Part shown: positions 1 through 64,000 of the stretch, piece after piece
Layout: the number at the start of each line of letters is the position of its first letter
How positions within the stretch are numbered: the stretch's first letter is position 1
Source of the DNA: Octopus sinensis
Taxonomy: Eukaryota
Length of the DNA: 64,000 nucleotides
Assembly: GCF_006345805.1 (NCBI RefSeq)
Contig: NC_043023.1
Location: 11,470,001 to 11,534,000, forward strand
Reading direction: 5' to 3'
The notes under the pieces: model-generated
Told to the model about the DNA's origin: nothing
The model's database searches: none
Seen by the model: only the letters and a program-made list of their open reading frames with translations
Translations under genes and position numbers: made by a program

Positions 1-59
1 TAAATGGATGACGGTGTTGATGTTGTAAGATTTGCAATGTTGAATTATTATGTCACTTA

Positions 60-485
60 ACTATTCTCTTTATCTCACTGCTTCTTTTTCTATTTCAGAA
101 TATCACATCATGTTGACGTAGAAGAAATTTCTTCATTCAGATGTACCTTTGATATTTTGATTGACTTTCATTAATTAAAGGAAGACCATGTATTCATAAG
201 GCACATTCATCAACGCATCAACCTCTTTATACAAATAAAATCTTCAATGAACGATGGGAAAATAATTCTTCTGGACAATGGAATTAACAGCAACATTTTT
301 GTTGTCTTCACTGTCTGGAATGTAGAGAAGATGATTGCTTTAAAGCTTAATTAAGCTTGCATAACTTTACAAAGGAGTTGATAGATTAGATATTAAGTAA
401 GATCCCAGATAAAAGAAACGGCATTGAATATAGTGACTCAACTGAACACAAACACATTCATATATATGGAAAAGACACTTTCATT
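60..485 (+). promoter_or_regulatory. 3' splice acceptor (CAG 96-98) and non-coding leader of exon 2, gene 1
   Basis: TTAAC branch-like motif, pyrimidine tract, then TTTCAG|AATATCAC. The same block precedes every ZNF ORF. Confidence 0.7.
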
Positions 486-494
486 GTGATATGT

Positions 495-1658
495 ATGATC
501 AATCATTCTCTCATGATGAATCATTTAACTAAAGCAAACAACCCTGATGTAGGAGAGAAACCATATCGCTGTAATATCTGTGGTAAATCATTCTCTCGAC
601 GTAGTCACCTTACTAGGCATAAACATATTCATACAGGAGAGAAACCCTATCATTGTGATATCTGTGGTGAATCATACTCTTATAATAGTCAGTTGATTAT
701 TCACAAACGTGTTCATACAGGAGAGAAGCCATATCATTGTGATATTTGTGGTAAATCCTTCTCTGGAAAGGGCGACTTGACTAAACACAAACGTGTTCAT
801 ACAGGAGAGAAGCCATTTCATTGTGACATTTGTGGTAAATCATTCTCTCGAAGTGGTGCCTTGCTTAAACACAAACGTACTCATACAGGAGAGAAGCCAT
901 ATCATTGTGATATCTGTGGTAAATCATTCTCCGAAAGGAATCATTTGACTCGCCACAAACGTATTCATACTGGAGAAAAGCCATATCATTGTGATATCTG
1001 TGGTAAATCATTCTCTCAAAGTGGGCATTTGACTAGACACAAATATACACATACAGGAGAAAAGCCATATGATTGTGATATTTGTGTTAAATTATTCAGT
1101 CAAAGGATTCCCTTGTCTGAACACAAACATATTCATACTGCAGAAAAACCATATGATTGTGATGTCTGTGCTAAATCATTCTCTAGAAGTGGGGACTTGA
1201 CTAAACACAAACGCATTCATACAGGAGAGAAGCCCTATCATTGTAATATCTGTGGTGAATCATTCTCTGAAAGCAGTACCTTGACTAAACACAAACGTAC
1301 ACATACAGGAGAAAAGCCATATCAGTGTGATATTTGTGGTAAATCGTTTTCTCGAAATAGCATTTTAACTTGTCACAAAAGTGTTCATACAGGAGAGAAT
1401 CCATACCCTTGTCATATCTGTGGTAAATCATTCTTTTATAAAAGTCACTTGACTACTCACATACGCATTCATACTGGGGAAAAACCATATCACTGTGATA
1501 TCTGTGGTAATACATTTTTTAGAAATAGCGATTTAACAAGTCACAAGCGTGTTCATACAGGAGAGAAGCCGTATCAGTGTGATGTCTGCGGTAAATCATT
1601 CTCTCAAAGTGGTACCTTAACTAAACACAAGTTGGTACATACAAGAGAGAAGCCATAA
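495..1658 (+). CDS. ZNF gene 1: poly-C2H2 zinc-finger protein, 13 fingers, intact ORF
   Basis: Repeated C-x2-C-x12-H-x3-H motifs with TGEKPY linkers. The ORF track starts at GTG 486; first ATG is 495, and the conserved M-N-x-L-T start is at 513/516. AATAAA at 1875-1880. Confidence 0.93.
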
Positions 1659-3004
1659 CTTTCCAATCCCTGTGGTAATTATTTTTGGGAAATGGTGTTT
1701 CAACTATACATGAACATTTCCATACTCTACAGAAACAGTCGTTGTGATATCTCTGGAAAATCTTTCTCTCGTAGATCTATCGTATATTTCTGGTGTTTAA
1801 ATGACTGTGTACAAGATGATGCCTAAGATTTCCATTTAAAAAGTGTGTTTTGAGATATATTTGATGTATACCATAATAAATACATTATGTACAGAATGCG
1901 AGGGAATGCAACTCTCGAAGCAAGAGTGAGGTATTTATGTATAGGAATGCCCTTGATGTAAATAAATATATACACACCCATACACACAGACATATATATA
2001 TATATAATAACAATTTAAGAAATAAAACATATGCATACATACATACATATATGTACGTACCTACATCTATATGTATATATACATGCATATATATATATAT
2101 ATATGAGTACAGGACACCACAAATAAACGTAGAACACAACGAGAAACGAAAAAATAAAACCAAACAAGGAAACGGACTTTTTTTAACAGTGAAAAAACAG
2201 AGTACAAGACAAACAATACAAGGAATACTCCCCTTCATCAGCTGCTCCTGTTTCGACTCAATGCATGTTTCGAAGTTAAGGGCAGAACACGATCCGGCTG
2301 AAGCAGTCCTTCCTGCAAAATGAATTAAATAAAATTCTTTTGCAGAGGGGTAAAAAAAGGAAAGAAAAAAAGTGACAAGAACAGGGCGTAAAAGCAATAC
2401 AAAAAAAAATACAGAACACATAAAGAATAAAAACAGGACAAGGAAACCAGCATTGAGGGCTTACATATTATGTTTTTGGATTTGGTTTCAAAGATTCTTT
2501 ATATGAGTTCGTGTATTGAAGCATTTTCTGTTGTGTCTGAGGAGACATATAGCATATAGAGATGCACATCCATTCATACAAATATGGTACATAGTTGGAA
2601 AACACACACACAAGGTGACAGAGGTGCGTACATATAAGTTTTCATGGAAAGTAGCTTGATCGCCAAAAGCATGAGCTTCGTAGCTAAAGGGGTCGGGTGA
2701 CCTGTGCTTTCCCTAGTGACCCCTCAAACCTCTGCTTTTCTTGTGTTTCAGTAGCATTTTTAAATGTTTCGATCAATAAACTTTGTATGCAATAATTCTA
2801 AAGTCTTTGTTGTTTGAAAATTATCCAGTTCTTCACAAAAAGTGGCCAGGTAGGGTAAATTACCAACTATGAAACGTACCTGGCTGGTGTAAACACCATA
2901 GTGACATCACTTACGCATCAGTTATTTTACAGGAACTAACATGGTGTCAAGTAATCCATAATAACACCATTTACTTGGAATGGATTTACAAATTTACTTT
3001 ACTG

Positions 3005-3187
3005 TCATCATCATCATTTAACGTCCGTTACACTACACTTACAGAGTGGTTGGTGTTAGGAAGGGCATTCAGCCGTAGAAACATTGCCAGATCAGACTGG
3101 GCCTGGTGCAGCCTTCTGGCTTCCCAGACCCCAGTTGAACCGTCTGACCCATGCTAGCATGGAAAGCGGACGCTAAATGATGATGAT
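3005..3187 (+). mobile_element. 5'-truncated 3' tail of the RTE LINE, with a short inverted tail piece at its 5' end
   Basis: Matches 19690-19856 and ends in (GAT)n. 3005-3027 is the reverse complement of the tail. Confidence 0.8.
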
Positions 3188-3599
3188 AGCAAAGAATTTA
3201 GTAAAATAACTTAGTTATCATTAAGCTAGTGTTAGGAACATTAATTGTAACTAAGGTTTGGTGGAAGATTTTAATTCAAAACTTATGAAAACAAGACATT
3301 TGTATTACAGAGCCAGAGGTGGTTTCAGCCGGGTTGTATCAAAAGTGTTAAGAATTGTTTCTCTATTATATATTTTAACCCTTTCATTACTGTACTTATT
3401 TTGAGGTGCTCTGTGTTTCTTCCTATTACTTTAAATATAGCAAAGAATTTAGTAAAATAACTTCGTTATCATTAAGATAGTGTTAGGAACATAAATTGTA
3501 ACTAAGGTTTGGTGGAAGATTTTAATGCAAAACTTGTGAAAACAAAACATTTGTACTACAGAGCCATAGGCAGTTTCAGCCGGGTTGGTAACAAAAGGG
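3187..3599. mobile_element. piggyBac-type MITE: one partial copy and one complete copy (3379-3599)
   Basis: TTAA|CCCTTT...AAAGGG|TCAA termini. Related copies at 61646-61850 and 41005-41030. Confidence 0.6.
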
Positions 3600-3699
3600 T
3601 CAAAAAGCAATGGTAATGACACAACACAAGCAGAGCCCAGGTGATAGTATCACATAAAAAGAGCAGGTACTGGTATCATAAAATTCATTAGTGTTAGTC

Positions 3700-4102
3700 C
3701 CTTGTGAAAATCCATCCTCTCCTCATTGCGGTGGGGACGCTGGCAACGGGTAGTGTCAGAGCTATGCCGTCATGAACTTCGGTTCCTGGTAGGGCCGGCC
3801 ACCCAAGGCGGATTGGTCTGGCACCAAGTGGTATTAGGGCCACAACCCGGCAGACGGGGCTCTGGTGAAAATCCTCAAAGTGTCTGCTTCGGCAACTGGC
3901 GGCTCCTCAGTTGTTCTGTCCCTGCATCTGTGGACAATCTGCAGCAAATAGGATGTCTCCACGAAACTTCTTCCATGCTGGAACCTCGTGGAGCTTTAGG
4001 TGTTTTGGCTCAATAAACACTCACAACGCCCGGTCTGAGAATCGAAACTGTGATCCTACAACTGCAAGTCCGCTGCCCTAACCATTGAGCCATTGCACCT
4101 CC
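3700..4102 (-). mobile_element. tRNA-derived SINE (family B-like)
   Basis: Minus strand begins GGAGGTGCAATGGCTCAATGGTTAGGGC...GTTTCGATTCTC, with A/B-box-like motifs, next to (CA)n. Confidence 0.65.
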
Positions 4103-4194
4103 ACACACACACACACACACATATATATATACTTGTGGGCAATAAAGAAATAAGAATATACATGTGTATATATATATATATATACATACATATG

Positions 4195-4394
4195 CATATT
4201 CTTATTTCTTTATTGCCCACAGGGGGCTAAACAAGGACAGACAAAGGGATTAAGACGATTACATCAACCAAGTGCGTAACTGGTACTTTATTTATTGACT
4301 CCGAAAGGCAAAATTTGAACTCAGAGCATAATGGCAGACGAAATATCGCTAAGCATTCCGCCCGGCATGTGAACGTTTCTGCCATCTCGCCGCC
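4195..4394 (-). mobile_element. tRNA-derived SINE (family C)
   Basis: Minus strand reads GGCGGCGAGATGGCAGAAAC...CTGAGTTCAAAT. Related copies at 26615-26819, 26890-27175, 10900-11220, 33240-33300, 46495-46580 and 53990-54080. Confidence 0.7.
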
Positions 4395-4408
4395 TTGGTT
4401 CCTACTTT

Positions 4409-4811
4409 GGATCTTTTCGGTTTGAACGGCAGTTTTTTCTAGCGGTGTTATATGAAATTGTCACCCATAATTATGACCCTAGTATCGATCTATTGCATTT
4501 CAATCTATTTTAGGGTTAGGGGTGAGGGGAAGAGCATCTTTTTTTCTTCAGAAATGTAAATAAACCCAATCTGTTTCTTAAACGAGGGACATAGTCATAC
4601 GGCACAGAATGTTTTTTACCTCAATGGACATCACTGATTGGTTGAAATTGAAGAAAAAAAACAACAAATATCTTACAAACTATAGAATTTTGTCGATAAA
4701 GCCAAGAGAAAAAGATGTTTTATAAACACATTCTAGCAATATACGAAGTTTAAAAGTGTTTAGTTACGTGGAAATTATTTTTAAAAACTGCCGTTCAGAC
4801 CGGAAACACCC
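4409..4811 (+). mobile_element. MITE family 1 (GGATC TIR), complete copy
   Basis: TIR of about 29 bp, GGATCTTTTCGGTTTGAACGGCAGTTTTT, with a degenerate inverse at the right end. Internal TTAGGG motifs. No ORF. Confidence 0.8.
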
Positions 4812-5044
4812 AATATATGAGTACACTTTGTTCGAATAACTTGAAAAAACTTCCATGTGAAGTTATTGATGAAACGGGACAAATGTAGCCAGTCAGCAGA
4901 GCCATCAACTGGAGAATTCATAAAATACAATCGTTTAAAGGGAAATAACCTCTTCAACATTTGAACCGCGAAGCATCGAAAATATTAATCACGGTGATTA
5001 ATTAGCAGTTAATTAGTCATTGCTAATATCTGAATACGGTAAGT
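4812..5044 (+). promoter_or_regulatory. Putative non-coding exon 1 of gene 2, donor ACG|GTAAGT (intron starts 5039)
   Basis: Conserved block found co-oriented upstream of each ZNF gene. Predicted intron 5039-7489. Confidence 0.6.
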
Positions 5045-5529
5045 CGGCAAACATTGACGTTGATAATATTACTAATAACAATGTAAAATAATAGAATTAT
5101 GTGAACCTCTCGGTGTGACAGTGTTTCGAAGCAGAACCGTAACATTAGGAAAATATAATTTGCTCGTCTTAATTAATAATTTCCAAATCTTAATTAATAA
5201 TTTCCAAACTGAAATGTTGATCTGTTGTTTATGAAATCCTAAGACCGACGGTTACGTGTGATATAAAGCCAGTTATTTTATGAAAGGAGGGTAAAGCGGT
5301 GCAGTTAATTAGTAAAATGAGGGGAAATCGATTCAAGAATACCACATTAATTAATGAGACACATTAATTAACATTGTCCTGTTGTTAATTAGACACTGAT
5401 AAAACAGTAAGTGGAGACGGATTTGATCTTTGGTTATTTTAATTATAGGAATGATGATGGTATAACTACAGATTTCTGTCAAACTAAAGTCTTTGACCCA
5501 AGCAGAAAAGGAAAAAAAGAGAGGTAATG

Positions 5530-6560
5530 CAATAGGTGCAGAAAAAAAAAACGAATACGAAGGGGGGGGGGGGAATGCGCGCTGGTGAACGAGGGTCCGG
5601 GGAGAAGATTCGGAAAATTCACATCGTGAATGTTCCAAGTCTTCTCACCGATTCCCCGTTCGTCGGTGAAGTTTTTTTTTCTGTATATTTGTTTACTACA
5701 CATTATTTTACACTATTTTAGGCGTAACTTCGGTATACGGCCCGGAAATACCGGATACATTTCAAGAAAGTGTTTTTTTTATTATATATATATACGGGGG
5801 GTTAGGGTTAGGAGTGGGAGAAAAGTGTTTTTGTTATCTCCAGAAATGTAAAAAAAGCCACCGAAGGATTGCCCTATATTTTTTTTTTTCAATTTTTTGA
5901 CGGAGGTGGATGGTGTGCGGACTCGGATAATTCACGCGATCCAGCAACTCCACTTCGACACCCGGTCACAAAAATGAGGGAAAAATAGTGTAATAGGTGT
6001 AAAATAACGTGTAGTAAACGAATATGAAAAAAAATGCCCGCTGACGAACGGGGTGGAGGAGAGAACTTGGAAAATTCACATGGGGAATGTTCCAAGTTCT
6101 CTCACCAAATATTTGAACGGGTGTGGGTGGGGTTTGGACTCGGATAATTCGCGCATTTCAGTAACCCCACTTCGACACCCGGTCACAAAAAGGGAAAAAA
6201 AGTGTTAAATAACGTGTAATAAATGAATATGAAAAAAATATGCCTGCTGGGGAGAGGACTTGGAAAATTCACATCGAGAATGTTCGAAGTCCTCTCATCG
6301 ATTCGCCGTTTGTCGGCGAAAATTTTTTTCTTCATATTCGTTTACCATACATTATTTTACACCTAGTATACTATTTTTTTATGGGTGTGGGTGGGGTGCA
6401 GACTCGGAATATTTCACGTGATCCAGTAACTCCACTTCGTCACCCGGTCACAAAACTGAAAAAAAAAAAGAAAAAATAGTGTAATAGGTGTAAAATAACG
6501 TGTAGTAAACGAATATGAAAAAATAAATGGGTGCTGGCGACCGGGGGAGGGGCCAAAAAC
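5530..6560. repeat. Tandem array of 3-4 palindromic foldback units
   Basis: Hairpin centres near 5624, 6081 and 6274 (GGAAAATTCAC-loop-GxGAATGTTCC), flanked by inverted AT-rich arms. Confidence 0.65.
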
Positions 6561-7449
6561 CCGGACAACTCACACGATATTTTTCCCTAAAGAAAATGGA
6601 TATTCTTCCCAACCAGATGGTACTGGGTTCAGTCCCACTGCATGGCATCTTGGGCAAGTGAATTTTCTAAATCCTCAACCCCACCGTTTGCCAGAGAGCA
6701 TTTTTTGTTTTATATTCATTTTTTCTGCCCCCCCCCCCTCACGAATTTGGATGATCATAACTTGCAGAAAAATAGATATTTTTAAATGAAATTTTCTACG
6801 AAAATGTGTTATATCATGTAGATTCCGAATATATAATCTTTTTTTTTTTTTTGGTGCGGGGAAGAGTTTTAGGATGCTACATTGAGGCTAACTTTTTTGT
6901 GTAGCTTCGTTGGATTGCCTCAAGTTCTGAGATTAATATGACACTGATTGGTGACCATAGCTGAGAGCAATAGTCAAAGTGGCTTAGGACAAGTGTCCTC
7001 CAGAGGACCATCATGGTTTCCTAATCTCTTGTTCTAAAAGTTCTAAGAATCCATCCAGTCACTGCCAGTATTTCCTTGCCAATTTAGCAACATACACATT
7101 GAAGGATGCATTATTACTCATGTAAATGCCCAGGTCTTGCACTGACTGTGCCCCTGAAATTGCAAACCGAAAAGATCCTAAATTAGTTGTAAAGATTCAC
7201 AAATTGTTTGGTAAGTACCCTGCCAACTAAGCCATGCCACAGGTGAAACAAGTGAAAGCAAAGTAAAGAAAGAAAAAAAAGAGAAAACAGATAAATAATT
7301 AAAGAAATGTTGAAGCGATTCATCTATATACAGAATGTTTTAAATGTTTCAAAGCCTCAATGAATTCCGACCCAAGTGAGCATAGACATTAAATGGATGA
7401 CAGTGTTGATGTTGTAAGATTTGCAATGTTGAATTACTATGTCGTTTAA

Positions 7450-7677
7450 CAATTCTCTTTATCTCACTGCTTCTTTTTTTCTATTTCAGGATATCGCATC
7501 ATGTTGATGTTAAAGAAATTTCTTCATTCAGACATGCCTCTGGTATTTTTATTGACTACAGGAAGATGATATATTTATAAGGAGCATTCATCAATACATC
7601 AACCTCTTTATATAAAACATATTCATAGAAATTTAAAAGACACTTTCATTGTTGTATGTACGATAAATTATTCTCTC
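7450..7677 (+). promoter_or_regulatory. Splice acceptor (CAG 7487-7489) and shortened leader, gene 2
   Basis: Paralogous to 60-485 with an internal deletion. Confidence 0.65.
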
Positions 7678-8655
7678 ATGATGAGTCATATAACTAAAGG
7701 CAAAAACCCTGATAAAGTAGAGAAACCATATCAGTGTGATATCTGTGGTAAACCATTCTCTCAAAGTGGTCACTTGACTGTACACAAACGTACACATACA
7801 GGAGAGAAGCCATACCATTGTGATATCTGTGGTAAATCATTCTCTGAAAGCAGTACCTTGACTAAACACAAACGTACTCATACAGGGGAGAAGCCATATC
7901 ATTGCGATATTTGTGGTAAATCATTCTCTGAAAGTAAACATTTGACTCGTCACAAACATATTCATACAGGAGAAAAGCCACATCATTGTGATATCTGTGG
8001 TAAATCATTCTCTGAAAGTAGTAATTTGATTTGTCACAAACGTACACATACAGGTGAAAAGCCATATCATTGTGATATCTGTGGTAAATCCTTCGCTACA
8101 AATAATTATTTGACTTGTCACAAACATATACATACTGGAGAAAAGCCATATCATTGTGATATCTGTGATAAATCATTCTCTCGAAGTGGGGACTTGTCTA
8201 GACACAAACTTACACATACAGGTGAGAAGCCATACCATTGTGATATTTGTGGTAAATCATTCTCTTCTAGTAGCCATTTGATTCGTCACAAATGTATTCA
8301 TACTGGGGAGAAACCATTTCAGTGTGATATTTGTGGTAAATCGTTTTCTCGAAATAGCATTTTAACTTGTCACAAAAGTGTTCATACAGGAGAGAATCCA
8401 TACCCTTGTCATATCTGTGGTAAATCATTCTTTTATAATAGTCAGTTGACTTATCACTTACGTATTCACACTGAGGGAAAACCTCATCACTGTGATATCT
8501 GTGGTAAAACATTTTTTAGAAAAAGCGATTTAACTAGTCACAAACGTGTTCATACAGGAGAGAAGCCATTTGATTGTGATGTCTGTGGTAAATCATTCTC
8601 TCAAAGTGGTACCTTAACTAAACACAAGTTGGTACATACAAGAGAGAAGCCATAA
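7678..8655 (+). CDS. ZNF gene 2: poly-C2H2 protein, 11 fingers, intact ORF
   Basis: Canonical fingers and linkers. The last four fingers and the stop (HTREKP*) are paralogous to gene 1. Confidence 0.93.
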   Translation: MMSHITKGKNPDKVEKPYQCDICGKPFSQSGHLTVHKRTHTGEKPYHCDICGKSFSESSTLTKHKRTHTGEKPYHCDICGKSFSESKHLTRHKHIHTGEKPHHCDICGKSFSESSNLICHKRTHTGEKPYHCDICGKSFATNNYLTCHKHIHTGEKPYHCDICDKSFSRSGDLSRHKLTHTGEKPYHCDICGKSFSSSSHLIRHKCIHTGEKPFQCDICGKSFSRNSILTCHKSVHTGENPYPCHICGKSFFYNSQLTYHLRIHTEGKPHHCDICGKTFFRKSDLTSHKRVHTGEKPFDCDVCGKSFSQSGTLTKHKLVHTREKP

Positions 8656-8832
8656 CATTCCAATACTTGTGGTAATTATTTTTGGGGAAATGGTGTTTTA
8701 ACTATACTTCTCCTGACCCCAACTTCTTCTCTTTATTCCTACGTAATTTCTCTCTTCACTGACATCCCCCTCCACCTACAAAGACTTTCTCACTTTCCTG
8801 AGCATCAAACTAATACACCTGCTCATTGATTA

Positions 8833-9260
8833 TACACCTGTCATTTTTTTTTCTGTAAAGTTCAAGTAATTTTTATTGAACTTCTATTTCAGAAAATAAA
8901 AATGACAGCCCCTATTCTTACTAACGAAATGAAAAGGCATGCTGTGATTGTGGCTTTGATTGCTAATCATGGTGATTTAGAAATTTCTTGTTTTCTAAAA
9001 GTTGCAAGATCTTTCGTTCACAAGATTCGGTGTGAGTTAGAAAAAGAAGATGGAAATGTATCACCTGTCTCAGAACGTAAAAACATTCCAAGCGCTCTGA
9101 TTCTATCAGGACACCTGAATTTATTCAGGAAGTTAAGCAAAACATTAGAGACAATCCAGGAAAATCAATGAGGTCAATCGCAAAAAAATTTTGTGTGTCG
9201 GAAAAAACGATCAGAAATATTATGCATGAAGACATCAAATACAAATCTTGCAAGAAGGAA
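8833..9260 (+). mobile_element. Tc1/mariner-superfamily (maT/DD37D-like) transposase 5' fragment, frameshifted and truncated
   Basis: ORF 8902-9171 continues in a shifted frame as KHSKRSDSIRTPEFIQEVKQNIRDNPGKSMRSIAKKFCVSEKTIRNIMHEDIKYKS, typical of the second HTH of these transposases. No DDD region is present. Confidence 0.65.
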
Positions 9261-9299
9261 GAACAAAAAAAACTGATTTGTCAGATCCAAAAGACTTTT

Positions 9300-9830
9300 G
9301 AATATCTAAATAGATCAACACAACGATGGCTTTGATGGTGCTGGATTTTTGAGGAATTTGTTATGAGAGAATAAAGGAATGGGAATAAGGAATAAAAGTT
9401 TTAAGTGATATTGATTTTGTCTTTGTTGTGTTTTCATCATCAACATCATACATTACCATCCATTTTCTTTGCAGGCATGGATGGTAAAGTGTGACAGGTG
9501 TTGGCAAGCCAGAGTGCTTCTCCAGGTTACACTCAGATTTGGCTTGTTTTCTTTGGCTGTATGCCCTTAAGATACGAGGCATATTCTATTAATATGCCTG
9601 TTCAAGTATCGTAATAGCATGAAACTAGTAGTAGCCCTTTCAATTATGTATTTAATTTGATATATGTATGTATGTGTGTGAACATGATGTCGGTCTGATA
9701 ACTAAAATAAATGTATGCAAATCTTGGATTTCAAGCATATTTCTGAATGGGGCAGTAGCATAGACTCCCTTTTGCAGACAAAAAACCTTGAAACTTTTCA
9801 CATGTATGGAGCAAGATAAGAACTTGTCAA
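9300..9830 (+). other. Conserved ZNF 3' region (gene 2 copy)
   Basis: Paralogous to 15880-16100, 35280-35830 (rc) and 60160-60700. Confidence 0.7.
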
Positions 9831-10044
9831 CAAGTTCAAAAAGACCTTCCGGCGGTGTAGCTGTCACTTATAATCCCACTTGCGCTTATTTACGTTTCTG
9901 AAGAAAAAAAAAACCCTTCGCCCCACACCTAACCCAAACTCTAACTCTAACCCCACAATCTTTTATTCATACGAACGTGACTGATATGAAATGACAAACG
10001 AAATGGAGACCGCAGGAAGTTGTTGGCAAACAACAGCAGAATTT

Positions 10045-10254
10045 GTATTCACCTCAATAGACGTCATTGATTGGTTGAAATTGCCGAAATGCAAGAAATT
10101 TGTCAACAAATAGCTTATAAACTACAGAATTTTTCTCAAGAAAGCCAAGAGAAAAAGATGTTTTATGTAACACATTCTACCAGTATACGAAGTTTAAAAG
10201 TGTTTATTTACAAAGAAATTATTTTAAAAATCTGCCGGTCAAAGTGAAAAGGTA
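10045..10254 (+). mobile_element. MITE family 1, right-hand part
   Basis: Matches 4610-4811. Confidence 0.7.
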
Positions 10255-10269
10255 CCAGGCTTGTTTTCG

Positions 10270-10502
10270 AGGCTACAGCTCCCTATAAAAACTCAGCTTT
10301 TCTGGTGAAAATTTGAAAACTCTTCAAGATGATGTTCACACGATAGGACAGTAGAGTCATCTGTTGGAGAATAAAAGAAATACAACCAGATAAAGGGAAA
10401 TAACTTCTACTACACTCCAAACCACGTGGTCTCTGTAAATTATTAATTAAGGTGCTTAATTACTGATCACTGATTCGTTGTTTATATCTGAATACGGTAA
10501 GT
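10270..10502 (+). promoter_or_regulatory. Putative exon 1 of gene 3, donor ACG|GTAAGT (intron starts 10497)
   Basis: Paralog of 4812-5044. Predicted intron 10497-14076. Confidence 0.6.
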
Positions 10503-11747
10503 TGTCAAAGATTTACTTTAAGGCTGTAATGGTGATAATACTAGTACTAATAATAATGTAATAATAGGATTATGTGAACCTCTTGTTCGTAAAGTAATTA
10601 TTTCGAAGCTGAAACTTAACAAAATTAGGAAAATATATTTGCTCGTCTTAATTAATAATTTCCAAACTGAAATGTTGATCTGTTGTTTAGGAAAGCCTAC
10701 AATCGACTGTTACATGTGATATAAAGGAAATTAACGGGTAAAATGGAAGTAATATGGCATATTTAATTAGTAAAATTAGAGGAAGAATACCACATTAATT
10801 AATGCTGTCCTGTTGTTTATGAGGCATTGATAATAGGATTTACTTCAATGTTATATTAATAATAGTGATGATGATGATGGTTTCAAATTTTGGCCCAAGG
10901 CCAGCAATCTTTCGTGCGAGTGAGGGGAGTAGAATACATGGGACTTAGTATTTCCCGAAAGGGATGAAGGCAAAGCCGACCTCGGCCGTATTTAAACTCA
11001 GGACTTTCCGCCGAAGTCGACATTTCACTTAAATTCGTTTCTGAGTCCATAAATAACAATGAAGATAATGATAAGGGCCTGTAATTTGGAGGGGAGACGT
11101 AATTCTATTGCTTGGACCCTAGTTCTTTTTATTGCTTTTGATTTCATTGACCTCGAAAGGATGACAGGCAAAGTGAACCTCGGTGGAATTTGAACTTTCA
11201 GAGTAAAGACGGACGAGTGTTACATATGATATGAAGTAAATTGATAAAAGATTTGGTAGATTAACGGTAATTCAGAATTGGTAGATGTTCCTTACATTTA
11301 ATTACTGCATAATGAGAGAAAAGGTGCCTAATTAATTTTGATAAAATAACTAAAAATCTGTGGCGTATAAGTACATAAACGTGCCCCGCTGACTTTGTTT
11401 TCTTCTCACTTGCTGAAAAATCGTTTTTTGTTTTTTCTAATGGAATCTCCTATGACTATATTTTAGAAGATGACAGTTTTAATACTTTTCAGACGGTGTA
11501 GTTTGTGATTATATCAGAATTTGTTGTGGAAACCATTGTTCTGAGCCAGTTTAATGAAGGAGAGTTTCACATGATTCAAAAGCCTCAGTTTTGTTTCCTC
11601 AATCACCAACATCGGATTTCAAGCAGTGAGTGAGGGGTGGGCGGAAAAACACACATTGATATATATGTGTATATGTATATAGGATCGGCTTTTTTTCAAA
11701 TTCCATTTACCAAATCCACTCACAAGACTTTGGTCAGCCCAAGCGTG

Positions 11748-12113
11748 GGTACTACTTGAGAACAGTGGTCCCGGTGCGCGTACTCGCGCATCCGCGCCAG
11801 CTAGTCGATCCTTACTTTGTGTTTTTGTGTTATTTACATTGTTTAAGGCGACCCTTCGGTATAGGTACACACGCGACTTTGTTTACATTTCTGAAGATAA
11901 CAGAAACCCTTTTCTCCGAACCCTAACCCTAACCTCTCATATATATAAAAGAAAAAAAAACTTTCTTCAAATGTATCCAGTACTTATACCGAAGTTACGC
12001 TAAAAATTATTTACTTTGCTAGGTAGTCGTAGGATCGACTACTTACAACTAGCTAGCGCAGATACGCGACTGCGAGTGTGCGTGAAACGGGACCACTGTT
12101 TGCTAGGAGTACC
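11748..12113. mobile_element. MITE family 2 (GGTACT...AGTACC long TIRs), inserted in a SINE
   Basis: Direct repeat CCAAGCGTG at 11739-11747 and 12114-12122 (TSD, 9 or 8 bp). Long imperfect TIRs. Internal CCCTAA repeats. Confidence 0.85.
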
Positions 12114-13559
12114 CCAAGCGTGTAGTAGAAACGTTGTGCCCAATTTGTCACGTACTGGGACTGTACCTAGAAATATGTGGTTGAGAAACGAGCTTCATAC
12201 AAGAAACCTGCGAATGTTTTTAAACTACACTCAATGTCGTTGTTACAACTGTCTCTTGTTAATTGTTGAGCATCTTAAATTTTTGAGGTTATTGTGCTTG
12301 CTGTGTAAAACTATAGATGTGTGCATGTGTATCTCTCTTTCTAAAGATATATTATGTATATATATACATGCTCCAGCATGGCCGCAGTGAAATGACAGAA
12401 ACAAGTAAAAGAACATACCATCATCATCTTCGTCGTTGTCATTGTTTAATGTCTGCTTTCCATTCTGGCATAGGTTGGACTGTTTGACAGAGAAGCAGAA
12501 AAGTGCAGGGCTGGGTTAGGCTGCAATGTCATCTTTACAATGGTTTCTACTGCTAGATGCCCTTCCTAATGCCAACCACAGAATGTACTGGGTGCTTTTT
12601 ATGTGCCACCAGCATCAGTCGATGCTGGGAGCAGGTGTGGCTCTGAGGTAAGAAGTTTGCTTCCCAACCCCTGCTTGCAGTTTGGGTAAGTGTCTCCCCT
12701 GATGGCCTTGGGTCAACTAAAACCTTGTGAGTGGATGTGGTTGATGGAAACTGGAGGAAGCATATCACGTATACACATATCATCATCATCTTTTAATGTC
12801 TGCCTTCCATGCCAGCCTGAGGGGGGAGGCTTGACAGGAGTCTGCCAGGTGGAAGACTGCACGAGATCTGTGATTGTTTTAGCAGGATTTTACAGCTGGA
12901 TGCTCTTCCTGACACCAACCATTCAGCAGAGGGAGTTTTGGCTTTTTATGTAGTAAGGTTTTGGTAAGAATACCACTTCACTAGGAAACAGGTAAGGATT
13001 GGCAACAGGAAGGGCCTCCAGCTGTAGAATATCTGCCTTTGTATAATCCATCTGATCCATTGAAGCATGGAAAAGTGGATGTTAAAATGATGACAATGAT
13101 GATGGTCTGTCTTGTTCCGTAAAGGAGCTTCTACACAGGTTACAGAAGCTGCTGGAAATAGCAGCCAAATATTTTTGAAATATTAAATAAAGGATATTGA
13201 ACCATGTACTTGCTCTCAAAGCAAGTGGTCCTGTGGCATCTTAAGCAAATGTCTTCTACTACAGCCCTGGGCCAACTAAAGCCTTATGGGGAGATTTGGT
13301 AGATGGAAAGTGTATCATGTATACAATTAGGTGCGTATGTGTGTCTTTGTGTTTCTCCTCCCCTCCCTGCCATACTGCATGTGACTATGGTTGTTAGTTT
13401 GTTTACATCCCTGTGACATAGTGTTTGGTCCAAAGAGACTCATAGAATATGTAGCAAACTTAAATATAAGTAGAGGGGTTGATTCGTTTGATTGAACCAT
13501 TTAAAGAAGTACTCCAGCATGGCCACAGTCCCTGGGTGAAACAGTAACTGGCACTCTAT

Positions 13560-13860
13560 GTTTTAGTTTATCCAATCAACTGAATAGTCTGCTCATGGAA
13601 TTAACATGCAAATGGCTGAGCGCTCCACAGACATGGGGACCCTTAACATAGTCCTCAGGGAGGCACAGCATGACACGGATAGTGAGAAGACTGGCCCTTT
13701 GAATTACAGGTGAAACTCATTTTTGACACCTGAGTGGACTGATGCAAAGTGAAATAAAATGGCTTGGAGACTCATTGCACCACTGTGTATCGAACTCACA
13801 ACTTTACAATTGTGAGTGAAATACCCTAACCACTAAGCCATGCCACTTCACAGGTGAAAC
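13560..13860 (-). mobile_element. Old family-B SINE in the gene 3 intron
   Basis: Found at an equivalent position upstream of the acceptor in genes 4 (25640-25960) and 7 (45700-45990), so it was co-duplicated with the cassette. Confidence 0.6.
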
Positions 13861-14029
13861 AAGTGAAAAGAGAGAAGAGAAAGAAAACAGATAAATAATT
13901 AGAGAAATGTTGAAGCGATTCATCTATATACAGAATGTTGTAACAGATTCAATGCCTCAATGGATTCTGCCCCATGCAAATGTAGATATTAAATGGATGA
14001 CAATTGATGTCGTAAAATTGCATTACTCT

Positions 14030-14516
14030 GTTGTTTAACTATCCACTTTATCTTACTGCCTCTTTTCTTATTTCAGGACATCACATCGTGTCGGCATAAA
14101 AGAAATTTCTTCATTCAGATGCGCCTCTGATGTTTTTATTGACTTTCCTTGACTGAAGGATGTCCACGTATTAACAAGAAACATTCATCAATACATCAAA
14201 CTCTTAATATAAATTTGATCTTCGACAAATGATGGGAAAAACTTTCTGGACATTGTATTTCACAACAACATTGTTTTACTTCACTGTCTAGAATGTAGAG
14301 GAGATTATCAATTAACAGGTTAATTAACGTTGGATAACTTTACAAAAGATTTGACAGTTTTCATTTTCTACTTTAGATATTGAGTAAAATCAAAAACGAA
14401 AGAAACATAACATTAAATTATTCTCTAGAAATAGTGACACAACTAAACACTAACATCCACAGAATTTTGAAAAACACATTATTATTGTGATATTTGTGAC
14501 AGATTATTCTCTCGTA
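14030..14516 (+). promoter_or_regulatory. Splice acceptor (CAG 14074-14076) and leader, gene 3
   Basis: Paralogous block. Confidence 0.7.
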
Positions 14517-15709
<1,193 letters not shown>

Positions 15710-16167
15710 TAACATTATGAAAATGGAAATCTATTACAACAGGACAACAATTATGAATATTTTGTCTGCTAAAAGACAGGGTTCATTCCTCTTCAAGCTT
15801 GACATTATCAACTTCAGTTTCTTGGATGTCAACATGAAATTCATGAATCACAACTTCAATATCATTTATATATCTAAATATATCAACACAGAGATGACTT
15901 TGGTTTCTGGAGAGGATTGTGCTGGATTTTTGAGGAATTTGTTATGAGAGAATAAAGGAATGGGAATAAGGAATAAAAGTTTTAAGTGACATTGATTTTG
16001 TCTTTGTTGTGTTTTCATCATCATCATCATCTTCATCATACTTTACCATCCATTTTCTTTGCAGGCTTGGGTGGAAAAGTGTGACAGGTGATGAGAGTTG
16101 TTAAATCCATATATACTTCCTTGGTTATTCTTCTGCAATAATCCATGATATTCATATGTAAAATCCA

Positions 16168-18801
16168 TTGTATTATCTTGTATTCCAAATCGAGGTAGTC
16201 AGAGTAAGTGACAGAGTAATTAAAATTAGATTAGTGATTCACCATAGGACAGCTACCATCATCTCGGCATATGCCCCTCAACCAGGACTACCGGAAGGAC
16301 AAAAAGACCAATTCTATGACACCCTATTGCGGACTACCTCGTTGACAAATGACAGTGACCATCTCTTCGTGGCAGGTGATTTCAATGGACATGTTGGACG
16401 GCATGTCGGGGGCTTCCATGGCGTCCATGGAGGCTACGGTTTTGGCTCTCGTAATGAGGAGGGACCCAGGCTGCTGGAGTTCTGCGATGCAAATGACCTT
16501 ATGGTCTGCAATACCAACTTCAGGAAACCCACCTCTCACCTAGTCACCTACCGTTTTGGCAGACACACCAGCCACATTGACTACATCCTTGCCAGAAAAA
16601 GGGAAAGAGGGCTGATTATTATAAATGTCAAAACCTTTCCAGGCGAAGAATGTACTCCTCAACATAGATTAGTAGTTAGCGACTTCAGGATCAGAGCTAA
16701 ATGGTTGCCCAGAAGACCAGCTTGGAGGAGAAGGGTCTGGAAGCTTAAAGATCCTGCAAATGGACAGAGATTTAGAGACATACTACTCGAAGCCTCTGAC
16801 GAAATAGAAGGGGATATAGCTTCACTTAATGTGGAAGACAACTGGAGATTTCTACGGGACAATCTGCTGACAGCCACTGACCAGATCTGTGGATGGAGCA
16901 AAGTACCATCTCGACCCAGAGTAACATGGTGGTGGAACACTGTGGTTGACAGGGCTATTAGACAAAAGAGACAGGCTTGGAAGGACTGGAAGAACGGTGG
17001 TAGCAGGGAATTGTATCAGACAGCCAGAAGGGAAGCTAGGAGACAGGTTTATTTAGCCAGAGGGGAAGCGGATAAGAAAAAATTTGCCAATGTTCTGAGC
17101 CGTGAGGATGAAAGACTTGAGGTATTTCGTGTTGCAAGACAGTGTGTGAGAGAGAATCGTGATGTGGTAGGAGAGAAGTGTGTTCGCATGGATGATGGTT
17201 CACTTGCGCTAAATGAGGATGCAAAGAGAGAGGTTTGGAGATGCCACTATGAAAGATTGCTGAATAAAGAAAATGAATGGGATATAGAGAGTCTGCCGAA
17301 TGTTGACCCAACAGAGGGACCAGCTATCCGAGTTGATAGTTCCGTGGTAGCTAAGGCAATTAGAAGCATGAAGACAGGGAAAGCCCCAGGCCCATCAGGA
17401 ATTACTGCAGAGATGCTCAAAATATCTGGCAGTGTCGGCTATAACCTAGTCACCCGTATAGTCAACCAGGTGATACACGAAGGAGTCATACCCAATGACT
17501 GGTGTAGCAGCATACTAGTCAACTGCTACAAAGGTAAAGGTGATGCCCTAGATACAAATAATTACAGAGGTATCAAGCTGTTGGATCAGGTAATGAAGGT
17601 TACGGAGAGGGTCATAGCCCAACTAATTAGAGAGAGAGTTAGTTTAGATGAGATGCAGTTTGGGTTCGTGCCAGGGAAAAGCACCACTGATGCTATATTC
17701 CTGGTAAGGCAGCTGCAGGAGAAATACCTAGCTAAAGATAAGCCCCTGTACCTGGCTTTCGTTGACATGGAGAAAGCCTTTGATAGGGTCCCCCGATCCC
17801 TCATCTGGTGGTCAATGAGGAAACTAGGGATAGATGAATGGCTGGTGAGGGCTGTGCAAGCCATGTACAGAGATGCCGTAAGTAAGGTTAGGGTTGGCAA
17901 CATGTACACAGAAGAATTTAAAGTAGAGGTTAGGGTCCACCAGGGTTCAGTACTCAGCCCCCTCCTATTTATCATAGTCCTCCAGGCAATTGTGGAGGAA
18001 TTCAAGACAGGTTGCCCCTGGGAGCTCCTCTATGCTGACGACCTCGCTCTAATTGCTGAGTCACTATCAGAACTGGAGGAGAAGTTCCAGGTGTGGAAGG
18101 AGGGTTTAGAATCGAGGGGCCTTAGAGTCAACCTAGCTAAAACCAAAGTACTAATAAGTAGAAAGGTAGACGATCCACAAATGTCCTCAGGAAGATGGCC
18201 CTGCTCGATCTGTAGAAAAGGTGTAGGTAGAAACTATATAAGATGTACCCAGTGTAAGCTATGGACACATAAGAGGTGCAGCAATGTCAAAGGTAGGCTA
18301 ACTGGGAAGATAGTTTTTGTATGTGGCAGATGCTCGGGAGCATTGACCTCCGAAAATCTGCAGAAAACAACTTCCGTCACTTTCCAGGGGGAAAAACTAG
18401 AAGTAGTTGATAGCTTCCGTTATCTAGGTGACCAAGTCAGTAGTGGGGGTGGGTGCACTGAGAGTGTAACTGCTAGAATAAGAATAGCCTGGGCAAAGTT
18501 TAGGGAGCTCTTACCTCTGCTGGTGACTAAAGGCCTCTTGCTCAGAGTAAAAGGCAGACTGTATGATGCATGTGTACGAACTGCCATGCTACATGGCAGT
18601 GAAACATGGGCTGTGACTGCTGAGGACATGCGTAAGCTCATGAGGAATGAAGCCAGTATGCTCCGATGGATGTGTAATGTCAGTGTACTTACTCAACAGA
18701 GCGTTAGTTCCTTGAGAGAAATGTTGTACCAAAAAAAGCATCAGTTGTGGTGTGCAAGAGAGACGATTGCGCTGGTATGGTCATGTGGCGAGAATGGATG
18801 A
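16168..18801 (+). CDS. LINE ORF (APE-RT with embedded PHD finger); frameshift near 18727, C-terminus in ORF 18752-19123
   Basis: Motifs as listed for the element. The two ORFs join into the expected RTE C-terminal sequence. Confidence 0.88.
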   Translation: MYYLVFQIEVVRVSDRVIKIRLVIHHRTATIISAYAPQPGLPEGQKDQFYDTLLRTTSLTNDSDHLFVAGDFNGHVGRHVGGFHGVHGGYGFGSRNEEGPRLLEFCDANDLMVCNTNFRKPTSHLVTYRFGRHTSHIDYILARKRERGLIIINVKTFPGEECTPQHRLVVSDFRIRAKWLPRRPAWRRRVWKLKDPANGQRFRDILLEASDEIEGDIASLNVEDNWRFLRDNLLTATDQICGWSKVPSRPRVTWWWNTVVDRAIRQKRQAWKDWKNGGSRELYQTARREARRQVYLARGEADKKKFANVLSREDERLEVFRVARQCVRENRDVVGEKCVRMDDGSLALNEDAKREVWRCHYERLLNKENEWDIESLPNVDPTEGPAIRVDSSVVAKAIRSMKTGKAPGPSGITAEMLKISGSVGYNLVTRIVNQVIHEGVIPNDWCSSILVNCYKGKGDALDTNNYRGIKLLDQVMKVTERVIAQLIRERVSLDEMQFGFVPGKSTTDAIFLVRQLQEKYLAKDKPLYLAFVDMEKAFDRVPRSLIWWSMRKLGIDEWLVRAVQAMYRDAVSKVRVGNMYTEEFKVEVRVHQGSVLSPLLFIIVLQAIVEEFKTGCPWELLYADDLALIAESLSELEEKFQVWKEGLESRGLRVNLAKTKVLISRKVDDPQMSSGRWPCSICRKGVGRNYIRCTQCKLWTHKRCSNVKGRLTGKIVFVCGRCSGALTSENLQKTTSVTFQGEKLEVVDSFRYLGDQVSSGGGCTESVTARIRIAWAKFRELLPLLVTKGLLLRVKGRLYDACVRTAMLHGSETWAVTAEDMRKLMRNEASMLRWMCNVSVLTQQSVSSLREMLYQKKHQLWCARETIALVWSCGENG
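18202..18333 (+). other. PHD-type C4HC3 finger inside the LINE RT region
   Basis: C-x2-C-x10-C-x2-C-x4-H-x2-C-x14-C-x2-C (CSIC...CTQCKLWTHKRC...CGRC), between YADD/KTK and FRYLG. Confidence 0.8.
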
Positions 18802-19242
18802 AGATAGGTGTGTGAGAAAGTGCCAATCCCTAGCAGTTGAGGGAACCCGTGGAAGAGGTAGACCCAGGAAAACCTGGGACGGGGTGATGAAGCACGACCT
18901 TCGAACGTTAGGTCTCACCATGGAAATGACTAGAGACCGAGACCTATGGAGTATGCTGTGTGTGAGAAGACCCGGCAAGACTAGTGAAGCCATAACCCAT
19001 GGCCCCTACCTGGGACGTAGTCAGTCCACCTGTGCATACCTTCCTTCTTGTGACACTTGTGAAGACCTGTTGAGGCAAGTGAAAATCAAATCAAATCAAA
19101 TCAAACCAAATCAAAATAGATGAACATCAATGGAATTTGTATCCTTGTGGTTCCAGTGCCGGTGGCACATAAGAAAACCATCCGAACGTGGCCGTAGCCA
19201 GTACCACAACGACTGGCCACCGTACTGTGGGCACGTACCAAA

Positions 19243-19682
19243 CACCATCCGAGCGTGGCCGTCTGCCAGCCTCGTCTGGCACCTGTGTCGGTGGCACATA
19301 AAAAACACCATTCGAGCGTGGCCGTCTGCCAGCCTCGTCTGGGACCTGTGTCAGTGGCACATAAAAACACCATCCGAGCGTGGCCGTCTGCCAGCCTCGT
19401 CTGGGACCTGTGTCGGTGGCACATAAAAAACACCATCCGAGCGTGGCCGTCTGCCAGCCTCGTCTGGGACCTGTGTCGGTGGCACATAAAAAACACCATC
19501 CAAGCGTGGCCGTCTGCCAGCCTCGTCTGGGGCCTGTGTCGGTGGCACATAAAAAACACCATCCGAGCGTGGCCGTCTGCCAGCCTCGTCTGGGACCTGT
19601 GTCGGTGGCACATAAAAAACACCATCCAAGCGTGGCCGTCTGCCAGCCTCGTCTGGCACCTGTGTCGGTGGCACATAAAATC
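19243..19682 (+). repeat. Seven near-identical 62-63-bp tandem units in the LINE 3' UTR, plus a diverged unit at ~19176-19242
   Basis: Unit starts at 19243, 19306, 19368, 19431, 19494, 19557 and 19620. Confidence 0.92.
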
Positions 19683-20439
19683 ACCCACTACACTCTCGGA
19701 GTGGTTGGCGTTAGGAAGGGCATCCAGCTGTAGAAACACTGCCAGATCTGACTGGCCTGGTGCAGCCTTCGGGCTTGCCAGACCCCAGTTGAACCGTCCA
19801 ACCCATGCTAGCATGGAAAGCGGACGTTAAACGATGATGATGATGATGATGATGATAGTTAGTTTAGAAATGTGAAATTTGGTGCCTTATAATTTAACAC
19901 ACACACCGGTAAAATTTCCACTTATTTCTTTTTTATTTTTCTAAAATTTTCATTGTGTCTCGCAACCTTTTAAATAGTTTTGACTCCATATTGGTGTAAA
20001 GGCTTACCACTGAAATAGTCAAAACTATTGAAAAGGTTGCAAGACGCAACGAAAATTTTAGAAAAATAAAAAAGGAATAAGTGGAAATTTTACCAGTGAG
20101 TGTGTTAAATCATAAGGCACCAAAAGAGGATGACTCTCCCCTGACAGAATATGGTTCAACACACAAACTCACATAAAGAATTTTGCAAACCAAACCCAAA
20201 ATATATACATATATATACTGGAGTAAACACATAAATGTGAAACAAGGAGTACTCAAATATGAGAGGTAGAGTAATATGCTTTATTTAAAAGCAGCAGAAA
20301 TTTAACAAAAGCTGTTACTCGGAGTAATATATATATATATTGGTAAAAACGGTAAGATAACAAAAGAAAGAAAGAGGCCTCAATATTATGTAAATAGAGG
20401 AATTTATCTGTAAAATAATTGTCACATATTACATTTACA

Positions 20440-20805
<366 letters not shown>

Positions 20806-20965
20806 TGTAGGAGTGGATGTGTGGTAAGAAGTTTGCTTCTCAACCACATGGTTCCAGGTTCAGTTCCACTGCGTGACACCTTGGACAAGTGTCTTTTACT
20901 ATAGCCACATGCTGACCAAAGCTGTGTAAGTGGATTTATTAGATGGAAACTGAAAGTAGTCCATC

Positions 20966-21022
<57 letters not shown>

Positions 21023-21605
21023 TAGATAGATGTGTAAATATATAGGATGGCAAATATATTTTTAAATTTCACCACCAGTGGCCTAGCATGTATAAAAGTC
21101 AATAAACAGCATATTCTTAATATAAAATTGTGTATATTTGAACACAAGAGAAAACTACCTTCAATGGGTAATTTTTATATGCTAGAAGAAGTAGTTAGAA
21201 TGACCAAAACCACATTGCTCTTAAGTGTGGTTTTGGTCGTTTTGACTGCTTCTTTCCCAAGAAGGAAAGGTATGCATAAGTGGACTGGCTACATCCCATG
21301 TAGAGGCCACGGGTTATGGTCTCACTTGTCCACCTCCCTTACAAATAATCTTTTTTTTCCTCAGGAACTATTAGACCTGACACAATGTATTAGCCGGTGT
21401 TGTTCAAACGATGAATAATTTTGCGTAAATCATGGTTCGTTTTGTTCTCTTACTTTATTATCATCTTATAATCATCTCATAATAATGACTTTTATGACTC
21501 TTATTACCACCTCAGTCAATCTAAATGTATATATTTGTCGTTACCTGTCATAAATACCCTTACATTTCTACGTGTATTTCATATTTTCTTTTTGTAACAT
21601 ATTTC

Positions 21606-21700
<95 letters not shown>

Positions 21701-22935
21701 AATGAGAAAATAACCAAATTTTCTCAATTTAATAATTAAAAATTAAATTATACCATTTAGAAAAATTACATATTATAGAAAGATTAAATATAAGATAAAA
21801 CATATAAAATTGATTAAGTAATGGGCAAAATAATAAATAAATAAAACGTATATATTCGGTAAAATAACGACACGTGTTTCGTGGCCATATTTAAGAAATG
21901 ATAATAATAAAAATAATAGTAGTAGAATCACTTCAATAGAAATATAGCCACTCTTCAGGTTAAAGATAAAAACAATAATAGATAAATTAATAAATATACA
22001 TAAATAATCATGTAAAGTACGAAATATCTTAAATATATTCTTGTTTAAAAAATAAGATACAATTAATTAAAATATTTAAAATAAATATATATATATATCG
22101 TATCTATAAAAGGGAGGATGTGTGTGTGTGTGTGTACATGATTGTAATTTATGCACATCCACAAATTAGCACGCATGTGTCTCTAATTTTAGGAGGACAT
22201 TTGTCAACATCTTATCTGGGTTTTGTCAACTTATTTTCTTCCCGAAGCACCTGCGGATAGGGTAAAAATCTATTTTTCAACCATTGCTTTTAACCATAAC
22301 AAATATCATCTAACAAAATAAATAAGATGAAGAAAAGTGGAAGAAGGAGGCAGAGAGTTTCACGGGAAAGACAAAGTGAGAGAGGGAGAGAGAGAGAGAG
22401 AAAGTTATGACGTTCATAAAAATAAAATGTAAAATGTTTTTGTTTTTGAAAGGCACACTATATTTTATAATCATAGTATATATACTTTCTCACACAACAA
22501 TTACAATATATTTATTTTAAATCGTTCATCTTTTTCCCCTTCTCTCTCTCACACACATTACTTTGGGTGCGAAAGAATTTTGTTTTTATTTTACACCGAG
22601 TAAAAAAGGGTTTTGTTGACAATCCATTTATTTAACAACAAAGAGGTGAGTAACAATTTGTCAGTTAATTATACAATATAAATGGGTACAATTTGCGAGG
22701 CTTCCACCACACCCCACTCCGTTTAATGGACCACAAAAAGGGTTTTGAGGCCAGAGTATTTGATTCCATGCAAATAAAAAAAACGATTTTTTTTCTTAGT
22801 GAAAATCGTGCAAGTGTTAATCTACAAATTTAACATTTTTTCCATTCATTTCTGTTTATGAACATGTATGCGTGCATAAAACATGCAATAGGTGTACGTA
22901 CGTACGTGTGTGTATGTGTGTTCATGTCTGTTGCT

Positions 22936-22969
<34 letters not shown>

Positions 22970-23091
22970 CTAATTTTAACGGATTTCACCCAAATTTGAC
23001 TTCTATATTACTTAGTTTTGTTTGAAATAAAGAACTTCATTACCTTAATAATTGTAACTTAATTGTAACAGAATTATTAACCACAGATATC

Positions 23092-25013
<1,922 letters not shown>

Positions 25014-25470
25014 AAATATCACAATAATAGTGTGTTTTTCCAAATTCTGTGGATGTTAGTGTTTAGTTGTGTCACTATTTCCAGAGAATAATTTAATGTT
25101 ATGTTTCTTTCATTTGTTATTTTACTCAATGTCTAAAATAGAAAATGAAAACTGTCAAATCTTTTGTAAAGTTATCCAACGTTAAATTAACCTGTTAATT
25201 GATAATCTCCTCTACATTCCAGACAGTGAAGAAAAACAATGTTGTTGAGAAATACAATGTCAAGAAATTTTTTCCTATCAAATTTATATTAAGAGTTTGA
25301 AGTATTGATGAATGTTTCTTGTTAATACGTGGACATCCTTCAGTCAAGGAAAGTCAATAAAAACATCAGAGGCACATCTGAATGAAGAAATTTCTTTTAT
25401 GTCGACATGATGTGATATTCTGAAATAGGAAAAGAGGCAGTAAGATAAAGTGGATAGTTAAACAACAGAG
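25014..25470 (-). promoter_or_regulatory. Leader and splice acceptor (CAG at 25422-25420), gene 4
   Basis: Inverted paralog of 14030-14516. Confidence 0.7.
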
Positions 25471-27662
25471 TAATTCAATTTTACGACATCAATTGTCATC
25501 CATTTAATATCTACGTTTGCATGGGTCAGAATCCATTGAGGCATTGAAACTTTTACAACATTCTGTATATAGATGAATCGCTTCCACATTTCTCTAATTA
25601 TTTATCTGTTTTCTTTCTCTTCTCTCCTTTCACTTGTTTCACCTGTGAAGTGGCATGGCTTAGTGGTTAGGGTATTTCACTCACAATTGTAAAGTTGTGA
25701 GTTTGATACACAGTGGTGCAATGAGTCTCCAAACCAATTTATTTCACTTCACATCAGTCCACTCAGGTGTCAAAAATGAGTTTCACCTGTAATTCAAAGG
25801 GCCAGTCTTCTCAGCATCCATGTCATGCTGTGCCTCCCTGAAGACTATATCAAGGGTCCCCATGTCTGTGGAATACTCAGCCATTTGCATGTTAATTCCA
25901 TGAGCAGGCTTTTCAGTTGAATGGCTAAACTAAAACACAGAGTGTCAGTTACTGTGGCCATGCTGGAGTACTTCTTTTATAGATTTCATTTAAAAATACC
26001 AATTTTTAAGAAAGTGACGAGGAAACAAAGTTGGTGGGGTACATTTAAGTACTTACCCCAGACGGATTTGTAGGTATTCTATCAGAATTAATTAGGCAAG
26101 TTTCCTCTTATTGGGCAGTAATTAAATGGGATCTTTTCCTTTTGAAGGCCTAAATTAATTTAATTGTCACACGTGTAAAAAAACCCAAAAGCAATGGAAA
26201 GTGATTTAAACAATTAACAATCAAAATAATTCTATAAACAATTAAATTAATCTAACAATTAAGAAAAAAAAAATTAGGGTTAGGGTGGAGGTTTAGGGTT
26301 AGTTACAGGATGTTGTCTCAGTTTTAGACGCAGCAAAAGATTTTAGCTCAAAAGAGAGCAAAGGATTGGTTAAAATTTGAAAAATTAAACTACGTTAAAC
26401 AAACAAATTACAATTTTCTCAAGAAAGCTAAGAGAAAAAAATATTTTATTTTGACACATTCTACCAGTATACGAAGTTTTAAAGTGTTTAGTTAACTAGA
26501 AATTGTGTTGAAATCTGGCATTCAAAAGGAAAAGATCCCAATAGAATTACACCTCCCAACCAAATTACAGGCCTTATGCCTTAAGTAAAAAGGCTTATCA
26601 TCATCATCATCGTCGTTTGTCACAGAGGGGACAAACAAGGACAAACGGATTAAGTCGATTACAATTGACCCCAGTGCGTAACTGGTCCTTAATTTATCGA
26701 CCCCGAAAGGATGAAAGGCAAAGTCAACCTCGGCGTAATTTGAACTCAGAACGTAGCGGCCGACAAAATACCGCTAGGCATTTCGCCCAGCGTGGTAACG
26801 TTTCTGCCAGCTCGCCGCCTTGGGGTCTATATATCTACTTCTCGCTCACATGAAAGGTTGCTGGCCCTGGGTCAAAATTTGAAATTTTTATCTGTTTCTT
26901 TATAACCCACAAAGGGGCTAAACATATAGGGGACAAACAAGGAGAGACTAGGTATTAAGTCGATTACATGGACCCAGTTCGTAACTGGTACTTAATTTAT
27001 CGACCCCGAAAGGATGAAAGGCAAAGTCGACCTCGGCGGAATTTGAACCTAGAACGTAACGGCACACGAAATATCTATTTCTTTACTACCCACAAGAGGT
27101 TTAAACATAGAGGGGACAAACGGATTAAGTCGATTACATCGACCCAGTTCGTAACTGGTACTTAATTTATCGACTGCACAAACAAACAAAAGGGAACACA
27201 GTGTAAATAACGGACAGAGCTATTGAAAAGGTTGCAAGACGAAACGAAAATTTTAGGGAAACAAAAATAAGAAATAAGTGGAAATTTTATCGGTGAGAGT
27301 GTTAAATAATAAGGCACTAAAAGAGGATGACTCTTCCCAGACACAACAGAATTAATTAATGTGGTAGTCTTCAACCGTTCTCCTCACCTTTTACTAATTA
27401 ATCATGCCACATTACTTTCATTTTACCAATTAATTTACTTTATATCACATATAAAAGTCGATCATAGGTTTTCCTAAACAACAGATCAACATTTCAGTTA
27501 ATTATTAATTAAGACGAGCAAATTATATTTTCCTAATTGTTGTCAGGTTCCCGCTTCGAAAAATAACTACTGTAACATCGAGAGGGTTACATAAATCTAT
27601 TCTTTACATTATCATTATTAGCATTATTATCACCGTTACAGCCTAAAAGTACATTTTTGTCA

Positions 27663-27905
27663 ACTTACTGTATTCAGACATAAACAGCGAGTCAACGATC
27701 AGTAATTAAGCACCTTAATTAATAATTTAATTGGAGGTGGCAAAGTGGAGTCGAAGTTATTTCCCTTTATAAAGTTGTATTTCTTCAATTCTCCAATAGA
27801 TGGCTGTACTGACTGGTCCGATTCGTTCCAGTTTTTTATCTTAATCCCAATTTCTTCAAATTTTGATCAGATTATTTTAAGAAAGTGTACTCATATATTC
27901 TGCTA
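27663..27905 (-). promoter_or_regulatory. Putative exon 1 of gene 4, donor ACA|GTAAGT (intron starts 27668)
   Basis: Reverse-oriented copy of the conserved exon-1 block. Confidence 0.6.
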
Positions 27906-27913
27906 TAAAACTC

Positions 27914-28531
27914 GGTACTACTAGCGAAGACTGGAACCGGTGTGCGCCCACGCATGTCCGCGCTAGCTAGTCGTAAGTAGTCGATCCTACAACGACTTGC
28001 AAATGAGTTGAAGACAACCAATGGGTCTAATTAATGATCAGGACAAGAGGGTAGGTGGGGCGTTTAGTGTAAATAAACAAACAAGAAAACATCAAAACAA
28101 AACACACACACATATATATATATATATACGATGATGATGATGATGATGATACCTGAATGCTGTCCCTATTATGGATGATGTCCAAAAACTAAAAACTAGT
28201 GAAAGAATATATCACACATAAACACATATATAATATTTACTTGTATCGGTGTATATATACACACACACCACACACGATTAAAAACTAAAGAATATGAAAA
28301 CTAAAAGAATATATCTCACACATTTTATTTGATTTGTGTAAAAAAAATCATATACATTGTTCTAAGAAATAATTTATTTACTTACTTTAAAAAGTTCTTT
28401 TATTTTATTCTGTAAAATCAACTCATTTGCATACGCGCAAGTCGTTGTAGGATCAACTACTTACCACTAGCTAGCGTGGACACGCGACTGCGTGTGTGCG
28501 CGCACAGGGACCAGTCTTCGCTAGTAGTACC
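27914..28531. mobile_element. MITE family 2 copy with 8-bp TSD
   Basis: TAAAACTC at 27906-27913 and 28532-28539. GGTACT...AGTACC TIRs. The interior differs from 11748-12113. Confidence 0.85.
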
Positions 28532-28879
28532 TAAAACTCTACCAGGTACGGATCTTTTCGGCTTGAACGGCAGTTGGTACTAGTTGCGTAAACTGGACCC
28601 GGTGCGCGCATCCGCGCTAGCCAGTCGTAGGTAGTTGATCCTACAGCGACTTGCGTATGCAAATGATCTGATTTGCGCAACATTGCAAAAACTAAGTTAA
28701 TAGCGAGCCCTTACTGGAGCTTAGGAAATATTTTTCAACGATATACGGTGTATATTATTTTAAAAACAATTGCGTTTTTTTTTGTTACAAAACAATTAGA
28801 AGCATTGAAAAAAAGCAAAACAACCTTAAGGACAGTCAAACATTTTTTTTTTTCAAAGTAGACCACTACGGGCAACAAT

Positions 28880-29080
28880 TCATTTGTGTTTTCATCCCGT
28901 CGCAGACCCTGGAAGAAACACGCCGTCTTTAGCCTGTGACGTCATGTCCCACTTGGGGTCCTTTCCTGTCGCCAACCCCTCTCCTTTCCCGCCATACACC
29001 GACTTCAGCTTTATATATATATATAATTCTCATTATTTTTATGTTTTTGCATCTCTCTTCCCTTGCCTACACACTCTAAG
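28880..29080 (-). promoter_or_regulatory. Putative core promoter of gene 4
   Basis: TGACGTCA at 28937-28944. Paralog of 34410-34610, which abuts exon 1 of gene 5. Confidence 0.5.
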
Positions 29081-29366
29081 GCCACGAAGTTGGTCTGCTT
29101 GGTGGGAGGCGATTTAGTCTACTCTACTTCAAATCACACAACTTCGCCACCACAAACATAAATATCTTCATTGTTTAATTCCTGAGCAAGTGTCAAGTTA
29201 TCTATTTAATAGTTTCTCCCATTTTCCGAAGTCGCTGGTCAAATAACTTTTCACCCATCACACGAATTTCAGTACCAGAGGAACTGTTTTTACTGCCCAG
29301 CCACAATGTGTTAAACAATTTTGTTTGTCTTCTTATCATTTGTACATATATATATATGTATATTCA

Positions 29367-29545
29367 ACTGAGGTCTGGTGAACCAGACTCCAATCTGATC
29401 TGGCAGAGTTTCTACAGCTGGTTGGCATTAGGAAGGGCATCCAGCTGTAGAAACTCTGCCAGATCAGATTGGAGTCTGGTTTGCCAGACCTCAGTCAAAT
29501 CGTCCAACCCATGCTAGCATGGAAAGTGGACGTTAAATGATGATG
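29367..29545 (+). mobile_element. LINE tail fragment with an inverted 5' duplication forming a 55-bp hairpin
   Basis: 29367-29421 is the reverse complement of 29441-29495 with 2 mismatches. Confidence 0.85.
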
Positions 29546-29599
29546 ATTATTTGGTAGATTTCCATGACTACATTTCTGATGAGGTAGATTACGATGGTA

Positions 29600-30571
29600 A
29601 TACTTTTTAGGTGGTTTAGATTACGATTACATACAAATTTGTTGTCACAATTTTTTTCGGAGAAGTTGGAGTCCAGAAGAATTTCGGGTAAATTTTGATA
29701 ATTTCACCCACAAGATTTTCATAAAGACAAACAAAAAGACTCAGATTTTTTGCACGGAATCAAGTACCCTGACCTCACAATGTGCTGCAAACTCCTTATT
29801 TTTGCTTGGAAAAAGTGGTGCGGATGCCCCCACCTCGGAATCAATGGAAATATATATTTTTTTCATAGGATGATGATGATATATATATATATATGTATAC
29901 ACACACATATATATGTGTGTGTGTGTGTGTGCATACGTACATATATATTTGAAGCAAACAGCATAAACTGTGAACAAGTTAGCATTAGGAGAATACACCC
30001 AAAGAAACACAAACAAATCAGATTGGAACCTAGTGCAGCATTATGGTTTGCTAGCTCATGTCACACTGTGCCACGCATGCCAGTAAAAAAATAAAAATTT
30101 CACTAAATGATAATGATGATAACAGAGACAATGATGAAAACACATAGACAAAATCAACTTCAGTGTAACCTTTTATTCATTATTCCCATTTCTTTATTCT
30201 CTCAAAACAAATTGCTCAAAAATCCAGAGCAATCATCTTCAGAAATCAAAGGCATTGTTGATATACTTCCATATATATACATGACATTCATGAATTTGAT
30301 GTTGACATTATTGAAAATGAAGTCGATAACATCATATTTGAAGAGATAAAAATAGCCCAGTCTTTCAGCAGAAAAAAAATAGCCATAATTGTTGTAATAA
30401 AGATTAATACTGAATGGTTGCACTTTTGTGTGAATACTCACATGTGTACTTAAATGGCGTTTTTGAGAGAATGATTTACCACAGATATCACAATGATATT
30501 GTTTTTCCCCAGTATGTATATGCTTATAATTAGTGAAGTCACTATTGTATGAGAATGATTTACCACATATA
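29600..30571 (-). other. Decayed terminal fingers and conserved 3' region, gene 5
   Basis: Out-of-frame fingers at 30420-30570. The 3' region is similar to 57340-57790. Confidence 0.65.
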
Positions 30572-32170
<1,599 letters not shown>

Positions 32171-32432
32171 AATTCAACATTGTAAATATTACAACATGAA
32201 CACTGTCAGAGATTTAATGTCAATGTTTACAGGGGTCAGAGTTCATTGAGGCGTTGAAACATTGGTATACCCACACAAGTTTACTACACACTTCACCTTT
32301 ACAACCATTCAGAAAAATGTTTGATTTAAGACTTCATGTAGCCCGACCGGAATTCCCTTTTCTGGACCAGCTCGCTAGTTAGCCGGCAGTGAAGGTCCCT
32401 GTCTTCATGATGTCTATGATGAGCCCATGGGC

Positions 32433-33197
32433 AGTGCCCTACACATCATTAGGATCTTTTTGCTTTGACCGGCAGATTTTCAAAATAATTTCTATGTAAC
32501 TAAAAAATTTTAAACTTCGTATACTGGTAGAATGTGCTTATAAAACATCTTTTTCTCTTGGCATTCTTGAGAAAATTCTGTAGTTTGTAACATATTTGTT
32601 GTTTAATTTCTTGCATTTCAGCAATTTCAACCAATCAAAGACGTCTATTGATGTGAAAACGATTTCAGCCGTAACATTTACCGACGGCGTCATGTGAAAA
32701 TATCCCTGATTTTTATGAGAAAAAAGATACCCTGTGGCCATAAACTGAGGGGTCACTCGTAAACAGAGCTGGATAACAAAACCGTTCCCTCTTTAGTGTC
32801 CACCCATAATTATGACCCTAGTATCGATCTATTGCATTTGAATCTGTTTTAGGGTTAGGGTTGGGGGGGAAGGGTATCTTTTTTTCTTCAGAAATGTAAA
32901 TAAACCCAATCTGTTTCTTAAACGAATATAATATGTAACAGGGACATTTTCATATAACGCAGCCAGAGATCGTTTTCACCTCAATAGGCGTCATTGATTG
33001 GTTGAAATTGCCGAAATGGCAGAAATTAAACAACAAATATGTTTCAAACTACAGAATTTTCTCAAGAAAACCAAGAGAAGATGTTTTATAAACACATTCT
33101 ACCAGTATATGAAGATTAATTTATTTTTAGTTACATAGAAATTATTTTTAAAATCTGTCGGTCAAAGTGAAAAGATCCTAATGATGTGTAGGGCACT
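32433..33197. mobile_element. Composite inverted (foldback) MITE family 1 structure
   Basis: Two opposed right ends. The 19-bp flanks AGTGCCCTACACATCATTA and TAATGATGTGTAGGGCACT are perfect inverted repeats. Confidence 0.75.
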
Positions 33198-34135
33198 ATT
33201 ATCATCATCATTATTTTCTTTACACGGAATGGAATGAAATACAAAGCCGACCTCGGCAGAAAGTCCTCAGTTCAAATACGGATGAGATCGACTTTATCTT
33301 TCATCTCTTCCGGGGAAAAAACCGGGATCCATGCAATCGACTGATCGCTCGTATTAAAGATTGCTGACCCTGGGCCAGTTTTGAAATCATCATCATCATT
33401 ACTATTATTAATATAACATTACATTAAATCTTTATCAACTTACCGTTTTATCAATGCCTCATAAACAACAGGATAACATATATTAATGTGGAATTCTTCA
33501 ATCGGACTCCTCACATTCTACTAATTAATTACGCTGTTTTATTATCACTTTACCAATTAATTTCAGTTCTATCACATGTAACAGACGGTCGTAGTATTTT
33601 ATAAACAACAAATCAACATTTCAGGTGCAAAGTTATTAATTAAGTCGAAGAAATATATTTTCCTAATTTTGTTACGTTTTCGGTTCGAAAAATAATTACT
33701 GTAACATCGAGAGGTTCACATAATTCTATTATTTACATTATTATTATTATCATTACAGCCTTAAAGTAAATCTTTCTCAACTTACCGTTTTATCAATGCC
33801 TCATTAACAACGGGACAACGTTAATTAATGTGGTATTCTTCAATCGGTTTCTTCTCATTTTACTAATTAATTTTGCCACATTACATTCATTTTTACAAAC
33901 TAATTTACTAAATATCACATGTAACAGTCGATCATAGGTTTTCATAAATAACAGATCAACATTTCAGTTCGGAAGTTATTAATTAAGACGAACAAATATA
34001 TTTTCCTAATTGTTGTCAGGTTCCCGCTTCGAAAAATAATTACTGTAACATCGAGAGGTTCACAGAATTCTATTATTTACCTTATTATTAGTAGTATTAT
34101 CAACACTATTACAGCCTTAAAGTAAATCTTTGTCC

Positions 34136-34610
34136 ACTTACCGAATTCACAAATAAACAGCGACTCAGTGATCGGTAATTAAGCACATTAATTAGCTTTT
34201 TTGGCCACGAGGTTGATGTGGTGCAGAAGTTGTTTCCCCTGATATAATTGTATTTCCTTAATTCTCCAATAGAGAGCGCTACTGACTCGTTGGATTTGTT
34301 CCGGTTTTTCTTTTTACTTTGTCCCATTCTGTCAATAACTTCATCTTCAAGTTCTTTTAAAATTCTCACCAGATTATTTTAAGAAAGTGTACTTGTATAT
34401 TCTACCCTATGACCGTTTCCAGCACACAACTTCATCCCGTCGCAGACCCTGGAGAAAGAGGCCGTCTTAACCTGTGACATCATGTCCCAGTTAGGGTCCT
34501 TTCCTGTTGCCAACCCCTCTCCTTACCCGCTATACACAGACTTCAGCTTTATATAATAGATAATTCTCATTTTTTTTGGTTTTAGCATCTCTCTTCCCTT
34601 GCCTACACTA
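34136..34610 (-). promoter_or_regulatory. Putative promoter (TGACATCA 34475-34482) and exon 1 of gene 5, donor TCG|GTAAGT (intron starts 34141)
   Basis: Conserved block. The intron-proximal part is tandemly duplicated at 33390-34130. Confidence 0.6.
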
Positions 34611-34794
34611 GGCAATGACTTTCCCAACATGTCAAATCAAGCTCTAGAGAGCTTATTTATTGCTTCAGCTTATCCTTATACCTAAGGCCAGGCTGTCATG
34701 ATATCCCTCTATTTGTTGGACTCACTGAAGAATTTTTGTAATGCAGTCATTTCCATTTCGAAAACATGTCCTAACCATCTACACTGAATTCTCA

Positions 34795-35275
34795 TCAGTA
34801 TACAAGTGAGACCATAACCCGTGGCCTCTACATGGGATGTAGCCAGCCCACTTATGCATACCTTTCCTTCTTGAGACACAAAACTCTATTTGTGAAGACC
34901 TGTTGAGGCAGTGAGAATCGAAATCGATCAACATCAATGGTAATTGCAGCTGTGATACCATGCCGGTGGTACATAAGAGAACCATCCGAACGTGGCCGTT
35001 GCCACCGCCGCTCCGACTGGCTTCGTGCTGGTGGAACGTAAAAAGCACCATCCATTCATGGCCATTGCCAGCGTCGCCTTGCCCCCCATGCCGGTGGCAT
35101 GTAAAAAGCACCCACTACACTCACGGAGTGGTTGGCGTTAGGAAGGGCATCCAGCCGTAGAAACATTGCCAGATCAGACTGGGCCTGGTGCAGCCTTCAG
35201 GCTTTCCAGACCCAAATTGAACCGTCCAACCCATGCTAGCATGGAAAGCGGATGCTAAACGATGATGATGATGCT
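34795..35275 (+). mobile_element. 5'-truncated LINE 3' UTR copy inserted in the gene 6 3' region
   Basis: Matches 18985-19856 with two repeat units. Absent from the paralogous empty site near 60750. Confidence 0.85.
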
Positions 35276-35989
35276 TTGGATGCTGGACATATTACATTTT
35301 TTTTAAGATTTTCACATCGGATATCTTATCTTGCAATTTTGTAGCATATGGAGTGTAAACGGCAATTGTGAAAAGTTTCATGTTTTTTTTCTTTATTTCC
35401 CTCTAGAAGATTTGTATACAAGTTTTGTGTACACCTATTTTTGTAATTAGACTGACATCATGTTCACAACACACATCAAATTAAATTCAAAACTAAAAGA
35501 GCTACTACTGGTTCATGTTAGCATGATACTTGCAGAGGGATATTTATAAAACACACCATGTATCTTAAGGGCATACAGCCAAATCTGGAGCAGTACTCTG
35601 GTTGATTGACAGCTCTTGTAACACTTTCCCACCTGATCCTGCATAGAAAACGTTAAAGGATGATGAGAATGATGATGATGATGATGACGAAAACACAACA
35701 AGACAAAATCAATGTCACTCAAAACTTTTATTTCCTTATTCCCATTCCTTATTCTCTCATAACAAATTCCTCAAAAATCCAGCACAATCTTCTCAGAAAT
35801 CAAGTCATCTCTGTGTTGATATATTTAGATATATAAATGATATTGAAGTTGAGATTCATGAATTTCATGTTGACATCCAAGAAACCGAAGTTGATAATGT
35901 CAAGCATGAAGAGGAATAAACCCTGTCTTTTAGCAGACAAAATATTCATAATCGCTGTGCTGTTGTCATAAATTTTAACATTGATACGG

Positions 35990-38464
35990 TTACACTTGTG
36001 AATGAACACTCACATGTGTACTTAAGAGGCCTTTTTGAGAGAATGACTCACCACAGATATCACAAGGATCTGGCTTCCCTTCTGTATTAATATCCTTGTG
36101 AGTAGTTAAAAAATTATTTTCAGCAAATGATTTACCACAGATGTTACAGTGATATGGATTTTCCCCAATTTTGAATATGTTGTTTACTCTTGCTAGAGAA
36201 TGATTCACCAGATATCACAATCATCTGGCTTCTCCCCTGTATGTGTACGTTTGTGTCTAGACAAGATTCCACTTTGAGAGAATGATTTTACCACGATATC
36301 ACAGTGATATGGTTTCTCACTTGTATGAATCCGTTTGTGTTGTGTTAATGAACTACTTTGAGGGAATGATTTACCACAGTAATCACAATGATATGGCTTC
36401 TCTCCTGTATGAATACGTTTATGGACAGTCAAGTCACCATTACAAGAAAATGATTTGCCACAGATATCACAACGATATGGTTTTTCCCCAGTATGAATAC
36501 GTTTGTGACGAGTGACAGTGTTATTTCTGGAAAATGATTTACCGCAGATGTCACACTGGTATGGATTTTCCCCAGTATGAATGCGTTTGTGACGAGTCAA
36601 TTGACTATTTCTAGTGAATGATTTACCACAAATATCACACTGATATAACTTTTCCCCAGTATGAATACGTTTGTGATCAGTCAAACAACTACTTGTTGGG
36701 AATGCTTTATCACAGATATTACAATGATATGGCCTCTCTCCTGTATGAACACGTTTGTGAGAAGTTAAATTGCTACTCTCAGCAAATGATTTGCCACAGA
36801 TATTACAATGATACGGCTTCTCTCCTGTATGAATACGTTTGTGTTTAATCAAGCCGCTGCTTCCAGAAAATGATCTACCACAGATATTACATTGATATGG
36901 CTTTTCACCTGTATGAATACGTTTGTGACAAGTGAGAGTGTTATTTCTGGGAAACGATTTACCGCAGATATCACAATGATAAGGATTTTCCTCAGTATGA
37001 ATAAGTTTGTGACGAGTGAGTGTTAAACTGGAAAAGGATTTACCACGGATATCACATTGGTATGGATTTTCCCCAGTATGTGACAAGTCAATTGACTATT
37101 TCCAGTGAACGATTTATCACAGATATTACAATGAAATGGCTTCTCTCCTGTATGTGTGAACGTGTGTGTAGTCAAGGCACTCCTTTCAGAGAATGACCCA
37201 CCACAAATATCACGGTGATATGGTTTCTCTCCTCTATGTACGCGTCTGTGTGATTTCAAGTTACCAGACTGAGAAAATGATTTACCACAGATATCACAAT
37301 GATATGGTTTTTCCCCAGTATGAATACGTTTATGTCTACATAATTCACTCTTACCAGTGAATGATTTACCACAGATATTACAAAGATATGCTTTATCTCT
37401 TTTATGTGTAGGTTTGTGCTTAGTCAAGTCATCACTTTGAGAGAAAGATTTACCACAGATATCACAATGATATGGTTTTTCCCCAGTATGAACGTGCTTG
37501 TGTCTAGTCAAGTCACTGTTTGCAGCGAATGATTTATCACAAATATCACAATGATATGGCTCCTCTCCTGTATGTGTACATTTGTGCTTAGGCAAGTCAC
37601 TACTTTGAGAAAATGATTTACCACAGATATCACAACGATACGTTTTTTCCCCTGTATGAATACATTTGTGACAATTCAATTCACTATTTCTAGAGAATGA
37701 TTTACCACAGATACTACAATGAAATGTTTTTTCTCCTGTATGAGTAAGTCTGTGCCTAGTCAATTGACTACTTCGAGAGAATGATTTACAACAGATATCA
37801 CAATGATATGGCTTCTCACCTGTATGAACACGTTTGTGTGATTTCAAGGTACCAGACTCAGAAAATGATTTACCACAGATATCACACTGATATGGTTTTT
37901 CTCCAGTATGAACGTGCTTGTGTCTAGCCAAGTCACCGTTTGCAGTGAATGATTTACCACAGATATCACAATGATATGGCTTCTCACCTGTATGAACACG
38001 TTTGTGTCTAGTTAAAGCACCAATTTGAGAAAATGATTTATCACATAAATCGCAGGGATATGGTTTTTCACCAGTATGAATACGTCTATGAGTAGTCAAC
38101 TGACTATTACAAGAGAATGATTTACCACAGGTATCGCAATGACACGGTTTTTCTCCTGTATGTGTATGTTTGTGAACAGACAAGTGACTTCTCCGAGAAA
38201 ATGATTTTCCACAGACATCACAATGATATGGCTTCTCACCTGTATGAATATATCTGTGTCTAATCAAGTTACTTCTTCGAGGGAATGATTTTTCACAGAC
38301 ATCACAATGATATGGCTTCTCACCCGTATGAATACATCTGTGTCTAGTCAAGTTACTTTTTTGAGAGAATGATTTTCCACAGACATCACAGGAACATGGT
38401 TTCTCTTTTGTACCAGGGTTTTTAGATTAGTTAAATTATTCATTATGGGAGAATAATTTGTCAT
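35990..38464 (-). CDS. ZNF gene 6: ~26 fingers plus decayed terminal fingers; multiple frameshifts (~38429, ~38398, ~37080, ~36205)
   Basis: ORFs 37023-38351, 36205-37086 and 35990-36208. The N-terminus is recoverable by comparison with gene 9. Confidence 0.85.
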
Positions 38465-38900
38465 ATATATCACAAGGATATTGTTGTTTTCCTTTGTATG
38501 AATATGCTTGTGTTGTGTCACTATTTTCTGGGAAGAACTTAATACAATGTTTCTTTCATCTGTGATCTTACTTAATATCTAAATTAGCAGGTGAAAACTG
38601 TCAGGTCCTTCGTAAAGTTACACAAACTTGTAAAGCAATCACCTCCTCTACGTTCCAGACAGTGAAGACAAGAAACAATATTTTGCTGTTGTTTGTCATA
38701 GATTATATCAATATAAAAAGGTTGATGTATAGATGAATGCTCCTTATAAATATATCGTCTTCCTTTAGTTGATGAAAGTTGATAAAAATATCAAAAGGTC
38801 ATCTGAACGAGAGTAATTCCTTTTATGTCAACATGATGTGATATTCTGAAATAGAATAAGAACAGTAAGATAAAGAGGATAGTTAAGTGACATAGTAATT
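38465..38900 (-). promoter_or_regulatory. Leader and acceptor (CAG 38848-38846), gene 6
   Basis: Paralogous block, closest to genes 5 and 9. Confidence 0.7.
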
Positions 38901-38989
38901 CAACATTTGTAATATTACAACATGAACACTGTCAGAGATTTAATGTCAATGTTTACAGGGTCGGAGTTCATTGAGGCGTTGAAACATTG

Positions 38990-39290
38990 GTTACCCACAC
39001 AACCTGCTACACCCCAAATTTCCTTACTCGTTTCAGTCATTTGACTGTGGCCATGCTGGAGCACCGGTTTTAGTCAAGTAAATCGATCCCAGGACTTACT
39101 GTTTGGAAGCCAAGTACTTATTCTATCGTTCACTTTGGCCGAATCGCTAAGTTACGGGGACATAAACACACCAGCATCGGTTGGCAAGCGATGTTGGGAA
39201 GACAAACACAGACACACACACACATATACAAAGGGCTTCTTTCAGTTTCCGTCTACACGAAATCCATTCACAAGGTTTAGGTCGGCCCTA
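38990..39290 (-). mobile_element. Family-A SINE, 5'-truncated; equivalent copy at 54215-54500 (+)
   Basis: Matches the 3' part of 62854-63230. Confidence 0.7.
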
Positions 39291-39475
39291 CACCTACCTT
39301 CCTCATACCTTTCAGAAAAATTCATGTTTGATATATCTAAGACAATCGAGCTTATTTTCTCAATCTTTCTATACATTTTAACAGTTTGCAGTAACTTCCG
39401 CTGACCTCGGAAGGAAGATGCTGTTTTTAACCTGTCGCCTCCTGACGTGATGTCATTTCGTGACCCTTCCTGACG

Positions 39476-40019
39476 CCTTCAACTAACACTATCTTCTCCG
39501 AGACCTGCGGTGCAAGTTGACCAAAATTGAGAGTATGATAGAAGGCTTGCTCTTCCTTCTGTAGAAGAAAAATTGAAATCGGACCATGTTAACACCTAAA
39601 ATTATTTACATCAAAAAGGTGCTTTTTTTCTATGAAAAGCCCTATTTTTTACGATGTATGGCAGGTTTGGTAGCCTTCAACTAACACTATCTTCTTCGAG
39701 ACCTGCGGCGCATGTTGACCAAAATTGAGAGTATGATAAAAGAAGACTTGCTCTTCCTTCCGTAGAAGAAAAATTCAAATCGGACCATGTTAACACCAAA
39801 AATTATTACATCAAAAAGGTGCTCTTTTTCTATGAAAATCCTTATTTTTTACGATTTTTTAACTGCTGTGTCATCATTTTCTGGTGTATTTCAACCAGAA
39901 AAATGTTTACTAAAGAGAATAACAAGCTACATAATGTAAAATTTTTCCTTTTCAAAATTCCAATTCTAAAGGGTCGAAAAGAAAAACAAGTCCGAGCAAA
40001 GCTGGGCTATACTGCAAGT
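39476..40019 (+). mobile_element. Non-autonomous Helitron-like element with an internal ~200-bp tandem duplication
   Basis: 3' hairpin CCGAGCAAAGCTGGG plus a degenerate CTAG (CAAG). Same family as 40527-40904. Confidence 0.6.
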
Positions 40020-40526
40020 ATATATATATATAATGTGTAAGGCATACATCCATAGTCATTTACGTATGCAAAAAAACCCAGCAGATACCCAACTTTGCTC
40101 GGGATTAAAATAGCATACTTTGTAAATATGTTACAGTATTTTCAAATCATGTGAAAGTACAGTATTGATGATGTAACATTTGTGGAGTAAATGATGGGCT
40201 AATTCGAGTAAGCGACATGTCGTGAGTTCGTTTGGAGGATTCCTGGCCAGGCCCTAACCTGTCATGGAAAATTGGGGTACGTGATTCTTGAGGGCACTGA
40301 AAAGCTGTCAATGGATACAATCTCCATTGCAGCCGTCGACGTATGCTTGACAGTCGAATAAATGTAGGTGCAATGAGATATTGTACGTAAATGGGGTCAT
40401 TCCAGAAAGGGGCGGCAACGGGGAGGTAAGCTATTGAAATGTTGCAGAAGGCGATGGGTTGACATTGAACTTCTCGTGTTTTTTTTATAGAAAAAGAAAT
40501 ATAATGTGAGCCTATGTAGAAATGAA

Positions 40527-40904
40527 TCTCTCTATATAAAGCTGAAATTGTCTGTGTATGGCAGGTTTGGTAGCCTTAACTAACACTATCTCCTCCGAGA
40601 CCCTGCGGCGCAAGTTGACGAAAATTGAGAGTATGATAGAAGAAGGCTTGCTCTTCCTTCCGTAGAAGAAAAACTTCAAATTGGACCATGTTAACACCAA
40701 AAATTATTTATATCAAACAGGTGCTTTTTTTCTATGAAAATCCCTATTTTTACGATCTTTTGACTGCGGTGTCAACATTTTTCGGTGTATTTCAAACAGA
40801 AAAAATGTTCACTTAAAAGAGAATAACAAGTACATTAATGTTAAAATTATGACTTTTCAAAAAATTCAATTATAAACGGCGTCGAAAATACAAACCGAGA
40901 CAAC
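40527..40904 (+). mobile_element. Non-autonomous Helitron-like element running into the gap
   Basis: A|TC...TATATAAAG 5' end. Homologous to 39476-40019. Confidence 0.6.
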
Positions 40905-41004
40905 NNNNNNNNNNNNNNNNNNNNNNNNNNNNNNNNNNNNNNNNNNNNNNNNNNNNNNNNNNNNNNNNNNNNNNNNNNNNNNNNNNNNNNNNNNNNNNNN
41001 NNNN
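40905..41004. other. Assembly gap (100 N)
   Basis: Read directly from the sequence. Confidence 1.
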
Positions 41005-41213
41005 AAGGTTTGGTGGAAGATTTTAATTCAGAACTTTGCCCAACCACATGGTGACAGGGATGTAAACAAACTAACACACAGAGTCAAGAGGTGTGTGGCA
41101 GGGAGGTGGACAAACAGAGACACACAGACATAATTGTATAAATGATACTTTCCCTGTACCAAATCCCCTCAGAAGGTTTAGTTAGCTCAGGGCTAAAGTA
41201 GAAGACACTTATT

Positions 41214-41854
41214 GGATCTTTTCGGTTTCAACGGCACTTTTTCTAGCAGTGTCATATGAAATTGTCACCCATAATTATGACCCTAGTATCGATCTATTGC
41301 ATTTCAATCTGTTTTAGGGTTAGGGGTGAAGGGAAGGGTATCTTTTTTTTCTTCAGAAATGTAAATAAACCCAATCTGTTTCTTAAACGAGGGTCATATT
41401 CATACGGCACAGAATGTTGTTTTTTTTACCTCAATAAACGTCATTGATTGGTTGAAATTGCAGAAATTGAAGAAAAAACACAACAAACATCTTACAAACC
41501 ACCGAATGTTCTCAATAAAGTGTTTAGTTACGTGGAAGTTATTTTAAAAACTGCCGTTCAAACCGAAAAGATCCTTTTTTTCTTAAGAAATGTAAATAAA
41601 CCCAATCCGTTTGTTAAACGAGGGACATATTCATACGGCACAGAATATATATTTTTTTTTACCTCAATAGACGTCAGTTATTGGTTGAAATTGAAGAAAA
41701 AATAACAGCAAATATCTTACAAACTATAGAATTTTCTCAATAAAGCCAAGAGAAAAAGATGTTTTAGAAACACATTCTACCGGTATACGAAGTTTAAAAG
41801 TGTTTAGTTACCTAGAAGTTATGTTAAAAACTGCCGTTCAAACCGAAATGATCC
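41214..41854 (+). mobile_element. MITE family 1: one copy plus a tandem partial copy
   Basis: TIRs at 41214, 41574 and 41854. Confidence 0.75.
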
Positions 41855-42271
41855 GAATTATTTATTTTGTTAAAAAAAACCTATGTGGCACTCGCGCTAA
41901 GTAGACGTTTTAGAATCCACTAGTCACTACTAGCTAGCGAGTAAGTGCGGGCATAGGGACCACTCTTCTTAAATAGTACCGGGTTAGGGTTAGGTTTAGG
42001 GTTAAAAAGTGCGCACATTGGAACCACTGTTCTCTAGTAGTACCTAGAAACACACCTCTGCACGAAAATGACACCTAATTTTTGAAAAAGTTATTAAGAT
42101 GGTAAATATAAACAAAATAGATGAAGTATGCAAAAAATGACGAAGATTCATCCGTTTTTAAATATTTTATACTAAAAAATAAAATGTTTTCGCTTCGAGA
42201 AGTTCGCATAACTTTATTATTTAAATTATTAATTAATAGTATTATTACAGTCTTAAAGTAAATCTTTATCA

Positions 42272-42684
42272 ACTTACCGTATTCAGATATAAACAAGCCA
42301 GTGATTGGTAATTAAGCACCTTAATTAATAATTTAATTGGACCGCAGTTGAAGCCTTGTAGAAGTTACTTCCCTTGATATGGTTGTACTTCTATTCTCCA
42401 ATAGATGGCTTTACTATCTGGTTGAAGTCGTTCCAGCTTTTTTTTTTTGTCCCTTTTATCAACAATTTCACCGTCAAGTTCTTTCAAACTTTCACCAGAT
42501 TATTATAACGAAGTGTATTCTCATATTCTCTACAACCGTTTCCAACGCATGATTTGACCCCGTCAAAGATACCATAATACAGAAGACGTCTTCAACATGT
42601 GGCTTCATGACGTGACGTCATGCCGTCGCACTTCCGGTCCTTTCCCTTACGTCATTTCCTCTCCTTTCCAATCATTGTCCTTCC
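42272..42684 (-). promoter_or_regulatory. Putative promoter (TGACGTCA 42613-42620; ACTTCCGG 42630-42637) and exon 1, donor ACG|GTAAGT (intron starts 42277)
   Basis: Conserved block. Its partner ORF is gene 6 or a gene hidden in the gap. Confidence 0.6.
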
Positions 42685-43225
42685 GGATCTTTTCGGTTTG
42701 ACCGGCAGTTTTTTCTAGCGGTGTCATATGAAATTGTCACCCATAATTATGACCCTAGAATATATCTATTGCATTTCAATCTGTTTTAGGGGTGGGGGAA
42801 AGGGTATCCTTTTTTCTTCACAAATGTAAATAAACCTAATCTGTTTCTTAAACGAGGGACATATTCATAAGGCACAGAATGCTTTTCACCTCAATAGGAG
42901 ATGATGATGAAAGCACAACAAAGACAAAATCAATGTCACTTAAAACTTTTATTCCTTATTCCCATTCCTTTATTCTCTCCTAACAAATTCCTCAAAAACT
43001 CCAGCACAATCCTCTTCAGAAACCAAAGTCATCTCTGTGTTGATATATTTAGATATATAAATGATATTGAAGTTGTGATTGAAGTTGTGATTCATGAATT
43101 TCATGTTGACATCCAAGAAACTGAAGTTGATAATGTCAAGCTTGAAGAGGAATAAACCCTGACTTTTAGCAGACAAAATATTCATAATTGTTGTCCTGTT
43201 GTAATAAATTTTGATATTGATACAG

Positions 43226-44592
<1,367 letters not shown>

Positions 44593-44951
44593 AAGTATCA
44601 CGATGATATTGTTTTCTTCATTTCTATGAATATGTTTCTGTTTAGTTGTGTCACTATTTTCAGAGAATAATTCGAGGCTATGCTTCTTTCATTTCTGATC
44701 TTACTTCATATTTAGAACAGAAGATATAAATAGTCAATTCCTTCAGAAATTTATCCAAGCTTAATTAACCTGTAAAGTGATGTTGCTCTCAAATCCATCA
44801 TCCAGAAGAAATATATTCCTGTTGTTTTTCATAGATTATATTTTATTCAAGTTGATGTATTGGTGAAAAATCCTTATAAATATACCATCTTTCTTTAGTT
44901 GATAAAACTGAGAAAAAATATCAAAAGCACATCTGATGAAAGAAACTTGTC

Positions 44952-45119
44952 TTATGTCAACAATGCATTTGTATCAATGCACTTGTGTTTGGTCAAGACT
45001 CTTTCTTCAGTGAATGATTTACCACAAATATCACAGTGATATGGTCTCTCACCTGAATCAGTTTTGTTTGGTTTTCTTAAATCATTCATTATAAGATAAT
45101 AATTTCTCATATGTATCAC
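44952..45119 (-). pseudogene. One-finger ZNF remnant (55 aa) fused to a second leader
   Basis: Translates as [55 protein letters not shown]. Too short for the ORF track. Confidence 0.8.
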
Positions 45120-45600
45120 AATGATAAGGATTTTTTCATTTTTATGTATATATTTGTGTTCAGTTGTGTCAGTATTTTCAGAGAATAATTTAACACTGTG
45201 TTTCTTTTATCTGTGTTATTGCTTAACATCTAAAACGGCAGATGTAAACAGTTAAAACTTTTGTAAATTTATCCAAGCTTAATTAAACAAGGAATCACCT
45301 CCTCTACATTCCAGACAGTGAAGACAACAAAAATGTTGCTCTTAATCCCATTGTCCAGAAGAAATATTTTCCCATCGTTTGTTGAAGAATTTATTTATAC
45401 AAAGAAGTTGATGCATTGATGAATGTGCCTTATGAATATATGGTCTTCCTTTAATTGATGAAAGTCAATCAAAATATCAGAGGCACGTCTAAATGAAGAA
45501 ATTTCTTTTACGTCAACATGATGTGATATTCTGAAATAGAAAAAAAGAAGCATGAGATAAAGAGAATCGTTAAACGACATAGTAATTCAACATTGCAAAT
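45120..45600 (-). promoter_or_regulatory. Leader and acceptor (CAG 45533-45531) upstream of the remnant and gene 7
   Basis: Paralogous block. Confidence 0.7.
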
Positions 45601-46830
45601 CTTACAACATCAACACTGTCATCCATTTAGTGTCAGAATCCATTGAGGCATTTCTACGTTTCCTTAATAATCTATCTCATTTTCACGTGTTTAAAATGTG
45701 AAGTGGCATGGCTCAGTGGTTACTGTATTTGCCTAACAATTGGAAGGCTGTGATTTCAACACCCGGAGGCACATTGTGTCACCAAGGCACTTTATTTTAC
45801 ATTGCTTCAGATGGCAAAAATGAGTTTAAGCTGTAATTGAAAGGGCCACGCTTGCCACACTCTGTGTCATGCTGAATCTCCCTGAGGACTATGTTAAGGG
45901 TCTGTGGAGTACTCAGCCATTTGCACGTTAATTCCAGAAACAGGCTGTTTGGTTGATTGGATAAACTAAAACACAAAGTGCCAGTTACTGTTTCATCCAA
46001 TAAAAAAAACCGAAAGGCTAAAATTTAGGGTTAGTGTTAGGGTGAGGGTTAGTGACAGGATGTTGTCTCAGTTTTAGATGCAGCAAATAATTTGTAGCTC
46101 AATAGAGAGCATAGGATTGGTTAAAATTCGAAAAATTAAACTACGTTAAACTTTCAAATTAGAATTTTCTAAAAAAAGCCAAGAGAAAAAAATGTTTTAT
46201 TTTGACACATTCTACCAGTACACGAAGTTTTAAAGTGTTTAGTTAACTAGAAATTGTGTTGGAAACTGCCGTTCAAAAGGAAAAGATCCCAAAAAAGTTT
46301 TATTTTGACACATTCTACCAGTATACGAAGTTTAAAAGTGTTTAGTTAACTAGGAATTGTGTTGAAAACTCCCGTTCAAAAGGAAAAGATCTTAATTTTT
46401 TTAAACAAAGTAAATAAAACAAAAACACAAAGGATCGAATAGTCACGACTAGCTAGCGCGAGTGCGCACACCTGAATAGCTCTTTTTATGTAGTAACGTC
46501 AAAGTCGACCTTGGCGATAAATCCTGACTTCAAATACGGCTAACGTCTACTTGACCTTTCACCCCTTTCGGGAACTACTGGGTTCCGTATATTCGATTTC
46601 TCACTCGCATGAAAGATTGCTGACCCTGGGTCAAAATTTGAAACCATCATCATCATTACTATTATCAATATAACCTTAAAGTAAATCTTCAACTTACCAA
46701 TTAATTAGTGACTCATAAACAAAACGATAACATTAATTAACATGGTATTTTTCGATCGGTTTCCTCTTATTTTGCTAATTAATTACGCCGCTTTACTCTC
46801 ATTTTACCAATTAATTTACTTTATATCACA

Positions 46831-47341
46831 CTAGCAGTATTGCCCGGCATTGCTCGGGTTTGAAAGGGAAATAACTATATAAGCATTTTTAGAGAGTTAC
46901 TTCCCTTATAGATGCCAATTCGGGCTTTCTTAGCCATTTCTGTTTTGGTGTCTTCAAGCCATGAAGTCGTTGTTCTAAAAGAACGCTGGTCTCCTTGACA
47001 ACGCTTTACGACGTTGATTCCCTTACACTCCCTTCCCCACAGCTTCACGAGGGAGGGAAGAAGGGGGAGAAGCAAACAGGTGCAGGAGTGACCATAGACG
47101 CCAACTCCGCCGCCATCGGCACACGAAAAATTATGCATTAAAATGGAATAAAAAATGATGCTAAATTATTTTTAAAATCGTAGAATCATCGTAGATGCGC
47201 GCTAATACTCAGATGGGCTCGATATGAATCACGACTATAAGATACCCGAATTTGGTTAAACTGCACCGCAAAATGTGGGAGTAGTTAGGAATCTAAATCG
47301 AAGGGGACAGACACTCACACAACTAGTTTTATATATATAGA
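46831..47341 (-). mobile_element. Complete non-autonomous Helitron (511 bp)
   Basis: 5' TC, 3' CCCG-AGCAATGC-CGGG hairpin and CTAG. Inserted at A|T with no TSD; the empty site ATCACA|TGTAAC is seen in paralogs. Confidence 0.88.
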
Positions 47342-47746
47342 TGTAACGGTGGTTCATAGGTTTTCATAATTTCTTTATAATCGTGAGCTATACCGTTTGA
47401 AACGTATTTATATAGAATTACATTTACAAAAAAAAAAACCCGTTTTCCTAAAAGTTACGAGGGAAAACCTTTGGATCTTGTCAATTTTCTGAAGGCCTCT
47501 CACCCTCATTGCCTTCTGCACATTTTTCTCTTCAGATCCCTTTTCTACCCCTTTTTCTTTTATACCCGTTGCACTAAAACAGTTTGGAAGTTCTTCAGAC
47601 GAACAAATCTATTTTCCTAATTGTTGTCAGGTTCCCGTTTCGAAATAATTACTCCAACATCCAGAGAAGTTCACAGAAATCTATTATCTTCCATTATCAT
47701 TAGTAGTATTATTATCATGATTACAGCCTTAATTAAATCTTTGTCA

Positions 47747-47982
47747 ACTTACCCGATCCAGATATAAACGACTCAGTGACCGGTAATTAACCCCTCTAAT
47801 TAATAATTCCCATAACACTTTGATAGAAGTGCTGTAGAGGTTATTTCCCTTTATATGGCTGTACTTCCTCAATTCTCCCATAGATGACTCTACCGACTGG
47901 TTGGATTTGTTCCAGCTTTTTTTTCTTTGACCCATTCTATCAGAAACTTCACTGAGTTTCTTCAAACTTTCACCAGATTATT
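47747..47982 (-). promoter_or_regulatory. Putative exon 1 of gene 7, donor CGG|GTAAGT (intron starts 47752)
   Basis: Conserved block, followed by a mariner-like TIR stub (47983-48029) and MITEs. Confidence 0.6.
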
Positions 47983-48029
47983 ATCAGGTCATCCCAAAAG
48001 TTCTGTCCGAATTTTGAATAAAGAAAACA

Positions 48030-48884
48030 GATCTTTCCGGTTTGATCGGCAGTTTTTTTAAATAATTTCCATGTAACTAAACACTTTTAAACTTCGTATA
48101 CTGGTAGAATGTGTTTATAAAACATCTTTTTCTCATGGCTTTATTGAGAAAATTCTATAGTTTGTAAGATATTTGTTGTTTTTTTCTTCAATTTCTGCAA
48201 TTTCAACCAGTCACTGATGTCCATTGAGGTAAAAAACATTCTGTGCTGTATGAATATGTCGCTCGTTTAAGAAACAGATTGGGATATTTTCGGTTTGAAC
48301 GGCAGTTTTTTAAAGTAAATTCCACGTAACTAAACACTTTTAAACTTCGTATACTGGTAGAATGTGTTTATAAAACATCTTTTTCTCTTTTCTTTCTTGA
48401 GAAAATTCTATAGTTTGTAAGATATTTGTTGTTCTTTTTTACTTCAATTCTGCAATTTCAACCAATCAATTACGTCTATTGAGGTAAAAAAAACATTCTG
48501 CACTGTCTGAATATGTCCCTCGTTTAAGAAACAGATTGGGTTTATTTATATTTGTGAAGAAAAAAAAGATACCCTTCCCCCACCCTAACCCTAAAACAGA
48601 TTGAAATGCAATAGATCGATAGTAGGGTCATAATTATGGGTGACAATTTCAACCTATCAATGACGTCTATTGAGGTGAAAACATTCTGTGCCGTATGAAT
48701 ATGTCCCTAGTTTAAGAAACAGACTGGGTTTATTCACATTTGTGAAGAAAAAAAAGATACCCTTTCCCCACCCCTATCCCTAAAACAGATTGAAATGCAA
48801 TAGATCGATACTAGGGTCATAATTATTGGTGACAATTTCATATGATACCGCTAGAAAAAACTGCCGTTCAAACCGAAAAGATCC
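48030..48884 (-). mobile_element. MITE family 1 composite (about three partial or nested copies)
   Basis: Repeated TIR and internal segments. Confidence 0.75.
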
Positions 48885-49319
48885 AATTTTTTATTATTGT
48901 ACAGAATCCACTGGAACCTGGAGCAGCACTCTGGTTTGACAGCTCCTGTCGCACTTGACCACCCAAGCTTGCATAAATATGGACATTAAAGTATGATGAT
49001 GATGATGTTGATGATGAAAACACAACAAAGACCAAATCAATGTCACTTAAAACTTTTATTCCTTATTCCCATTCCTTTATTCTCTCATAACAAATTCCTC
49101 AAAAGTCCAGCACAATCCTCTTCAGAAATCAAAGTCATCTCTGTGTTGATATTTTTATATATATAAATGATACTGAAGTTGGGGTTCGTTAATATCAAAT
49201 TGCTAATGATGAAATTAAAGTTGATGAGGTCAAACCTGAATAGGAATAAATCTAGTCTTTTAACAGACAAAATATTCGTAATTGTTGTCCCGTTCTAATA
49301 AATTTTGATATTGATACGG

Positions 49320-51500
<2,181 letters not shown>

Positions 51501-51912
51501 TCTGGGTTTCAGGGGTCAGAATCCATTGAGGAATTGAAAGCTTTACAACATTCTGTATATAGATGAATCGCTTCAACATTTCACAAATTATTTATCTGTT
51601 TTCTTTCTCTTCTAGGTAAATAAATCATTTTTTAAAACAATGTATATAATTTTTTTACACAAATAAAATATTTTTCGAACAGTTAATCCTCGTTGCCGGA
51701 ATTTTAACAAAAAAAAAAAAAAAAAAATCAAAGGCGATTTATTAGTACAAACCTCAATATTGGTAATTGTTAATACGCAAAGTAAATAATTTTTTAAAGT
51801 AAGTAAATATATTATTTTTATAAACAAATTAAGGTTAGGGTTAAAAAGTCGTTGTAGGATCGACTACTTACGACAAGCCACTGGTCGCAGGTAGTACCGT
51901 AAAACTTTGTCA

Positions 51913-52330
51913 ATTTACCGTATTCACATGTAAACAACGAATCAGAGTTCAGTAATTAAGCACCTTAATTAATAATTTACTTGGATCTCGGTTTAAGTGT
52001 TGTAGAAGTTATTTCCCTTTATACGATTGTATTTCTATAATTCTCTAATAGATGGCTCTACTGAGCGATTGGTTTCGTTTAAGGGTTATTCTTTGTCCCT
52101 TTCTGTCAACAACTTCCCCTTCAAATTCTTTCAAATTCTCACCAGATTATTTTAAGGAAGTGTACTCACATATTCTACTCTGCGGCCGTTTCCCAGCACA
52201 CGACATGGCATCATCGCAAATACTGTAGGAATAAAGACGTCTTCAACCACTGGCTTCCCCACGTCATGCCGTCGTACTTCCGGTCCCTTCCTGACGTCAT
52301 TTCCTCTCCCTTCTAATTATTCTGCTTCCT
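51913..52330 (-). promoter_or_regulatory. Putative promoter (ACTTCCGG 52276-52283; TGACGTCA 52292-52299) and exon 1 of gene 8, donor ACG|GTAAAT (intron starts 51918)
   Basis: Conserved block. Predicted intron of about 0.5 kb. Confidence 0.6.
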
Positions 52331-52403
52331 TGACAATTGACCCTAGTCGGAAGAACAATGCGCCTTTATTCCGATTCGTAATCGTCCATTCTGTTAAGGG
52401 CGA

Positions 52404-52802
52404 GGATCTTTTCGGTTTGAACGGCAATCTTTTCTAGCGGTGTCATATGAAATTGTCACCCATAATTACGACCCTAGAATCAATCTATTGGATTTCAATC
52501 TGTTTTTGGGTTAGGGTTAGGGGGGGAGGGTATTTTTTTCTTCAGAATTGTAAATAAACACAATCTGTTTCTTAAACGAGGGACATATTCATACAACACA
52601 GAATGTTTTCACCTCAATAGACGTCATTGATTGGTTGAAATTGAAGAAAAACAACAAATATCTTACAAACTATAGCATTTTCTCAAGAAAGCCAAGAGAA
52701 AAAGATGTTTCATAAACACATTCTACCAGTATACGAAGTTTAAAAGTGTTTAGTTTCGTGGAAATTATTTTTTAAAATCTGTCGGTCAAAGCGAAAATAT
52801 CC
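52404..52802 (+). mobile_element. MITE family 1, complete copy between divergent exon-1 blocks
   Basis: Both TIRs present. Confidence 0.8.
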
Positions 52803-53081
52803 TAGAATATACAAGTAACTTTATTAAAATAATCTGGTGAGAATTTTTAAAAACTTGAAGATGGAGTTATTCACAGAAAGGGACAAAGTTAAAAAAACAC
52901 GGAAGGAATCCAACAATTCAGTAGCGCTCTCTATTGGAGAATTAAGGAAATACAATTATATCAAGGGGAAACAACTTCTTCACCACATCAACCACGAGAC
53001 CAAAATAGCTAATTAGGGAAGTTAATTAGGGAGGTTAATTACCGATCACTGAGTCACTGTTTATTTGTGAATTCGGTAAGT
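52803..53081 (+). promoter_or_regulatory. Putative exon 1 of gene 9, donor TCG|GTAAGT (intron starts 53076)
   Basis: Conserved block. Predicted intron 53076-54662. Confidence 0.6.
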
Positions 53082-53513
53082 TGACAAATATTTACTTTAA
53101 GGCTGTAATAGTGTTGATAATACTACTAATAATAAGGTAAATAATAGAATTATGTTTCCAAGCGGGAACCTGACAATAATTAGGAAAATATATTTGCTCG
53201 TCTTAATTAATAATTTCCAAACTGAAATGTTGATTTGTTGTTTATAAAATACTGTGACCGACTGTTACATGTGATATAAAGTAAATTAGTTGGTAAAAAT
53301 GAATGTAATGTAGCATAATTAATTAGTAAAATGAGAAGAAACCGATTGAAGAATACCACGTTAATTAATTCTGTCCCGTTGTTAATTAGGCATTGATAAA
53401 ACGGTAAGTTGATGAAGATTTGCTTTAAGGTTATATTAATAATCGTAATGATGGTTTAAAATTTTGACCCAGGGCCATCAGTCAACCTCGGCTGTATTTG
53501 AACCCAAGACTCT

Positions 53514-53920
53514 GGGATCTTTTCGGTTTGAACGGCAGTTTTTTAAAATAATTTCCACGTAACTAAACACTTTTAAACTTCGTATACTGGTAGAATGTGT
53601 TTATAAAACATCTTTTTCTCTTGGCTTTCTTGAGAAAATTCTATAGTCTGTCAGATGTTCTTTTTTCTTCAATTTCTGCAATTTCAACCAATCAATGACG
53701 TCTATTGAGGTGAAAACATTATGTGCCGTATGATAAGTCCCTAGTTTAAGAAACAGATTGGGTTTATTTACATTTCTAAAGAAAATAAGATACCCTTCCC
53801 CCCACCCCTAACCCTAAAACAGATTGAAATGCAATAGATCGATACTAGGGTCATAATTATGGGTGACAATTTCATATGACACCGGTAGAAAAAAATTGCC
53901 GTTCAAAATGAAAAGATCCC
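53514..53920 (-). mobile_element. MITE family 1, complete copy in reverse orientation
   Basis: Both TIRs present. Imperfect flanking repeat CCAAGACT(C)T / CCAAGACTT is a possible 9-bp TSD. Confidence 0.8.
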
Positions 53921-54609
53921 CCAAGACTTACTGTCGAGATCGACACTGTCTTTCATTTTTTTCAGGGTGAGTAAAAAATAATAATAATCAAGGTGCCGCG
54001 CAGTGGGAATGAACTCAGAACATAGCGATAGGCGAAATACCACTCAGCATTTCATGCAGCGTGCTAATGACTCTGCCAGTAAATAATGGAATTATGTGAA
54101 CCCTTCGAAGTTACTGCAATCTGTGAAAATGCATAGAAAGATTGAGAAAATATGCTCCCTTGTCTTAGATATATCAAAAATGAATTTTTCTGAAATGTAT
54201 GAGGAAGGTAGGAGTAGGGCCGACCAAAGCCTTGTGAGTGGATTTCGTAGACGGAAACTGAAAGAAGCCCTTTGTATATGTGTGTATATATATATATGTG
54301 TTTGTGTGTCTGTGTTTGTCTCCCCAACATCGCTTGAAAACAGATGCTGGTGTGTTTACATCCCTGTAACTTAGCGGTTCAGTAAAAGCGACCGATAGAA
54401 TAAGTAACTAGGCTTCCAAACAATAAGTCCTGGGGTCGATTTGCTTGACTAAAAGGCGGTGCTCCAGCATAGCCACAGTCAAATGACTGAAACAAGTAAA
54501 AGTTGTGTAGGTATGCCAGTCTTTCAACACTTCAATGAACTCCGACCCTTGCGAACATTGACATTAAACGGATGACAGTATTAATGTTGTAAAATTTGCA
54601 ATGTTGAAT

Positions 54610-55047
54610 TATTATGTCACTTAACTATTCTCTTTATCTCACTGTTTCTTTTCCTCTTTCAGAATATCACATCTTGTTGACGTAAAAGAAATCTTGTTGT
54701 TCAGATGTGACTTATGATTTTTTTATGGACTTTCATCAACTAAAGGAAGATGATATATTTATAAGGAGCCTTCATCAATACATCAACCTTTTTATACTGA
54801 TATAATCTATGACAAACAACAGCAAAATATTTTTCTTGTCTTCACTGTCTGGAATGTAGAGGAGGTGATTGCTTTACAAGTTTGTGTAACTTTACGAAGG
54901 ACTTGACAGTTTTCACCTGCTAATTTAGATATTAAGTAAGATCACAGATGAATGAAACATAGCATTAAATTATTCCCTGAAAATACTAACTGAACTGAAC
55001 ACAAACATATTCATAGAAAAGAAAAAAACAATATTTTTGTGATATAT
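54610..55047 (+). promoter_or_regulatory. Acceptor (CAG 54660-54662) and leader, gene 9
   Basis: Paralogous block. Confidence 0.7.
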
Positions 55048-56803
55048 ATGAGAAATTATTCTCTCAGAATGAATAATTTAATAAAATCTAAAAACACTGA
55101 TACAAAAGAGAAACCATATTCCTGTGATGTCTGTGGAAAATCATTTTCTCTAAGAAGTAACTTGATTAGACACAGATATATTCATACAGGTGAGAAGCCA
55201 TATCATTGTGATATCTGTGGGAAATCATTCCCTGCAAACGGTGACTTGACGATTCACAAGCGTGTTCATACTGGGGAAAAACCATATCACTGTGATATCT
55301 GTGGTAAATCATTTTCTGGAAGTAATGACTTGACTAAACACCAGCGCATTCATACAGGAGATAAACCATATCGTTGTGATATCTGTGGCAAATCCTTTTC
55401 TCTAAATAGCGCTTTAACTAGTCACAAATATACATATGGGAGAGATGCCATATCATTGTGATATCTGTGGTAAATCATTCTCTCAAAGAAGTAACTTGAC
55501 TGTTCACAGACGTATTCATACGGGTGAGAAGCCATATCATTGTGATGTCTGTGGAAAATCATTTTCTCGGAGAAATCACTTGTCTGTTCACAAACATACA
55601 CATACAGGAGAAAAACCGTGTCATTGCGATACCTGTGGTAAATCATTCTCTTGTAATAGTCAGTTGACTACTCATAGATGTATTCATACTGGTGAAAAAC
55701 CATATCCCTGCGATTTATGTGGTAAATCATTTTCTCAAACTCATGCTTTAACTAGACACAAACGTGTTCATACAGGTGAGAAGCCATATCATTGTGATAT
55801 CTGTGGGAAATCATTCTCTGCAAACGGTAGCTTGACGATTCACAAGCGTGTTCATACTGGGGAAAAACCATATCACTGTGATATCTGTGGTAGATCATTT
55901 TCTGGAAGTAATGACTTGACTAAACACCAGCGCATTCATACAGGAGATAAACCATATCGTTGTGATATCTGTGGCAAATCCTTTTCTCTAAATAGCGCTT
56001 TAACTAGTCACAAATATATACATACGGGAGAGATGCCATATCGTTGTGATATCTGTGGTAAATCATTCTCTGGAAATAGTCAATTGACTAGTCACAGACG
56101 TATTCACACAGGTGAGAAACCATATCGCTGTGATATCTGTGGTAAATCATTTTCTGTAAATAGCACTTTAACTAAACACAAGCGTATTCATACAGGTGAG
56201 AAGCCATATCAATGTATTATCTGCGGTAAATCATTTTCTGAAAATGGAGCTTTAACTCGTCACAAACGTATTCATACTGGGGAAAAACCATATCAGTGTG
56301 ATATCTGTGACAAATCATTTTCCGAAAGTAGCAGTGTAACTAGTCACAAGCGTATTCATACTGGGGAAAAACCATATCAGTGTGATATCTGTGGCAAATC
56401 ATTTTCCGAAAGTAGCAGTGTAACTAGTCACAAGCGTATTCATACTGGGGAAAAACCATATCAGTGTGATATCTGTGGCAAATCATTTTCCGAAAGTAGC
56501 AGTGTAACTAGTCACAAGCGTATTCATACAGGAGAGAAGCCACATCGCTGTGATATCTGTGGTGGGTCATTTTCTAATGCCAGTTACATGAAAAGGCACA
56601 AACGTATTCATAGAGCTGAGAAGCCATATCACTGTGATACATGTGGCAAGTCATTCTCTAAATGTAGTGTCTTAACTAAACACCAGCGTATTCACACAGG
56701 AGAGAAACCATATCATTGTGATATCTGTGGTAAATCATTCTCTTGTAGTAGCCACCTGTCTAAACATAAACGTATTCATACAGGAGAGAAGTCATCATTG
56801 TAA
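55048..56803 (+). CDS. ZNF gene 9: 20 fingers, 2-bp deletion near 55432; out-of-frame fingers follow to ~57040
   Basis: ORFs 55039-55461 and 55436-56803. The intact duplicate at ~56010 shows the missing AT. Confidence 0.87.
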
Positions 56804-57215
56804 TATCTGTGGCAAAACATTCTCTCAAAGAAATGGCTTAACTAAACACAAGCACGTTCATACAGGAGAGAAATTATATCCTTGAGATATCTGTGGTTAA
56901 CCATTCTCTTATAATACTCACTTGACTAATCATAAACATATTCATACTGGGCGAAAAACCACATCACTGTGATATCTGTGGTGAATAATTCTTTCAAAAT
57001 GGCCACTTCAGTACACATGTGAGTATTCACACACAACTGTAACTGTACCAGTATTGAAATTTATTACAACACGACAACAATAACTTCTATTTTTCTCTGC
57101 TAAAAGGCGTTTTCTTTATATCTCTTCAAATTTGATGTTATCAACTTCAAATTCATGAATACGAACCTGAATGCTGTGTATATATGGAAATATATCAACA
57201 CAACAAAGCCTTTGA

Positions 57216-57338
<123 letters not shown>

Positions 57339-57794
57339 TGACTGTATAAGTATTGAAATTTGTTACAACATGCCTAAAATTACTTCTAGTTTTTCTGCAA
57401 AGAGACAGGGATTTTTTTTATCTCTTCAAATTTCATGTTATCAACTTCAATTTCATCAATGTCAACATCTAATTCAGCAAAGACTTTAATTTCTGAAGAT
57501 GGTCATGCTGGAGTTTTGAGGAATTTGTTATGAGAAAATAAAGAAATGGGAATAATGAATAAAAACTGAATTAAACTGAAATTGGTTTTGTCTATTAACT
57601 TTCATCATTGTCGTCATTTTCATCATCATCATCCTTCAGCGATAGCTTTTCTTTATATGTTGTCATGGGTGGCACAGTGTGACATGAGCTGGTAAACCAT
57701 AATGCTGCACTAGGTTCCAGTCTGATTTGTTTGGGTTTCTTTGGATGTATTCTCCTAATGCTAACCAGTTTACAGTTTATGCTGTGTGCTTTAT

Positions 57795-58855
57795 ATCATC
57801 ATCATCATCATCATTTAACATCCGCTTTCCATGCTAGCATGGGTTGGACGATTTGACTGAAGACTAGTGAACCAAATGGCTGCATCAGGCTCCTTTCTGA
57901 TCTGGCAGAGTTTCGGCAGCTTGATGCCCTTCCTAATGCCAACCACTCCGAGAGTGTAGTGGGTCCTTTTACGTATCACTGGCATGAGGACCTGTCAGTC
58001 TGTACCGGCAACGGCCATGCTCAAATGGTGTTTTTGACGTGCCACCTGCACAGGAACCAATCCAGCAGCACTTGCCAGTAAGGCAACGCTGGTAACGATC
58101 ATGCTCAAATGGTGCTTTTTACCTGCCACACAGCATATATATATAAATTTGAATAAGGGTAGAAATTGATATTAATCAATTAAACCCAGTGGCCTAGCAT
58201 ATTAAAAAAATCCAAAGATTAAAATATTTTTTACATACAAAATTTAAAGGACTGACCACTAAAAGTTAGTGGTCAGTCCTTTAAATTTTGTCTGTAAAAA
58301 ATATCCTTTCCTCTTGGGACACAAAACTCTACTTGTGAAGACCTTTTGAGGCAAGTGAAAATCAAAATCGATCAACATCAATGGAAATTGCAGCTGTGAT
58401 ACCAGTGCTGGTGGTACGTGAGAGAACCATCTGAACGTGGCCGTTGCCAGCGCCACCCCGACTAGCCTTGTATCGATGACATGTAAAAAGCACCATCCAA
58501 CCGTGGTCGTTGCCAGCCTTGCCGGACCACATACCGGTGGCACGTGAAAGGCACCCACTCAACTCACGGAGTGGTTGGCGTTAGCAAGGGCATCCAGCCT
58601 TAGAAACATTGCCAGATCAGACTGGGCCTGGTGCAGCCTTCTGGATTCCCAGACCCCAGTTGAACCATCCTACCCATGCTAACATGGAAAGCGGACGCTA
58701 AATGATGATGATGATATATATATATATGGAAGGGCATCCAGCTGTAGAAACACTGCCAGATCAGACTGGAGCCTGGTGCAGCTCTCTGGCATCCCAGATC
58801 CCAGTCAAACCGTCCAACCCATGCTAGCATGGAAAACGGACATTAAATGATGATG
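57795..58855. mobile_element. Inverted pair of LINE 3' UTR fragments (57795-58130 minus; 58305-58855 plus, with a duplicated tail)
   Basis: Similar to 19030-19856, with (GAT)n/(ATC)n tails. Confidence 0.8.
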
Positions 58856-59106
58856 ATATATATATATTTATATATATGTATACACACACATGTAAATTCA
58901 TGTGTGTGTGTATGTATGTATGCATATCTAATACTATAAATGCGAATATCAGTGAGTCACACATTTTCAACTTTACTCCTAGAGGCCGTAGCCCAACATA
59001 TCATACCATTTTGGAATCGGGCTCAATCTGTGGGTAAATTAAGAACTTTCCAGGGCGAATCTGGACCTGTAAGCCTGAAATTTTGGATTCCCAAGTTAAC
59101 ATTACA

Positions 59107-59508
59107 GATCTTTTCGGTTTGAACGGCAGGTTTTTCTAGCGGTGTCATATGAAATTGTCACCCATAATTATGACCCTAGGATCGATCTATTGCATTTCAA
59201 TCTGTTTTAGGGTTAGGAGTAGCGGGAAGGGTATCTTTTTTTCTTCAGAAATGTAAATAAACTCAATCTGTTTCATAAACGAGGGACATATTCATACGGC
59301 CCAGAATGTTATTACCTCAATAGACGTCATTGATTGGTTGAAATTGCAGAAAAAACAAAACAAATATCTTACAAACAATAGAATTTTCTCAATAAAGCCA
59401 AGAGGAAAAGATGTTTTATGAACAAATTCTACCAATATACAAAGTTTAAAAGTGTTTAGTTACGTGGAAATTATTTTTAAAAACTGCCGGTCAAACCGAA
59501 GAGATCCC
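59107..59508 (+). mobile_element. MITE family 1, complete copy
   Basis: Both TIRs present. Confidence 0.8.
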
Positions 59509-59689
59509 AACCACGCAGGTAGTAGAAAAATTTAAAGGGGGGCAAGAATACAAGGATGTCAAATTTCTGTAAATAGACGTACATGATGGGTAGGAACCAG
59601 AGAGGAGGAAAGAAAGTATAATGACATACGTGCACAAACATGTATGTATGGATGTGCATATATTCTTTTCTTTTATTCTTTTACTTGTT

Positions 59690-59960
59690 TCAGTCATTTG
59701 ACTGCGGCCATAAACACGGGGACATAAACACACCAGCATCGGTTGTCAAGCAATGCTAGGGGGACAAACACAGACACACGCATATATATATATATATACG
59801 ACGGGCTTCTTTCAGTTTCCATCTAGCAAATCCACTCACAAGGGTTTGGTCAGCCCAAGGCTACAGTGGAAGACACTTGCCCAAGGTGCCATGCAGTGGG
59901 AGTGATCCCGGAAACATGTGGTTGGTAAACAAGCTACTTACCACACAGTCACTCCTGCAC
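59690..59960 (-). mobile_element. Family-A SINE with an internal deletion
   Basis: Reverse-complement match to 62854-63230. Confidence 0.7.
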
Positions 59961-60159
59961 CTAATATGTGCACCATATTCTTGCTATCATCACTTCCAAA
60001 AAGCGTGGCTGGTTCTACACAAGCCTTCAACACTCAAATCAAATATTTCTGTTTGGGGTTTCTGACAACTTACATTTATTCATTCAATATGGCAGAGCTT
60101 CAAGTTGTGAAAATCAAAAGGAGAGTGAAAGTGATAAGACATGTATATTTCGTCATGTA

Positions 60160-60960
60160 TGTATCTAAATATATCAACACAGCAGTCACTTTGATTTCTG
60201 AAGATGATTGTGCTGGATTTTTGAGGAATTTGTTATAAGAGAATAAAGGAATGGGAATAAGGAATAAAAGTTTTAAGTGACATTAATTTTGTCTTTGTTG
60301 TGCTTTCTTCATTATCATCATCATCCTTTAATGTTTTCTATGCAGGATCAGGTGGAAAGTCTTACAAGGGCTGTCAAGCCAGAGTGCTGTTCCAGATTGC
60401 AGTCAGATTTGGCTTGCTTTCTTTGGCTGTATGCCCTTAAGATACATTGTGTATTTTATAAATATGCCTGTTCATGTATCATAACAGCATGAAACTAGTA
60501 GTAGCTCTCTCGGTTATGTATTTAATTTGATATGTGTGTGTGTTTATGAAAACAGTGACAGTCTGATGACTAAAATAAGTGTATACAAATCTCATATTTT
60601 GAGTGTATTCATGTCTGGGGCAGAAGCATGGACTCCCTTTTACAGAGCAATATAAAAAAACTTGAAACTTTTCACATGTGCTGTTTGTGCAACAAAATAG
60701 CAAGATAAGACATCAAATGTCAAAACCTTAGAAATATGTGGTATGTCCAGCATCCAAAGCGTGTTGATGAGAATTCAGTGCAGATGGTTAGGACATATTT
60801 TTTAAATGAAAAATGGCTGCATTAAAAAAAATTCTTCTTTATGGCCAAAAAATGGAGGGATATCATGGCAGAGGAAGACCTGTCCTTAGGTATAAGGATG
60901 AGCTGAAGCAATCAGTAAAATCTCTAGAGTTTGATTTGACATGTTGGGGAAAGTCATTAC
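60160..60960 (+). other. Orphan copy of the ZNF 3' region with no finger array upstream
   Basis: Colinear with the reverse complement of 34620-35830, minus the LINE-tail insertion. Confidence 0.7.
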
Positions 60961-61949
60961 CTGGATCCACTTCCTTGGTGTAAAATTTCTGGCTGTAGAC
61001 AAATGGTGTAAATCTGATTTAGGTGTATTTACACCATTTCTCTACAACAATAAATTTTCTCCGTGACAAAACACTGTGAATGGGTTGTGTAAGAGTTCAA
61101 ATCTGGCACTGACATTCTTAGAATGGTAATAACATTTTACTTATAAACATCACTGCTTAGTTCTCCTACCTTGTTTAAAAAGTAAAACACCAAGGGAGGG
61201 CCAGGGATTGTGCACCTGTGTATACACAATATATACTGACATATACATTTTTACTAAAGTAAATGCAGATTTCTCCTTCCAGTTATGCATACATCTATAA
61301 ATACCTCACTGAATCCACAATGTGTCATCAAAGTCAAACTGGACTACATTCACTGCATGCATTCCACTTGGATTACAGACTTGAAATCCGAACGAATGGA
61401 ATTTTCCAAGTTAGGCAAAGAATAATTAACAACAAAGATGGGCTTTAGTCCAGTACTGCTGTTTCTGACATATTCTTTACTGATTAACAAAAGTGTAACA
61501 TCCTGCAAAAGAGCCGTTTTAATCAGGTGAATAAAGGTAAGAATTAGAAATCAGAACTTCCCAAGAAACTGAACATAATGCCAGATGACTCAACTGACCT
61601 GATTCCGCCAGGAGAGTGACTAGGTTCTGCCTTACTAAGTTTATATTAACCCTTTTGTTACCAACCCGGCTGAAACTGGCTCTGGCAATGAGTACAAATG
61701 TCTTGTTTTCACAAGTTTTGAATTGAAATCTTCCACCAAACCTTAGTCACAATTTATGTTCCTAACACAAGCTTAATGATAACAAAGTTATTTTACTAAA
61801 TTTTTGTTATATTTATAATTAATTGAAAGAAACACAACACAGGTAGAGAATGGGGCAGATGGAGAGAGAAATGAAAGGGAAGCAGTGATATTTGAGCTCA
61901 TAAAGGGCTGTAGGGTAAAACAAAGGGTTGTAAACAAATCGTTGAAAAG

Positions 61950-62330
61950 TTGGATTAGCAAGAGGTTATCCATTGATGTGTCACACTCTTGGGGAAAGGT
62001 ATGCCTTGCAATGGTGGATTGTGGGCCAGGGTGGATGGCGTCATGGAGAGAAATCGGGGTGGTAATGCTGCGGAAGGGCTGCAATCAGTGTGTTTGGAAT
62101 GGGGGCTTGTAGATGAGCTATTAATGGACAACAGTACAGCTTTTTGCACCATTGTTCAATTGAATTTAAGGCTGAGAGGCAACGGATCTACCGCATGGAG
62201 GCAGTCTTCGAGTTTGTTCTGCAGACAGCCATATTCTGGTACGAATGGGGACACTGCAGCAGCTGGAGGTGGAAGGGGTTACATTGGTACAGGCCATAGA
62301 CAAAGTAGGGTGAAGCTCCCAAATGCGTGT
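61950..62330 (+). mobile_element. Degenerate Ty3/Gypsy-type integrase fragment
   Basis: Shifted frames give W..KRLSIDVSH...LAMVDCGPG...WREI and LEWGLVDELLMDNSTAF...GNG, resembling the integrase D,D region. Confidence 0.6.
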
Positions 62331-62599
62331 GTGGGACATTCCCAATCACCGATAACAGACGAACTGCACACAGAAATGTCGCTGTGGGTAGCTATTAAGT
62401 TGGTCTGCAGAGAAGGGCCATCCGGTTAGGTACGAGAAGGATCTGACAATTTATATCAGTGATTCTCAACTGGGGTCCACACATCCCCCTCAGGGTCCTA
62501 TATAAGACTGAGGGGGATTACACAACAAAATATCATGGAAAACAATAATTATATTTTAAGGGTATTCGAAAAAATTTTGCTTTAGATCTTAAGTATTGG

Positions 62600-63312
62600 G
62601 TTAGGGTTATAAAACATCTTTTTCTCTTGGCTTTATAGAGAAAATTCTATGGTTTGTAAGATATTTGTTGTTTTTTTTGCTTCAATTTCTGCAATTTCAA
62701 CCAATCAATGACGTCTATTAAGGTGACAACATTCAGTGCCATATGAATATGTCCCTCATTCAAGAAACAGATTGGGTTTATTTACATTTCTGAAGAAAAA
62801 AAGATACCCGCCTCTAACCCTAACCCTAAAACAGATTGAAATGCAATAGATCAGGCGCAGGAGTGGCTGTGTGGTAAGTAGCTTGTTTACCAACCACATG
62901 GTTCCGGGTTCAGTCCCACTGCGTGGCACCTTGGGCAAGTGTCTTCTACTACAGCCTCGGGCTATAGTGAGTGGATTTGGTAGACGGAAACTGAAAGAAG
63001 CCCGTCGTATATATATGTATGTATGTTTCTGTGTCTGTGTCCCCCTAGCATTGCTTGACAACCGATGCTAGTGTGTTTATGTCCCCGTCAATTAGCGGTT
63101 CGGCAAAAAGAGATCGATAGAATAAGTACTGGGCTTACAAAAGAATAAGTCTCGGGGTCGAGTTGCTCGATTAAAGGCGGTGCTCCAGCATGGCCGTAGT
63201 CAAATGACTGAAACAAGTAAAAGAAAGAGAGATCGATACTAGAGTCATAATTATGGGTGACAATTTCATATGACACCGCTAGAAAAAACTGCCGTTCAAA
63301 CCGAAAAGATCC
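62600..63312 (-). mobile_element. MITE family 1 (reverse) interrupted by a family-A SINE
   Basis: MITE sequence resumes after the SINE. AGATC is repeated at both junctions. Confidence 0.75.
62854..63230 (+). mobile_element. Family-A tRNA-derived SINE, near full length
   Basis: A box TGGCTGTGTGG, B box GGTTCAGTCCC, central (TA)n/(TG)n and an A-rich tail. Other copies at 11620-12200, 12590-12790, 13190-13540, 20802-20970 and 41030-41213. Confidence 0.8.
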
Positions 63313-63558
63313 TACGTGAGTACTCTTCGTTAAAATAATCTGGTGTAAATTTGAAAAATTCTTGAAGGCGAAGTGGTTGACAGAAAATCACTGGAACGAA
63401 ATGAACAGCCAGTGAAGCCATCTATTGGAGAATTAAAGAAATACAATGTTATGAAGGGAAGTAACTTCTACAAAACTTGTTTTACGAGCTCCGAGTTAAA
63501 CGTTAAGGTGCTTAATTAGCGATCACTGACTCGTTGTTCATATCTGGATACGGTAAGT
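63313..63558 (+). promoter_or_regulatory. Putative exon 1 of a tenth ZNF gene lying beyond the window, donor ACG|GTAAGT (intron starts 63553)
   Basis: Conserved exon-1 block with no partner ORF inside the window. Confidence 0.55.
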
Positions 63559-64000
63559 TGAGAAATATTCACTTGAAGGCTATAATGGTGTTAATACTAC
63601 TGATTATAATGTAAATAATAGAATTATTTCGAAGCGAAAACATAACAAATTGGGGAAATATATTTCAGTGTCTTAAATAATAAATTCCAAACCGAAATAT
63701 TGATTTGTTGCTTATAAAAACCTATGAACTGCTGTTGCATGTGATATAAAGGAAATTAATTGGTAAAATGAGTGTTAAGTGGTGTAATTATTAAAATGAG
63801 ACGAAACCGTTTGCAGAATACCACATAGCGAACAGTGGTCCCGGTGCGCGCAGTCGCGGATCCGCGCTAGCTAGTCGTGACAAGTCGATCCTACAACGAC
63901 TACCTAGCAAAGTAAATAAAACACAAAATAAAAAAATTTTGATCCTTTTGGTTTGAACGGCAGTTTTTAACATAATTTCAAGTAACTAAAAATGTTAAAC

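What the first reader, a model, noticed from the sequence alone, without database searches (positions are those of the whole stretch)
1..64000. The cluster is built from one duplicated two-exon cassette with interchangeable donors and acceptors
Seen: an AT-rich block that looks like an anonymous repeat occurs nine times. It is always upstream of and co-oriented with a ZNF ORF, and always contains a strong donor at the same position (introns start at 5039, 10497, 27668, 34141, 42277, 47752, 51918, 53076, 63553). A conserved branch/pyrimidine/TTTCAG acceptor sits ~200-600 nt before each ORF or remnant (98, 7489, 14076, 25420, 32119, 38846, 45531, 51398, 54662). They pair one-to-one in eight cases, one of them across the gap. 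Inference: promoter, non-coding exon 1, intron and single coding exon are duplicated as a unit. Because exon 1 is non-coding and the sites are equivalent, an upstream exon 1 could splice to any downstream exon 2 in the five-gene minus run. That would decouple promoter choice from finger array, loosely like clustered protocadherins. Established: octopus C2H2 cluster expansion is known. I do not know of this architecture being described.
Basis: partly seen in the sequence, partly recalled or inferred. Interest (0 to 1): 0.8.

Follow-up and report, generated by a model that had tools for sequence, protein, structure and literature searches.

The report
Tandem octopus zinc-finger genes, 5'UTR intron
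The window holds nine duplicated octopus zinc-finger genes, each apparently a complete two-exon gene with its own non-coding first exon, intron and poly(A) site; this is ordinary tandem gene duplication, not a protocadherin-like splicing system.

Summary
All nine donor strings (8 GTAAGT, 1 GTAAAT) and nine acceptor strings (Y-tract TTTCAG|RAYATC) are at the stated coordinates. They are co-oriented with nine C2H2 arrays and pair in eight cases. The gap lies inside one intron, and its flanks are collinear with a sister intron.

Exon 1 cannot be coding. A conserved ATG lies 192-442 nt after each acceptor, in a 5'UTR made of decayed fingers.

The same acceptor core sits 342-428 nt before the annotated ATG of four other ZNF genes in O. 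vulgaris and O. bimaculoides. An O. vulgaris gene model splices exactly at it. This suggests a real, constrained splice site.

Three results limit the interpretation:
- Exon-1 and exon-2 halves have discordant similarity (for example 70% against 95%), so the cassette has been reshuffled.
- The sequence 5' of exon 1 falls into three unrelated classes, so no common promoter is shown.
- Seven units end in a conserved double AATAAA plus GT-rich poly(A) site, and no exon is shared between units.

Cross-unit splicing is therefore untested and structurally disfavoured. No transcript data could be reached. Ordinary; low interest.

The parts
97..1658 (+). U1: acceptor AG at 97-98. Exon 2 starts at 99, conserved ATG at 516, stop at 1658. 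13 fingers, intact. Its exon 1 lies off the window.
4784..9415 (+). U2: exon-1 block 4784-5038, intron 5039-7489, exon 2 from 7490. ATG 7681, stop 8655, double AATAAA at 9370/9391. Intact, 11 fingers. Its 5'UTR is shortened to 191 nt by a deletion.
10242..15995 (+). U3: exon-1 block 10242-10496, intron 10497-14076, exon 2 from 14077. ATG 14517, stop 15581, poly(A) signals at 15951/15972. Intact, 10 fingers.
23092..27923 (-). U4: exon-1 block 27923-27669 (donor ACA|GTAAGT), intron 27668-25420, exon 2 from 25419, ATG 24992. The finger array runs to 23092 and is broken by frameshifts. Its exon-2 half is an inverted duplicate of U3's (13503-15652 matches 25977-23834 at 85%).
30150..34396 (-). U5: exon-1 block 34396-34142, intron 34141-32119, exon 2 from 32118. 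ATG 31714, stop 30572, poly(A) signal at 30198. Intact, 11 fingers. The intron holds two further intact donor copies at 33785 and 33443.
35690..42532 (-). U6: exon-1 block 42532-42278, with a CRE/ETS motif at 42640-42615 just upstream. Intron 42277-38846 contains the N gap 40905-41004. Exon 2 from 38845, ATG 38443. The leader and array are frameshifted (ORFs 38351-37023 and 37086-36205). Poly(A) signal at about 35732; the first hexamer reads AATAAG.
42930..48007 (-). U7: exon-1 block 48007-47753, intron 47752-45531, exon 2 from 45530, ATG 45089. The ORF decays after one finger; a residual 9-finger ORF lies at 44116-43229. Poly(A) signal at 42974. Pseudogene-like.
49040..52286 (-). U8: CRE/ETS motif 52286-52261, exon-1 block 52173-51919 (donor GTAAAT), short intron 51918-51398 (520 nt), exon 2 from 51397, ATG 51027. 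A frameshift follows after 2-3 fingers, then a 15-finger ORF to 49320. Poly(A) signal at 49081. Head-to-head with U9.
52821..57580 (+). U9: exon-1 block 52821-53075, intron 53076-54662 with a second donor copy at 53404, exon 2 from 54663, ATG 55069. A frameshift follows after about 4 fingers (at the 5th, near 55.4 kb); the 16-finger ORF is 55436-56803. Poly(A) signals at 57537/57558.
63298..64000 (+). U10: exon-1 block 63298-63552 with donor at 63553. The intron runs off the window end.
60150..60680 (+). Orphan copy of the 3'UTR/poly(A) block with no finger array in front of it. Relic of a further unit.

Best explanation
This is a cluster of nine (plus one relic) tandemly and invertedly duplicated C2H2 zinc-finger genes of an octopod genome. 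The proteins are finger arrays only.

Each gene appears to be a self-contained two-exon transcription unit with these parts, in order:
1. A ~255-nt AT-rich non-coding first exon that ends in a consensus 5' splice site.
2. A 0.5-3.6-kb intron filled with transposon fragments.
3. A conserved 3' splice site.
4. One long terminal exon. It carries 190-440 nt of 5'UTR made of decayed, frame-shifted fingers, then a conserved ATG, then the finger array. In the seven units where it could be identified, a 3'UTR follows, ending in two AATAAA signals and a GT-rich downstream element.

The cluster grew by ordinary segmental duplication of whole genes. Later gene conversion or unequal crossover within introns gave the exon-1 half and the exon-2 half separate histories. 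About half of the copies now carry frameshifts.

Shown: the anatomy, the conservation pattern, the non-coding status of exon 1, and the poly(A) signals. Inferred: that the GT and AG sites are actually spliced to each other, and where transcription starts.
For: - Site strings and homology blocks.
- Pure C2H2 arrays with an 84-nt period and no effector domain.
- No frame crosses the exon-1/exon-2 junction into the main ORF.
- A conserved ATG is present in 9/9 units. Its leader [17 protein letters not shown] is itself half of a decayed finger.
- The acceptor core TATTTCAG|RAYATC occurs at 13 sites in 146 kb of three genomes. All are co-oriented with and 280-770 nt 5' of a ZNF ORF with at least 4 fingers, and there are none elsewhere.
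- In the four external copies, identity to the window consensus is 82% at -10..-1 and 70% at +1..+10. It falls to 25-55% in the more distant bins (random expectation 27%). The annotated ATG lies 342-428 nt downstream although the leader peptides are unrelated.
- The last intron of the O. vulgaris model P0175 runs from GG|GTAAGT (L002 19602) exactly to this AG| (L002 21088). That annotation used Iso-Seq and RNA-seq.
- A homologous exon-1 block in O. bimaculoides (L003 8640-8751) lies 900 nt 5' of such an acceptor.
- Conserved double AATAAA plus GT-rich element in 7 units.
- TE control: the window's dispersed repeats hit the external loci at 3-16 places on both strands. The exon-1 block hits only the one ZNF-upstream place.
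- Discordant similarity matrices for the two halves.
Against: - No transcript, junction read or TSS datum could be reached. No window ORF is on record in the gene collection, and no retrocopy junction was found.
- Within the window, exon 1 is no better conserved than the adjacent intron (73% against 70%; 75-76% around the acceptor). Conservation inside the cluster therefore proves only common descent.
- The one external exon-1 homologue has GC, not GT, at the donor. The other external ZNF genes with the acceptor show no homologous exon 1.
- The predicted 5'UTR would carry 5-11 upstream ATGs, which is a heavy load.
- The evidence type behind the O. vulgaris junction is not known.
Confidence: 0.72

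Rival explanations
1. Because donors and acceptors are equivalent and exon 1 is non-coding, an upstream exon 1 is regularly spliced to downstream exon 2s in the same-strand run. This would uncouple promoter choice from finger array, in a protocadherin-like way.
For: Donor and acceptor cores are nearly identical between units. Spacing from a poly(A) site to the next exon-1 block can be only about 440-830 nt. One O. vulgaris gene model (P0175) joins a degenerate upstream finger array across 8.5 kb to the next gene's first exon and acceptor.
Against: In the seven units where it could be identified, exon 2 is a terminal exon with a conserved double AATAAA plus GT-rich poly(A) site. No exon is shared between units. 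The nearest acceptor to each donor is its own. The P0175 model also contains a non-canonical 'intron' inside the finger array, and it comes from a pipeline that mixes ab initio and protein-alignment evidence. Cephalopod protocadherins themselves do not use this mechanism (PMC9068888).
Confidence: 0.06
2. The exon-1 block is not an exon. It is a repeat or regulatory segment carried along with the duplications. Its GT is conserved only by descent, and the ZNF transcripts start elsewhere or use other first exons.
For: Intron sequence 3' of the donor is as conserved as the putative exon. The donor module is itself tandemly repeated in two introns. A SINE-like element abuts the block in five units. 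External ZNF genes keep the acceptor but not this exon 1. The O. bimaculoides homologue has GC at the donor.
Against: All 12 donor copies keep an intact GTAAGT or GTAAAT. AG|GCAAGT is the usual form of functional GC-AG donors (general knowledge). The block is always co-oriented with and upstream of an acceptor. It is not dispersed in 82 kb of other octopus DNA, whereas true repeats are. A conserved acceptor requires some upstream donor.
Confidence: 0.17
3. The cluster is largely a graveyard of pseudogenes. The uniform architecture reflects recent copying rather than function.
For: Five of nine units are frameshifted or decayed after the conserved ATG. There is one relic 3' end without an array. 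Conservation across unit segments is uniform at 70-76%.
Against: Four units are intact from the ATG to the stop. Copies are 25-30% diverged, yet all keep the donor, acceptor, ATG and poly(A) cores. Frameshifts may be assembly errors in a gapped assembly. This reading is compatible with the best explanation rather than opposed to it.
Confidence: 0.05

Closest known systems
Vertebrate tandem poly-zinc-finger gene clusters (KRAB-ZNF, and FiNZ-ZNF of cyprinid fish; PMC10547256)
   Same: Lineage-specific tandem and inverted duplication of whole genes. The finger array is encoded in one long exon. There are upstream small exon(s) with a 5'UTR intron. There are many pseudogenised copies, gene conversion between paralogues, and TE-rich surroundings.
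   Different: No KRAB, SCAN or FiNZ effector exon; Pfam finds fingers only. The protein starts inside a decayed finger. The 5'UTR of the finger exon is itself decayed finger sequence.
Cephalopod C2H2 expansions (Albertin 2015, as cited in PMC9068888; PMC12513265)
   Same: Same gene family and genomic habit. The external loci from O. vulgaris and O. bimaculoides carry about 70%-identical arrays and the same acceptor core.
   Different: The papers I could read describe numbers, phylogeny and expression. PMC12513265 contains none of the words exon, intron, UTR, promoter or splicing. The two-exon architecture is probably implicit in public gene models rather than discussed in the literature.
Clustered protocadherins of vertebrates
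   Same: Only that there are many similar first exons in a row, each presumably with its own promoter.
   Different: Protocadherin variable exons are coding and all splice to shared constant exons at the 3' end of the cluster. Here the first exons are non-coding, and nothing is shared. In seven units the second exon ends in a conserved poly(A) site of its own.
Read-through ('conjoined') transcripts between neighbouring tandem genes
   Same: If any cross-unit splicing occurs here, it would be of this sporadic kind: failure to terminate, then splicing from an upstream donor to the next gene's acceptor.
   Different: That is a by-product of tandem arrangement, not a regulated diversity system. 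It was not observed here.

Membership tests
Tandem C2H2 poly-zinc-finger gene cluster | Several adjacent paralogous genes, each with a tandem array of canonical C2H2 fingers joined by TGEKP-type linkers | tested here: met
   Nine arrays with an 84-nt period. Pfam zf-C2H2 and zf-H2C2_2 E-values are 1e-56 to 1e-142.
Tandem C2H2 poly-zinc-finger gene cluster | Whole finger array encoded in a single exon | tested here: met
   Uninterrupted ORFs run from the ATG to the stop in U1, U2, U3 and U5. The annotated CDS of two O. bimaculoides relatives are single-exon.
Tandem C2H2 poly-zinc-finger gene cluster | Upstream non-coding exon joined by a canonical GT-AG intron | tested here: inconclusive
   The sites are present and conserved, and the acceptor is used in an O. 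vulgaris model. No transcript evidence exists for the window itself.
KRAB/SCAN/FiNZ-type ZNF genes | N-terminal effector domain encoded on separate exon(s) | tested here: not met
   Pfam finds only finger families. The leader is 17 residues of decayed finger. No frame enters the ORF from exon 1.
Protocadherin-type variable/constant exon cluster | Shared constant exons downstream, to which every variable first exon splices | tested here: not met
   No shared exon exists. Exon 2 is a terminal exon, and in seven units it ends in a conserved AATAAA-N15-AATAAA plus GT-rich site.
Protocadherin-type variable/constant exon cluster | Variable first exons are coding and carry the diversity | tested here: not met
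   Exon 1 is non-coding. The diversity lies in exon 2.
Protocadherin-type variable/constant exon cluster | Stochastic choice among a conserved promoter element in front of each first exon | tested here: inconclusive
   The sequence 5' of the block falls into three unrelated classes. The CRE/ETS motif is present in only 2-3 units. Promoter activity is not testable here.
Dispersed transposable element (the 'ordinary TE' alternative for the exon-1 block) | Copies scattered in both orientations irrespective of genes | tested here: not met
   All window copies are co-oriented with a downstream acceptor. There is 1 place in 82 kb of external octopus DNA, also ZNF-upstream, against 3-16 places on both strands for true repeats. 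The sample is small, and no genome-wide scan was possible.
Dispersed transposable element (the 'ordinary TE' alternative for the exon-1 block) | Structural hallmarks of a SINE or other known element | tested here: inconclusive
   No tRNA and no Rfam family were found anywhere in the window. TIRs, TSDs and A-tails were not examined systematically. The block abuts a separate SINE-like element in 5 units.

The most novel reading that the evidence does not exclude
In the five-gene minus-strand run, transcription from an upstream unit reads through its poly(A) site. Its non-coding exon 1 is then spliced to a downstream unit's acceptor at a regulated, appreciable frequency, so that one promoter can drive several different finger arrays.
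Probability: 0.05. Interest if true: 0.6.

Novelty: new member of a known kind. Interest (0 to 1): 0.22.

Why it matters
As it stands, this is a careful anatomy of an ordinary tandem zinc-finger gene cluster. It is useful mainly for annotation. It gives the true start codon, a 5'UTR intron, the poly(A) site, and which copies are broken.

Two modest points go beyond that:
- The splice acceptor, and its roughly 400-nt distance to the start codon, are older than the subfamilies. They are shared between octopus species, so they can serve as a genome-wide marker for this ZNF superfamily.
- The two halves of each gene have different histories. This documents active gene conversion or crossover inside the cluster.

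Only if cross-unit splicing were shown would the locus bear on how cephalopods regulate their very large ZNF repertoire.

Tried and rejected
- Exact look-up of five window ORF variants in the gene-position collection found nothing on record. The source assembly and its gene models could not be identified.
- A full-length protein search was swamped by long vertebrate ZNFs.
- A leader-only search returned only fragments of 76 aa or less, none with the leader. Hit lengths in all three searches stopped at about 1.75x the query length, which suggests a hidden cap.
- A search with the leader plus four fingers gave the two usable octopus proteins. No transcript contig turned up among the 276 returned proteins. 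P0245 is not on record.
- Rfam and tRNA scans were negative. This rules out a known snRNA, SL RNA or tRNA-SINE identity for the block.
- A possible second small intron inside the exon-2 5'UTR (GAG|GTGATT ... TTTAG) was rejected, because the GT is present in only 4 of 9 units (reading).
- A search for a processed retrocopy preserving the spliced junction found none.
- The poly(A) block has no homologue in the external loci.
- The O. vulgaris exon that splices to the conserved acceptor is not homologous to the window's exon 1.
- The 2015 octopus genome paper is not held in the library.


Full report
**What is in the window**

Nine arrays of C2H2 fingers with an 84-nt period lie at 551-1657, 7712-8659, 14548-15589, 23070-24961, 30465-31683, 36195-38390, 43270-44246, 49363-50996 and 55100-56990. 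The first three are on the + strand, the next five on the - strand, and the last on the + strand. Pfam finds only zinc-finger families in them and no effector domain. An intact LINE ORF (endonuclease plus reverse transcriptase, 16168-18801) sits at the boundary between the + and - runs. Array DNA is about 70% identical to ZNF genes in Octopus vulgaris and O. bimaculoides loci, and dispersed repeats are shared with both. The window is therefore octopod. The exact species and assembly could not be identified.

**Check of the observation**

Every donor coordinate is the G of a GT in the context CG|GTAAGTTGACAAAG. Two exceptions: 51918 reads GTAAAT, and 27668 has A at -1. Every acceptor coordinate is the G of an AG in the context CTYAC, pyrimidine tract, TTTCAG|RAYATC. 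The blocks are clearly homologous. About 255 nt 5' of the donor aligns in all nine copies, and about 190 nt 5' of the acceptor aligns and runs continuously into the fingers. Eight pairs form, with introns of 520-3579 nt. GGTAAGT occurs 19 times against 6.9 expected, and ten of these are in the blocks. Three additional intact donor copies (33785-, 33443-, 53404+) come from a tandemly repeated module with a period of about 330-355 nt inside two introns.

**The gap**

N 40905-41004 lies within the intron of the 42277->38846 unit. In gene orientation, the intron's first 1064 nt align to positions 1-844 of the 53076->54662 intron. Its last 552 nt align to positions 1032-1586. The gap sits in a ~1.8-kb stretch in between that corresponds to only ~190 nt of that intron. 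Pairing across the gap is thus the simplest reading. The true length of the gap, and whether anything else hides in it, is unknown.

**Coding status**

In all eight pairs, each of the three frames meets a stop shortly before or after the junction, long before the main ORF. Exon 1 therefore cannot encode part of the protein. All nine units keep an ATG in the context ATAATGA, 370-442 nt after the acceptor (192 nt in U2, which has a deletion). The leader [17 protein letters not shown] is the C-terminal half of a decayed finger, and the sequence between the acceptor and the ATG consists of frame-shifted relic fingers. From that ATG, U1, U2, U3 and U5 are intact. U4, U6, U8 and U9 are frameshifted, and U7 is decayed. 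Some of these breaks could be assembly errors. The predicted spliced leader carries 5-11 upstream ATGs. I cannot explain this, and it may mean poor translation.

**Is the acceptor real?**

Within the window, conservation says little. Mean pairwise identity is 73% for exon 1, 70% for the first 100 nt of intron, 75% for the last 190 nt of intron and 76% for the exon-2 UTR.

The informative comparison is external. The 14-nt core TATTTCAG|RAYATC (at most 1 mismatch) occurs at 13 places in 146 kb from three genomes. These are the nine window sites plus L002 21080(+), L003 3437(-), L003 9569(+) and L003 30794(-). Each is co-oriented with and 280-770 nt upstream of an ORF with at least four fingers, and there is no hit anywhere else. 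In those four diverged copies, identity to the window consensus is 82% in the 10 nt before the AG and 70% in the 10 nt after. In the more distant bins it falls to 25-55%, against a random expectation of 27%. Among the four themselves, identity peaks at 92% just before the AG. The annotated start codons lie 342-428 nt downstream, although the leader peptides are unrelated.

The last intron of the O. vulgaris model P0175 runs from GG|GTAAGT at L002 19602 precisely to this AG| at 21088. That annotation drew on Iso-Seq and RNA-seq, but also on protein alignments and ab initio predictors (PMC10700109). The junction is therefore suggestive rather than proven.

**Is exon 1 real?**

Here the evidence is weaker. 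A homologous block exists once in the external DNA (L003 8640-8751, nhmmer E=4e-15). It lies 900 nt upstream of and co-oriented with an acceptor, but it reads AG|GCAAGT at the donor. The other external genes that have the acceptor lack a homologous exon 1. The O. vulgaris exon that is spliced to the acceptor is unrelated in sequence. So the acceptor is ancient, and first exons are subfamily-specific.

Against the 'ordinary TE' alternative, three bona fide dispersed repeats from the window hit the 82 kb of external DNA at 4, 3 and 16 places on both strands. The exon-1 block hits only that one ZNF-upstream place. Rfam and tRNA scans are empty. This is a small sample, not a genome-wide test.

**'Duplicated as a unit'**

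The order and orientation of parts is the same in every unit, so whole-gene duplication is the root process. The two halves nevertheless do not share a tree:
- U3 and U4 have acceptor blocks 94-96% identical but exon-1 blocks 70% identical.
- U5 and U6 are 89-95% against 74%.
- U5 and U9 are closest on the exon-1 side (89%).

Across all pairs, the donor-side and acceptor-side identities are uncorrelated (Spearman -0.21). U3/U4 is an inverted duplication (13503-15652 matches 25977-23834 at 85%) that stops within the intron. Gene conversion or crossover within introns has evidently reshuffled the halves.

Nor is a common promoter visible. Immediately 5' of the block there is a SINE-like element in five units, a CRE/ETS-bearing sequence in three (clear in U6 and U8, degenerate in U5), and a MITE-like element in one.

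**Cross-unit splicing**

Seven units end with the same 3' block: GAGAGAATAAAGGAATGGGAATAAGGAATAAAAG, followed by TTGATTTTGTCTTTGTTGTGTTTTC. After this block, homology stops. It lies 239-734 nt past the stop codon, and it is a textbook poly(A) signal with a downstream GT-rich element. Each cassette is therefore a complete gene with its own terminator, and no exon is shared between units.

For an upstream exon 1 to reach a downstream exon 2, transcription must read through this site and splicing must skip a whole terminal exon. That can happen sporadically between tandem genes. The P0175 model does join a degenerate upstream array to the next gene's exons. But the same model contains a non-canonical 'intron' within the array, and its evidence type is unknown. 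The topology is the reverse of clustered protocadherins, and cephalopod protocadherins do not themselves use variable-exon splicing (PMC9068888).

**Comparison and novelty**

The closest known kind is the tandem poly-ZNF gene cluster (vertebrate KZNF, fish FiNZ-ZNF; PMC10547256). This cluster differs in lacking any effector exon and in having a 5'UTR made of decayed fingers. The cephalopod C2H2 literature I could read does not discuss exon or UTR structure. The description is therefore new in detail, but it is a new member of a known kind.

**Verdict**

- Observation: confirmed.
- Two-exon gene architecture: likely (about 0.7).
- 'Unit' duplication: only partly right.
- Protocadherin-like decoupling: unsupported and structurally disfavoured (about 0.05).
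- Interest: low.

Noticed in passing
window 16168-18801 (+): Uninterrupted 877-aa ORF of a non-LTR retrotransposon (Exo_endo_phos_2, RVT_1, weak PHD). It sits exactly where the + run of ZNF genes meets the - run. It may mark, or have mediated, the inversion.
   Followed up: partly
window 19240-19680; 20441-20803; 21609-21700: A 63-nt tandem repeat (7 copies, 96% identical, GC-rich) is followed by long (AT)n tracts. These account for the GC spike and trough at 18-22 kb and for the overlapping spurious ORFs at 19101-19830.
   Followed up: no
window 60150-60680 (+), with 59207-59509: An orphan copy of the unit's 3'UTR/poly(A) block is preceded by the SINE-like element and intron fragments. It has no exon-1 block or finger array. 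It appears to be a collapsed tenth or eleventh unit.
   Followed up: partly
window 34141/33785/33443 (-) and 53076/53404 (+): The donor-bearing ~100-nt module is tandemly repeated, about 330-355 nt apart, inside two introns. This gives two or three intact GTAAGT donors per gene, which are potential alternative 5' splice sites.
   Followed up: partly
window 13503-15652 (+) and 23834-25977 (-): U3 and U4 form an inverted duplication (85% over 2.2 kb; 94-96% around the acceptor). It covers exon 2 and about 570 nt of intron but not exon 1.
   Followed up: yes
window 42615-42640 (-) and 52261-52286 (-): An identical 26-nt motif, GGACCGGAAGT.CGACGGCATGACGT (ETS-like plus CRE-like), lies about 90 nt 5' of the exon-1 block of U6 and U8 only. 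It is a candidate core promoter. U8 and U9 are head-to-head, with about 650 nt between their exon-1 blocks.
   Followed up: partly
window 10037-10257 (reference copy); 15 places in the window: A ~215-nt SINE-like dispersed repeat occurs on both strands, and also in the O. vulgaris and O. bimaculoides loci. Its 3' end abuts the exon-1 block at nearly the same point in five units.
   Followed up: partly
exon-2 5'UTRs, e.g. window 14077-14516 and 31715-32118: The predicted spliced leaders contain 5-11 upstream ATGs. One is a conserved mini-ORF (ATG TTG ACG TAA) 11 nt after the acceptor. Its effect on translation is unknown.
   Followed up: no
L002 10001-21184 (O. vulgaris OX597842.1): Public gene model P0175 fuses a degenerate finger array to the next ZNF gene's first exon and the first 96 nt of its exon 2. 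It uses at least one non-GT 'intron' inside the array, so it is probably a mis-fused model.
   Followed up: partly
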